Shown here piece after piece: positions 1-64,000 of a stretch of 64,000 nucleotides of DNA; position 1 is the first letter of the stretch; every line of letters begins with the position of its first letter. Made by a program: the position numbers and the translations under genes. This stretch comes from Mytilus californianus. Its lineage: Eukaryota. The stretch lies in the NCBI RefSeq assembly GCF_021869535.1, contig NW_026262581.1:97588001-97652000 (forward strand), read 5' to 3'. The notes under the pieces are model-generated. The model was not told the origin of the DNA, did no database searches, and worked only from the letters and a program-made list of their open reading frames with translations.

Positions 1-2980
1 CTTCCACCATGGGACTCGTAGTCTCCGAGGTAAGTATTGTTTGTCCACAGGTACACAGCAATCCTCCCTCCTGCTCCACCTCCACCAGAACCTCCAGAAT
101 ATTGACTGCCACCATTTACAGCAATAGTTCCTAGACCTCTAAAAACTCTGCAGTAAATCCAAACACTGCCACCAGAGCCACCACCACCACTTGCTGCCCT
201 AGCATCACCACCATTAGCACTCAAACGTCCATCAATCTCTATCATATTGGTGGCATTTAGCCACAGCATGCCACCACCTTGGCCACCATCTCCACCACCA
301 GCACTACCATGTATAAATGGCTGATATAGATGTCCATATGGTTGTCCAGTCAGTGTTGTTCCTGCACCTCGACCACTTGTACCACCATGACCAGCTCCAG
401 ATGATCCTGAAGTGTGAGTTATTCCTTTACCGATGTTTATGTCTTCTGCTTGTGTATCAGTAGATCTATATCCCAAACTGTCTCCATGTAATGCACCCCC
501 ATCGTCTATAGTGATATTAATTGCCTGAATTGAAGCATTAGTGGCAACAAATGAGCCTCCTCCTTCAACATACATGCTGAAATTAACAAGGAAATTAATT
601 CCAGATTCTGTCACAGGATCAGTCAAAGATGTGATGGTGGCATTTTCTTGAACTCTGACCCAGTTAAACTGGAAATGATCTGCATCTAAATCTTTAGTAA
701 ACCCTCCACTTTCCAATGACAGGAGTCCATTGTGATGTAAGGTTATGTTCTCTATATTGGCAAGTTCTCCATGCATCCAGATACTGACACCATGTACAAT
801 TGTCATAGGAGCTAAACCTAAGTAAGACCCAGCATATGCCCTGACACTGAATGGCAGATCAATTTCTTCTCTTTTAAGATCCATAATTTGGTTGTTGCCT
901 AAATGAACAGTTCCAGATCGGTCCCCTATCATGTACAAGAAAAAGACATCAACTTCATGATCAAGTGGTTCAGGCAAGAAAGCCAAATGGGCTGCCCCAT
1001 ACATTTGGAATTCATTAAAGTGATATTTGTAGCCACCTCCTGCAAAGAAATGATTACCAGAGATGGGTAAAATCCATGTTCTACAACTATCAGAAGACAA
1101 ATCAGAATAATCATCAATAACATTGAATTTGTCCTTTGGCTGGTGACCTCCATTGTCAATAATCAGAGTTTTATGATCCTCAAGCATGTGATAGACAAAC
1201 ACTGTACCAGCGCCACCATTTTCAGCAGAGGACCCACCCTTGCCTCCAATAGCCTGGAATCTGAAAGATGTCATAGTTTCATTTCTGTTGAAATAGACTG
1301 CCACTCTGCCACCAGCTCCACCACCACCTTTTACATGTGTGGCATTTCCACCATGAGCAGTTATTTTACCATAACCTTTAATAAGTTCACAGAACATCCA
1401 GACACTACCTCCACTTCCTCCAGCAGTGCCATCACCACCTTCAGAGTTGACCTCTCCATCAATATGTACTGTATGTGTCACATTCATCCAAATGACACCT
1501 CCTCCTGAACCTCCAGACCCAGCAGAACTTCCTAATTTAATTGGTTCATAGATATTACCATAGGCAAACCCTGCCCTCTGAGAGTTATATCCTTCACCAC
1601 CACTCCCACCATGGCCCCCACCACCATAGGTACTAAGGGCCTTTCCAGGGTTGACATGTCCATGAACTGAAGTACTAAAGTGTGTGGTATTACTATGTGA
1701 TGGTATATAACCTTTCCCTTCTGTTGTAATGAAACCTCCAGCATCAACAGTGACATTTGCCACATTATATGTCATATGAGTTCCATGTATTATTCCACCA
1801 CCTTCAACAGTTACAGCTTTCAGATGGAAGTAAATTCCAATGTCTGTCACTGCATCTGTTGTGCAATCAATCTTTCCTTCATCTTGGACTAGAATGTAAT
1901 CAAATGTATAGTGACTGTGAGGGTTTCCCTGTGTTCTACCACCATTTTGTAACCATAAATATCCACCATGGTGAATAGTTATGTTTTCGATATTTGCTAA
2001 AACACCTGCCAAATGTATTTCAACTCCATGGACATATGTCATGGGTGCAAGGCCTAGAAATCCATCAAAATAGACGTAGCAATTAAATGGCAAGTCTATT
2101 TCTTCCCTAATTAAATCCATCACTTGTTTGTCTGCAACATGTACTGTGCCACTCCTGTCACCAATCATATATTTGAAATCAATAGTAACATTAATATTGC
2201 TAACAGATCCAGACACTGCGGCATCAATCACACTAATTTCAGAAGGATTCAACACAGCAAGGTGGCCATTGCCATATATTTGAATTTCCTCAAACTTGAA
2301 GATATAAGCACCGGCTGCAAAATCATGTATACCAGACTGTGGCAGAATCCAGGCACGTCCACCATCCTTTGTTACATCATTCCAGTTGACATACTGATTT
2401 AATGGTTCAGGAGCCCCATTGTTGTCAATAATCAAAGTTCTGTGGTCCTCAATAGTGTGATACAAGTAGACAGTCCCTGGTCCTCCAACCTCAGCATTCT
2501 CTAACCCTGGCCACCCACCATTGGCGAGATATCGGAACTCGCTGAATGTATCATTTTTCTTAAAGTACATTGCAATCCTTCCACCAGCTCCACCACCTGC
2601 TCCGTAAGATGTTGATGGATAAGTTGTGTGGCCATTGCCATCAGTACCAGTGTGCCTATAGGTGCCCAGAGTCCCATTTCCACCACGTGCCAGTATTGTT
2701 CCATACCCAGTTATCCTGTGGCAATGGAGCCATATACTCCCTCCACTACCACCACCCGAAGGGTAGTCTATTACCCAACCAGTGCTTGCTATTGAATTGT
2801 AATTGTATTTAGTCTGTCCATTCTCTCCACTGGCTGTGAGAGTTCCATCAATCATTATAGTATTAGTAACATTTAACCATAGTCTACCACCGCCAGCTCC
2901 ACCAATACGGCCTCCACCAGAACTGCCAAATAATGTGGGTTCATATAAATCTCCATAGGGTTCTCCTCCTTCATTATTAT
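1..2980 (-). CDS. Exon 27: at least 2980 bp, about 993 aa, two full repeat units plus a further Gly block; runs off the window
   Basis: AG at 2982-2981. One reading frame (codon starts at positions 2 mod 3) holds from NNEGGEPYGDLYEP to ...DYESHGG at position 4. It is absent from the ORF track, probably because it has no stop codon in the window. Confidence 0.92.
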
Positions 2981-5900
2981 CTAAAAAAAAATCAATTAAA
3001 AGGTCTGATCATCTTTTCAAAAGTTTGATTTTTCTTTGAATATACTAAATATTAGGAAAATATAGTAAATTTCAACATTTAGAATTTATGAACTGAAATG
3101 ATTTTAGATGGATAAAGGAAAGTATAAAAATGTTGAGAAAAATCTAGATGTGATGAAGCAAAACACTAATGGCCCATCTGCTGCCTAATTTCATTATTAA
3201 CAGTTCCTTAAAAAATAATACAAGCCATATTTTTAGAGAAATTGAAATATTTATATTCTTTTTATAAGTTTTGTTAAACTTTTATAACCTTTAGTCAGGA
3301 GACACTCTATTTCATAATCTTTTTTCAAGCTATCTGAGAGAAATCTCTAAAAATTATTGATAACATGACTTCAGTCCCCAAAGTTCATTTTTAAGTATCT
3401 ACTGAGTGTTCAGTAAACATACAATATCCTCTTCCTCCACTTCCTCCATGGCCAGCTCCTGATGCACCAAGGTTACCAGTCAGACCCAGTCCAGGATTGA
3501 TGACACCATGTAATCCCTTCCTTGGATTTCCAGAAGAATCTGTTCTCTGTCCGTCTGCTTGTTCATAACCCAATCCATCACTGGTGAGAGTACCACCTGA
3601 ATCAATTGTAATGTTTTCTGAGTGAAAATAGACATAAGTTCCACGTACCAATCCACCACCATCAATATTAAGGGCAACTGTGGAAAAAGATATGCTGGGT
3701 TCAGAAACTGGATCACTGATCATGTGAAGATATCCTGCATTTTTAACATGTACAAACTGAAAACTGTAGGTACTAGCATCCAGTCCTTTAGTTCGTCCAT
3801 CAATATTCAACCAGAGTTTTCCTTCATGATGTAAGGTCAGGTTTTCAACATTGGCCAAAGTTCCATTTAAGAAGATATCCACACCATGTATGAAAGTGTC
3901 TGGAGCCAAACCAAGGTAACCACCATCATATACATGGACACTGAACGGGAGATCTATTTTCTGTCTCTCCAGATCCATTACTTGTCCTTTTCCTATATGT
4001 ATGGCTCCAGATCTATCTCCAATCATGTTCTCAAAATAAATTGTAGCATCACTTTCTACTGGATCTGTTAGTACTGCTAACTGAGCCTTTCCATAAATCT
4101 GAAGCTCATCAAAATGGTACTTAGAGTTTGACCCTGCAAGATAAAGACATAAAATTTTCAAAAAGAAAAGAAACTAAATACTGACAAGTCTTTCACATTT
4201 TTGTGAGAGGCACAGAAAATGATTCATACAAAGCAATTCATGTTCATGGGTTGTCAATTCTTATAAATTTTGACACAAGCAATTAATTCAGGATGCATTC
4301 TCAATAAATATAAGTTATGTTAAATCCAAGCACTATGTTTGCAAATTACATCAATTTTTGTTAAAATCCTAGCATAAAAAGATGATTCTACAAATTTTTG
4401 TAAATTTTTTTTTAAATGCAAGTTAGGTTATAATATTTCTTTTAATATTTGGTACCTTCAATCACATTGAAATAACATAGTGCATATATATAGATTTGTT
4501 AAAAGCCTAGCATAAGAAGACATTTCTCAAAATTCATGATTTTTAAACAGAAAAAAGTTTTTACCTCAATCAAAAAAAAAATTCAACACCTGGAATCAAT
4601 TCAGAAAAGCTTATCATATCTATATATCAATTTTCATTGAAATTATAGCACAAAAATATGTTTCTCAAAATTTATGAATTTTTAACAAAAAAGGTTTTTA
4701 ACTCATTTGTTTTAAATATTTGACACCAGGAATCAATTTGGAATAGATTTTTATATCTATATATCATTTTTCATTGATATCCTAGCACAAAAAGATGTTT
4801 CTTAAAATTTGTGTATATCTAACAAAAACTAAATTTTTAAAGGTAAAATTCACCCCCAAATAATTACAAAAATGTGGGAATCAATTTTGTACAGAATATC
4901 ATAATGTATATGTTAATTTTTGTTAAATTCAAGTACAAAAAGAAGTTTCGCAAAATTTTTGATGTTTTAACAAAAACTAAGTTTTTTACCACATTTTCTT
5001 GTACAATATTCACAAAAAAAGGAGCCTTTCTTTTATAGGTATTAATACTGTGCATACAAATTTTGAAAACTGGTTGAGGCAATGTTGACTTATCATAAAG
5101 TTTAATATAATTTAACTGTCTGAAATCAAGGGATTAAGAGCTTGATACATTCAATAGAATTTTTTCTATTCTTGAAGACAATGTGTAAATCTCTAGATGT
5201 CTTCATGGTTGTTTTGTTTTGCTTGGTAGGTGTTACTTTACATATATCCCATAACTCCTTTTACTGAAAATCATTCCATACCTTAAAATGTATAAAAAAG
5301 AAAATGTAAAGCTAAACGTATGACTTTTTCTAGTATAAACGCAAGTTGTCTTGCGGTAAAAAGGTCTTCTAGTAGTATAATTTAACCCCAACCCCCACCC
5401 CCCTCCCCCCCCCATAAAAAAAAAACAACATTACATACTTAAGTTTTTACATTACATACCTGCAAATGTATGTTTGCCATGTTCAGGTAAGAACCATGCT
5501 TTAAGCTGATCAGAATCAAGGTTCAAATAATCCTCTATTGTATTTGTATCACCATCTGGTCCCCTGTTTAAATTGTTCAGCAATAGGGTTGTGTGATCAT
5601 ATACTGTCAATAAAGCAGTAAAAAATTATTTTGAGCAGAAATAACCTTCCATAATAAAATGATATATTATCATTAACTATTTTTGAAACAGTTTAATTTT
5701 TTTTTCAAATCCTGTAAATTCAGAAATTGTTGCAATGTTTTTATTTTATAATGCAAAAAATATGACAGTTTCAAGTTTGCAATAATAAAAACTTGAATAC
5801 ATAATTTCAGTAATGATTTTCCGCCATAAAATTTTTGCATTAATTAAATTTCACATTTTTGCCAGTGGTCATTGCAATAATAAATGCAGACATTAATTTC

Positions 5901-8900
5901 TGAATTAACAGTATTGGCATTAGACTCTTAATTTTACTGAATTTTTTGTAATTTTCAAAGAAGAAGAAATATCTACAAGAAGACATAATACCCCACCACA
6001 CTTTCACATTTCCATGTTCAGTGAACTGTGAAATAGGGGATCAAAGTTGATGTGACCAAAACTTCATAGGAATCTACATTAACCTTAAACTTTAATATAT
6101 ACAGGGTGAAGTAATGGACAAGTGGACTAATAGACAGACAGACAAATGGACGAACAATCAAACAGACACACTTACCTGAAAACATTTCCCCCCCCCTCAC
6201 TTCTATTGTAGGCTGAAAAATATTCTATATAAAATAATTCTCATGTTTGTGTCTAGTTGAAAATATTTCAGACATAAGAAGACTGACTACTAGTTGGCAA
6301 TGGATTAATTGGTATTAAAGCTACCAAACAAGGTAAAGCGGCAGACAATTTTATTTCTACTGAAATAAAGGGTCAGAAATTTAACCTTACATCAGATCAT
6401 CTATTGATTATTATCAAACTGCTGCGCAAGTTCATTAAGAATCGTCATCTCCAAACACATGCCTAGGATTCACATTCCTAATCAGGCTAAAAATGACTGT
6501 ACTGTCCGATAAAGGAAGTCATAATAACATTTTTCTTTACCATAACCATCCTTAAGGTTAAAAAATACTTATTTCTTATAAATTAATTTTAATATACCTT
6601 TATGATGGAAGAAGGATGTTCCAGGACTACCATTATTTTGTCCCAGACCACCATAGGTATCAAACTGTCCAGTGAAAGTCTTGTTCTGTGAGAATTCCAT
6701 AGATATCCTGCCTCCAGATCCAGCCCCTCCATTGCCATTGCCATTACCTCCAATAGATTGGAACTCTCCATAACCCTGGTAGTAAAATAAATAATAATTC
6801 ATACTCGTATAGAATACTTTTAATTATTACCACTACTAGTGAACAGTTTAATTAGGAAGGTGATTTAATATAGATCAGCAACTACAATCGTGGATTGTTT
6901 TATCTTTGTTTACCAGCATGGTAATACCAATTACAATAGACATTTGTCTTCTTTAAGGTAGATGGGGGGCGGGCAGGGTCTAAGTTAAAATAGATATATT
7001 TTATTAAATCATTTGCCAAAATGTAGTTTTTATCTTGCTTTTTTTTTTTAAATATAATAACAAGTATGGGTCACTGGGCTTTTTTATTGAGCTACAGTTT
7101 GTGCAAAATTGTCAGATTCTGTATATATTATAAATGGAAAAAACATTTTTGTTTTGATAGAAAACTAAATATAGAATTTGAAGACAAAGTATGAGAAGAT
7201 AGCTCTTTTAATGTGCTTCCAGAAAATAAAAAAATATATATTTGGGTCAAAAGACTTGTTTTCTTGCTACAAAACAAAACAGGTTAATTCATAACACATT
7301 CCTTTATAAAATTAACATTATCTGAGTTATCTCCCCTTATTTGGCAAAGTTTAGATGAAAAGGAAAATAGTCTAACCTTAATGTTATTGATGTCAATATT
7401 GATGGAGCCACCACTGCCACCACCAGCATTACTTGATCTTCCATTCTCCCCGTTAACACTAATCTGTCCATCATTTTGTAATGTAGTAGTCACTTTCAGA
7501 GTGATAACTCCTCCTCCTCTGCCTCCTGTGTTGGAATTACCATTATCTCCTCCTTTACAACCTCTGTCTACAGCATCAAATACCTGTCCATAAGGGGCAC
7601 CTGTTTGAAACTGTCCTGAGCCACGTCCACCTCTACCTCCATGTCCAGCACCTGTTGATTATAGAAATGTGTAAGGTAAACTACTTGATATTCTTATGGA
7701 CTGATATAAAAAGAAAAAAAAGGTTTTAGTTTCCTGAAGAAATGGGACAATTGAAAACAAAAGTAAGGTCCCAAAAAGAAAGGGGTATTTTAAATTTATG
7801 GAAATACTCTTTTGTTAGTTTTAATGAATTTTGTATTACTGTGGATTCATTATTATTAGTCTGAGAACAATGTTCATTGATTTCATGGGCACAGGATAAC
7901 TACAATTTAAATGTTCAAAAAGTACAAATTTTCAATTGGCTTGTGTGCAGACTTATGTAAAACCACAAATTAAATCAATTAATCCACGAATAAACAATTT
8001 TTCTTTAATCCATGAAAGTTGGTACCCCACAAAAATAAATGAATCCACAGTAGTCTATAATTGAATGACTACATTTTATTCAAAGTTCCATTATTCATGA
8101 AATGAGTATGTCTTTAATCATTTTCTATGCATCACCAAATGGTTTTACCTGAACCTCCAGTGGAGGAACTATAACCATCTCCTTTGCTACAGGCCACATT
8201 ATGTACATCTCCAATGATCTGTCCCAGGTCATCTACAATCAGAGTATCAGCTGTAATATCCACATGCACTGCATGGACATGGCCTCCTCCTTGCACCCAT
8301 AGTTTATTAGCCTAAAATATACAAATTTTAAGGTTAGATAACAAGATGCCTGATATCAACATAGACTGCATGGATATGACCTCCTCAGTTTACTGTTGTA
8401 ATTTTTTTTTATAAAAGAAATACCAGGCATGATGTTTAGTTACTGTTATTGGCAAGGTAAATGTGTATGCTATGTCTAAACTATTTGTAATGCCATTACA
8501 ACTAATGGTCGAAAATGTCTTCAAAATATTACTTCCAACTACTTGTGCTTGCTATAAAACAAATATACCTCCATTGTTTATAATGTTTTGGCTTAGTTGT
8601 GCAAATATGCTGCAGTCTTTCCCTACTCACTGTTAAAACTATCCTATATTATTTTTTGTGTTTATCAACTCTCTCCTTCACTCTCTACCTCTACTACTAC
8701 ATGTACTTGTCTGCTCACTGTAATAGTCATGCTACTTCAGTATCAATACTTCTTTTATCAGTAATAGTTCCTGTGTTCCCCTCTGATTCTATACTCACTG
8801 TAATAGCCATGCTACTTGTGCCATCTGTCAAATCATGGGTAACAGTCACTTCACCTCCAGCTTTAACAGTCAGTGTATTAAAGTCAAATATTCCTGTCGG

Positions 8901-11900
8901 ACTGACTGTTGATATACCCTGGGTATTTCCTGTAGAACCAAGGTGAAGGTCACATGCATTTCCAATAGTCATGTCTACAACACCCAGTGAGCCCCTAGAA
9001 TAAAAGGAACCAATTTTTTTAATCTGATGATATAGATTAAGAAATGAACATACTGCATATTAAAGCATTATTTTCTGTTACAAATATCAATTTTAATCAT
9101 TATTTTTTGCAGATATATCGAAATGAAAAAATTTGACAAAGCATAACTTTTTATCACAGTCAAAAATGCAATTCTGTTTAATTTGCCTAAAACTACATAC
9201 TACATATATATATATACATAATAAAACATCAATCAATAACGTCTGTACATAAAAATGTGATATTCATTTCTGTATAACCAAACAAGTTGTCAATATTTAT
9301 AGTTCAATGCAACATACATCAAAAAATGTTCATCAGTTTTCAATAATGACTCACCAAATGACAAAATCTATGCCATAACAGTCAAATGCAGTTGGCAATA
9401 TGAGGGTACCTCCATGATAGACATATACATTAACCAGAAACTCCAAGTCATCTGGATGTTGTACAACAACTGTCTGACCAGGTCCTACATGCAGTACACC
9501 AGTTTTATCTCCCTCAAACTTCAATGATTTAAGTTGGAAAGGACTGAAACAAAATAATTATTACCATTCTTGTTTATAAGATTCACAATTGCATTCATTG
9601 TTTAGGAGAATGCACAATAACAGTTCATGACTTACCTACCTACCTATGTAAAACATATAAACATTTATAGAAAGAATTAGAAAATAAATGTCTCTATCCA
9701 GTGTTCTTCGGAAGTTCTTAATATGCTGTGCCTTGTATTGTTCTGTGTGTTTGTAACTCTACTATAAAAGAGATTTCTGTTTGGCAACTAATGTCAGTTA
9801 AGGCAGAAAACTTCACCAGTTGATTTATATGATATGACTGTTGCATAAAACTGCCTATCTTGTTTTAAAAACATTTACAGGTTATAGATCAATATGATAA
9901 ATGTTTGCTTTTGTTGATACCAGACACTGTCTTGATCTTGCTATGAGGTTTGGGATCTTTCTGCTGAATATTTTACAGCAAATGTCAAATAAAGAACAGC
10001 AATAAATGCTTTGAACTATTTCAATTTCAATGTTTCCTGATTTTTTTCCTCGCATGTTTATTCCTCTGTAATACCATTTAAAGCATGTTTTATAAGTTGC
10101 ATTTTTTACATGGTTTTTGTGATCAGTTTTAATGCTTCTTGTATTCTAATATACTGATTTATCTGCCGATGACACTTTTCTAGAAGAAACAGATGTTTAA
10201 TAACTTGATATTATCTTGAGGACAACTACTTCTACAAACCATCAAAATATCCTCAGTTAGAAATATTTGTGATGTTTTAATTTATGGAAAGGTAAAAAAA
10301 AAATAGTTCTTTTTTAAAGCATGAGCAGGAATTGCATTAAAAAAATTTTTTTTTTGTCAAAACATCAACAAAAATAAACCCATATGATAGAGTAGACTAA
10401 GAACAAGTTCAGATATGAAATTCTGACTAAGGTACTACACAACTGATAATACCCAACTACTTACTATGTAAGAGAAGGATGTAATGCCAAGTTAGCTTTT
10501 CCCTGGATCCTCAAGTTTTCAAAGTCTTTGGTATTGTTATCAGATATCCATGTTCTACCTGGATCAGCCTCATACCCAGATAGTGTATAAGTTGAGATCT
10601 CACTTTGGATGACAGACTGACCATTGTTATCTAGAATCAATGTCCTGTTTATAACATCTGTTATAGTATCCTGTAATTATTGATAGATGCATTATACATA
10701 TCTCTCAGGAGAAATGTCTACTTATTAAAAATAAAATACCATTCAAAATCAAATATTATATAAAAATTATTAGGTAAACTGAATATAAGGGTAACTAAAT
10801 GTCAACTATCTGTGGTAGAGGCAGGCATTAATATTTCAGGATTATTTTTATTCCTTCAATTTTCTTTCAATAGCTTTCTAAGTTATCATTAACCTGTAGG
10901 TATATAGTTCCAGCCCCTCCTGGACTGGAGCCTGTTAGTCCACCATAAGCTGTCCATTTTCCTTGCCAAAACTGAGTATCTTTATAATAAATCATCATCC
11001 TGCCTCCTCCTCCGGCTCCTAAACTCACACCATTCCCTCCATTTACCTGTCAAAACATCAAAATCTATCATTCAGAATAACCCTACCTTAATTCAGAGTA
11101 TGTTACATTTCAACAAATATAATATCATTGGAAGTACTTTTTATATAGCTAAAAAATGTTATGAAAATACAATTACGAATTAAAAATAATGGCACTGTGT
11201 GTCCAAAACATCTCATAAAGAAGATTTTTATGGAAAGTAAACAAATTAAAACCTCATTTGTTATATAATAATTCTCATGTATTAGGTAACAACAATACGA
11301 GATATCAGCAATATTCTTTAAAATATTTTAAAAGTTTTGAGCTTCACATTTCTTTCACATACAGATTGACAAAATGTTTTCTAGATGTCTCTTTAAAATT
11401 TCTTTCAAGTTTCTCCATGGTTTTTAATTAGTCTGTATAAAAGTTACTTTGACCCTCATCGGGTTTTGAAGGACAACTTGAAGTTAAGATTATCTGCCCA
11501 ATGTGACTGGCATGTTTATCCTACATTAAATAGCCTGTCCAACTTACCTGTAATGTACTTTTTCCCACTATAGAATCAGTGGTTATATAGATACAGCCAC
11601 CACTGCCACCAGCTGCAGTATTGGTAGAACCCGTCAAGACCATCTGATACCTGTACAACTTACCTGTAATGTACCTTTCCCCTCTATAGAATCAGTGGTT
11701 ATATAGATACTGCCACAACTGCCACCAGCTGCAGTATTGGTAGAACCCGTCAAGACCATCTGATACCTGTACAACTTACCTGTAATGTACCTTTCCCCTC
11801 TATAGAATCAGTGGTAATATAGATACAGCCACCACTGCCACCAGCTGCAGTATTGGTAGAACCAGTCCGACCATCTGATTTTAATGTTCCTTCTACAATC

Positions 11901-14900
11901 AGTCTCTGTGTTGTAGTTATCACCATCATTCCTCCTCCTGAATGTATAAAACACTTTCAATACCAAATACAGATTTATTTTCAAAGTAAACTATATCATA
12001 GATATATAAATGGTGACCTGTAATTGTTCACATCTTTGTCCTTTTGGTCTATAGATAATTGGCCATAGATTGTTGTCTTATTGGCAATCATGAAATTAAA
12101 GTTTATAAATGCATACATTATGTATGGGTCCTTAGTTTCTTTTACATTCATTCTACATAGAAGGTTACCAGGAAAGGTCCTTAAACTTCATGATGAATAG
12201 TAAAATCATATAAGAGATATCTCTTATATGATTTACTATTCATCATGAAGTCTCTTATATGATTTTACTATTCATCATGAAGTTTAAGCACCTTTCCTGG
12301 TAACCTCCCATACGTAATGTATGCATTTATAAACTTTAATTTCATGAAAATTTGGCCTCATATTTATCTGTTATAGTAGCTATTGTACATAAAAAAAATT
12401 ACTACCAAAAAAAACTGAATGCTTTTACTGCCAACATTATAGTTATCGGTATATCCAAGAGTTAAAGTAACAATCTGACAATGCCAACACTAATTTTATT
12501 AATTCCTTTTAAATGCATGTTCCCTAGGACTTTTGATCTGATGCTTGATAAATAGAAAAATAATTCTTTTTGGAAGATGCTATAAATTATAAAAGTACCT
12601 GAACCATAGGACTTGCTAGCACCAAAACCACCACTACCAAAATAACATGGTCCATATAATGATCCATATTCCTTTCCAGGTAAAGATCCTGTAAAAAAAA
12701 AAGAAAATTGTTGAATTAAAGTTGAAAAAAAGCTGTCAAGTATGGAAAATATCTTACAAATACAAAACATCAACAGAAAATATTTATTTCTCCAATTGAC
12801 TATTTAATTAACAAATAACCTGAATCTTAAAGCAAAAAAACTAGTTGACACTAGTCACACTATCCAATATTTTAATTTTTTAAACCACTTGATTATTCCG
12901 AGCTATAATCCGACACCCCGAAATTCAGACAGTCCGATAAGCGGTTAGTCTGACAGTCCAATAGCCCGATGGTCCGATAAATTGACAGTCTGTTAATTCC
13001 ACAGTCCAATGTTCCGACACAAAGCCATGCTGCTGCATAGGATATGGATCTCGTCTTCATATAAGCTTATTAGTATACTGTCAAAACGCGAGCAGTGTTT
13101 AAAATTTAAAAAGTGGAATGCGTTGTTATGGGATCCAAATTAAATCCTATACTGTTTGAACAATTAATCTAAGATTCCATTCCTGTTCATCATGTCGTAG
13201 TTGATAATGAGAATGTCTGTTTACATGCATGCACATGCACGCGCATATAACTAATTATGTGGTTGAATGTGAAATGTCACATGTGTTAGATGTATGCTTC
13301 TCATATCTGAGGGGCTAACATCAGATTGATTTACATAGAAGTAATAAATAAATTTTTTATATTTTCTCTTGTTCTTAAAAGAGTAATTAGTTTTGATAAA
13401 ATAGGAACAGTGTCATTATCTCAAATTTTCCAGATGCAGTAAGACTTTCAGAAGATGTTTCATAGTTATGGATTTGGAATGAAATCTTAATAAATTGCGT
13501 CTATTTTTCTGTCATCAAAATGATACCTTATCACTGCTTTTGTATGGCAATATAAATCGCTGTACTATCTTGTCTTTTTCTGGTTTAATTGCCAAAACCT
13601 GAACTTTTTGCTGATAAATGATAACACTTCTATGTAAATTATAATATGAACCTAAGCATTCCTAGTCATAGAATCATCACGACATAACACCAATTATGTG
13701 AAAAAGAACGGAACGAAGATGGCCAATGACTTGAAGACAGTACTTATTCACACTTAGCAGACAAAGCAGATAGTAGTTAAGACCGATGGCTGCAGTGCTG
13801 AAGGTCCCTGGTTGGATTCTGACTCTGGGCGCGAGACATTTCATTAATCAGAAGGGTGAATTTCACTCTCCCTCTCACATCTCTGGTGCCCCCAACTTTA
13901 ACCTTGAAATCAATCTGTTCCCGCCGAGCAGCTCCGTGGTTCTATATGAATACTTCAGCTTCTTCCACCATAATAACAGACTTCCTGATGTCCTAGCGCT
14001 CCCTTTGTGTTGAGGTGGGGATTGCCCTTGTACATATTGTTGTAAATACGTTCTTGACACATCTCCATTAATCCAGATAGGGAGTGTAATCGGATTCCAC
14101 TGTACCCTCACAGCTTTTGAGGGGTGCTCCCAATAATGAAAGGACTCTACCAGTATATATATACACTACCACAAGCTCCAACTGTATTATCCTCAATGCG
14201 AAGTGAACCCTCTTTTTCCTCATAAGCAAACAGCTCTAGATTGTCCCAACAACATAAGAGAGCAATCAAATCAAATGGTTTGACTTTAAATGTACAAGCA
14301 TATACTAATATATAATATGCGATGGGTTAAATTAGTTCGCTTGGACCCAAATCAGCCCTATGTGTAGGGTCATACTTAAAAGAGTCTGTAGAAGTCTGTT
14401 GGCCTAAATTTCGTTTAAATGTGTTATTAACAATAAAATATTTAAAATGAGTTATATTATTAATATGAATCTTTCTAAGTCATTATTAACGGTAAAAGTA
14501 GATTTATAATAACTATAATCACTGAACATTGGACTTCCTGATCTCCGGTAATGGCAACCTTAGTGTTTGGTACAGTTTTGTTGCTTAAAACAAGTATTTC
14601 ACATATAAATATATATGTGTTTTTATGATATTTTAGTGTTAAAAGTCAACTTAGAAATTTAAATATAAAACACCCAACTTCTTAAAACACTAAAATATCA
14701 TAAAAACTAGAGGCTCTCAAGAGCCTGTGTCGCTCACTTGATTCTACTTTGGTTTTGGAAATCATGTTAAAATAGATTAAAATCATAACAGATACCCTAA
14801 TAATGAGGCCAAATTTGGTTTAATATTGGCCCTGTAATTTAATAAAAAATCCTGGTGGCCATCTTGAACAGTAAATCAGCAACAAAGTAGCAACACTTCA

Positions 14901-17900
14901 TCAGCACCTCATAAGAAACATTTATGCCATGTTTGGTTTCATTCCATTCAGTGCACTTCTAGAAGAAGCATTTGTATGTATTTCCAATAGGGTCTTATGT
15001 TAAAGGAAGTCCCCCCACTGGCGGCCACCATGGATAAAGGATCAGCTTCAAAGTAACAACACTTAGTCAGAACCTCATAAGGAACATTCATGCCATTTTT
15101 GGTTTCAATCCATTCATTGGTTCTCTAAAAGAAGACATTCGTATATATTTCCCATAGGGTCCTATGTTAAACTAAGTCCCCCACTGGCGGCCATCTTGGA
15201 TGATGGATCAGCTTCAAAGTAACAACACTTGGTCAGCACCTCAAAAGGAACATTCATGCCATGTTTGGTTTCATTCCATACAGTGGTTCTTTAAAAGAAG
15301 ACATTTGTATGTATTTCCCATAGGGTCCTATGTTAAACTAAGTCCCCCGCTGGCGGCCATCTTGGATGATGGATTAGCTTCAAAGTAACAACACTTGGTC
15401 AGCACCTCATAAAGAACATTCATGCCATGTTTGGTTTCATTCCATTCTGTGGTTCTCTAAAAGAAGACATTTGTATGTATTTCCCATAGGGTCCTATGTT
15501 AAACTAAGTCCCCCGCTGGCGGCCATCTTGGATAAAGGATCGGCTTCAAAGTAACAAAACTTGGTCAGCACCTCAAAAGAAACATTCATGCCATGTTTGG
15601 TTTCATTCCATACAGTGGTTCTTTAAAAGAAGACATTTGTATGTATTTCCCATAGGGTCCTATGTTAAACTAAGTCCCCCGCTGGCGGCCATCTTGGATG
15701 ATGGATCGGCTTCAAAGTAACAACACTTGGTCAGTACCTCATAAAGAACATTCATGCCATGTTTGGTTTCATTCCATTCTGTGGTTCTCTAAAAGAAGAC
15801 ATTTGTATGTATTTCCCATAGGGTCCTATGTTAAACTAAGTCCCCAGCTGGCGGCCATCTTGGATAAAGGATCGGCTTCATAGTAACAACACTTGGTCAA
15901 CACCTCATAAGAAACATTCATGCCATGTTTGGTTTCATTCCATTCAGTGGTTCTCTAAAAGAAGACATTTGTATGTATTTCCCATAGGGTCCTATGTTAA
16001 ATTAAGTCCCCTGCTGGCGGCCGTCTTGGATGATGTATCGGCTTCAAAGTAACAACACTTGGTCAGCACCTCATAAGGAACATTCATGCCATGTTTGGTT
16101 TCATTCCATTCAGTGGTTCTCTAGAAGAAGTTCAAAATGTAAAAAGTTAACGACGACGACGACGACGACGGACGACGACGGACGACGGACGCCAAGTGAT
16201 GAGAAAAGCTCACTTGGCCCTTTGGGCCAGGTGAGCTAACAATGAATAAAAAACTCATATATATTTATAGTATTACATGTTGTATAATAAAATCACTTTT
16301 ACAAATGACTTAATAAAATTCATATTAATAACATAACGCGTTATAAACAATATACATTGTTATGAACACAAATAACCCAATTTTAGGCCACCAGACTTTT
16401 TAAGACTCTCACAGACTTTGTTCAATATGACCGACCAAACGTATGGTCAGAGGTGAAATGAAAGAAAAAAAATTGAAGCGCATATAGTAAACATCAGTAC
16501 TGATTGTCCCCAAATAAAAATATTTCCCAAAAATTTTCTGTGTGAAAAATTATACTAATTTTCAAACGTTACATGTCAATATAGGCATATTTTTCAGAGA
16601 TAAGTGACCGTGCATTGGACTATCGGGCAGTCAGATTATAGGTCTATCGGACTATAGGATTGTCAGATTATAAGACTGTCGGACTACACGACTGTCAGAT
16701 TATGGGACTGTCGGATTATAGGTCTGACCCTTGCTTAACCACCTGTTGAAAAAAAATGTTACCTGATCTTTAACCTTAAGTGCTACTGAGCTCCACTATT
16801 TTCCTCAAAGCCAAAATATGCAGAACTGTACAGTAAAAACTTCAATCATCCTTTGACCTTACCTGTTGTTGAGTAAGCTCTATCCCTTTCTCAATAGCCA
16901 CTGTATAAATTTACCTGTCATTTGAACTTGCATGTTGTTGGGTTAGCTCCACCCCTTCCTCTATAGCCACTGTATAAACTTCACCTGTCCTTTGACCTTA
17001 CTTGTTGTTGAGTTAGCTCCACCCCTTTCTCCATGGTCACTGAATAAACTTCACCTGTCCTTTGACCTTACCTAATGCAGAGTTAGCTCCTCCCCTTCCT
17101 CCATGGCCACTGTATACACATCACCTGTCCTTTGACCTTACCTGATGCGGAATTAGCTCCACCCCTTCCACCATAGCCTCCTCCAGCAGAACTCCTTCCT
17201 GCTCCTTTACCAGCCGTGTAACCATAACCAGAGGCAGAGAATGTTCCAGCACTATGAATATTCAATATATCTGTCAGTAGGTCCAGATTTCCAACATTAA
17301 ACTGGCCATTTCCTTGTACAGTCACAATACCTGTGTGTCCACTTTTTTGTACCTGCATTTAATCAATGAATGTATTTATTACAGTTGATATATTCATAAA
17401 ACTTTTCAAATACTGTTAATTCAGAAATTATTGTGTGCATTTATTATTGCATTTTTTGAAGAATGGACAAAATTGTGAGATGAATTATTGCGATATCAGG
17501 AATATCTGTATACAGATATATGTATCAGATATCAGAATGCAATTTCTTATTATTGAGATAATGACCCAGTCACATTAATCACAATAATAAAAACTTATCA
17601 ATAATTTATGAATTAACAGTAACAAAATGATCTGTTGCAGTTAAACAACTTGTCACTAAACAGCTGTACCATAATTCTAGAACAACAAATATGAAACTTA
17701 CAATGTGAAAGCCAGTTTTATCCTGATGTAACAAGCAAACATGAATTTTCAGGAGACTTGCTAAAAAAGTTTAATTTACAATCATTATAAGAGTGACTGA
17801 AAATTGTCAAATTCAAAATGGATTCAGTATTCATACAAACAAACACTTTCCAAAATAAACATAACGATATGTTGTTTGTCCTGTCAAATTTAAGTCAAAA

Positions 17901-20900
17901 ACTGAAGAGTATAAATTTCATGTAATAAATGATTTTTTTTTTCTGATTCATTGTTTAAGACCTCCCAGAAACTCTTATCATAATCAGTAGTACTAAAAAT
18001 TGTTTAGGTGAAGAAATGGCCAAGGGCAAATACATGCTTTTCATGGTCGACCCAATACCCTTCATATCTTTACTTTATTAAGCTAATTATAAAATTTTCA
18101 ATGTAAGTACCTGTAAGTGATAAACATCAGTCTCATCTCCAAACACACTGGTCAGTTCTAATTTGCCTCCATTCTGTACAGTAAAGTTTGAGAACGTTAA
18201 ATTTCTATTGGACGATTCTTCAAACTCTAGTGTAGCTCCTGTAAATAATGTTTAAATAATGAATCAAAATTACAATTTAATTCAATTTTTTTAATTCAAA
18301 ATTCTTACATGTTTATTTTGTACCATTGCCAAGATATCATATAACAGTTCACAACTTAAACATATTTCATAAAATGAGGGAATAATTTTAATTAGAGTGG
18401 TGTGTTTAATATCATTTTAGAAAGAAGACAAATCTAAATCTTTATTATCAAGAGTTAATAAAACCATGGAAGTATTATATTGACAGGAACTACTAGGACC
18501 CAACTTCAAAAGCTTCATCTGCTATGCCACGAGCAATTTAATGATAGGTTAATTAACTTGAAACATGGCACGTTATTTACACACCAGCGTGTGGCGCCCT
18601 ACAATATTGTCATTCTCGGTTGCTTTAACAATTACGGAAATAAACGAAGAAATTGAAAGTTGTGATAAATTCTAAGGAAACAGCAATCAGAAAACCTCTG
18701 CAGATTCCGTTACCCTATATCTGCCTATGTATGCCGCTTGATAGAGTGATGGATTTGTGCGAGACATCATTAATTCTAAAAAAAACACATTGACAATGGA
18801 AATTTGTACCATATTAATTGAATAAATACACCAGGTTTATTGATTTATGTATATTTATCTCAAGTTGTGATAATTACTGTTTGTTTGACTCCAGTGGCAT
18901 ACATTTCATGCATATTTAAGAGGATTGAAAATGATTGTTCTGATTAAAATAAAAAATCAAAGAGATTTTATTTTGATGTAAGAATTATAAGGCTTCGCTC
19001 TAAATCCAGGGTAAGATCATTGGTTGGTATACAAATGTTTCCGCTGAGCCCCGATTTGTTGATTTTTTTAAATACTGTAACTGTAAAGTAATATTTACTA
19101 GTATCATTTGGACAGAAAGTGATAAAATATTTTATGAGACAGAGATAGTTTAGCCATTCCATAACATTTTATATGTCTTTATTTTTTTTCTCAAATTGAT
19201 AAATAAGGGTCAAATCAAGTCATGATTGGCACATTCATAAATGTACAAATTGAAATACTAACATCGGCTGTATATTATCGGACATAATTCATTCAAATAC
19301 GAATATTTTAGCAGTTTTGAATTTCACAAATGCCAAAAAATTAAAACGCACATACAATGTATATATAAATAACGAGGTGGGTCTTTTTTTATTACTATAT
19401 TTGTTATTTCTGTGTTATTTAGTTTTCGCATTTAAAACTGAAAATTTCTGCTTTCCAGGCTAATCCAGGCCCTTTACTACATATATAAATTGATTCGTCA
19501 CTGTGTATATTTACATCAGGAAAATTTTTTGTGACTCGGCAGTAACCGGAACACACCCTTATGACAGTTTTAACTTAACCCATGAACAAATAAAATAATG
19601 TCACTTACTATTTTTAAACATTGTAGTATAATTAATTCATGGCAGACATCATTCCATTTGTTTAAATAATTTGTTTATGAATACAGGTCAACCTACCTGA
19701 TTGAAATAAGCAAAGGTGTTTTTTTCGACAGGTATTGATGCTAACCTCTCTCGATAAAAACCAAGTGATTGATAAGAAGTATCTCTGGTCAATTTATGAC
19801 CGCGGCATCGCAGATAGTCACAAAAGGAAATTAACGATAGAATACTAATTAGACAGTTTCCATATCTTTTCTACATGGATCCCCGGGTTATAAGTAAGTG
19901 CTAATTAATCGTTGTAGTTCCTGTCAATATAATACTTCCATGATGAAACAAATAAAGGGTCAAATTTAACTATAAAATAACTACGTTATGTTTTATGAAT
20001 TTTGTTAGAAAAGCAGTAGGTCCAGTAAGGGACGATTTTGGCCTCAAAATTCAGGTTCATCTGATGAAAGATTTTGGACACTTTTTAAACACTTAAGTGT
20101 CTACTTCAGTCGATTCAATTAGTTTATGTGAAAGATTTGAACTGATTTAGTCATTAAAGACGCTCAAATTCAAGCTAAAATATTTAAAATCTATCAAATA
20201 TGCCATAATATGTAACTTTTCAGATGGTTTTTGTCAAAAATGAAAGTGGAAGCATCTGTGTTCATTCTCAACCTTTATATATGTTATGTATTATCATCAA
20301 ATACAACTTACATTTAAATATTAAGAATGAACACAAATGCGGCCACTTCCATTTCAGACAGAAACCGTCTAAAAATTCACCATAATGCTAAAATTTCGAA
20401 GATTTCAGTAATTTAGCATGACTTAATGATGCTAGTACCCGATACATGTGCATTGTATTGTCAAAAACAGCCCATATTTATGTAACAGAAGTATTCTTCT
20501 TTCCAATAAATAGCTAAAAATTTACATTTTAACAATTGTGTAAAACTGCTATATTTTGGGGCTAAAAGGGGTCTTACTGGGCCTACTCCTTTGTTCATAT
20601 GTCTATCTTTTTTTAATATAATTTTTAACTTGACATTATTCAATTAATGAAAACAATTTTTTTTAAACCCTTAGACTTTCTTTTTTTCAAAATATAGCAT
20701 ATTTTGATCATTATATGAATATCAGCACAATTTACCTGTGGACACAAGAAGATGAGCTAAATCTCCAACAACTGTACCCCAGATTTTAACAGTATTACTG
20801 TTTAAGTAACTAGATGCACAAGCATATGAACTCATGCCTTTGCCTTGTTCATCCAAAGACTGTCTGAATTCCACAGTAGCTTCAGGAAGGATCCATGTTG

Positions 20901-23900
20901 AATCTTTGTATATAAATGGATGGTAGGTCACATTTGCTCTGCGGTATCTTGTGGACTACATTTAAAAAAGTCATTATTAGTTCTTATATGGTTCTATCCT
21001 TGCTAAATTCAAATAAAAGAAATATATTCTCCCAAAATTGAGTTGCTGGACCAATATTTTTTAAAATTAATACACTAAATGATATAAAGTCTCAAAGAGG
21101 TGAACTTATAAATTAAAATATTATATCTTCTAATATATCTTTTATGTATAACATTTGTAATTGATCACTTACTCCTTTTAAAGATTCAGGCATATTCCAT
21201 ATTGCCAAGAATTATCCAGTATTACCCAGGAAAAACAATTAAAACCTGGGTTTTCTCAGCATTTCCTTTTAGGCTAGGCAATACCAAAAAAACAAGTTTT
21301 GGCGGGTTTGGATAGATTTTTTTAAAAGTTATTTATTCAACCCCAGTTTATGCCAACCCTGCCTACCCTGCTATCATTGATACATTGTAAACATGACTGT
21401 GTATCTCAAAATATTTGGTCAACCATGTACATCTTACTGGATATCATATTTTCTTTTCAATTTGCAAACATTCAGATTTCCATGCCATATAAATTCATGT
21501 TTATGGTAATATATATTAAGTGAATTTTTGAAGCTCAAAACCTGGCATGTATTTTTACAACAAGTAATATTTTTTCCTAATACTTAAATGGTTAATCACT
21601 AATGAAGGATGATTCCTTACACAAAGATCTAACAGCAATATCTTTGACAGTAAATTCACAACTACTTAAATATCTATTGGCCTTTTATCATTTTACAATT
21701 CAAACTGTGGTTTTCACCCTTATATTCTCCTCAAAATGTATTTCCTCTAACCTCAATTAGTTCCAGTGTATGATGAGGAGGAATATGTAAATGTCCTGTA
21801 TCATCACCAACAACTTTGACAGATTTTATGTGGATATTGGTTCCATCCACAGTTAAGTGGGCTCCACCGTAGATTTCCACCATGGTAAAATCATAGACAA
21901 AACCATCACTGGTAGGTAAAAGAAAAGCTACAGCTCCTGTAAAACAATACAACACATGTTAGAACAAGATTATTCAAAGAATTTCATGTTGAACTGAAAA
22001 CTGCAGAATGAACCTTGACCGCAAAGAAATTTCTTTTTAAATTAACCATTTTTAATGTGAAGAAAAGAAAAATCATTTCATAAATAAGAATATTTTCTAC
22101 ATCTATGAGTTATCTGAACATACTTGTCTTCACTACAAAATTACAAAGAAAAACATCATTACAATGATTAATTGATTGATTGATTGGTGTTTAAAGCCAC
22201 TTTCAACACTATTGTGCTATTTTGTGGTGGTTAGTTTTTATTGGTGCAGGAAGCCGTAGTGCCCGGAGAGAACCACTACCTTCAGTAGGAAAACTGACAA
22301 TCCTTGTAAATTAAGATTGGAGTCAAGCGCACCTGCCATGTGCAGTATCATTTCAATGTACAGAACATGTAAAAGTATTGGGTCAACATTAATTTTCCCT
22401 ATACAGAATTTCAAACACAGGATTGATAAAAAATCTAACATTATACATATATTATCTAGACTTAAGGTTGAGATTGGCAAGTATTCAAAAATGTTAATGA
22501 CTTAACAAGCAATAGTAATACAGTATTTACCAGTTGATTTGTAAGTGTTGAAATGGCTTATATCGGCTGTAGTTCCTGAAGGTTCTGTCACCTACAAATA
22601 ATTCAAATAGTGAAAGTTTGATTTACCTTCTGCCAGATATCATATGAGCAAAACATATTACATTTTGACAATATCAACAATATCATGAATGTTGTAATAT
22701 AAAAATAAGGAGATGTGGTATGATTGCCAATGAGACAACTCACCACCAGAGTTCAAATGACGAAGATAAAAGCAACTAGATATCATTGAGATGGGAGCCA
22801 TCTCTGTGGGCCCCGCTGTGAATAATGTGTGGTAAAAAATTTGTATCTTTATCATTGGACACGGGGTTGTCAAATGAAACCAAAGTTTTTGACCTTGACC
22901 TTTGACCTAGGAAGTTGTACATAAATTATGACACACCCTCTGGTGTTGGTTTATATACATATTAAGTATAAACTTTGAAATCATAACGGTTCTCAAGATA
23001 TAGAGCGGACACGATCTTTACCATAGGACATGGAGTTGTCAACTAAAACCAAAGTTTTTGACCTTGACCTTTGACCTAGGAAGTTGTACATACATTATGA
23101 CACACCCTCTGGTGTTGGTTAATATACATGTCAATTATAAACTTTGAAATCATAACAGTTCTCAAGATATAGAGCAGACACGATCTTTACCATAGGACAT
23201 GGGGTTGTCAACTAAAACCAAAGTTTTTGACCTTGACCTTTGACCTAGGAAATTGAACATACATTATGACACACCCTCTGGTGTTGGTTAATATACATGT
23301 CATATATAAACTTTGAAATCATAACGGTTCTCTAGATATAGAGCGGACACGATTTGTTACGGACGGACGGACGGACGGACGGACAGACGGACGGACGGAC
23401 GGACAGACTGATCACTATAGGGCGGCCGCCATTCAGCGGGGCCCTAATTATAGGTCACCATACGGCCTTCAACAATGAGAAAAACCCATACCCTATAGTC
23501 AGCTATAAAAGGCCCTGATATGAAAAATGTGAAAATTCAAACGAGAAAACTAACAGCCTGTTCTTCTGATTATCATATTTTTTAAAGAATGCTCCAACTG
23601 TTTGATTGTGTTCGAATTTTATTTTGTCAAGTAATAAAATATAAATGCAGTAATGATATTGTCCTTTTATTGATCTCCATGTGCTGTTCAGTTGATGTCT
23701 GGTTCTTACCAAGTCATTGTACTAAACATTGTTTATCTTATATTGTATAATATAAAAATTACTATTTCCCTAATGTTTATATATCATTATATGTCTCAGT
23801 TCTAAGGATAATGTAATTTGAGAATGCATAAATGTATGTGAAGCCAAAACTGTATATATAATTACCATAGGTTTTTGGCATTTGTTGTCAACACGGAGAT

Positions 23901-26900
23901 TTCTGCTCGTCTTTCCATGGAAATACATAATTCCAGGACCTCCAGGTTCATATCCAGAACCACCTGTTAAAAATACAAATTTTAAATTATATGGTTTCAC
24001 CTCAGATGAGGTCATTATTATTTCTAAAAAGTCAAAGGGCATTGTTCAAATAGGTGCAAAGAACATAAAAAAAAACTGTGGGAAAATGCTATAATTCTAT
24101 ATGTTAAAAAAATTTTGAATCATAATCATTGCATCAAATACACAACCATATAACAATGAAAACATCAATATATTTAATGCTTATCCAACATACTACAACT
24201 GGATTTTCATTACCTTATGATCATCTTCACATTTAGCTTTTGGGTATATTGTGTTTATTTGATGGAATGATACTTTTTGACTAATTCATACAATTCTGTC
24301 ATGTTTCCTGTTATTCCTGGAGATACAGAGACTGTAACAGGCTAAGGCAAGTAATTTACAGTCTTCATCGCATTCTAATAAAACCCAACCCATGCATATT
24401 ATCATATCTAGTAAAGACTACAGCTAAACTTGAAATCCACATTTTATCACTGACAAACTGAACGGATATGAACTCTGTAAGGTGTAAATTCCAACAGGAA
24501 ATGTACATAAACAGTCCACTACACTGCTGCAGCATCCTAAGTATATATCATAGTCAGAAAAATATATTTATCCACTATATACAATTCTGTGGCAGTGTTA
24601 CTAACCTTTAGAAATGACATGTCCACTTTCAAATGTTCCGTGATTAAAGAAGAAGTTAATACGGCCACCTGATCCACCTCCACCATTTCCTAAGCCACTT
24701 CCACCATTACAGTATATATAACCAGACATGGATAGGGTGGCACACTGAACATATAGAGAGCCACCAGACCCACCTCCTGCATTTGTAACCTGTAATTACA
24801 CATCAAGATGAATTCGTTTTAAAATGATTCAAAATACTGTCTTGCAATAAAAACACAACTTCAAACTTGCTATTTTTTAGTTGTTTTTTTTATTTATATG
24901 TACCAGCAGTTTTGCTTTAACTCATGAAAGTTCTTTTCCCATCTTTTAAGTGAATAATTCAGGGGTTGCTTTTAAACATTCCCAAAATAATTAAACAATA
25001 ATAATCACCATTTTCAAAATGCTTTAATAGCTTTGTAACATGTATTGTTTGAACCCTGAATTATCTAACATTTAAATCAAACATGTGACTTATTTATGTT
25101 GATTAAAATATCACGGAATTTCCAAAATAAATATCAGTCAGGGCTGTCCCAGAAATAAAGTTGTAAGGAGGTCAGAGTTCATTATTTTCTTTTTATTCTG
25201 CCAAGCATAACATTTAAATTCAGTCTTTCATATTACACCTACAACTGCATCATCCCCATTGGTTCTCATGGTTCCTGTTAGTGTAAACTGTGTGGTAACC
25301 TCTGCATGAAACTTTCCACCACCACGCCCACCTAGGGTACTGCCAGCCCTACCTCCACCACTGCCCCAGGTTCCTACTGTGAAGATACTACCATAGGGCA
25401 TTGCAGCATTGGCAACACTTCCTCTACCTCCTCTGGCTCCATAACTGCCTCCACTTGCTCCAGAGGAGTAGCCTGATCCACCTCCTTATAATATACATGT
25501 ATTGCTGGTAAGTATTTCATGATGTTATAGTCATGAAACTAAACCCACACTAAGCCTATGTATCAAAAATCTGATCAAAGTAATTTTGTTAAGTCTGAAT
25601 TTTTCTTGTGTCTAGTCTTAAAATGTAAAATTTACAGGTTGTTAGTATTAAACATGAATATATGGCAAATTGTTGATTTTTAGAAGTTATATTGTTTGCT
25701 TCTCATAATCTTAAGATTTTTGTATTGTATAGAATAGAATCAAATAGAAAAATTAAACATATACATTCAAACATAAGCTGGAAAGTGCAGATTTAAAAAG
25801 GATTTCTGAGTTGATTGAAGTTTGCTGTCAATTTCATCGTATTATTGTGAGAGTGTTGCCAAGTTGAAATAAGCGGTGTAATATCTTATAATGCTAAAGA
25901 CAAAAATCCTGACTAACGCATGTGCTCTCTCAATTCATTTTTTTAAACATAAACCAAAATTTAAGATGAAATATACTACCCTGTATTCCTTCCCATTGTA
26001 CTCACCTGTTCCCTTACTATTTAGATAACCACCTCCCGATACATCTAAAGTCCCTGACACAGTCATTTTGTTTGTTTCAATATACAGTGATCCTGCCTGT
26101 AATGTACCACTGATTACAATGTTGTCTGTAACAAGCATGTAAGAAGCTGTATTTCCTAAATTGGTATTATTTGGCATTCTTCTGAAATCTATATCCAGCA
26201 TTCCAGCAACACTGACTGTAAGACTTTCTAAAATGATTGGTGTTGTGATATTGACCTTTCCAGTATTTATTACACTAAATGATCGTATTTCCACTTTTGA
26301 TTTGGGCTGAGCAGTCATAGTACCACTTATTTTTACTGTATCTATGTCAAAGTGTGTATCAGCAGCCTCCAACAAACTTCCTGTGTCCATTACTAAATTT
26401 TCTGCATATATAGATGAGTTTGATGCAAATGGACCAATAGGATGTGAGGAATCAGAATCCAAAGTCATGTGACCTTCCAAACCAATAAAAATAGCTAATC
26501 GTTTGCTTGATGATGACGGTGCTCTCATGGCAACTGGTTTATATGATGTAAAAGTTCCATTGATATCTGCAGTCTCAATCAAAAAAGGAAATTCTGTTTC
26601 AAACTCAAAGATGGATGAACTATTATGAATATACATGTAATTCCATCCCTCGTCAGTTTCATTAATGTATCTGTTTAATATTTTTCCAGCTTTAAGATGA
26701 CCATTAACATACACATAATGGAATGGCATCTCAGATACTCCACTCCATGATTTGGTAGCCTGGGCATTGTTGTCTAGTACCAATGTTCCACTTTCACCAA
26801 TTGTCAAAGTCTCAACCTTGGCAAGTCTCTGACCTCTGAAAATAACTGGTGTATAAGACTTCATCATTCCATTAACCTCAATTTCATGTACTAAAAATTC

Positions 26901-29900
26901 ATCGTAAGGAGTGAACAGAAAAGTTCCTTCACTACCGACTGTGACTTTGTCTACTCCAGGATCAGTACTCAGTAGCTTAGCATTCAAGTTTCCATTAACA
27001 ACTAAGTATCTGGCTCTGATTTTGTTGTAAGTTGTAGCAACCTGGTAAAAGATCAGAAAAAATGTTTAATGTTCAACTTAAAATAGATGAAGTCATATGT
27101 ACATGTACATCTCATATATTTCTTAAATCTATTTTCTTAAAAATAGTATCTTTAGATTTTTACTCATAAATATTAATGAATTCAATTCTTGCTGCTTTAC
27201 TTTTACACAATGAAGAAAAAAAGATTTTTGGTCTGTGTTTTTACTTTATTTACAAACCTCAGCACCACTGACAATTTTTGGCAATGACTCATCATTCAGG
27301 TACAGGTATCCACTTTCATCTACTACAAATACTTCTATTCTCAGATCAGATCTGTTCAAAGACTTAAATTCTGCAACATTGTTTATCTTTGTTGTACCGT
27401 CTGCCCAGAATGAGTTTGTCAATATAGGACCATCTGCTGTAAATTCAAAATCTCCATAGTAACCTATCTTGAGAGTTTCTGCTCCTGCCCCAAAAGTAAT
27501 GGTCCCTGGCTTGAAAAATCCATTAATATATACGTATAAACATTCAAGTGTTATATTTGCCTCTTTATCCCATACCAGTCTGGATTTAGAACCAGTTATC
27601 TGAAATGACTCACATGGGTGTACAATAGATATTTCATGGTGAAGATTGACAGATCCTAATATAAGAATTTTTTTACCCATATACATATTTGTTGTGACTG
27701 GTATCATATCTACCACACCATTTGCTCCAACTGTAAATTCTTGTATACTGGTAATGTTGATAATGTCACATTTGAAGGTACCAGACACACTGAACTTCTC
27801 TGTGTCTAATGGGAAAATGCTACCACCTGTTAATGGGATCATAGTCATTATACCAGTTGATCCTATGTTCAGGTCAACTGTTGTAAAGTTTTGGATCTCC
27901 ATGGTAAGGTTTCCATTGACAATGACACTTTCATCATTACTGAATGTAATGTTTCCTAAGATGTACAACCATTCTTCAATATAAATAGTAGTCCCAGAGG
28001 CAGGTTCCAGAATACCTTTGGAATACACAAAACAAGGAACTGTGAGAGTGTTGCCAAGTTTAAGTGTAGCTTTCGGAAGAACATGAACAACTGAATTATT
28101 TTTACCATCTGACAATATCTGTGAGACTGAGGTATAATTAGACAGGACCAAGTGTGCTCCAAATGTGAGAACAATCTCATCAAGACTGAAAGAATCATCA
28201 TTTATCCAAGCAACAGCTCCTGTAAAAAATCAATAAAAATGCTTTATATAGTGTTAACATTGTCATTATTATTCTACTAGAAATCATTTGGCATCAGCCA
28301 CATGTGCAATTATCTGTTACCTTGATAAAAGCCAAAAGCAAAATAAAAATAGATGCTGCAATATGCCTTTAGTTTATCTTTGGAGAATAAAACACCTCAT
28401 ATTTTTTTTCTCCAGAGGTAGGCCACATTTTAGATACAATTTTGAAGAAAAAAGTTGTTGTGACGCTTCAGTTAAACTTTACTGATTATGACTGAAGTCT
28501 AATACTTAAAGTATGACTAGCACTTCATTAATGATGCATGAAAATTAGGTCAAGTTAAGATAATCCTTTTCAGGTGGCCAGGGACATGTACACCTTTAAA
28601 TCATTCTATACACCATACACAGTTGACCTTTTACTTATTGTATATGAGAAACTAAACTATTCGTGTAAACCTAATATAGCTGATCAAATGAACCATGAAA
28701 ATGATGTCAAAGTCAGATCAAACCTGTCAGATGAACAAAAAAAAAACTATTATACAGATCAAAGATATTTAACCTATTACATTTAGTAACTCATTAGGAA
28801 AAAGACCTAAACAAGAAACCTTAACACTAACATATTAACCATGAAAATAGGTCAAGTTCAAAATAACAAACTGATATGAAAGTGTATACCTAACAAATCA
28901 GTCTATACACTAATATATAGTTGCCTTCTGATAAAACTAACCTAATCATAAAAAATTAACATTACTTAACCAAAGTCAAAGGTCAAGGTAAAATAAACCC
29001 TGTCAGAAGGACGTAGATGACCATTTACTTACAGTATTTGAGAAACTACTTGTTATCATGAAAATAACTTTGCTTGATGAACCATGAAAATGAAGTCAAG
29101 GTCAGATAACCCCTGTCAGAGTGAAATGTACACCTAATATTATTTACAGATCAAATATAGTTGACCTATTACTTATAGTAACTAAGAAAATTACCTTATC
29201 AAGAATACTTAAATGCTTAACTGATTTTAGGAATTTATAAATACCCTGCCACTCTGGTCTGTTTTTCTGCTTTGTATCGATCTGATGAGTTATGACCATT
29301 ACAACTGATTTTAATAGTTTGTTCTTATGTTGTACTGTTACACCACTGTCCCAGGTGAGGGGAGAGTTGGTGCCTTTAAATATGTTTAACCCCACCACAT
29401 TATATATGTGCCTGTCCCAAATCAGGAGCTTGTAATTCAGTGGTTGTCGGTGGTTCATGTCTGTATTATTTGTTTTTCTAAATTGTTTTGTTATAAATTA
29501 TGCTGTTAGTTTTCTCAATTGAATTGTTCCATATTTTTCATGTCGGGGCCTTAGTAAGCTAAATATATCGTATGGGTTTTTCTCATTGTTGAAGGCCGTA
29601 CGGTTGCCTATAATTACTTACATCCACTTCGTTTGAACTTTTATTGGATAGTTGTCTCATTGGCAATAATATACCACATCTCCTTATTTTATATTACTGT
29701 GGATTCATTTATTTTCGTGGGTACCAATTTTCGTGGATTAAGGAAAACTTACATGTTCGTGGATATTTAATTTCGTGGTTTTGGTGAAGTCTGCATACAA
29801 GCCTATAGAAAATTTGTTATTCGTTGAACATTTAATTTCGTGGTTCACCAGTACCCACGAACTCCACGAAAATTGGTATCCAACGAATAATAATGAATCC

Positions 29901-32900
29901 ACAGTAACACTGTAAGGACATGTACACCATGTATTCTATAAACATAATATGGTTTCTTTTTACTAATAGTATCTGAGAAATTGACCTTTTTACAAAAACT
30001 TAACATAATAAGCCATGAAGATCCTGGGAAGGTCAGACTGACATGTACACCACACAATCATTTTACACCACATACAGTTAACCTTTCATTAACAGTAACA
30101 AGAATCAGACCTTATCATGTTGATCAATACACCATGAATATGAGGTCAGGTCAAATAAGTCCTGTCCTTCTGATGTATACACCTAATAATCATTCTATAT
30201 ATTGTACCATTTATATTTGACCTATTTTTGTAGTATCAGAGAAACTGACCTAATCACAAAAACATAGTGTTTATTGATGTGTCATTAAATTTAGGTCTAC
30301 TTCATATCAACTATTTCAAAGGACCATGTCCACCTTACACCACCCTTGCAGTCAATTTATATAGTTTCTATTCATAAATGTATCAAATTTTTTCATGCAG
30401 TCAGTGAGCTAGGAAATTGAAATAAAGGAGAATAAATATATGACAATATGACAGATGGAGGAAACTTCAGACTATAAGGCATCTGTATCTAAGATGTGGA
30501 TTATTTAGCTTCTCTACCTTCTGAAATATAAAGCTTGATAAAAAAAGTTCATGTTGATGCCCCTGCCAGATAAGCATCCCTATATCTTGCCTTCTGTGAC
30601 ACAGCAATAAGGGGTCAGACTGAATATATAACAAGGTTTTTAATTTAAAGGTGCATAAATGGTTATGACACTAGTATTTGATATGCTTCAGTGAGTATCT
30701 ATCTAAATGATAGTAAGGAAAGTTGATGTCTTAGTTGATACTTTTTTTTCTTGGGACTGTTTTTAACTTTAAAGCAATCACATTTTTATCAAATATTTTA
30801 TTTTCAGTGAGGAAAGTCATATTAATTTAACAGTGGGGACAATCCAAGTAAAAGAAGGTCCTCATTTTTATTCTTACTTTACTTCTCTTAAACTTAAAAT
30901 AAGACATAATGTACTTAATTCATTCAGTAATCTCCTTCAAGTTTTAATAATGAATGATAGAATGTAATTATAAATTACAAACCTGAAGATGCAGCATCAA
31001 ATTGATCACAGTTTTTAATCTTCTTCACTTTAGGGTCTTTTCCTCTGGCATCAATAACTACAGTCCCTACACCAGCACCTGACTGGGCCAAAAATATTGT
31101 TCCAGGGCCACCAGGTCCAGCTAAAACGTAAATATAAAAATAAATGAATGTGGTATGATTGCCAATGAGACAACTCTCACTAGAGACCAAATATTGTTGA
31201 ATTAACAACTATAGGTCACTTTACAGCCTTCCACAATGAGCAGAACCCATACTGCATGGTAAGCTATAAATTAATGAGTATAAAGTATACATATGTTCTA
31301 TAACTGTTTAGAGCTCCAGATAAGCTGCGTATTTGCGTGATCACGCAATACAAATAATTAAAAACCCAATGCAATTGCCCATTGTAGGGTTCAATAACCC
31401 AATTAATTCAAAGGAAAACCCAATTATATGCCAAAACCATGAGTTCTTAACGCTTTTATTCGCTATCGTTTGCGTTATTAACCCTTATCTGATTACAGTC
31501 GTCGCGTAAATCTATTTTTATAATATTTATAATTGGAAATGTCCTTTCGTTCTTAAAATAGAGCCCTGCATCAAGTAGCTGTAATGGGTCCCTGTTGGAA
31601 TTTTCCGTTGCTCAATAGGTACACGTGTTTATGAAAACATTTCGATCTTCTCGGCGTTTATCCAATTAGCGTGTGACATGGTGTCATATTTTTTCGAATT
31701 GCTCGGGATTTATCATAACATACAATGAATTAAAACGAAAGTAAATGTCCGATAAAAATATTGAATAGAAGCATGTTTTCGGCTTCCTTTTGATAGCTGA
31801 GGGAAAGTTATGATGATAACAAGACTCAGCTAGTGATTTTAGGAAGCGTCCATTGAACGCACGGGCGTGTTTGAAGGTACGAGAACATTGCTATAGAACG
31901 ATAAACACGGGGTTTCGTCAAAAACGAAATCAGTTGGAAAAAGTGAAAGGCCAAATCAATAATGACATGATATGTAGTTGGAAAGCGTCGGAAACCAAAA
32001 GTTCTGATAAGGGACAACTTAACCCAGATTTATGTAAATTTAAATAAACAAAAACAGTTTATATATTTTTTTTTCATTTTAGTTGATGAATGAATACACA
32101 TATCCGTTTTTTACGTCAAATTATGCAGCTTGACACTTTCTTTGTTCTGGTCTAATTGTTCTGGATGCTTAAGATAGTTGTCTTATTGGCAAGTGCAGTA
32201 TAACATTGTCATTTATTTACTTGATGTTGCAGAATTATTTGTAAATCTAAGTTGAATGTGGTCTCCATCATTAAACCACCCTATAAATCTCAAGGTTTTG
32301 GGGTATATCTTAAATCTGGGAACTACTTTTTATTTTTATTAAAAAGTAGATCTGGCAAATAGGTGAAAGGACTGGCAAAACTTTCTTACAGCACCTAAAT
32401 TTCACATATATTACATAAAAATCTAAACACTTAACCACACCTACCCCAACTATAAACTGTAGGGTGATCATATGGGATCTAGAAAGGCAATTAGTTACTG
32501 TCCAACTAGTGACACCAGCTGCAGTTTACATAAGTTTTGAGAAAATACAAAACTGACAGAACGTTTAAAACGGGACACAAATTAAACGTACAATTGCTCG
32601 TCAGTGAATAAACCAAATAAAACAGCTAAGCACATATACAAAGAAAGAAACACATTTAAGATGGAAACACATCTGTGGTTGATATAATGTGATTATAACA
32701 TGCCTAAATATTCAATATTGTGTTGATGAAAAAACCCAATACATTAAGGAGCTTGGTGGTGAAAAACCCAATTTGATATTTGCTTGAGGGGTGAATTGGA
32801 ATTGATAATGCAATTAAAAAACTTTATCACCCAATAACATAAAAAAAATGGTGGGTAAAAACCCCAATTTGTGAATTCTTATCTGGAGCTCTGACTGTTA

Positions 32901-35900
32901 CAATGTTAACCATTCCAACATATTCAGCAGACTAGGAACCACATAGTGTTCTTTGGTTACAATTAGTGGATTGCCCCTTAGGGTATTATCTGTCCAGATG
33001 TCAGTGCTCTACACTAGTCATGATTTGTAACATTGTATTGGGCATTTAAATATATTTTTAGCCTAAACATTTTGTAACTGCTACAGAAACTAAGGTTAAT
33101 GCTTTCATCAAAAAAGTTTACCTTGTATGTTTTGGCATAGTTGCAGTCAAAAAGGTTAAAATATAATCTTGGAATATTATGGAAATTTCTTATCTTGTAT
33201 GGGTTTTTTTTATAATGAAACTTGATATTGCATAATTTTTTATATTTTCAACATTGTTAATACAATGTAACTCACTACAACTGAAATATATATCTAGCAC
33301 ATCATGGATATTTGGAATACCTTTCCAGAGGCCGAAGAAGGGGGTGTCACCCCAAATTCCCGAAAAAATAAAACATTATTTCTCAAATCCTGAAAAAATT
33401 AATCACTAATTCCCAAGTCCCGATAAGTGTAAATCCTGAATCCCACTTAAAGTAAAGGCCCAATTCCAAATTCCAGCAAAAATAAAGGCCCAATCCCTAA
33501 TTCCTGCAAAAATCAAGGCCAAATTGACCTACATCTTGAAATGGGTCCTTCTGACCCTCTTTCTAGGATCTACATGTACTGTTTAAATAAAGTAACAACA
33601 AACCCCTTATTTCTATAACACATTTGGTTAGATTCCCATTAAAAGGATTTTAAAAATTTGAAATAGTTATAGTAGTCTCAGAAACAAATAATTCTATCAC
33701 ATTTAAAATGTGAAGTCTTTTCTGTTGCAATATTTTTGCAACAAACAAACACATCGCAAAAAATTCTAAATTTACACAGTAAATTAATGATAATTCAAAT
33801 CATGATCCCTGCCTCTTAAATTTTATATTAAATGAATAAAAGGAAACATATAGTACTTTTTTTCCCCTGTCATGTTTGTAAGTATGCTTTTGAAGCCTGT
33901 GCAATGTTTTTTTTATGTATTTTTGGATTACCTATACTTATTATGAAGCATGAAAATGAGGTCAAGGTCAGATTAACCCTGCCAGACAGATATATACACC
34001 AAGGTGTTGACTGAATATAGATCTAATCACCAAAACTTAATTGTCATTGATCAATGACCCATGAAGAAGAGGTCAACATTCCATACACCAGATTTAGTTG
34101 ACCTACTGCTTCTTTTATCTTAGATTAAGTTAGAAACAGACCCTTTTAAAAAAGGTCCTACCAGAGACATATATGTATTATATGTCTCTGGTCCTACTAA
34201 ATACGCTTTTGCTGTTTCTTGTGTTAACAATTCAACATCCCCCCTTTTTTTCTTGGAAAACCAGAAAAATTATCATGTTAAGTAAGAGATTTTGGAAAAT
34301 TTACTTGTTTTGTATATCCAATAGTACTGAATGCAAATTATATTTTGTTTTGAAAACTGCGCCACTCTTCTTGAGTTATCGTCCTCCTCGGATATGACTT
34401 GTTACCAATTAAATACAATATTAACAACGCATGAAAATGTGCATTTAAACGGTTCAAATCATACCTGCCAACTGTCACTATTTGCAGGGGATTTCCCCCA
34501 TGGAGGGTCCCAAATGGAAATTTTGAAAGAGCAATTTTGTCCACAATTTAAAACAAAACAATCAATTTACCATGGATATTGGATTGTAAAAGTATGAAAA
34601 AGCAAATAAATAACATTAAAATAAATTTGAAGGACCCTTTAAAGATTTTTAGGACTATGAGAGCCATCTTGCACATAAAACCCCCATGGGCATTTTGAAA
34701 TGTTGGAAGGTATGGTCCAAATGTGTATAAAAAAAAATTAATAGTAACCTTCTAGGCTTAGTCTCAACAACAATTAAAAACTAATCATGTGGTCGGAACA
34801 TTATTATTTCACTACCTTGATAGTACTTCCACGAACGACTATAACATGAAATAAAGGAAGACTAAGTCAGTCGAAACGAAATTGTGACGGTCCTTCAAAA
34901 TCGCTTACGATTTATTGTATTCTCCAAAGTGTCCGGTCGGAATCGAATCAAATCAAATATTTTTTTTTCATTCATTTGTGATATCATTTGTTTCGACTTG
35001 CAAAAAATAATTATCGAATTTTACCTTTAGCTTGATGATTAATTTTGGATTTACATTGTACAAAAAATATTCAAAAAAGGCAGTGGCTATTCTGCCACCC
35101 CGGCAAAATAGCCTCTAAGGTGCTATTTTACCGGCTCCGGCAAAATACCGATTTATCTAGAGTTTTGCTATTTTGCCGGTCTATTTTTCAGATTTTTAAT
35201 CAGACTATATAAAAATAAACTATTTATGCACAAATGATATATGTGGCTAGATGTCAATTACTCTTAGTAGTTGAAATTCTTGAAGTGGAAACATCCGATC
35301 AAATGGAAGCACATGTACAAAGCGAAGTTGCAGATCTAAATGAACAATTGGTAAGCATAACCGATGGTCAAAGTAGTGAAAGTGGTGAAATCGAATTAGA
35401 GAGAGATGACAATAAACTCGAAAATGATTTATTGAACTCTACAGAATCGATTTCGAGTATAGTTTACCACCCACAATGAAAAAGCGGGAGACCAAAGGGA
35501 TTTACACAAACTGTAACATGTGTAATAGGATTACCCAAAAAGCGGGCTCGAAAGAAAAAATGCATTCCTTTTGATCAAAAAGTGTCTAAAGAGACTGACT
35601 TGATTATATTAGTTTGGTTTGTGGGAAAAGAAATACGGCAAAGTCAGCGGTCTGATGATAGAGGAGGAACACGTAGAAACCAGTCCTGAAATAGTTTCAA
35701 GTTCGTATCTAGACAAAATAGTTAATATAAGATTCATAAAGAAATGTTGTACAGACGATGCATGGAAATCCAGGGGCGTAGCTACCCGGAGGCACGACAG
35801 CACGTGCATCCACGTCGTTTTCACCAAAAAAAAAAAAAAAAAACAACAGAGAGAGAGAGAGAGAGGGACAAAGTTAACATATAGGAATTGGTCTTTCTAT

Positions 35901-38900
35901 GTATGCATTTTAAAAACTACCTCAAGAATAAAAGCAAGAGGAATACACATGCAGCGAAATTTTTAATCCTGTAAGACATGTATACATACAACAGGTGTAA
36001 ACTTTGCGGAACTTTTTGTATAACGGGCATTGTTTAGAAAATACTAGCTACATAGTTGTCGGTACCACCACCATACCGTATACTCGCCTTGAGGGAAAAA
36101 AAAGCATAATCCCTTTAGGGTTAACAAAAAAACTTGAACATTATTATTTTCCGCTTCGCCTCAAAGCACACATCTTACTAGAACGAAGACTCTTCAACTC
36201 GTATTGATCAGGAATTATGACTGTTGCCTTGTGAACTAGTTAAAAATTTACTAAGTATGTAGGTCTTGACAACACGAATAGTTCATTTTCACATCAGGTC
36301 AACGGATTCTCGTCCTGGTGTCATGTAATATTTCAGTGTTACCGGACATTAATAACCATTCAAACAATCAATAGTTTCCGTATACTAGTAGATGAGAAGT
36401 TGATACTGCTGTTATAAAAAAAGTACACATTTTCAAGTACATGTATTACGTTTTTATTTATTTTACAAAAAAACATCTTGTATATAGATTCGATAATTCG
36501 AAGTCGTTTCTGTATGGACCGGCAATACGAATGGTTGATTGTAAAAGCATTTAAATAAATTGTTCATTCTAACTCGTTTTACTGGACTATTTAGTCGTTC
36601 GATTTTATAATGAATTCGCTGTCCGAGTCGGACACTAAGCTGCTGATTTTTTTTCGAAAGATACATCAAACTTTTAATACACGTATCTTCACTGTTATCA
36701 TCTAGATATTGTATTTGTTAATTAACAAACCCAGATCATGAAAAAGATCGTGATCAATTTAAAGTACCATTCCCTATGAAAATGTTCATTAATTTCAACT
36801 TCGAGAATTCCTAACTGCGTAAAATTAGAAATTCCTATCTCTCTCTTGTAGAGCTTACCCACAAATGTTTTAAACATCTAAATACATATGTTAAGCAAAA
36901 TATTGGAGAATATTGGAGAATGTGTCCACCAAGTATTTGTTATCCAATGATGTTTATGCTAACAGAAACTCCACATATAGTATTGTGTTTATGTTTATTA
37001 TTTGTTTTTTATACATCTACTTTGCTCAATACAAATACTAGCATATGAAACAAATCTCCATGATTTTAAAAGCTCTCACGGCGTATAAAAACGCAAACGA
37101 CAATGTTTAGTCTTCATTCTACTCGAAGTTAAACAAATAGATGACAAAAAAAACACAACAAAAATGTACAAGTTTTATTACGGTTGTGATTGTTTTGAAA
37201 CGCTTTATATGCGGACCTTCCGGGGGGCTTCGCCCCCCTGGCCTCCTACCAGGGCTTTGCAGTGGACCTACTGGGGGCCTTAGGTGGCCCCCAGACCCCT
37301 CGCCCTTTAGTTTGTGACTCCACTTCATTAAGAAGGTAGCTACGCCCCATAAATCTATTGACAGCATTTTTTTTTATGAAAGTTGAATATAATGTTTATA
37401 TCTGCAATTTTTGCAAAAGTGATGCAGACGCAAAAGAAACAAGTGTTATGTGCAGTTCATGTCTGCAGTGGCAGCATCTTTCTTGTGCCAGACTACAACA
37501 TGCACCAAAAGCAAGGCACTGGTTTTGTAACACTTGTAAAGCATTTTGAGGTTGTTGAATGTTACTTTTTATTTCAAAACTAATAGGATATTTTTATTAA
37601 AAGTTTTAATATTAGAATGTCGATTTTTTATATGGGTTTGCATTCTTTGCTTAATGTGTATTATTTTATTTTTTTTAAAGACATATTTTTAGAGACTTCC
37701 TGTTAAAGTAAAGAAAATTAATTTTACTATTTATGCATTTTTAAAAATGTTTTAAAAAAGACATATTTTTAGAGACCTCTTCTTAAAGTAAAGAATATCA
37801 ATTTAAATATGCACGCTTAGTATAAATGTTTTAAAGAAGACATAGTTGTTTAGAAATTTCTTATTAAAGTGTATGTTTCTATATTTTTTCTATTCTGAAA
37901 ATCTTAATTAAAACCGGCAAAATAGCAAAACTTTATATAAATCGTTATTTTGCTGGAGCCGACAAAATAGCGCTAAGGAGTCTATTTTGCCGGAGCCGGT
38001 AAAATAGCACCTAAGAGGCTATTATGCCGGAGCCGGCAAAATAGCCACTGCCTTTAAAAAAATTCCTAGTTTTAGAAAGGAGTCTTTCTCCCTTCTCTAA
38101 CACTTTTATAGCCTTTATTTTTTTCATATTTCGAAACGATGAAGATGTACAAAGTTGTTAATTGATCAATTATGTTGAAGTGTATAAGGCAAGAGCGAAT
38201 TTGAACGGTGTAGTATAACTGAGGTGTTATGCACACCTTAGTTATGCATTACCCAGATTATGACACAAACAGGTCTCTGGTAATAACATATATATTTTGC
38301 CTATGTTATGTGTTAAAACATATTGTTGTCACTGATTTGTTTGAAGCTTTATTTGCACTAATGCAATATCACAGAATCTAGGACTATTATGCTGACCCAG
38401 ACAGAATATTACACGCTAAATTTTTAAAAGTATGTCCTATGAGAAATAGTATATGTTGCTATACCATAAAACAGAAAATGCCCCGGAACAAAAACCGTAA
38501 AATCAAATTCTGATTAATGAGATATCAATCCCGTCGCAATATTCAATATTATATATATATATATATAACAAAATACACACAGCCGAATAGATAGAAGCGG
38601 CAGACAATCTGAATTATTGCGAGTTTTATCAGACTAGTAAACTTTCATTTTTCATATCTAGTTGAAAATCTGCAATCACGTAAACTTTAATATGCAGATT
38701 AGACTGGTTATATAAAATAATGTTATACATGCTTACCTGTTGTTGTGCTGCTACAGGTTGTTGGTGGAACCGATACAGTACCTGTAATATAAAATATGTT
38801 AATCGTCAGTTTCCTGATGCACAGGTCGATCACAAACGATAGCGAACACACTTAATAGTGTTTAAGTTGAGTAAAATTCTCGATTAAACTAATTTTCTAT

Positions 38901-41900
38901 TCAATTTTAATATTCAATGACACAGTCAATCATTGCTGGGACTATTATACTAATTAGTATAATAGTCCCAGATCATTGTTATTATTTTTTTTCATGAAAA
39001 CGATTCAAACATATGGAAGAAGTCAGCTCCGACTATAAAGATAACGCAAAGAAATTCTGGTCTTATATCAAGAGCAAAGGTCAAGAATGGACAGGAGTGG
39101 CACCGTTAAAAAACAAAATGGGATTTCTGCAAAGTTACAACAAGAGCAAAGCTGACATTCTAAACGACCAATTCCAGTCAGTATTTACCAAAGAAAACCT
39201 TAATAACTTCCCAGATAAAGGAAGAAGTCCATACTCCACCATGAAGGCCATAAAAATTAGCACCAACGGAGTCCACAAATTGTTAAAAAACCTGAAACCT
39301 CATAAAGCTACTGGTCCTGACTCAATACCATCCTTTATACTTAAAGCAGCAGCAGAACAACTTGCTCCTATACTCACAGACCTATACCAAGCATCATTGA
39401 ACACTGGCGAAGTCCCGCAAGATTGGAGAGATGCCCATGTAGTTCCACTTTTCAAAAAAGACGAAAGACACTTAGCATCTAATTACAGACCAGTATCTCT
39501 AACTTCCATCACATGTAAGGTCTTAGAACATATTGTACATAGCAACATCATGGACCACTTTAACAAAAATGAAATACTAACTGATGCACAACACGGATTC
39601 CGCAAAAGACGATCATGCGAATCCCAACTCATCATAACCATCAACGACATTGCATCAAAATTAAAAAAGCAGCAGCCAAGTAGACATCATCCTGCTAGAC
39701 TTTGCAAAAGCATTTGACAAGGTACCACATCACCGCCTACTACACAAGCTGGCATACTATGGCGTCAACCCCAAAACCAACAAATGGATTCGCTCCTTCC
39801 TACATAACAGGAAGCAGAGCGTAATACTAGAGGGAGCCGTCTCCACACAAGTACCAGTACTCTCTGGTGTACCCCAAGGCACAGTCCTTGGTCCATTACT
39901 GTTCCTGGCCTACATTAATGACATGCCAGAAACAGCATCTACATCAGAGACCAAATTATTCGCGGATGACAGCCTTCTCTTTCGTACTATCACCAACTAA
40001 TCTAATTAAAATATAGATCTCGGATTTCGTTATACTACGTTATACTACATACGAAGATCTAACAAGTACCCTACAAGGTTTCACTTTTGTGACCTTATAT
40101 AACGATATATTTGACCCCAGAAAGTATTTATATCGACCAATCAGAATGCTCCTTATAAACGCGACCTAGGAACATGTTGAAGATGGCGACGTAGAAATGG
40201 AAAAACAACATAGAAAATGCATTAACTGAAATTTTGCCTTAGTACAAAGTGAAAGAATTGAAATTTGAGAAGAGACAAATTTTGGAAATCAAAGATTGCA
40301 TGGTCAGGCTTCCAACATGCTTCAAACGGGCTATGGAAAGAGTTTACATACCAGATTATGGCAGATATCTGCTACCCGATAATCAAGTCTGCATTCAAAG
40401 GTAAATTCTCGAAAATAGAGTATTAAAGGTTGACATTTTTCTATCATTGGGCAACTTCTCGAGTGTTTATTAAAAAAAATCTTTGTGGAGGATTCACAGT
40501 GTACTTTAAAAAAACATGACAATATCCCAGAAAATACATTGCAACTTGCAAGTCTTCATTCTCCTACCAAAAAATTATAATTTACAAAGTCAATGAAGAT
40601 ATGGGATCAGATAAATCTAAATTCATTGGTAATAGTATATAAATCATAATGTCATCTTATTAATGATATTCTACTGTGTACTTGCAAAGATATACATGTA
40701 TACTTATGCCAGCACATGCAGAAGAAGTTTTAATATCAGCATACTTTTCTGTCACACACTGATACATGTTGATATCATGTGGTGCTCCAGATAATTGTTA
40801 GGGGAAATTTTCTGCCAAGAAAGAAATTAATTGTTCACTATTCTTGGACTCGGCTACAGTGGGTCAGAATGGCAATTAGTGTTTCAGTGTTCATTAAATA
40901 TTAGTTTAATGCTTTGTGAGAAAAATAACTTCATCCTGTTTATGTACATATAAAAAAGAAGATGTGGTATTATTGCCAATGAGACAACTCTCCACAAGAG
41001 ACCAAATGACACAGAAATTAACAACTATAGGTCACCGTACAGCCTTCAACAATGAGCAAAGCCCATATCGCACAGTCAGCTATAAAAGGCCCCGAAATGA
41101 CAATGTAAAACAATCAAACGAGAAAAACTAACGGCCTAATTTATGTACAAAAAAAAACAAACGAATAACAAGTATGTAACACATAAACAAACGACAACCA
41201 CTGAATTACAGGCTCCTGACTTGGGACAGGCACATACATACAGAATGTGGCAGGGTTAAACATGTTAGCGGGATCCCAACCCTCCCCTAACCTGGGACAG
41301 TGGTGTAACAGTACAATATAAGAACGAACTATAAAAATCAGTTGAAAGAGGCAAAAAGTGTTACTTTAACCGTTCCAGAACAAATGGTATAATTGCTGAA
41401 TTTTTCATTCCATTCTCTAACTTTAGTTTGCCTCAACCAAATGTTATGAAACTTAAACACAATACTTATTACCAAAAAAACTCAGATCAAGCACAAATTT
41501 GGGTAGCATCACTTTTACCGTTCTTCAGTTATGTCGTTTTATAACTTTATATGATCTGCAAGAGTGGGCATCATCTGTGTCCTGTGGACACATTCCACAT
41601 TTATTGTAGTCTTTTATACTCAAATATTTAGCTTTAACTACATGATTGAGTAACTTTGCAGAGGCGTATTTAGAGGGGGAGCACAGGGGGCTCAGGCCCC
41701 CTTTTTTGGAAAAATTTGGTTGTTTATATAGGGAATCACTGAAGCATGGCTGTACAGGCCCCCATTATGAAGAAAATTTCTGGGTCCGCCACTGCTTTGT
41801 TTTCATTTGTAACATTACTAGTATAAATAATTTTGAAGACTTGATTAAGTAATTATGCTCTTGACTGATAGAATACTCTATCTTTAAATTCAACATGTCT

Positions 41901-44900
41901 AATACATATACTTGATCAATATATAGAACAAGACAGTCGAGGCTATCTCTATCATAGTGCATACATGTATGTTAAATTGTTCAGAAAACAACCAACCATC
42001 AAACAAAATCAATAGGTATCTTATAAGATTAATGTCTGGAAATGATGATGCTAAACAAAAAGTAAAAAATGTGAAATGAAATGAAATACAAGTTTAAAGA
42101 TTTGTGTACAGATTCTGATAATAAATACATGTATGTACAAATTTGATTAGGGAATCCACACCTCAAGGACTAATCCCAAAAAGGATTACTCAAGGGCCAG
42201 TGTTTTTATTTCCCCAAAAAAGGTTCAAAGATAAGAAGATGTGGATCCTAGAAATGGATTCACAGTGTCAATTTATAAATTTACTTTTAGATAACCTACA
42301 TGTATATCTGTAAGTAACATTTATTTAATAAAACATTCTGTCATTAACCAGAGGAACATATCAATTAAAATGTGTTTTAATAAACACTAGTATCAAGTAA
42401 CAGGGTATGTACATGTAGGTAGGGAAAACCTAAACAAACATGCATGTACATTTTTTCTTCATCTTTTAGTCTGGAAAAGCTAGTAATAATTATTAAAGAA
42501 AAAAATTAAATGAGTTCCTCTGAAACGGATGTTAAATAATCTTAAATAAGCTTTATAATGGAGTCAGCATTGTTTTGAAATCAGAATATTCCATAAATAT
42601 ATTTAAATTGATATTTCACATGTTTCAGGAGCAGACATTCTTCCCTGGTCTATATAGCTTCATTGAAAGGAATCAGACACAGAAAGTTTGGGGAAATGAA
42701 ATTGAGAGTCACTGTGAATAATTCACACACATGCTAGACATAAAGAAATGGCCAGACACAGGCTCAGCTATAGAATCTGTATCAACTGGAAGCAACAGCA
42801 TTTGCATCAGAAAACTAAAAAGGATGTGAAAAACATGAAACATGCATTTGGAAATGTTCAGCCGCCAAACAAATAGATATGCCAGGAAATGCAAATTGTT
42901 TGCTAATATAAATGTCAGTGATGTCTGTACAAAAGCAAAGATATAAAAGCCTTTTTCATTTATACATGTAACAGTCATATACAATACAGATTTAAGACCA
43001 TCAGACAATCTTTAAATCTTTGGAAGCCACAGTACCTAGTCCAAGACATTCCATATTTTCAACTCGTTATGAAGACATATTTGACCAATCTGGTTTCCAT
43101 TTATAGAAGTTTAAAAATAAGTTCTACATGTACATGACATGATGATCACCAGCAATGAAGGTGGTATAGGATATAATATTCAAAGTAGAGAAGTATAAAG
43201 TGAATTTGAACCTCACACCATAATAGCATTCTGCACATTTTGGATCACATATGGATCAAGCTGTTGTACTTGTGAACTAAAAGATTGTTGCTTGGTTGTT
43301 GTCAGGTACATTGTACATGTTGACAGTGCTATACGTCTATTAAATAAAATGCAGTTCAGAACAGTTATATTTTAGTAATAGATAGATTTCTTCTGTCTTT
43401 ATTTGAACGGATAAACCAGATAATTACAAAAAAAATTTCTGACAACTATGTCTGTTCTGGAACTGAAGACTACCTTCACTTTTTGTATCTTCCTTGTTCA
43501 TTTTCCTCCAGATAAATTACTGACTATCATCACCATGAGGCTTATAACATGTATAAGTAGGCTTAATTCCTCCAAGGTCTCCAGTTATGTCCTGTCTGTG
43601 ACAAAAGTTTCAGAATACAAGACATGCAAGACATGAAATGCTAATCGGACAACAACATTTACTATTTATATGAAGTTTTATATTTCAGAGGGTAGAAATC
43701 ATGGATTTGTCATACTTAAAATCATAATCATGATAATGTATAAGGAATCCTTATGTTTAGAAGTTTCTGTCAAGACATATGTCCATTGTCCTTATTCCAT
43801 TTTCATTGTTCAGTGCTCCTTAAAAAACTACATGTGTAGTGATTTTATCAAGTGAATTTGTGGCATATTATAAGTAATACGATATTTGGTATACAAAGGT
43901 TTACATGTGTTGTCAGACGGGGTTCAACTTGTCTCTCAATTTTTTGTCGAGCCCCGGGTTCTCATTAAGGCGAGTCCTGGACTCATCATAATCAGTCTGG
44001 ACTCATCATTTTCAAAACTTGCGAGTCCCCAAGATGCATGAAAATTGTAAAATGTTGTATCAACTGAGCACATACATGTATATCACCATTTTATCACAAA
44101 AGTTAAAAAATAATCAAAATTTTGTGTAATTAGGGATAGTGATGCGGCGGCGTTAACTCACTTCTTAAAAGCTTAATATTGCAGAAGGTAGAAGATCTGG
44201 ATGCTTCATACTTTGTATATAGATGCCTTATGATATGAAGTTTCCGTCTGTCATATATGTCTATTGTCATTGACCTCATTTTCATGGTTCAGTGACTACT
44301 TGAAAAAAAAGTTCAGAATTTTTGTAATGTTAATTTCTCTCTTATTATGAGTAATTGGATAACTATATTTGGTATGTGCGTACCTTGCAAGGTCCTAATG
44401 CCTGTCAGACAGTTTTCATTTGACCTCGACCTCGTTTCATGGATCAGTGAATAAGGTTAAGTTTTCATGGTCAAGTCCATATCTCAGATACTATAAGCAA
44501 TAGGTCTACTATATTTGGCGTACATGTATGTAATGATTGTAAGGTGTACATGTCCAGCTGGCAGGTGTCATCTGACCTTGACCTCATTTTCATGGTTCAG
44601 TGGTACTAGTTTAGTTTTTGTGTTTTGGTCTGTTTTTCTAATACTGTATGCAGTAGGTCAACTATATTTGGTGTATGGAAATATTTTACAATGTACATAT
44701 CAGTCTGGCAATCAGTCTGGCAGGTATTATTTGACCTTGACCAAATTTTCACGGTTCATTGCTCAATGTTAAGCTTTTGTGTTTTGGTCTGTTTCTCTTA
44801 AACTTTAAGCAATATGTCAACTATATTTGGTGTAAGGAATGATTGTAAGGTGTATGCATGTATGAATGTCTGGTAGGTATCATCTGACCTTGACTTCATT

Positions 44901-47149
44901 TTCATGGTTCATTGGTCCATATGGAATTTCCATGGTTTGGTCTGTTTGTTTTATACTACAAGCAATAGGTCATCTATATTCTGTGTATGGAATGATTGTA
45001 TTAAAGGTGTACATGTATTTACGCCTTGGTTTATCTGACCTTGACCTCGTTTTCTTGGATCATAAATGTTAATGTGATACTTGTAGTAAAACTTTATAAG
45101 TAGGACTATCAACATAAAATCAATGGTCAGTATAGTAGGCGAGACATTTCAGCGTGTGCACTCTTGTTTCAACTTATAAGTCTACAGATATCTAAATAAA
45201 AAAATAAGGTATATACATTAGGTAAAAATAAAATCAAACAAAAGACGGTGTTCATGTGACCCCAACCTCATTTTACCCATCAGTGATTAAGGTTATTTTT
45301 TTTGTGCAAATTAATATATATTGTGGTTAATTCCATTTCTCAGATTCTACACAATGTATATAAAGCAGTAGGTCAAAGTTTACATATGAACAAGAAGAGA
45401 TACTATACATGAAACGTTTATATATATGTTAATGATGATGGATAGCTGCTTACAGTCCAGTGGCAAATTAATATGCATATTCAGGACAAGAATATGTTTA
45501 TGTGATGTGAATAATAACCCTGCTTTGTTATAGACCGACAGCATTTAAAATAGCAAAAAATAACTAAATGACATCTAGAATGAAACCTACATGTATATAT
45601 AAGGCTTCAATAGAAGGAAAGGCAATTGTCTATGCAATATGTCAAGCTCTACTCTTTAATGTGTCTATAAAAGTAGTGAATAAATTCAGAAGAAATATCT
45701 TGTTCATTGTGTCTGTGATAATCATTCATGTACATGTACATCACATCACTGCATGTACAAAAATGTACCACATCTATTTTATATAGATCTGTCATATGCA
45801 TTTAATACACAATTCTGAAAATAAAAAAATAAAAACTATAGGCCATGCAACATGTACTACAAGTATACAACAGGGTTTATACTTGGTACAGGCACATGAA
45901 ATGTGATTGAATGTAATGAAATAGTTTTTGTGTCACCTGAGACCATTGTTGCAAAATGTGACACTTAGGGATTACAATCAGCATAATTGTGCAGCAGCAT
46001 AAACTATTTGAATAAAGTTTGATATTTCAGAAGATAGATGACCTGGATGTTTTATACCTTGTACACAGATACATTTTTGTGTACCTTATATGTGTAGTCA
46101 CTAAGTTTCTGTCCAACAAATGTCCATTGTCCTTGACCTAATTTTTATGGTTCAGTGACTGCTTGATTAAAAATTATGCTTTTTTTTCTCATTTGAAATT
46201 TTCACTTTACAAATGTATTATCTCAGATTCTATAAGCAATAGGTCAACTATATTTGGTGTATAGAATAATTGTTAGATGTACATGTGCATTTTGGACTAG
46301 CAGTTTTTATCGAACCTTGACCTCTTTTTCATGGTTCATTCTTTAGTTGTTGTGGTTAAGTCTATTTCTCAAACTAGCAATAAGGCCTCTACATTTGGTG
46401 TATGGAATGATTTTAAGGTGAACATGTCCAACACAGGCATTTTTTTCTGACCTTGACCTTTTTCATGATTTATTATTTGTGATTTTGGTCTATTTTGCAG
46501 ACACTTTGAAGCAATAGGGCCACTATATTCTGCATATGACTTCTGCAGCCCTTCTATGTCAAGTATATATTGATCTTAAAAAATGACAGGTTATTGATAA
46601 TTTAGTTTATTGCTTTCAAATTTAAAATTTGATTAAAAGGTAAAAAAAGCTAGAATTTTCATTTTGGACTAAGGGAGCTACCATTTGATTTTTATGGGGG
46701 GGGGGGGGGGGGGCTAGGATGAAAAATTTTGTCCTGCATTTTTTTTAGTTGTAATATCTGTCCTGCCTTTTTATTTTTCACTCTATTCGGTCCTGCCTTT
46801 TTTTTAAGTTTATCCTTTTTTTTTTTTACCTAAATTGTCATCCTGAGGCCTTAAAAAAGAATAGGGTTTGTTTGCCCTAACCCTATCTACCCATATAATA
46901 GCTGCCTACTCAAAATCTTTTATTGTTCTGATGTGAAATTTTTTTTTTTTTAATCAGATAGGCATGAAGACTAAAAATCATCTGACACTTCAATTACTCT
47001 TTAGAGAAAAAAAAGAAAATGCCTACCTACCTACCCACTGTCTCTACCTTTGGGTAGGGTTTGGGCAAACCAAAATATTTTTAAGTGTGGCTTGACTTTT
47101 TTTTTTGCAAGTGTCTCATCCTGCCTATTTTTTTCAAATTTCATCCTAG

Positions 47150-47180
<31 letters not shown>

Positions 47181-50100
47181 ATCAAATGGTAGCTCCCTAT
47201 ACAACTTTTTTCAAATTAACTTGGATTTTAATAAAACTCTACAGCTATCTCAATCATATATTGATCTTACAAAATGCAAGGTTATTTGGAAGTCAGGTTT
47301 ATTGGTAACTGTAAATGTAAGGATTTATTTAAAAGGTAAAAAAGCAAGAATTTTCAGTTCGAGCTAAATTCGCAGCTATCTAAATCATATATTGATATTA
47401 CAAAATGCCTGGTTATTAGTCCCCTACCGTCAAAGTCAAAGGGGACTTTAGGTTTGCACTCTGTCCGTCTGTCTGTCTGTCCATCTGTCAGTCTGGCAAA
47501 TCAGTTTTCCACACTTTTTTTCTTCGTTCTTGAAGATATTGATTTGGTTTTTGGTGTATTGTTTTATCATGACAAGTTACAGATCATGTTCGAATTTTAT
47601 TTATCAATTATTATGTCAATGATAGACTAGGATTGGTTTTTTGTATATATGTATCTGCTTCAGCATGGGAATTGTTTAGGAAATACACATGTATTTAAAT
47701 ATATAGCCTACTACCTAAGATTTTTTTCTTACTAGATATAAAATAAAAGAGCCACCCCCCCCCCCCCCCCCCCCTGGATCCGCCACTGACAGTGCTATAG
47801 TGTACAGTTTAAAAGTGTTTACTGAATACTGTACTCTTTAATTTCCACGATTACGATCCGACCTCAAGTCATAAAGCATATGAGGCACATCTGAAAACTT
47901 TGACAAACGTCACATATTTCAAAAATTCATGGCTATAGTTACAATATGACGACGAAAGAGATTTAAAAACTATTTCCAAACGATTAACAATCGAAACGAT
48001 AAATTTTAAGTCCCATTGTTTTTATTTTTGGATACCCTCGGGACCTTTCAATGAACCTCATTCAAGTAAATATGTTCCGCGTGCGCTGTTCAGATTGGAT
48101 AACTAGAATTCTGATTGGTTGAAAAAGTCACATGCAAAATCCTTCAGAAGTGAAACCTTATACGGGTAGTTGTTAGATCTTCGTATGTAGTATAACGTAG
48201 TATAACGAAATCCGAGATCTATATTTTAATTAGATTGTATCACCAACCAAGCAGACAGTGAACTTCTCCAGAAAGACTTATCAGCATTGGAAGACTGGGA
48301 AAACAAATGGCAGATGAGTTTCAATGCCAAAAAATGCCTTGTCATTAGAATATCACCAAAAAATCGACCAGTGATACAAACATCATACCAACTACACGGT
48401 CATACTCTAGACACAGTGGAAGCGAGCAAATATCTTGGAGTAACCATCAGCAACAACCTAACCAGGGACAAACACATAGACAATACAGTAGGCAAAGGTA
48501 ATAGAACGTTGGGATTTATACGTAGAAATCTCAAAGGCTGTACAAAACCTGTAAAGGCAGCTGCATACGTATCCATGGTAAGACCTGCAGTGGAATATGC
48601 ATGCACAGTATGGGACCCAACAACCCAAAATAAAATCAAGGCAATTGAACAGGTACAGAAAAGAGCAGCACGATTTGTGAATAACAACTACACAGACCGA
48701 ACACCTGGCTGTGTCACAAATATGGTCAAAAATCTAAAATGGGAAAGCTTAGAAGAACGGAGGAAAACAAACAGACTATGCATGCTATTCAAGATCCAGC
48801 ATGATCTTATAGACATAGACCGTCACCAATATTTAACTCCAAATGATAACCGGACCAGAGGTAAAAACCGCTTCTACCAAGAAAGAACAAGTACAGACGC
48901 CTACGGCCAATCTTTCTTCCCGAGGACCATCAGGGATTGGAACAACTTACCAACATCAGTTTCATCGGCCAACACCGTTGAGGGATTCAGAGCTGCCCTT
49001 AAGGCATGCTCTGAAAGGAAGTAGGAAACACCAGTTGTACATAATTTTAATTGTATAATATTGCGAACGTTTTAAATGTAATTTGTAAATAGCCAAGAGA
49101 GAACTTTCTGTGTTGCCTGACACTGCGTAAAGTTTTCGCGCGGAACCAATAACATTCAGTTTTGAATCCGGTTCCTTACCTGGAAGAAGAAGAAGAAGAA
49201 CATAAAAAAATAAATATACCATAATTGTTGTATCCATACAGCTTTACCGACATACTAATACCATTATTCCACGTCTGAGGATAAAACCGTATCTTTGATG
49301 TGTAGATTGGCGCAACAAGGTCGTTGTAAACGATGCCGTTGTTATCAGTATTACCGGAAAACCCATTTGATGGATATGATAGAGTAACCTGGAATGTATG
49401 TTAACGTATTTTTCTCATTTGGTATACAAATAAAGTAGGAATAAACTTTAAAATAATTTCAATTAATAAAGATATCTAATTTGTTCACTATTTTTTTCAT
49501 TTATTTGTAATTAAATCTCTGTCGTTAGCCCGGACAAAATATCACTTTTTGCCAAATATGTTAAAATAAAATGATACTGAACAGTTGAATTTATCATCAA
49601 CCAATCAAATAATATTATAGAAGAGATATTTTAAACTTTTCCACGTCTTTTGATTGGATCCTGGTCTAATTTCTGCTTCGATTAATATTTTCAAAACGAA
49701 ACCAACATGGACTAATGTTGAATATGATTATTGGTTTTCGTATCATAAAAAAAATGAAATTATGTTTGATTTGTTTTTGTGTTTGTTTTTTCTCTCTTTC
49801 TATTTTTTCCCCATAGATTTCACCGGAATATGTTAAACTGAGAAATTTGAAATAGGATATTCTAAGACCACTTCTTTATTTAAAATATGATATTCTATAT
49901 AAGACTAAATCTTTATCGAAGTTCACTTGTTTCATACCCATGCTGAACTTGTGTCGTTGTAATATTGGATTTTAAACGTCTTAATCCACATATTATAGGA
50001 CTGATGTCCTCTAGTGGCGACTCGAGTAATCCATTTGGGTGAAGATAATGAAGCTTGTAACCACTGGTCTGTGTTGAAATAATATGCCCGCCAGGAAATA

Positions 50101-50860
50101 GTTGAACTTTTTGTCATGTCACCGTAGGAAGCAGCTGCATGCCTTGCTGATGAAGCTGTGGTGGACTGCAGTGTTAGTTGATTTACATCAGCTACGAAAA
50201 GTAAGGCGTTATTAAATGTATAGTAATGATAAGAAAATTTTTCAGATTAAGAAAAGCGAATGGATATTCTGTTTCCTCTTGTGTCATGATGAAATGATGT
50301 TATGATTTACCTCATGACAAAATTCTGATATTAAAAATGAAAGTTTATTTAGATCTGCCAAAGAATCATTACAAATCATATTCGTGTTTGTTTTTTTGTT
50401 TTTTTTCTAATCTTCTGAATTAACCAAATAGTTCAATTATTTCATAATTGCTTACTGGAACATTCTCCACCATCTGCAAATATGTCACCACTAAATGTTG
50501 CTGAAACTCTGTGAACAATAGAAATACGTCCACCTCCGCCTCCTCCGCCCGTCCCGCTTCCTGTTCCACCACGTGCTGTAACCATTCCACTTCCTTTAAA
50601 ATAATCTGTGTCTATGTAAATACTTCCACCGCTGCCACCACCACAGTTACTACCGTCAGCGTTACCATTAGCAGATACCAATCCATCAACCCTGACGTCA
50701 TCTGTAGCTTTCAATGTAATAACACCGCCTCCTTTGCCACCGGTAGAACAACCACCTCCACTTCCAAAGTCACTTGGTTTTTCGATGCCACCATATGCTA
50801 CAGCTTCGTTGGACTTTAGATATATACCAGTTTTCATGCCACCACGTCCACCATAAGAAC
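1..50860 (-). CDS. Giant Gly-rich repeat extracellular protein with an inserted F5/8 type C (discoidin) domain; 27 exons, about 3260 aa in window, partial at both ends
   Basis: Manual exon chaining on the minus strand: every junction has AG/GT and matching phase. Recurrent motifs GAGHGGxGG, YGxxxxPxxxGSxGG, GGGSGGSIxI, GGGGGRI, GGPGT, TLxIDN, GDxSGxxH. Many NxS/T sequons. No start or stop codon found in the window. Confidence 0.9.
3423..4133 (-). CDS. Exon 26: YHFDELQIYG...MIGDRSGAIH...DLPF...GAGHGGSGGRGY
   Basis: ORF 3391..4161; acceptor TTGCAG, donor GTATGT; phase 1 to 1. Confidence 0.92.
4355..4990. repeat. Degenerate about 138-bp tandem repeat (about 5 copies) in the intron between exons 25 and 26
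   Basis: CCTAGCA(T/C)AAAAAGATG-like units near 4368, 4505, 4643, 4780 and 4930. Confidence 0.6.
5460..5603 (-). CDS. Exon 25: YDHTTLLLNN...KAWFLPEHGKHTFA
   Basis: Acceptor TTGACAG, donor GTATGT; phase 1 to 1. Confidence 0.87.
6598..6775 (-). CDS. Exon 24: GYGEFQSIGG...GAGSGGRISMEF...GSPGTSFFHHK
   Basis: ORF 6569..6802; phase 0 to 1; donor GTATAT. Confidence 0.9.
7377..7651 (-). CDS. Exon 23: AGHGGRGGRG...APYG...GGRGGG...GGGSGGSINIDINNIK
   Basis: ORF 7284..7493 extended; phase 1 to 0; donor GTTAGA. Confidence 0.9.
7839..8050. mobile_element. Tc1/mariner-type MITE (TA|CTGTGGATTCATT...AATGAATCCACAG|TA)
   Basis: TIR plus TA flanks; a second copy lies at 29697-29904. Confidence 0.8.
8149..8311 (-). 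CDS. Exon 22: ANKLWVQGGGHV...IVDDLG...GYSSSTGGS
   Basis: Phase 0 to 1; donor GTAAAA. Confidence 0.87.
8799..8994 (-). CDS. Exon 21: GSLGVVDMTIGNAC...FNTLTVKAGGEVTV...SSMAIT
   Basis: ORF 8727..8972; phase 2 to 0; donor GTGAGT. Confidence 0.87.
9355..9543 (-). CDS. Exon 20: PFQLKSLKFEGDKTGVLHVGPGQ...VYVYHGGTLIL
   Basis: Phase 2 to 2; donor GTGAGT. Confidence 0.87.
10465..10670 (-). CDS. Exon 19: DTITDVINRTLILDNNG...RTWI...FENLRIQGKANLAL
   Basis: Phase 0 to 2; donor GTAAGT. Confidence 0.87.
10894..11046 (-). CDS. Exon 18: VNGGNGVSLGAGGGGRMMIYY...GGAGTIYLQ
   Basis: Phase 0 to 0; donor GTTAAT. Confidence 0.88.
11548..11880 (-). repeat. 116-bp tandem repeat (about 3 copies) of exon-17 3' end plus GTAAGT donor
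   Basis: Donor-adjacent positions 11780, 11664 and 11548. Confidence 0.92.
11780..11937 (-). CDS. Exon 17: GGMMVIT...AAGGSGGCIYITTDSIEGKGTLQ
   Basis: AG at 11939-11938, donor GTAAGT; phase 1 to 0. Confidence 0.85.
12088..12347. repeat. 260-bp foldback palindrome
   Basis: Arms nearly perfect around a loopless centre at 12218/12219 (AAGAGAT|ATCTCTT); 33-bp bulge in the left arm, 31-bp duplication in the right arm. Confidence 0.9.
12599..12688 (-). CDS. Exon 16: SLPGKEYGSLYGPCYFGSGGFGASKSYGS
   Basis: Within ORF 12462..12773; phase 1 to 1; donor GTACTT. Confidence 0.85.
13757..14276 (+). mobile_element. tRNA-derived SINE, about 520 bp
   Basis: A-box-like ..AGTAGTTAAG and B-box-like GGTTGGATTC in the head; central TACTTCAGCTTCTTCCACC core; (ATCAA)n tail. 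Confidence 0.55.
14705..16242 (+). mobile_element. Helentron/pearl-like non-autonomous element with about 8 x 166-bp internal tandem array
   Basis: GGCGGCC recurs at 15020, 15186, 15352, 15518, 15684, 15850 and 16016 (period 166). A (GAC)n microsatellite follows, then the hairpin AGCTCACTTGGCCC-TTT-GGGCCAGGTGAGCT at 16207-16237. Confidence 0.8.
16851..17175 (-). repeat. About 70-bp tandem repeat (5 copies) of exon-15 3' end plus GTAAGG donor
   Basis: TTTGACCTTAC at 16852, 16921 (degenerate), 16991, 17061 and 17131. Confidence 0.9.
17142..17352 (-). CDS. Exon 15: VQKSGHTG...SASGYGY...GGGYGGRGGANSAS
   Basis: ORF 17083..17358; donor GTAAGG; phase 0 to 1. Confidence 0.88.
17413..17618. mobile_element. 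TA-flanked MITE (CTGTTAATTCAGAAATT...); related copy at about 5712-5911
   Basis: Inverted ends CTGTTAATTC / GAATTAACAG with TA flanks. Confidence 0.65.
18111..18238 (-). CDS. Exon 14: ATLEFEESSNRNLTFSNFTVQNGGKLEL...YHLQ
   Basis: AG at 18240-18239, donor GTACTT; phase 1 to 0. Confidence 0.82.
18465..19942. mobile_element. 1478-bp P-superfamily-like non-autonomous element
   Basis: 29-bp perfect TIR CATGGAAGTATTATATTGACAGGAACTAC; 7-bp flanks ATAAAAC / ATGAAAC (1 mismatch). CATG termini and a 7-8-bp TSD are typical of P elements. Confidence 0.75.
20010..20585. mobile_element. MITE with AGGTCCAGTAAG / CTTACTGGGCCT ends
   Basis: Imperfect inverted termini. Confidence 0.55.
20736..20955 (-). CDS. 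Exon 13: STRYRRANVTYHPFIY...GDLAHLLVST
   Basis: ORF 20722..20931 extended; phase 0 to 1; donor GTAAAT. Confidence 0.85.
21752..21936 (-). CDS. Exon 12: AVAFLLP...YDFTMVEIYGGAHL...GDDTGHLH
   Basis: ORF 21731..21955; phase 1 to 0; donor GTTAGA. Confidence 0.88.
22166..22345 (-). mobile_element. SINE 3' fragment with (CAAT)n tail
   Basis: Minus strand reads GGTTCTCTCCGGGCACTACGGCTTCCTGCACC, a common invertebrate SINE core, followed by CAAT repeats. Confidence 0.55.
22531..22591 (-). CDS. Exon 11: VTEPSGTTADISHFNTYKST
   Basis: 61 bp; acceptor TTTGTAG, donor GTAAAT; phase 0 to 1 is required to bridge exons 10 and 12. Confidence 0.75.
22775..23448 (+). mobile_element. Helentron/pearl-like element with about 3 x 169-bp array and (GGAC)n, inserted into an interspersed repeat
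   Basis: GACCTTGACC at 22891, 23060 and 23229; sub-terminal inverted GGGCCCCGCTG / CAGCGGGGCCC. The host repeat continues on both sides. Confidence 0.78.
23866..23963 (-). CDS. Exon 10: GSGYEPGGPGIMYFHGKTSRNLRVDNKCQKPM
   Basis: Within ORF 23770..24042; phase 1 to 0; donor GTAATT. Confidence 0.85.
24606..24789 (-). CDS. Exon 9: VTNAGGGSGGSLYV...GGGGSGGRINFFF
   Basis: AG at 24791-24790, donor GTTAGT; phase 0 to 1. Confidence 0.88.
25243..25484 (-). CDS. Exon 8: Gly block GASGGSYGARGGRG...PYGSIF...GSGGG...GGRGGG
   Basis: Phase 1 to 0; donor GTAGGT. An alternative in-frame donor GTAATA 6 nt further would end the exon at 25237. Confidence 0.85.
26006..27041 (-). CDS. Exon 7: 1036-bp beta-strand-rich segment ending LDVSGGGYLNSKGT
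   Basis: ORF 25935..26987 extended to the acceptor (VATTYNKIRARY...); donor GTGAGT; phase 0 to 1. Confidence 0.9.
27258..28219 (-). CDS. Exon 6: 962-bp beta-strand-rich, non-Gly segment
   Basis: ORF 27246..28151 extended to the acceptor (AVAWINDDSF...); donor GTTTGT; phase 1 to 0. Confidence 0.9.
29697..29904. mobile_element. Tc1/mariner-type MITE, same family as 7839-8050
   Basis: TIR CTGTGGATTCATT, TA flanks. Confidence 0.82.
30983..31120 (-). CDS. Exon 5: GPGGPGTIFLAQSG...FDAASS
   Basis: ORF 30975..31208; AG at 31122-31121; donor GTTTGT; phase 1 to 1. Confidence 0.85.
31309..32893. mobile_element. 1.6-kb non-autonomous TIR element (YAGAGCTCCAGATAAG)
   Basis: Inverted ends at 31309 and 32893, ACTGTT on both flanks, subterminal AAAACCCAAT repeats. 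Confidence 0.75.
34162..34190. repeat. 29-bp hairpin flanked by 7-bp direct repeat GTCCTAC
   Basis: CAGAGACATATA-TGTAT-TATATGTCTCTG; GTCCTAC at 34155-34161 and 34191-34197. Confidence 0.8.
35234..37549 (+). pseudogene. Broken transposon-borne gene C-terminus: AT-hook-like KR(G)RPKG, VIGLP motif and PHD finger
   Basis: Frameshifted pieces ..KKR/RPKGFTQTVTCVIGLPKK..LVWFV../..EEEHVETSPE..DAWKS, then an insertion, then ICNFC..VMCSSCLQWQHLSC..WFCNTC (C4HC3 PHD spacing). Confidence 0.75.
35771..37350. mobile_element. Nested TIR element (CAGGGGCGTAGCTAC...GTAGCTACGCCCC) interrupting the PHD gene
   Basis: Inverted ends; AAATC repeated on both flanks (35766-35770, 37351-37355). Confidence 0.75.
38737..38781 (-). 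CDS. Exon 4: 45-bp Thr/Pro-rich linker micro-exon (GTVSVPPTTCSSTTT)
   Basis: Acceptor TTTTATATTACAG, donor GTAAGC; phase 1 to 1; joins in frame to exons 3 and 5. Because it is short, a chance match cannot be excluded. Confidence 0.6.
38936..38971. repeat. 36-bp perfect palindrome flanked by 7-bp direct repeat ATCATTG
   Basis: CTGGGACTATTATACTAA|TTAGTATAATAGTCCCAG; ATCATTG at 38929-38935 and 38972-38978. Confidence 0.88.
40183..40370 (+). pseudogene. Decayed N-terminus of a RecQ-like SF2 helicase inside the TIR element
   Basis: From ATG 40183: MAT*KWKNNIENALTEILP*YKVKELKFEKRQILEIKDCMVRLPT, then after a frameshift ..TGYGKSL.. and YQI. This resembles RecQ motif I (KD.xxxLPTGxGKSLxYQ). Confidence 0.6.
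40952..41350 (+). repeat. Abundant interspersed repeat family (GATGTGGTATGATTGCCAATGAGACAAC...); longest copy
   Basis: Same sequence at about 22705-23540 (interrupted), 29245-29690 (-), 31145-31265, 52960-53150 (-), 58970-59140 and 62990-63090. Confidence 0.8.
44130..45169. mobile_element. Helentron/pearl-like element with degenerate internal tandem units (inside the 8.24-kb element)
   Basis: Recurrent GACCTTGACCTCATTTTCATGGTTCA / ACTATATTTGGTGTA units; a degraded copy lies at about 46020-46550. Confidence 0.6.
46673..47197. mobile_element. PIF/Harbinger-like MITE copy with nested insertion
   Basis: Same TIR as 60447-60728. Confidence 0.75.
49220..49388 (-). CDS. Exon 3: C-terminal half of discoidin domain
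   Basis: VTLSYPSNGFSGNTDNNGIVYNDLVAPIYTSKIRFYPQTWNNGISMSVKLYGYNNY, matching FxGNxD...PI...IRxxPxTW...ISMxxxLYG. Acceptor TTCCAG, donor GTATAT; phase 0 to 1. Confidence 0.85.
49938..50191 (-). CDS. Exon 2: N-terminal half of F5/8 type C (discoidin) domain
   Basis: Translates DVNQLTLQSTTASS...SWRAYYFNTDQWLQASLSSPKWITRVATRGHQSYNMWIKTFKIQYYNDTSSAW, matching the discoidin pattern WLQxxL...xxxVATxG...WxxxxKIxY. Acceptor TTTTCGTAG, donor GTATGA; phase 1 to 0. Confidence 0.85.
50456..50860 (-). CDS. Exon 1 (most 5' found): Gly-rich block SYGGRGG...GGGSGGSIYI...GGGGGGGRISI...DGGECS
   Basis: ORF 50442..50837; acceptor AG at 50862-50861; donor GTAAGC after 50456; phase 1 to 1. Confidence 0.9.
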
Positions 50861-53800
50861 CTGTTTATAAAAGAGGACTAAAGGTTTGAAAAATCTATAG
50901 GAATTCCGGAAAAAAGATAAGATATTTAGAAAAAACACTAGTACAGAAAACGTTCAAGTAAAACAAGAGACTGACATTTAAAAAAAAAGAAGAAACTAAT
51001 TTCTTTGTTGTTGCTGACAGAATTATGGCTACCATATCCCATTATCATGATTATGACGTCTTGTATTAAAGGATATTTCCTTCTATTTATTGCTGTGACG
51101 CCTTCCTACGTAGGCTTGCAAGATGTAATAATAATTTGGACTGCCATATCCTTGACTCTATCTTCTGATATATTCGTTTTCAGACATGTCGGATTTCCTT
51201 CTTTTGGACAAGAAGCATGAAATAATGATCATATATATAAAAAATAAAAATGAATAAATTACTTTGGAAACTTCAAATCAACGTAAGTATAAAGATAATT
51301 TATACATAAAAAAAACCAGAAGCCCGATATATTAAAATTTACAATGGCTCGATTATTCAACTAACTAATCCCAATTCATGAAAATTCATCCGAAACACAG
51401 TTTCCCTATAATATAGCCATAAAATGTAGAATCATAATTTTAGGAATCTTTCGCTTGCATCCGGATTTCTAAGCACCTCGTCTCCTTTCTTTTGTAGAAC
51501 TAAATGATGAGTTCCGTGAACAACCGAATGAAGATTTGCTCGACCTTTGCTAATTGTGCCGTAAATAGAATTTTATTTAACTAACATTAAGCTTATTTTA
51601 TTAAGGTTTGCAACATCACTGTATAATAGACTACACTTGTATTTGTGATTTTTACTTGGGATAGGTAGATATATAAATATCACCAGGTTTATAGAACCGA
51701 TGTCGTTCTCAGTCCTGGGTTTTGGTCCTTATACTGATTGCATTCAGTTTATGTGTATCGTGGGTAACAAAAAGTTATCGTAAAAATACAATTAATTAAG
51801 TTATGTATACGTCAACGACCATGATCTCATTTTATTATCCTTGTGATCAAGAAAAATCAAACATTGACATTTGATTTGTTCTCGTGAAGGAATGGAGTAA
51901 AGGTTCATACTTTTAAATGAATATATACAATAAACAAGAATTAACAAGAATATAGACATCTATAGATGATGTAAAATCATTTTATTTAAAACCTATTGAT
52001 GGGTTAAAAATAGAATGATTTTTGTGTTAAAAGCATTTTTCTAAATATTTGTCAATGTTTGTCTAATCTGAATTTTGAACCTTGTTTACTGTAAGGGGGA
52101 AAAAATCTTCAATATGCCGATAAAGTGAAATAATCATAGAAATACCAGGCTTAAAATTTCGTGCACCAGACTCGCGCATAAAGATGATGTTCAATAAGAA
52201 CAAGACTTAAAAATCATATCCGGAGCTTTGTTGCTTATCTACCTTTCAGTTCCGTCAATTTTCCATAAAAATATAAGATATTCTTTATATCAAAATGCTT
52301 ACTTCATGTTTAACCCACATTTCAGGTGAATTAAGAACTGTCCTTCTATGAAACTGTTAAGCAAAGAAATCAGTAGAAAAACGAATCAGTCTAACGAATA
52401 CACCTTTTTAAATTGTTAAAAAAAATTTTAGACGAAGTAAAAAAAAGCAATTAAACATTAATGAGATACAGAAAATAATTCCTTATAATATGTCAATAGT
52501 TTATTTGTTTAATATTCTCGAATTACGTGACACAATAAGTATTCTTGTTGTACAATAGCTAGCGTGACTGATAGCAATAATACGAAACCAAATGTTTCAA
52601 AAGTTGAAAATAATTGTGACGAAAATTGCCAAAAATTGAAATGAACATATCGTTATCTTTTGTCATATTGTCAACATCGGCAATATAATCACTTCAGTCT
52701 TATTTATTATTTTTTATTTGGAAGAATGACAAATGGTATCTGGCAGATAAATCTCAGTCATTCCAATTTAGCCAATCAGCGTTTGTCCTATCAGAAACTA
52801 AACAATTTCTGACTAGGGGATAGTTAGACATTGAAAACAAACGGATTTTTAAACCAGAGGCCGGTACACGTAAACCTTTATGAACTTAAAAGGTCGTGAT
52901 GACTTAACATACATTGGGTGATTCATTTAAGGAGTTTAAACTTAAAGGCACACATTTAAGAAAACTCATTTCTCGTTTGAATTGTTTTACATTTGTTATT
53001 TCGGGGCATTTTACATTGCTTACTATGAGGTATGGGTTTTGCTCATTGTTGAAGACCGTACGGCGACTTATAGTTGTTAACTTGTACTTCAATTGGTCTC
53101 TGGTGGAGAGTTGTTTCATTGGCAATCATACCATATCTTCTTATTTTTAGCTCAACCATTTGGAATGTCGTATGTGGCATTAAGATCTATCAATTAACAA
53201 GAACAGAACGGAAAAAAATAAATGTACACACCGCAAGATAGTTTCAAAGAGTCAATAGTTACATTACAAAAAGTTACATTTCATCTATATTTTTGTAAGA
53301 ATGGCATTTGAATTGGCAGAAAAGACAGTCAGGTCCTGTTTTAAAGTGATGATTTTTGTCCCGAAAAAATGCAAAATCCCTGCATGACTGCACGTGCTTT
53401 TCATGAAAAAATTTATAAAAAGTGCGTACGAACACTATATTTAAAAAAAAACAACAACGAAAGCTTGACCTAGCTCGCAATTTCCCTGCTTTAACATTAA
53501 AATGTAATTTTAAGAATTGAATGCGTAATTTTGTAGTGTTATAGGGTTGTTTAAACGTTGATCGCTTTTACACCCTACTAAAACTGCAAAAGAGGCATTC
53601 AATTGTAAAATACAACCGATGACCACAAAATGGGAAATCATGCTGCAGGCATTATCACTCGGGAAATCATGTTGCATGCAGGCATTATTACTCGGTAATT
53701 GTAGGTCCACGACACCAAACATCTTATTTTGAAATAAATGACAGTATTTATGTTTTTATCAGTTAAGGATTTGCCGCTTTAGTTAACAACTAAACAAAAC

Positions 53801-55334
53801 ATAAAAATTCACCTTAAGAATCTAAGAATCGAATGCAAAAATCTAACTTGCATTATATCAAATTGCTATTTAAATTAAATTGAAAAAAAAGTCTGGTAAT
53901 GTGGACATAGTGTAAACAAATTATTCCGTTTGTTACAAAGGTCATACAAAGTTTACAATGTAAATATATATGAATTAAAGGAGGTATTTTAAATCGTAAT
54001 GATATACGTAGTAGATAATTTATCAAATGTAATGGGTTCGAAAAGGATAATCCACGAGCGACGTCAGTTTCCGAATCCTGCCATGTTCTTCCCATAAACT
54101 TTTCTTACCTAACCAATTTCCTGTAAAACTTTGTGAACGTTATGTACATGTTATCACCATAAATGAAAGGAAATATCTAAAGACAATGTTATTTTTTTTT
54201 TTTTTTTATTTCTGAAAGTACGAACATGGGTGCATTCGTACGGGTCACGTCTATATTTAGGCATACGACAAGTTAACGAAAGTAACGTTTACTATATATT
54301 GATAATGTCATTGTTCGGATGGTATATTAACATATTACCAAGATTTAGGTAATTTCTGACTATGATGAAACCTAAATTATTGCTTTGAAAATATGTTAAT
54401 TATTCAAATATGAGAAAAAAGTGCGAGTGGCCGTAATCGTATAGGTAATCGTATTTATAGGCATTTGACCGTCCTAAAAATTGAACGATATACATGTTAA
54501 AAATAGAGAGTTCTAATCTTGAATCTGGAATAACAATAAATATTATAGCGATCATCGCGCTACAAAATTAATTTTTGCCATTTTGACTAAAAAAAAAATA
54601 GGTATACGATAAGAGATTTCATTCAAAATACTTGTATAGTTATATTGTTTATTTGGACAAATTATGACCAAACAAGCCAGAAGATAAAGAACAGCAATAA
54701 AAGGTGATTTTGTTCCATGAATCGATACACAATTTCCTTTCCTGCATTTCTTTCATTCTCAACTGTTGCTGGGCAGTCTTATTCATTTTAGCTTTTGTTC
54801 ACATGATAATTTCCTGCAAAATATTCATTTACATTTTGTATGGGCAAGAAGATTTTCCTCATTTTTTATTAGCTCAATATATATTCATTCCCGAATCCTC
54901 CTGCTCCCCGGTCTCCCCACGAAAATCAAACTGACGTCAACCTGGAATAGTTGCAATCGCATAATGCTACTGGTTTTTCTTTTTAGAAATTTTGATATTC
55001 AAATATATTGAACTGTTCACTGAAAAAAGAATTTAAAACGCAGTACCTTTTATATTTTGGTATTGCTAAATGAATATTCTGCTTTATTTTTAGACTTTTT
55101 ATAGTTGAATTGTTATTATGATCCTGTTTTGTTTAATAAATGAAGGACACGTATATGTATGGAGTTATCGAACAATATCCAAATAAAATAAGTCTTAATT
55201 CAAAATTAAAAACAATGAATGGGGAATGAGACAGCAACACAATTTGGGTACACGTACACAAATGTATGTATTGCCATGAATTGTCCATATATCAGTTTAA
55301 CAGTATATATTTATTAACATTATTTATTTGTCAG

Positions 55335-55415
55335 CTGTCGTGATCAAGTGGTATTGTGTACTGACTGCAGGCCATGATCTTTCTGGAATAAATAGTTCAA
55401 GTTCGATCCCTATAG
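55335..55415 (+). other. tRNA-like remnant (probable SINE head), not a functional tRNA
   Basis: A-box-like TGATCAAGTGG and B-box GTTCGATCCC; no convincing cloverleaf. Confidence 0.3.
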
Positions 55416-56412
55416 GTGTTATTCGTTTTGAGAGGTAAATATGTCACAAGTTAAAATTTAGAATGTGAGTCAACTTCAGTTGATAGTTGGTTCATCAAAA
55501 TTTAATCTGGTTATAATAGTTGACTGACGTATTAGAAATGCCAATGGATAAATGATAGGTAAATGTGTAGGGAAATGGGGAAAAGGATTTTTATGGTATT
55601 TTATTATGCAAATCCTTGTTGGGTATGAAACAATACATATTGGATTTCAAGTAAATTTCATAGTTGCTAATGGAATTTGACCGATATATATATATACAAG
55701 GAATGACTATTTAGTGTTTATTGCTAAACATTTGGATATTGAGTGTCTGATTAATGATTAATATCAACAAAGAATTCTATGTATATCCAAGAGAATGATA
55801 ATCCTTTTCTTCATGATTAAGTACAAACGTAACGGTTAGAGAGTACTTATCATGAAGAAATGGATTATCAGACTCTTACAAACTTAGAATATTGTAAAGT
55901 GCTCAAAGCTTAAATGATCTCTTGATTGGTTGTATTTAAGAATTAGTTTCATTGTCGGTGCACTGTTTGTAACTAATGCATGACTTCCTTTTTAGGCATT
56001 TCATTTATGGATTAGTTTTAGTGATGTAAAGACTTTCTTATAATTTTGGAAAATATAATAGATTGTGTTTTAGACATTAGATGACCCAACATGAAATGGT
56101 AAGAAATGTTTCCTGATTGTGAGTATGGATGTAAATCATGTAATATGTAGCGAGGAATTATCTTTTTGTTAATTTCCACTTCAAATCAATAAATTCAAAA
56201 TTTGAGTTATAACTAAATTTTATTTTACAGCCAATATTTTAGTCCAGTCCTTTACAACAAATACTATTTCATTATGTCAGCGAAATGTTCAAATACAATG
56301 CCTTTAAAAGTTTGAAATATATTCAAAAGTTAAACTAAATTCCTTTTTTTAGAACTTCATCAGAATATTGGACAAATGCTATTCTCGACAACCACGGATC
56401 CAGTAATCTGAG

Positions 56413-57370
56413 TTTTTGTCTCGCCTTGGCGAAGTCAAAAAGCGAGACATAGGGATGCTGTTTCCGGCGTCGGCGTCGTCAACAATGTATTAGTTTGTGA
56501 TAAGGTATATTTTATGGTGAACCACTAGTGGTAGGTCAATGATATTTGGTATGCAGTTGTATTAGCATTGGCATATATCATTTCCATGGAGATTATTTGG
56601 CTCCGCCCCTTAGATATGGTCTATTGACTTTGAAACTTTTGCTTAGTTTACATGTATTAGTTTGTGATTATGTCAGTTTATGGGGAACCACTAGTAGTAA
56701 GTCATTGATATTTGATATGCAGCTGTATAAACATTGGCATATCTCATTTCCATGGAGATTATTTGGCTCCGCCCCTCAGTCATGGTGTAACGAACCTTTG
56801 CCTCGTTTTCATGTATTAGTTTGTGATTAGGTCAGTTGAACTGTTAAAGGGGAACCATTAGTGGTAGGCAAATGTTAATTAGTATGCAGTTGTATAAGAA
56901 TTAGAACATCTCATTTCCATGGAAAATATGTGGCCCTGCCCACTCAGGCATGGTCTATTGACTTTGAACCTTTTGCTTAGTTTAAATGTATTAGTTTGTG
57001 ATTAGATCAGTTTAAGATGAACCGCTAATATTAAGTCAATGATATTTGGTATGCAGTTATATAAGCATTTGCAAGTCTTGTTTCCATGGAGATTATATAG
57101 CCCACCCCTTCATCATGGTTCATTGACTTTAAAACTTTTACAAAGTTTACAAGTTAATGGTTGTGTTTAGATTGTTTAAAGGGAACGACTGATGATAAGT
57201 CAATGGTATTTGGTATGCAATTGTATTAGAATTGGCACATCTCATTTCCATGGAAATTGTTAAGCCGTGTTCCTTCAGTCATGGTTCATTGACTTCGAAT
57301 ATTTGCATAACTTACATGTTAAAGTATTGCTATTTTAATTTCAACATTTGCATTATCAAAATTACACAGT
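56413..57370. mobile_element. Helentron/pearl-like element with about 5 x 165-bp array
   Basis: Terminal hairpin GTCTCGCC..GCGAGAC and a CGGCGT microsatellite; units start near 56521, 56687, 56854, 57021 and 57185. Confidence 0.72.
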
Positions 57371-60300
57371 TTATTGAAAGAGCAGAAGCTAAAGATTTAG
57401 TTTTTATTTAATTTTAAGACTTTTCTTTTTTTTTTTTGCATTGCTTTGATATTGTTTATTCTTTTTTTTGTAATTTGAAGTTATTAATATTCTCATAATA
57501 ACGTTAACGGTACCAATGTTACTGCACCAGTAAACTTCATCTTATTTTGATTTTTTTGTTTGTTTCAAAATTCAACTTTTAGTCAGTTTTAATCACAAAT
57601 TCTTTCAAGCTGATAAATGTGCTTAGGGGCATTTGTAACTCATTTGGTTTTTTTGACAGTAAGTAGGCATAACCAATAGGATAATCCCTTACTAAGAACA
57701 TGATTTCATTCATTCTTCACAATTATGAAACACCAAATCCTACAATTTCATTGGTCGAGAGCACTTTGCTATATTCTAATACCTGTTAGCATACAGTCGC
57801 GCTCTTCGAATAAAAGAAAAAAATCATGAAGTAAAGTGCTCTCATTTTCACCACTTTTTCTTCGTTATAGTTTTTCGAAGTTTATATGTTATAGTTATAT
57901 GTAAATAAATGGATGTTTGTTTTGGGTGTAAATGCTTTGGTCGATGCACCTTTCCATGCTTCATGCTAAAAATGTGCGCACGTTTAACGCTTTTGCAACT
58001 ACAGAATGAAGCATTCAATTCATATAACTTCATATTAATGTCAATACCAGGATGTTGACTAGTTATTCAAACTATTTGCTTGTTTTGTTTTAAATATTTC
58101 TACTCATTATTGTTTCGTTGTTAAAAAGACCATGTGAAGTCACGAATGGTGAATTAGGCGGCTTTTTTACAATGTGACGATAAAACGTAGGCTTGACGAA
58201 TCATCCGTAAGGACCGTTTGAGGGATCCTTTATTTTGACATCTGAATTCTTTTTTAAAATATGACATATTTATGTAATCTTTAACAAGGCTGTCATGGGA
58301 CTGAATTCTAAATTTTGAAATCTCCCTAAAATTCAAAGGCATTTGTATCTGTAAAAAATACCCATATACTTATATATTACACAAGGTACCCAACTCGTAT
58401 TTTTTTAAAAATGATACCGGTCACGAACTTCCGTTGTATTTCGATTCCGCGGATGTCTATTGCATGTAATCGAAAATTTTCAGTGTCGATTACTTGAAAA
58501 AATGTAATCAATTACACTCATTTACGATTTCCCATCCCTGGTTCATACACCCGAATTAGATACAGGAATCTAAGAGGGACAAAATCTTTTCTGTTAAGGT
58601 GTTCTAGGCATTTTCAAACTTTTGTTAACTGTTATTTTGAAAATATATGTGCTGTGATTCCTTGCCCGACTTTGACTATACTTTTTTTGTCCGTTTTGGT
58701 TTATAAGCTCTTCATTTTTAATAAGTTTTGGATTTTGAAATATTTTAGACTCGAGCATCACTGAAGAGACATTTATTTTCGAAATGCGGTGCAGAAAAAT
58801 TAGTACCGTAATGTTATTACATGGATCGTGTTAAAAAAAAATGTCAGATTTTGAACTTGCAAAATTGAATACTAATTTAAACCAGCATGTTCATAAACAA
58901 GTCAAAACAACAGTACTTATGGAACAGCATATAAAAAGATGCAATATTGATAATGTCATACAATAGATATAAGAAGATGCGGTATGAGTGCCAATGAGAC
59001 AACTCTCCATCCATGTCAAAATTTATAAAAGTAAACCATTATAGGTCAAAGTACGGTCTTCAATATGGAGCCTTGGCTCACACCGAACAGCAAGCTATAA
59101 AAGGCCCCAAAAATTACAAGTGTAAAACCATTCAAACGGGAGAAATACAAGAATATATTGAAACATTTTTTGATAGGTGGTGCAATATTTTGTCTCTCCT
59201 GTTACTATGTTCAAAAGTTTTAGTGTAAACAATATTGTATTATGAATTATACGAATTACAATATATATGCACATTCACAAATAGGATTCAGAAACAAAAA
59301 ACAAGTGCTTAAGTTTATCTGTCTCCTTGTTAAATTGAAAACAATATACTCAAATAAATCAAAACTACATGCTCTGTTACATAATAAAATATTGATAATG
59401 TCAGTTGAGTTACATAATGAACTGAAAAAGAACAGAAAAATGCAACTAATAAAATGAAATGCTTACAGGTATATTGTGTGAAATATTAGTTTGTAAATCT
59501 TTTAGATTCAAAAGTTTTGAGTTATATAGAAAAGATTTCGATGCAATTTTAAGATTGTTTTTCGTTGCCAATAAGATGGTTTTCAAGAGTAAAAACTTTA
59601 ATATATTTTCATTTTGTGTAATAAAAGATTATTTGTCAATTTTCCATGTTGTACTGAAAAATACATTTAAAACTTGGTTTTCAAAGGTTATAAAAATAAC
59701 CACCAGCAACGTAAATTAAATCTAAGATAGCAATTCACAAAATTCAGCATTTTTGTTTTCTCTTTATAATATCATCAAGTAATTCCCTCGCACGTTGGTT
59801 AACTTTTTTCGTTTTGTTTTTGGTAACATGAAAGTACGTTAACGATATATCACCATATTAAGTTCTACCCTGTTACCCTTTTTTGTCTATCCTGTTACAG
59901 TTATTATTAATGCATTTTGTCAGAAGGCCATTACTTCTGATTTTGTATATGCTAAATTGTGAAAATTAAGACTTTAAATGAGTTCAAACAACTAAACATT
60001 TAATTATGTGTAAAATTATATGTAATTATATACTTTTTAGAGACGTCTCAGTCAAATATTGTCTATCCTATTACTGTAACCATAGTAACCATAGTAACAG
60101 GATAGAAATAACAGGATATATAGACACATTTCTTCATTTATGAATGCTGTTGTGAAATAACTTCTCCCTTTGATGTATTGATAATGTTTGAGATTTGGTT
60201 TCCAACACGTAATTGCACTTTTTACAAGTATAATATTGTTGTAATTAATAATTTTGCTGGTAACAGCATAACCATGATAAAAGTGTACCCACTATTTTTT

Positions 60301-60446
60301 TCACTTAATGTCTTTTTAGGATCCTTTGCGCTTTTGAAATCATCATTGAATAGTTCCATATTATGTGGGAGAAACAATTTAACGGTTGACTCTAGTATCG
60401 GTAACATGATAGACATGCATTTCAAGGAGGTGGGGGTATAGTTTTA

Positions 60447-60728
60447 GGGAGCTACCATTTGATTTTTATGGGGTGGGGGGGCTAGGATGAAAAATTTTGT
60501 CCTGCATTTTTTTTAGTTGTAATCTCTGTCCTGCCTTTTTATTTTTCACTCTATTCGATCCTACCTTTTTTTTATTAGTTTATCCTGACTTTTTTTACAT
60601 AAATTGTCATCCTGCCTTTTTTTTTCCAAGTTGCTCATCCTGCCTTTTTTTTTTAATTCAAAACTCCTGTCCTGCCTTTTTTTTCAAATTTCATCCTAGC
60701 CCCCCATAAAAATCAAATGGTAGCTCCC
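60447..60728. mobile_element. PIF/Harbinger-like MITE (GGGAGCTACCATTTGATTTTT), TTA TSD
   Basis: Perfect TIR, TTA on both sides. A second copy at 46673-47197 carries a nested insertion (about 46845-47095) and long G/C homopolymers. Confidence 0.8.
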
Positions 60729-60774
60729 TTATTCCGTTTTACATATTTTTCATAAGGTCGCAAGTGTCGCATTA

Positions 60775-61900
60775 TTTCTTGCTCACATGTAAACTTTTAT
60801 TTAATGGGAAAAAAATAATTTTCCAAGATATTTTAATCTTATTTTTTTCCATACCTGATACGTCTTTGTCGGGCAATCCTTGATGATCCACGATATGAGA
60901 ATTTGATGATAGCATACGCAATAATAATTAGAATTGCCATTACAAGTAATAACGGATGTCTCCCTCCACCAATTGGCAATAACCGGCAGCCATTTCGAAA
61001 ATTTTAAACGGTCTATGCACATATATGCGTGGCTATACATCTTCTGTAAATTTCCAGAACATTTGGAGCATTTTGAAATTTTACACATTTTTGCTGTTTC
61101 CATGGCAATGGCGGCCATTTTGGAAATTCCAAAGTCAAACGTCTCATCTGTACTTGCTAGTTAACATTTATATTTATTAAATTTCATTAAACGGTTTGAA
61201 GCATTTTGAAATTTTGGACATTTTTGCTGCTTCCATGGTAACGGTGACCATTTCCAAAATTTTAATGACAGATGCCACATTGGTACATGAGAGGGAACAT
61301 ACCATCAAAGTTTCACTGGGTTTGACCTACCATTTTTAATTAAGAGAGGAAATGCTACTTAAAGGTTTTAAGGAGCAGTTTGACTTTTTTTGTATTGTTT
61401 CCATGGTAACGGCAGCCATTTTGGAAATTTCAAAGTCAAAAGCTACATCTATACAGGGCAATTAACATTTCTGTGAAGTTCCATCAAGTTTGGAGCATTT
61501 TTTAATTTTTGAAAATTTTTATGTAGTTTCCATGGCAATATAGTAGTTCCAATGATTGTCAAAATCATCCAAAACCTGTATATAGTGAACAACTGCATTG
61601 TATAAACATTTTTAAAATGGTTTAAAGTTCAGGAATACTCAAATGATTCATCAGACCCCAAATTTTATTTTTTTTTACATTTTTGAGTGCCAAAGTTGCA
61701 CTGCAACTCTAAAGTTGGTGTTCCTCTTTATAGTGAACAATCATTTAGATTGGTTCCATTGGCTCTGAGAAAACTCCCGGACAAAACAGGTGGAATAATA
61801 ATAATAATATTATTAATAATAATAATAATAATAATAATAGTACGGAAAAAGAAGCAGAAGAAAAGCAATATTTTATTCGACATTGTCGATCGGGTGACAT
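60775..61900. mobile_element. Degenerate element with TTTCCATGG(C/T)AACGGC repeats and an (AAT)n tract
   Basis: Repeated CCATGG...GCCATTTTGGAAATT units; (AAT)n at about 61795-61840. Confidence 0.5.
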
Positions 61901-64000
61901 ATATAAAAACAATTATGAATTTTGTCGTTAAACTTACAGTATCATACTTCAAGAATTCCATTAAAATGTTTATGGGGTAAACATATAAAAAAATTCATGC
62001 TTGAATAATTCCGTATCAAATATGTCTAACCATGGTACATAAACAATGTATCGGAAGTAAGTGTACTTTAAATTATTTTTCTTTATTCTCATATATCAAA
62101 TGCGTAATTTATTTGCGATATGCTTAATTTTTTTAAGATATATTTGATTCAGAAAAGAATGCATGTTTACCAGATAAAACATAGATTATCAGTGTTATAT
62201 CGTGGGAATGTAATACATAAAATTGAGAATGGAAATAGGGAATGTGTCAAAAAGACAACAACCCGACCAGAGAGCATAAAACAGCCTAAGACCACCAATG
62301 GGTCTTCAACACAGCGAGAAAACCCCGCACCCGGAGGCGGGCTTCAGCTGGCCCCTAAACAAAAATGTGTACTAGTTCAGTGAAAATGGACGTCACATGT
62401 TCACTTTACGTTAGTTCGTACCTTTCGTTTAATGGCAAAAAAAAGCTTTAATATTAAGATATACACTACACCGTAAACACCACTTTACTGCTGTCTGCCA
62501 ATCACAATGGTGTAACCTATGCAAAACTCATGAAAGATACCATGCTTATAATCTGGTACGCCAGAAGACCGTTTCGTCTACGGTATCTTACAAAACATCT
62601 TATGTCAATTTACTGTTGTATTTGAAATAAAATTTGGATGAGTGAAATGAATTTGGTTGATATGATGAGTGAGTGTCAAACTCCAGTCGAGAGAATCATT
62701 CAGTATTTTTTTGGTGATTCATGTTGTCCTTTTTATGTATTAATTACGACTTTCAAAATGGGTTCTAAAGCCCTTAAGCATGTATCAGCTATGCTTTCAT
62801 ATCGTTATGCATTATTGTCATTACATGCTCATATAGCTACTATGCCGCACTATATAGTGTAAAAATTATTTGTCAATCTTGTTTTTGGGGTCATATACTT
62901 CAGTTGTTCTTAATCTTCTGGATATTTGTGATTCCCAATATATAACTGAACGAAATTTAAGGTTAAACCAATTTTCCAATTCGATTTATTTCACACCAAG
63001 ATGCGGTATTATTGCAAATGAGACAATTCTCCACCAGAGAACAAATGAAGGTAGAAGGTTAGCAACTCTAGGTCATCGTCATTTTCAAAAAGTCTTTCAT
63101 TCTTTACTCAAAATCGCAGTGTCACACCTCTGTTGCACTTATGTGTGTACTTTGAGGTTTCAATGATATTGAAGCTTATTTCGAAACATGGGACTAAGTA
63201 AGTAGCTCAACGCCACAATTTTGACAGAGTTTGCTAATTTTGAGTATGTATCTGAACATTGTTCAAGAACCTTCTTAACCAAAACCGAAATTCTATTAGA
63301 AATAAAGCATAAAATAATCTTTCGGATACTAATTATTTCATATTGTTTATTAAAAGATATTTTTCGATGCAAAATTTTCCAAAGTGTAAAATTTGCAATT
63401 ATATATCAAAATGTCTTGAACAGCAACATGTAGCGCTGAACAAAAATATATATATTTAGATTTTTTGGAAATGTGCCAAATTGTTAAAAGAAATGTATTT
63501 TAGGCAAATGATAGGGACCTTTTTAAATTTAAATTCCAGTAGATTTTGACAGCTTTAAGATTTTGACACAGCGAGGGAATAAAAACAGAAAAAATGGCCG
63601 TACTTCACGTATCTAAATGAAACAAAGCATATACACGGCTACCTACATTAAACACAAAAATAAAGAGACATAGACATAACTATAGACAGTTCTCAGTTCT
63701 CTATCAATCTGGAGGCTTCTATCTGATCTTATTTTATTCTCTATTTAATATCCATGGACAGAAGTTTTTACTCGAAATAATGCCGATCCGTCATTTTTTT
63801 TTTTATTTAACTTGTGTAAAGAGTGTTTATTTTTTGAAAGTTTAAATAATTTTGCAATTTGATTGGTTTTTTTTTTTGTATTTTATTCCTTAACCCTTTT
63901 GTAAAATAAGTTGGGTATTTATATGTATCAAACAATAGTTAAATGATTATGATGATCCAAATGGCTGTTTCAAACCAAAAGGAGAGAATACAAAAAAAGT

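Follow-up and report, generated by a model that had tools for sequence, protein, structure and literature searches.

To our knowledge, beta-solenoid rods have so far been seen mainly in bacterial adhesins. The autotransporter and two-partner-secretion (TPS) beta-helices of TibA (4q1q), Pet (4om9), Ag43 (7koh) and EtpA (8cpk), and the tapirin 6n2c, are long parallel beta-solenoids, and the adhesins are held by a beta-barrel or TPS anchor. Glycine-rich packing of the polyproline-II (PPII) type is known to us from only a handful of solved proteins. For example, the Collembolan antifreeze proteins (Granisotoma 7jjv, snow flea 2pne) are free ice binders of 80–130 aa with Gly-rich triplet segments in a flat two-layer solenoid, a bundle of PPII helices; 7jjv, from a springtail, has nine of them. 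Gly runs followed by hydrophobic residues also occur in the extracellular glycine-rich domain of ALK/LTK and in the tip of phage S16 gp38, both of which are lattices of polyglycine-II (PGII) helices. Invertebrate orthologues come from Saccoglossus kowalevskii (XP_077861759.1, LOC144342564), Ptychodera flava (XP_070533134.1), Dreissena polymorpha (DPMN_117914), Solemya velum (KAL5010959.1) and Apostichopus japonicus (BSL78_07888, auto-named “Tenascin-X”). They are annotated as hypothetical or uncharacterised only, and most of the models are fragments.

How does the locus compare with these systems? The window, a stretch of 64,000 nucleotides from Mytilus californianus, appears to contain one third, at the 5′ end, of a functional mollusc gene for a very large secreted protein, according to a model built from sequence logic and orthology. 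The explanation that we favor, and consider probable as a whole, is that the product is a rigid extracellular tether, spacer or fibre, which on structural prediction would be the animal counterpart of the bacterial fibrillar adhesins. The two may share a common logic, a stiff stalk with a binding head. Unlike the adhesins, the mollusc protein is eukaryotic and multi-exon, with ~32 units, Gly cassettes and animal extracellular matrix domains, and there is no detectable sequence relationship between them. With the invertebrate orthologues it shares the ~420-aa unit, the six-motif cassette, the order signal peptide–cassette–discoidin, and colinear units.

Exon chain and extent of the gene

A tblastn search of the window with the large exon missed most of the 5′ cassettes, so a profile search was used instead; multi-exon parts were searched exon by exon, not as one spliced protein. 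The unit profile A1 matched 74 open segments on the minus strand and none on the plus strand (i-E<1e-3, 224 kb). Across positions 1–50860, a chain of 25 minus-strand exons was assembled in which all splice sites are canonical GT-AG and the phases are compatible. It comprises 3,184 full codons, or ~3,199 with the split ones (9,598 nt), and there is no in-frame stop in any exon. The first-pass annotation had described over 3200 aa open at both ends; the length agrees, and the protein does run past both ends of this interval. Over exons 1–26 the chain is colinear with a spliced NCBI model of Saccoglossus, XP_077861759.1 (aligned as P0121). A tandem paralogue lies 576 kb away, with conservation confined to the exons. 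The exons in the window are as follows.

Exon 2, 50456..50860, minus strand: cassette 1, motifs 2–5 (405 nt, phase 1 in and out; AG/GT sites; unit profile positions 23–165, E 2e-29; P0121 110–240 at 49%; kept in the paralogue)
Exon 3, 49938..50191, minus strand: N-terminal half of F5/8 type C (discoidin) domain (PF00754 3–77, E 1.6e-8; conserved in the paralogue)
Exon 4, 49220..49388, minus strand: C-terminal half of discoidin domain (PF00754 82–124, E 2.3e-5; 54% identity to the paralogue exon; aligns with P0121 349–394)
Exon 5, 27258..28219, minus strand: first part of a long Gly-poor, beta-rich spacer (327-aa open frame; paralogue identity 51% aa over 324 aa; splice sites)
Exon 6, 26006..27041, minus strand: second part of the long spacer, its end beginning cassette 2 (paralogue identity 54% aa over 347 aa; P0121 709–1054; splice sites)
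Exon 7, 25243..25484, minus strand: cassette 2, motifs 1–3 (profile 13–92, E 1.6e-9; P0121 1263–1347 at 45%)
Exon 8, 24606..24789, minus strand: cassette 2, motifs 4–5 (profile 95–152, E 2e-9; P0121 1351–1411 at 49%)
Exon 9, 23866..23963, minus strand: cassette 2, motif 6, GGPG (paralogue 82% aa; P0121 1414–1450 at 59%; splice sites)
Exon 10, 22531..22591, minus strand: short spacer exon (76% aa against the colinear paralogue exon; splice sites, phase)
Exon 11, 21752..21936, minus strand: spacer with GDxTGxxH (profile 233–285; paralogue 83%; P0121 1466–1529)
Exon 12, 20736..20955, minus strand: spacer (paralogue 75%; P0121 1535–1605)
Exon 13, 18111..18238, minus strand: spacer (paralogue 57%; splice sites)
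Exon 14, 17142..17352, minus strand: spacer end and cassette 3 motif 1 (profile 384–428; paralogue 59%; donor site)
Exon 15, 12599..12688, minus strand: cassette 3, motif 2 region (strong acceptor, phase 1-1; kept in the paralogue; boundaries the least certain in the chain)
Exon 16, 11780..11937, minus strand: cassette 3, motifs 3–4 (profile 66–120, E 2.6e-11; best donor score in the chain)
Exon 17, 10894..11046, minus strand: cassette 3, motifs 5–6 (profile 120–180; paralogue 80%)
Exon 18, 10465..10670, minus strand: spacer (profile 186–253; paralogue 68%)
Exon 19, 9355..9543, minus strand: spacer (profile 261–312; paralogue 72%)
Exon 20, 8799..8994, minus strand: spacer (paralogue 65%; splice sites)
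Exon 21, 8149..8311, minus strand: spacer end (paralogue 70%; P0121 1984–2024)
Exon 22, 7377..7651, minus strand: cassette 4, motifs 1–4 (profile 21–113, E 2.5e-26; P0121 2037–2126 at 52%; donor site)
Exon 23, 6598..6775, minus strand: cassette 4, motifs 5–6 (profile 112–182, E 2.5e-11; P0121 2124–2192; splice sites)
Exon 24, 5460..5603, minus strand: spacer start (profile 183–231; paralogue 75%; splice sites)
Exon 25, 3423..4133, minus strand: spacer and cassette 5 motif 1 (profile 229–428, E 3e-77; paralogue 79%; P0121 2238–2475 at 58%)
Exon 26, 1..2980, minus strand: remainder of cassette 5, spacer, cassette 6, spacer and start of cassette 7, continuing below the window (1,002-aa open frame in the window; two full unit matches, E 1e-133 and 6e-181)

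Exons 3 and 4 add up to 423 nt, begin and end in phase 1, and place a discoidin domain after the first cassette. The Saccoglossus F5/8C domain (residues 256–386) is colinear with the mollusc chain. The 3′ part of exon 16, with its donor, is triplicated within the adjacent intron. A further segment, 31002–31121 (profile E 0.008), was not accepted as an exon. It adjoins an interspersed repeat, also present at 22694–22778, 40948–41264 and 58961–59144, nothing colinear with it occurs in the paralogue, and there is no space for such an insert in the Saccoglossus protein.

Both ends of the gene lie outside the window. Exon 1 is found 2.5 kb past the high end (L009:2488–2800) and encodes a predicted signal-peptide N-terminus, MKGFLALIFLLLICVDFTKSAS followed by C; it completes the N-terminal order signal peptide, cap, first cassette, discoidin (exons 1–4). 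This N-terminus is kept in the paralogue, and its Saccoglossus counterpart is signal-like. At the lower end, exon 26 extends past base 1, and its open frame measures 1,328 aa in all. Below the window the array reaches ~32 cassettes or units of ~420 residues each, 7 of them within the window, and is followed by teneurin-type EGF repeats (EGF_TEN), then Laminin_G_3 and four VWD domains. In principle, the C-terminal EGF/LamG/VWD domains may be spliced differently. The signal peptide, the discoidin domain in the window and the EGF/LamG/VWD domains downstream all agree with the extracellular location that had been proposed from the window alone. The sea cucumber “Tenascin-X” label probably derives from the teneurin/tenascin-type EGF repeats; unlike Tenascin-X, the downstream region examined, which stops short of the extreme 3′ end, has no fn3 or Fibrinogen_C domains.

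The region could instead be several shorter genes or decaying copies rather than one giant transcript. In public databases, relatives mostly appear as fragmentary models of 1,200–4,500 aa, and introns of 15.6 kb and 21 kb contain transposon fragments. The top database homologues are single-exon ORFs orthologous to exon 26 and thus provide no evidence on splicing. However, the stop-free, phase-compatible chain of 25 exons argues against this reading, as do the finding of a single signal-peptide exon, at the 5′ end, the Saccoglossus model that spans the same joins, and the one uninterrupted open exon that encodes both the last cassette and the EGF repeats. We consider division into shorter genes distinctly unlikely, and one very large gene the probable arrangement.

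Glycine cassettes and their predicted fold

At least seven Gly-rich cassettes had been reported from the sequence, and seven were located in the window.

Cassette 1, 50456–50860, minus strand
Cassette 2, 25484–23866, minus strand
Cassette 3, ~17230–10894, minus strand
Cassette 4, ~8190–6598, minus strand
Cassette 5, ~3480–2440, minus strand
Cassette 6, ~1640–1180, minus strand
Cassette 7, ~420–1, minus strand, running off the window

The period is ~410–425 aa, with six Gly motifs in fixed order and then a spacer containing GDxTGxxH (consensus of 113–115 aligned units). The consensus of the six motifs across 115 aligned cassettes is GAGHGGSGG, FGSxGG, GGxGGGxLW, GGGSGGSIW, GGGGAGGRIA and GGPGTVF. 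Thus, the order of motifs given by the first-pass annotation is borne out; of the beta-strands that it placed after all six, the cassette model shows the four that follow motifs 3 to 6. Its “many” NxS/T sequons amount to a modest excess, 42 seen against 32 ± 5 expected from composition (z ~1.9). Its statement that the protein is not Gly-X-Y collagen holds: each cassette has five (xGG)2–3 sites with only 2–3 consecutive xGG triplets per site, Pro makes up 2.6%, and there is no Collagen Pfam match. Gly runs are 6–9 residues long, and the commonest G–G spacing, 3 (19 cases), is barely above a spacing of 2 (16 cases). The spacer motif, GD[RK][ST]G..H...Q.MDL.R.EIDLPF, consists of nearly invariant columns that also occur in distant units.

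Structures were predicted with AF2 for one unit (encoded at 393–1676) and one cassette (1131–1655), both from exon 26. The unit model is all-beta (pLDDT 95.3, pTM 0.92; 30 strands and one short helix by DSSP), and the cassette modelled alone (pLDDT 95.5) has 11-residue strands in one layer. Each unit is predicted with high confidence to fold as a single unbroken all-beta solenoid. The Gly cassette at its start (~170 residues) is predicted with equally high confidence to form four to five flattened coils, and the remaining ~260 residues an ordinary beta-helix as in bacterial fibrillar adhesins. The Gly segments of xGG triplets are neither helix nor strand by DSSP, at pLDDT above 90; they are probably in polyproline-II/polyglycine-II (PGII) conformation, packed on a sheet of long hydrophobic strands. 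Hence the beta-solenoid character that had been suggested is recovered, and the suggested alternation of discrete PGII bundles and beta-solenoids gives way to cassette and spacer in a single solenoid.

Structural comparison of the cassette model gives the springtail antifreeze protein 7jjv_B as best match (Z 8.6, rmsd 2.3 Å, 101/126 residues), then antifreeze 2pne_A (Z 5.9), with the next unrelated fold at Z 5.0. The 23% identity in the antifreeze superposition is driven by Gly, and beta-strands can also superpose on PPII helices. The cassette shares with the antifreeze proteins Gly-rich segments packed as a flat two-layer solenoid. Unlike in those proteins, one layer of the cassette is a true beta-sheet in the model, the triplet runs make only 2–3 turns, and the whole forms part of a giant protein; the likeness is structural only. 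For ALK/LTK and gp38, kinship is not supported. At E≤10, phmmer and the profile, run against all PDB chains, gave no match to ALK/LTK, and the unit profile gave none to gp38; ALK/LTK is absent from the best 50 of 48,161 chains for both the cassette model (lowest listed Z 2.2) and the unit model, and gp38 reaches only Z 3.5 against the cassette model. The TNF-like element that ALK/LTK have is absent from the secondary structure of the unit and cassette models. The PGII proposal is thus supported in part, in that the cassette has some PGII/PPII character, whereas kinship to gp38 or ALK finds no support.

The unit model matches TibA best (Z 11.2), followed by Pet (Z 11.0) and tapirin (Z 9.8). Matches to bacterial adhesins and tapirin span ~210–240 residues at Z 8.7–11.2, and those to TibA, Pet, Ag43, tailspikes and AlgG have Z 8–11; cellulose-binding tapirins, polysaccharide lyases, epimerases, RbmB, PL6 and polygalacturonases are also among the matches. 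Structural neighbours of the unit in the Atlas carry Pertactin and AC_1. Foldseek against PDB gave no significant match for either model (all E>0.1), and a second look at PDB for the unit and cassette gave nothing further. Could each spacer be a catalytic beta-helix, like those of polysaccharide lyases, hydrolases or epimerases, making the protein a multi-site matrix-remodelling enzyme? The conserved polar motif in every spacer and neighbours such as AlgG, RbmB, PL6 and the polygalacturonases would fit such an enzyme. However, ~32 tandem active sites would be without precedent, no Pfam enzyme family matches any of the 113 units even at E≤1, the Foldseek values are insignificant, and bacterial homologues keep the cassette without the GDxTGxxH motif. 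We regard an enzyme as very unlikely, and a structural, rod-like role is preferred.

Neither of the domain databases searched, Pfam and NCBIfam, has a model for the unit. Across eight exon translations and all 113 aligned units, no Pfam model covers cassette or spacer; the only weak matches are to DUF5982 and G8 (4/113 units, best E 0.034, below cut-off). Beta_helix/PbH1, Pertactin, Chlam_PMP and G8 have no Pfam match among the window exons at E≤1. In NCBIfam, only AgmC_N appears, far sub-threshold (E 0.022, 13.7 bits against a 275-bit cut-off). PDB sequences searched by phmmer and the unit profile at E≤10 yielded no real match; matches to kallikrein and His/linker tags (E>0.05) were rejected as composition artefacts. 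The family is not described in the literature found on PGII/ALK/invertebrate, DUF8003, AgmC, or PPII bundles with AlphaFold, and is absent from two PPII-bundle surveys. “Uncharacterised” is thus an apt description.

Relatives, selection and alternative roles

The unit is related to 12,301 cluster representatives at E≤1e-3, and relatives are present in many bacterial phyla. In bacteria, cassette proteins such as that of Bdellovibrio sp. HCB209 (L038:2011–4779) have the six motifs in order and a signal peptide, but their spacers are short (~100 aa) and lack GDxTGxxH, and they have no animal extracellular matrix domains. An hhalign comparison with a Bdellovibrio secreted protein aligned all six motifs in order (probability 98.8%, E 9e-17). 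Relatives in plants, oomycetes and bacteria had been named in the first-pass annotation; those in bacteria are confirmed by sequence, and for plants there is a match in shape only, to a “glycine-rich” cluster carrying DUF8003 (TM 0.71 over 369 residues), a family with no match to the mollusc protein in Pfam searches. This distribution of sequences indicates that the ~420-residue glycine-rich beta-solenoid units predate animals.

Among animals, conservation is positional. The units of exon 26 are 49–56% identical to their positional Saccoglossus counterparts, as against 37–43% to their own neighbours, and hemichordates, sea cucumbers and amphioxus have orthologues that correspond unit by unit. 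These animals build no shell or byssus, so a role in shell or byssus matrix, as had been suggested, is unlikely. A broader proposal is that the faces of the Gly/beta solenoid, flat and regular in spacing, template or bind an ordered lattice, crystalline or polymeric (calcium carbonate, chitin or other polysaccharides, ice), and that the protein would organise a mineralised or fibrous matrix such as shell, byssus or cuticle. The ice-binding PPII antifreeze proteins as best match of the cassette, the tapirins, lyases, epimerases and tailspikes matched by the unit, and the presence of a discoidin domain, a carbohydrate- or lipid-binding type, all speak for a ligand surface. Nevertheless, the orthologues in shell-less animals count against it, the antifreeze likeness reflects a shared arrangement of extended segments only, and there is no sequence match to lyase or CBM families (Pfam, PDB sequences). 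We therefore consider a ligand-ordering surface unlikely, and continue to favor a tether, spacer or fibre.

Comparison with the tandem paralogue gives dN/dS = 0.11 over 995 codons of exon 26, which points to strong purifying selection on the gene. This bears on the suggestion that the protein is a polymorphic self/non-self or immune recognition molecule. Its size, a location at the surface and the tandem paralogue would suit such a role, and the PGII scaffolds of gp38 bear variable loops (bioRxiv 10.1101/2023.11.25.568672), as the solenoid might. However, a low dN/dS and positional conservation across phyla are the opposite of what is expected of a fast-evolving recognition locus, and the structural match to gp38 is weak. 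A recognition role seems to us extremely unlikely, and a rigid tether remains the preferred reading.

Architecture and significance of the proposed rod

What would a rigid tether look like? Extrapolating from one folded unit, each unit would stack on the next, giving a stiff rod on the order of 0.2 micrometre long. The rod would hold an N-terminal head, consisting of cassette plus discoidin domain, off a C-terminal EGF/LamG/VWD base, which would anchor or cross-link the molecule in the extracellular matrix. Unit identities have been kept since before the mollusc–hemichordate split; therefore, units at different positions in the rod probably cannot replace one another.

Tentatively, we extend this to a joint proposal that we hold as possible rather than probable. 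The cassette would be a solenoid domain of a hybrid beta/polyglycine-II kind, so far undescribed and very widespread, with more than 12,000 sequence clusters in organisms ranging from bacteria to deuterostomes. In animals, its incorporation into a ~32-unit protein of well over 10,000 residues that acts as a rigid ~0.2 micrometre ruler or tether would predate the protostome–deuterostome split. With its non-interchangeable units, discoidin head and VWD/EGF base, the predicted ruler would represent an unrecognised class of animal matrix protein; no vertebrate counterpart was seen among the homologues found.

Very large extracellular proteins, such as titin-scale matrix proteins, mucins and Dumpy, often shape how tissues are built. 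The giant protein described here, whose function we infer, is conserved unit by unit between mollusc and hemichordate and is under purifying selection, yet no name, domain model or published study of it was found. A rigid beta-solenoid rod of defined length would be a new structural principle for the metazoan extracellular matrix. If the proposal is true, no other natural family with PGII-type packing would come close to the cassette in size. The cassette may be the commonest natural case of glycine-rich PPII-type packing, a motif that interests protein designers.

The exon chain and the extent of the gene

In a stop-to-stop scan, Gly-rich open frames were confined to the minus strand, the largest (1,002 aa) at 3-3008. 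A profile built from 113 aligned repeat units matched 74 minus-strand and 0 plus-strand segments at i-E<1e-3 across the 224 kb searched, so the repeat is far beyond chance. The window (G000:C1:97588001-97652000 of a 1.65-Gb eukaryotic assembly) has a G+C content of ~33%, with negative GC skew across the exons. Exon borders were set from profile matches, splice signals, and conservation with a paralogue at the DNA and protein levels; this paralogue, 576 kb below the gene on the same chromosome, is conserved in its exons but not in its introns. The resulting 25 exons, running from 50860 down to 1, chain through GT-AG introns with compatible phases and without a stop in any of the 25, giving 9,598 nt or ~3,199 codons; the borders of exon 15 (12599-12688) are the least certain. 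The chain holds seven Gly cassettes, in agreement with the first-pass annotation. No further exons of the gene were found between 50861 and 64000, and the first intron is 15.6 kb long. A signal peptide, which the first-pass annotation had proposed to look for in the missing ends, is found in exon 1, just outside the window:

L009:2488-2800 (locus above the window's high end, 2.5-2.8 kb past it): exon 1, which begins with MKGFLALIFLLLICVDFTKSAS followed by C, a typical signal peptide

Exon 1 is 39% identical to the first exon of the paralogue. Multi-exon parts were searched one exon at a time rather than as spliced protein; exon 3 matches positions 3-77 of the F5/8 type C profile and exon 4 positions 82-124, and together they form one discoidin domain, a 423-nt block of phase 1-1 whose skipping would leave the frame intact. 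A discoidin domain occupies the corresponding position in the paralogue and in Saccoglossus (residues 256-386), and this shared placement argues that the block is a constitutive part of the predicted giant protein. In the other direction, minus-strand cassette matches extend down to 97,473,678, for a total of ~32 cassettes. Below the window, in the exon at L016:5120-6751, the last spacer and cassette run into teneurin-type EGF repeats, all in one open frame, which places the solenoid array and the EGF part in a single protein. More EGF_TEN repeats follow downstream, as does a 2,604-aa exon that encodes Laminin_G_3, four VWD stretches and EGF. The shared frame weighs against the alternative that the region holds several smaller genes rather than one giant, which we consider quite unlikely. 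The predicted product is shown to be secreted and to combine a tandem solenoid array with discoidin, EGF, LamG and VWD domains.

At 11534-11879, a 116-bp unit is present in 3.0 copies (94% identity), covering the GGSGG-CIYITTDS strand in the 3' part of exon 16 as well as the donor site of this exon; in one copy, Cys replaces a Gly. The triplication creates two surplus pseudo-exon ends with donors in the following intron, and use of either would shift the frame (116 or 232 nt). Mobile elements and repeats are as follows:

39013-39717, plus strand: ORF with a reverse transcriptase match (RVT_1, E 2.6e-8), inside the 21-kb intron 4
48287-49024, plus strand: ORF with no Pfam match, resembling the C-terminal part of LINE ORF2, inside the same intron
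22694-22778, 31131-31270, 40948-41264 and 58961-59144, and outside the window at 64085-64324: short interspersed repeat of ~80-320 bp

The two ORFs of intron 4 are transposon debris, antisense to the giant gene. The short repeat has many intronic copies in the giant gene and its paralogue (75-97% identity), and it produced a spurious 'GPGGPGT' profile match at 31002-31121. Upstream of exon 1, ~10-14 kb above the window (L010:102-3924, minus strand), lies a retrotransposon with three consecutive ORFs, namely a gag-like ORF with a zinc knuckle, a 738-aa ORF with RVT_1, and one with an ALOG domain (E 6e-22), a set typical of DIRS-type elements.

Predicted fold of the unit and its cassette

Folded with 112 homologous units as alignment, one unit (393-1676) is predicted to be all-beta (pLDDT 95.3, pTM 0.92). 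Foldseek returned no significant match to this model, and the weak ones were all parallel beta-helices. An exhaustive structural aligner ranked TibA (Z 11.2), Pet (Z 11.0) and tapirin (Z 9.8) first, followed by tailspikes, Ag43, EtpA and AlgG. In the ESM Atlas, the unit matched mollusc clusters (TM 0.90), a plant cluster with DUF8003 (TM 0.71), and Myxococcota and pertactin/autotransporter clusters. That the array is instead an array of enzymes is very improbable.

The cassette alone (1131-1655) was modelled at pLDDT 95.5; residues 1-53 and the Gly stretches that separate the strands have high confidence but fall into no helix or strand. The springtail antifreeze protein 7jjv_B, which has nine PPII helices, stands out clearly as the best match of the cassette (Z 8.6, rmsd 2.3 A, 101/126 residues); snow flea AFP follows at Z 5.9 and the next fold at Z 5.0. 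Each cassette has five (xGG)2-3 sites. We read the cassette as being of probable PPII type, a flattened solenoid whose Gly triplet segments, probably in PPII/PGII form, lie against a beta-sheet and which runs unbroken into an ordinary beta-helix. Kinship with phage gp38 or ALK/LTK is not supported, as gp38 reaches only Z 3.5 against the cassette model and ALK/LTK is absent from its top 50 structural matches. A function of the solenoid as a lattice-binding template is unlikely.

Age of the array and a proposed mode of action

Across 995 codons of exon 26, comparison with the paralogue gives dN 0.15, dS 1.35 and dN/dS 0.11, which indicates an old duplication and strong purifying selection. Set against these values, a polymorphic recognition molecule is a highly improbable reading of the giant protein. 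The paralogue (G000:C1:96.93-97.06 Mb) is a second complete giant gene on the same strand, colinear exon by exon, with its own signal-peptide and discoidin exons; its exons have 75-80% nucleotide identity and its introns are unalignable. The 4,555-aa Saccoglossus kowalevskii protein XP_077861759.1 (NCBI) aligns colinearly from exon 1 through exon 26. The three exon-26 units share 49-56% identity with the units at the same positions in this hemichordate but only 37-43% among themselves; therefore, the array of individually distinct units predates the protostome-deuterostome split.

How might such a protein work? First, if each unit has ~12-15 coils and each coil adds ~4.8 A, the 32 units together would make a rod with a length on the order of 0.2 micrometre. 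Second, the N-terminal cassette-discoidin head may be a binding tip. Third, the VWD/EGF/LamG end may anchor or polymerise the molecule; VWD domains do so in mucins, otogelin and SCO-spondin. The proposed rod would follow the same logic as bacterial fibrillar adhesins, here in an animal matrix. A shell or byssus matrix role, which had been suggested, is unlikely because soft-bodied deuterostomes have orthologues. The first-pass observation of the repeat array is upheld and its interpretation only in part; this is a real, ancient and unnamed family of the beta-solenoid rod/adhesin kind.

Relatives and distribution

Neither Pfam nor NCBIfam has a model that spans the unit, and PDB sequences gave no match to it. 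Named homologues in Dreissena, Nucella, Pecten, Ruditapes, Solemya, Ptychodera, Saccoglossus and Branchiostoma bear no label beyond 'hypothetical' or 'uncharacterized', and those in Apostichopus carry the automatic name 'Tenascin-X'. With the unit profile, 12,301 cluster representatives score at E<=1e-3, of which 3,277 pass E<=1e-30; most are proteins of 1,500-6,500 aa in which the cassette is matched 7-22 times. Surveys of PPII-bundle domains include AFPs, Obg, acetophenone carboxylase, gp38, ALK/LTK, some phage fibres, PE_PGRS and plant GRPs; the six-motif cassette family is absent from them. Bacterial relatives of the cassette occur in Verrucomicrobiota, Planctomycetota, Desulfobacterota, Bdellovibrio, Bacteroidota and several candidate-phyla bacteria. 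For example, a signal-peptide-bearing Bdellovibrio protein aligns at all six motifs (hhalign probability 98.8%, E 9e-17); the GDxTGxxH motif seen in animals is missing from its short spacers. The minus-strand segment 1131-1655 also gave a very weak NCBIfam hint, far below cut-off (E 0.022), of the N-terminal domain of AgmC, a myxobacterial gliding motility protein; together with the Myxococcota Atlas clusters, this hints at a possible copy of the cassette in AgmC. Eight near-identical homologues of ~2,507 aa (P0130 and P0260-P0266) each stand alone on a metagenome scaffold of 7.7-8.2 kb (such as L053, ENA, 7,810 bp), with the ORF occupying the whole contig.

What the first reader, a model, noticed from the sequence alone, without database searches (positions are those of the whole stretch)
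38737..50191. Discoidin (F5/8C) domain inserted mid-repeat as a symmetric phase-1 cassette that can be skipped in frame
Seen in sequence: exons 2 and 3 encode a complete F5/8 type C domain and exon 4 a Thr/Pro linker. Together they sit between ...DGGECS (exon 1) and GPGGPGT (exon 5), two motifs only a few residues apart in the other repeats. The flanking introns are both phase 1, so splicing 50456 directly to 31120 gives DGGECSTGPGGPGT, a normal-looking repeat. Established knowledge: 1-1 modules are the classic unit of exon shuffling in metazoan extracellular proteins, and F5/8C domains bind glycans, phospholipids or collagen. Inference: a ligand-binding module was grafted into a loop of the scaffold and may be alternatively spliced. 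The two Cys around it (ECS, TCS) might pair. The second discoidin exon and the micro-exon are not in the supplied ORF track.
Basis: partly seen in the sequence, partly recalled or inferred. Interest (0 to 1): 0.72.

Follow-up and report, generated by a model that had tools for sequence, protein, structure and literature searches.

The report
Discoidin domain nested in beta-helix rod
A ligand-binding 'discoidin' domain really is spliced into a surface loop of the first unit of a giant secreted mussel rod protein, but every bivalve relative examined has it too, and nothing yet shows that it is ever skipped.

Summary
On the minus strand, exons 50191-49938 and 49388-49220 match the two halves of Pfam F5_F8_type_C (profile 3-77 and 82-124 of 127). 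A 45-nt Thr/Ser/Pro micro-exon follows at 38781-38737. All outer introns are phase 1. The cassette lies between scaffold-model positions 144 and 149, a loop that five other units of the same gene encode without an intron. A 3410-nt transcript contig from a congeneric mussel joins Gly-rich exon > discoidin exon 1 > discoidin exon 2 > micro-exon, so the cassette is expressed as part of this gene.

The same order (signal-peptide exon, Gly-rich exon, two discoidin exons) occurs in the tandem paralogue 586 kb away, in the Mercenaria mercenaria locus (RefSeq XP_045165772.2 joins it as far as the first discoidin exon) and in five further mollusc-like loci. Where I read the junctions, the phases are the same. 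The insertion is therefore old and, in this sample, universal. No skipped isoform was seen, and the test was weak. The proposed Cys pair is not conserved.

The scaffold is an unnamed beta-helix unit (AF2 pLDDT 91.8). EGF, VWD and laminin-G-like coding lies downstream on the same strand. This scan already described the paralogue (s1-302543).

The parts
50456..50860 (-). Phase 1 at both ends.
   Evidence: Sequence read. Scaffold HMM positions 2-144. The organism B transcript contig covers 50862-50459 and joins it to the signal-peptide exon upstream and to 50191 downstream.
49938..50191 (-). Discoidin exon A: N-terminal 60% of the F5/8 type C domain. Phase 1 in, phase 0 out.
   Evidence: Pfam PF00754 profile 3-77/127, E 1.6e-8, 35.2 bits against a gathering score of 28.2. 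Spliced to both neighbours in the organism B contig. Homologous exons in L002, L003, L005, L007, L017-L019.
49220..49388 (-). Discoidin exon B: C-terminal 40% of the F5/8 type C domain. Phase 0 in, phase 1 out.
   Evidence: Pfam PF00754 profile 82-124/127, E 2.3e-5. Joint 49938>49388 in the organism B contig. Homologues found.
38737..38781 (-). 45-nt micro-exon: Thr/Ser/Pro linker GTVSVPPTTCSSTTT. Phase 1 in and out.
   Evidence: Sequence read. Past 49217 the organism B contig runs on with 30 letters whose reverse complement matches this exon at all but 2 positions (loose ends).
30983..31120 (-). Exon that resumes beta-helix unit 1: (A)GPGGPGTIFLAQSG... Phase 1 in. The 3' end is inferred from a GT donor only.
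   Evidence: Sequence read. Scaffold HMM positions 149-191. An equivalent exon follows the discoidin exons in Mercenaria locus L007. The junction 38737>31120 was not seen in RNA.
38782..49219 (-). 10.4-kb intron between discoidin exon B and the micro-exon. It carries plus-strand retroelement debris.
   Evidence: The ORF at 39013-39717 (+) hits RVT_1 at E 2.6e-8. The ORF at 48287-49024 (+) has no Pfam hit.
3..25485 (-). Downstream beta-helix units 2 to 7 of the same gene. Unit exons fuse progressively; the last open frame (3008-3) runs off the window.
   Evidence: Gly-rich frames and HMM mapping. Exons 11046-10894 and 6781-6599, and the single-exon units 2975-1638 and 1622-393, cross model positions 144-149 without an intron.

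Best explanation
The stretch is the 5' part of a giant minus-strand gene for a secreted protein.

Layout of the protein:
- A signal peptide and a short cap, encoded just outside the window.
- A long run of roughly 410-430-residue Gly-rich units, each predicted to be a right-handed parallel beta-helix.
- Further downstream on the same strand, teneurin-type EGF arrays and VWD / laminin-G-like domains.

In the first unit only, a two-exon F5/8 type C (discoidin) domain plus a short Thr/Ser/Pro linker exon is nested in the loop between two beta-helix strands (...F.G.I.A.GG | loop | GG.GT.F...). The domain therefore buds sideways from the rod, about 240 residues from the mature N-terminus.

Shown:
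- Exon borders, phases and Pfam identity.
- The position of the cassette inside one repeat.
- Splicing of the cassette to the scaffold in a sister species.
- Conservation of the layout in the paralogue and in other bivalves.

Inferred:
- The cassette entered an ancestral gene as a class 1-1 exon-shuffling module, before the split of mussels and venerid clams and before the local gene duplication.
- It is normally included.
- It works as a ligand-binding head (glycan, lipid or collagen, as in other F5/8C domains) held at the free N-terminal end of a rigid rod.

In-frame skipping is possible on paper but has no evidence.
For: - Junctions and phases were read directly.
- Pfam PF00754 matches the two exons in complementary halves.
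- The scaffold HMM places the flanking exons at model positions 2-144 and 149-191. Five other units cross that point without an intron.
- One 3410-nt contig of run X3 (organism B, about 97% identical, depth 28) covers 50862-50459, 50191-49936 and 49386-49217, then continues into the micro-exon. It starts 14 nt before the ATG of the signal-peptide exon.
- The own-genome paralogue has signal-peptide exon, E1-like, E2-like and E3-like exons in the same order and strand.
- Phases 1/0/1 are conserved in L002, L003 and L005.
- Mercenaria mercenaria XP_045165772.2 joins signal peptide, cap, Gly-rich exon and discoidin exon A. Its locus also holds exon B and the resuming exon.
- Three more loci keep the order.
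- Differences between organisms A and B inside the exons: 6 synonymous and 5 non-synonymous in the Gly-rich exon, 4 and 3 in the discoidin exons, with no indel or stop.
- A scaffold unit folds at pLDDT 91.8 and pTM 0.91. The equivalent loop lies between strands 121-123 and 140-145.
- Its structural neighbours are almost all right-handed beta-helix proteins, Z 8-11.
- EGF_TEN, VWD and Laminin_G_3 hits lie downstream on the same strand.
Against: - There is no RNA evidence from the window's own species. Raw RNA run X17 (about 6% read) has no reads on the exons, and X1 and X2 contigs cross exon borders unspliced, like DNA.
- The junction 38737>31120 was not observed.
The beta-sandwich fold and its geometry on the rod are therefore assumed.
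- No ligand is known.
- The canonical terminal Cys pair of F5/8C domains is missing.
- Continuity of one gene from the beta-helix units to the VWD / laminin-G region rests on strand, order and one shared open frame (beta-helix to EGF, L009), not on RNA.
- Most related loci come from unnamed assemblies, so the taxonomic spread is known only for Mytilus and Mercenaria.
Confidence: 0.8

Rival explanations
1. The cassette is a regulated alternative exon block. Tissue- or stage-specific skipping (50456>31120, or partial skips such as 50456>38781 or 49220>31120, all in frame) gives rod proteins with or without the discoidin head.
For: All four borders are phase 1, so every skip keeps the frame. The full skip restores a loop of normal length, six residues against seven to eight in other units. 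Phase symmetry is kept in relatives.
Against: Only the inclusion form was seen, in one contig of one run. Phase 1-1 symmetry is the rule for exon-shuffled extracellular modules, most of which are constitutive. The signal-peptide exon and the Gly-rich exon are phase-1 bordered too. The cassette is present in every locus examined and shows no sign of relaxed constraint.
Confidence: 0.15
2. The discoidin exons are not part of the Gly-rich gene. They would be a separate nested gene or a chance ORF match inside a long intron.
For: Before testing: the exons lie in a 19-kb gap between Gly-rich exons, and the 10-kb intron holds retroelement debris.
Against: A single transcript contig joins Gly-rich exon, both discoidin exons and the micro-exon at GT-AG borders. 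A RefSeq model in Mercenaria makes the same join. The two exons match complementary halves of one Pfam profile. Eight other loci keep the order.
Confidence: 0.02
3. The nested domain is a conserved structural spacer that has lost ligand binding. It would be kept only because removing it would disturb folding of unit 1.
For: The canonical F5/8C terminal disulfide is absent. Discoidin exon A diverges faster than the scaffold exon: 49% against 80% identity to L003, and 39-40% against 60% to the paralogue.
Against: Core F5/8C positions are invariant across four distant copies (W33, R34, Q42, L44, G61, Y77, N78, W84). Fast change outside the core is also what ligand-binding loops show. The open frame is maintained across bivalve orders.
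Confidence: 0.1

Closest known systems
F5/8 type C (discoidin) domains: coagulation factors V/VIII C domains, neuropilin b1/b2, retinoschisin, CASPR2, Dictyostelium discoidin I/II
   Same: A profile of the four cassette copies matches these solved chains (best E 8e-7 neuropilin-2, 5e-6 CASPR2 and factor V). Pfam PF00754 covers the full profile over the two exons.
   Different: Here the domain is nested inside a loop of another fold instead of standing in a chain of domains. No Cys opens the domain in any of the four copies aligned. The window has Cys only in the flanks (ECS before, TTC in the linker), and the first of these is not conserved. No ligand is known.
Class 1-1 exon-shuffling modules of metazoan extracellular proteins (Patthy's rule; from established knowledge)
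   Same: The domain is encoded by exons whose outer borders are both phase 1. Neighbouring exons are also 1-1.
   Different: The module was placed within a repeat unit, between model positions 144 and 149, not between units. The intron pair exists only in that unit.
Bacterial beta-helix adhesins and autotransporter passenger domains (Vag8 7akv, UpaB 6bea, Ag43 7koh, tapirin 6n2c, Fap2 9qe7). Side domains budding from beta-helix turns, as in Hbp domain 2 or the P22 tailspike dorsal fin, are recalled from memory and were not tested.
   Same: The scaffold unit's best structural neighbours are these proteins (Z 8-11). A long beta-helix stalk carrying a binding module is the shared design.
   Different: There is no significant sequence or Foldseek match. 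This is an animal gene with introns, a signal peptide and EGF/VWD/laminin-G domains downstream. This is resemblance in design only, not family membership.
The paralogous giant beta-helix rod gene about 0.6 Mb away in the same genome (scan note s1-302543)
   Same: Same unit, same strand, same downstream domain types. Its 5' end has the same signal-peptide exon > Gly-rich exon > two discoidin exons.
Mercenaria mercenaria XP_045165772.2, named 'keratin, type I cytoskeletal 9-like'
   Same: A spliced RefSeq model of signal peptide, cap, Gly-rich exon and discoidin exon A, with about 50% identity in the Gly-rich exon.
   Different: The model is truncated: it stops in the intron after exon A. The name reflects glycine content only.

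Membership tests
Pfam PF00754 F5_F8_type_C | HMM match at or above the gathering score | tested here: met
   Exon A alone scores 35.2 bits against a cut-off of 28.2. Exon B alone scores 25.0 bits, E 2.3e-5.
Pfam PF00754 F5_F8_type_C | Coverage of the whole domain profile, in order | tested here: met
   Profile 3-77 lies on exon A and 82-124 of 127 on exon B, which are adjacent and co-linear. The split at profile position 77 recurs in L002, L003 and L005.
Pfam PF00754 F5_F8_type_C | Cys pair tying the N- and C-termini of the domain, as in the factor V/VIII C domains (from established knowledge) | tested here: not met
   No Cys opens the domain in any of four copies. The window has flanking Cys (ECS, TTC), kept in organism B, but the first is absent in five relatives. 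Many F5/8C family members lack this pair, so this does not exclude membership.
Pfam PF00754 F5_F8_type_C | Beta-sandwich (jelly-roll) fold with ligand-binding spike loops | not tested
   This needs the spliced sequence. The joined step was left out, and no natural full-length sequence of unit 1 was available by reference.
Class 1-1 exon-shuffled module | Both outer introns in phase 1, so the module is insertable and removable in frame | tested here: met
   Window. Paralogue L002 and relatives L003 (5' border only) and L005.
Alternatively spliced cassette exon | Both inclusion and skipping isoforms present in RNA | tested here: inconclusive
   Inclusion is seen in one organism B contig. There was no skip joint, but contigs drop minor forms, and the only raw RNA run of organism A had no reads on the gene.
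Right-handed parallel beta-helix (scaffold) | Predicted all-beta solenoid whose structural neighbours are beta-helix proteins | tested here: met
   AF2 pLDDT 91.8 and pTM 0.91 on a 48-sequence alignment. The top 50 VIA matches are almost all beta-helix proteins, Z up to 10.9. Foldseek gives nothing at E<1e-3.
Right-handed parallel beta-helix (scaffold) | Match to a named sequence family (Pfam Beta_helix, PbH1, G8 and the like) | tested here: not met
   No Pfam family at E<=1 for seven scaffold pieces, or at E<=10 for the two flanking exons.
Teneurin / tenascin | Teneurin-type EGF array together with the family's other hallmark domains (teneurin: type II membrane anchor and YD shell; tenascin: FN3 plus fibrinogen globe; from established knowledge) | tested here: inconclusive
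   EGF_TEN and EGF_Teneurin hits lie downstream. The other domains found there are VWD and laminin-G-like. No YD, FN3 or fibrinogen hit came up in the pieces scanned, and the 3' end of the gene was not reached. The UniRef name 'Tenascin-X' on sea-cucumber relatives appears to rest on the EGF repeats.

The most novel reading that the evidence does not exclude
The discoidin cassette is a switchable head. Regulated in-frame skipping would give giant beta-helix rods with or without a ligand-binding tip at their free N-terminal end. That would make this an animal counterpart of bacterial beta-helix adhesins whose binding module buds from the stalk, in a protein family with no name and no studied function.
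Probability: 0.12. Interest if true: 0.65.

Novelty: new variant of a known kind. Interest (0 to 1): 0.4.

Why it matters
Exon shuffling normally strings domains end to end. Here a standard 1-1 module sits inside a loop of a beta-helix coil, with introns that mark the site, and has stayed there at least since mussels and venerid clams diverged.

This gives a clean, datable example of domain nesting by exon insertion. It also gives the first functional handle on an unnamed family of giant animal beta-helix rod proteins: a discoidin domain suggests a glycan, lipid or collagen ligand that can be tested directly.

It does not, on present evidence, show a new regulatory mechanism.

Tried and rejected
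- **Pfam on scaffold pieces:** nothing found.
- **Read laying:** raw RNA run X17 of the window's species had no reads on the exons. The only reads fell on a repeat at 49100-49225. Runs X1 and X2 cross exon-intron borders unspliced, so they behave as DNA and say nothing about splicing.
- **Word search with the Gly-rich exon:** it returned only exon-sized ORFs from genomic contigs that read on into the intron. They were useful for showing a conserved exon end, but not for junctions or isoforms.
- **Profile search with discoidin exon A:** most top hits are unrelated multi-discoidin proteins. Among the best 150, only P0260 carried the Gly-rich motifs I screened for.
- **Upstream exon:** it is not in the window. 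It was found outside.
- **Foldseek against PDB:** no match at E<1e-3.
- **Paper searches:** Nothing on this family or architecture turned up.
- **Disulfide idea (ECS...TTC):** rejected as a conserved feature.
- **Separate nested gene:** rejected.
- **Joined-exon steps:** Pfam and structure prediction of the spliced cassette, and of the skipped form, were left out. Each exon was searched by reference.
- **3' end of the gene:** I did not reach it. Domains continue beyond C1:97430001, so a membrane anchor is neither shown nor excluded.

Full report
**What is in the sequence**

The window is AT-rich animal DNA (GC about 0.33, no N). It is G000:C1:97588001-97652000 of a 1.65-Gb genome.

A gene on the minus strand runs through most of the window. 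I read the relevant junctions base by base:
- The Gly-rich exon 50860-50456 ends ...FADGGECS plus one base, before GTAAGC.
- Exon 50191-49938 follows the acceptor ...tcgtag and ends in phase 0 before GTATGA.
- Exon 49388-49220 follows ...ttccag and ends in phase 1.
- The 45-nt exon 38781-38737 encodes GTVSVPPTTCSSTTT and is phase 1 at both ends, with donor GTAAGC.
- Exon 31120-30983 starts (A)GPGGPGTIFLAQSG.

Every coordinate in the finding is exact. The hypothetical join 50456>31120 gives a Thr codon and keeps the frame.

**Identity of the cassette**

- Exon 50191-49938 matches Pfam F5_F8_type_C at profile positions 3-77 of 127 (E 1.6e-8, 35.2 bits, gathering score 28.2).
- Exon 49388-49220 matches positions 82-124 (E 2.3e-5).
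- A profile of four copies of the first exon finds neuropilin, CASPR2, factor V/VIII, retinoschisin and discoidin I/II among solved structures.

The two exons therefore encode the complementary halves of one complete discoidin domain.

**Position inside a repeat**

The scaffold has no Pfam family. I aligned 48 copies of one unit from the window and from database relatives and built an HMM from the alignment.
- Mapped on the window, the Gly-rich exon covers model positions 2-144 and exon 31120-30983 covers positions 149-191. The cassette interrupts a single loop.
- Exons 11046-10894 and 6781-6599, and the single-exon units 2975-1638, 1622-393 and 398-3, cross that point without an intron.
- In those units the loop between ...GG and GG.GT... 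is seven to eight residues long. The skipped form would have six.

**The scaffold fold**

The unit window:393-1622 (minus strand) folds with pLDDT 91.8 and pTM 0.91 as an all-beta structure. The equivalent loop lies between strands 121-123 and 140-145. Foldseek finds no PDB match at E<1e-3. An exhaustive structural comparison returns almost only right-handed parallel beta-helix proteins: Vag8, tapirin, UpaB, Ag43, Fap2, tailspikes and pectinases, with Z up to 10.9.

**Expression and splicing**

One reads call was available.
- In run X3 (organism B, about 97% identical in the exons), a single 3410-nt contig of depth 28 lies on the minus strand as three pieces: 50862-50459, 50191-49936 and 49386-49217.
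- The joints correspond to 50456>50191 and 49938>49388. At the first, three letters differ, making ECS into ECL.
- Past 49217 the contig continues with 30 letters whose reverse complement equals the micro-exon except at two positions. So 49220>38781 is used as well.
- Upstream of 50862 the contig continues with letters that occur, without mismatch, at C1:97654490-97654519. That site is in an exon beginning MKGFLALIFLLLICVDFTKS..., a typical signal peptide. The contig starts 14 nt before that ATG.
- For the window's own species there is no RNA evidence. X17 (raw RNA, about 6% read) gave no reads on the exons, and X1 and X2 are unspliced.
- No skip joint was seen. However, contigs do not report minor isoforms, and the far side of the skip lay outside the stretch I could lay.

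**Conservation**

- The genome has only two signal-peptide exons of this kind. Each is followed on the same strand by a Gly-rich exon and the two discoidin exons. The second set, 586 kb away, shows 60%, 39-40% and 55-56% identity.
- A metagenome contig (L003/L004) has the Gly-rich exon at 80% identity and discoidin exon A at 49%, about 600 nt downstream.
- Contigs from three ENA assemblies (L005 and L018 from one, L017, L019) keep the order Gly-rich exon > exon A > exon B.
- Mercenaria mercenaria RefSeq XP_045165772.2 joins signal peptide, cap, Gly-rich exon and exon A. Its locus also holds exon B and the resuming exon.
- The phases 1/0/1 and the split at Pfam position 77 recur.
- Between organisms A and B the exons differ by 6 synonymous and 5 non-synonymous changes in the scaffold exon, and by 4 and 3 in the discoidin exons, with no indel or stop.

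The cassette is old and constrained, and it is present in every locus I could examine.

**The Cys pair**

The Cys of ECS is kept in organism B. In relatives it is replaced (DIS, DIV, LI, MA, LGG), and no copy has a Cys at the start of the domain. A conserved disulfide is therefore unlikely.

**Wider architecture**

- The window holds about seven units.
- More Gly-rich matches extend to C1:97479531 on the same strand.
- One open frame there passes from a Gly-rich unit into teneurin-type EGF repeats (L009).
- Further on lie VWD and laminin-G-like domains (L011-L013).
- This agrees with what the scan reported for the paralogue (s1-302543).
- Relatives of the unit occur in Dreissena, Pecten, Ruditapes, Nucella, a sea cucumber and an acorn worm.

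**Mechanism**

Shown: a discoidin domain is encoded within a turn of the first beta-helix unit and is spliced in.

Inferred:
- F5/8C domains have adjacent termini (established knowledge). One can therefore sit in a loop without breaking the helix and project sideways near the free N-terminal end of a rigid rod, where it would bind a ligand.
- The origin is most simply a class 1-1 exon-shuffling event in an ancestor of bivalves, before the local duplication.

**Verdict**

- Supported: the graft into a loop and the phase symmetry.
- Without evidence: alternative splicing.
- Not supported: the disulfide, and any idea that the insertion is recent.

This is a new variant of known things (a discoidin domain, 1-1 exon shuffling, a beta-helix stalk) in an unnamed family, and is of moderate interest.

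Noticed in passing
G000:C1:97654488-97654800 (-), = L008:1499-1811, about 2.5 kb beyond the window's high end: First coding exon of the gene: a signal peptide plus an approximately 84-residue cap, ending in phase 1. Only two such exons exist in the genome, one per giant gene.
   Followed up: yes
G000:C1:97430001-97480000 (-), loci L009-L013: Downstream on the same strand the Gly-rich units give way to teneurin-type EGF arrays, then VWD and laminin-G-like domains in very long open frames (up to 2363 codons). The 3' end was not reached, and continuity as one transcript is not shown.
   Followed up: partly
window 39013-39717 (+) and 48287-49024 (+): Retroelement debris inside the 10.4-kb intron. 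The first ORF hits RVT_1 (E 2.6e-8). The second has no Pfam hit but attracts RNA reads at 90-99% identity near 49100-49225.
   Followed up: partly
window about 31150-31260 (-), 40916-41131 (+), 52904-53150 (both strands): A short interspersed repeat recurs next to or inside the introns; the ORFs at 40916-41131 and 52904-53125 have similar translations (...QLSTRDQ...KLTTI...FNNEQ...). It was not classified.
   Followed up: no
L017:13565-20408 (-), ENA ERZ26273219 contig, just downstream of that orthologue's discoidin exon B: A run of minus-strand ORFs including a 1401-residue product with a weak Endonuclease_7 hit and a product with a DJR-like capsid domain (PF21738). This looks like a virus-like or Polinton-like insertion. 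Observed only.
   Followed up: no
one search hit list (P0111, P0116 and others): The Gly-rich half of the unit also matches large bacterial proteins (Verrucomicrobia and metagenomes) at 31-49% identity over 6-22% of the query. This could be shared ancestry of a beta-helix repeat or a glycine composition effect.
   Followed up: no
window 49938-50191 compared with 50456-50860: Discoidin exon A diverges faster than the neighbouring scaffold exon in every comparison: 49% against 80%, 39-40% against 60%, and 59% against 71%. This is compatible with changing ligand-binding loops, but no selection test was run.
   Followed up: partly
window 52140-52430: In run X3 other contigs touch 52140-52176 and about 52408-52426, with a back-joint and loose ends at depth up to 25. 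This is probably a repeat and was not explained.
   Followed up: no
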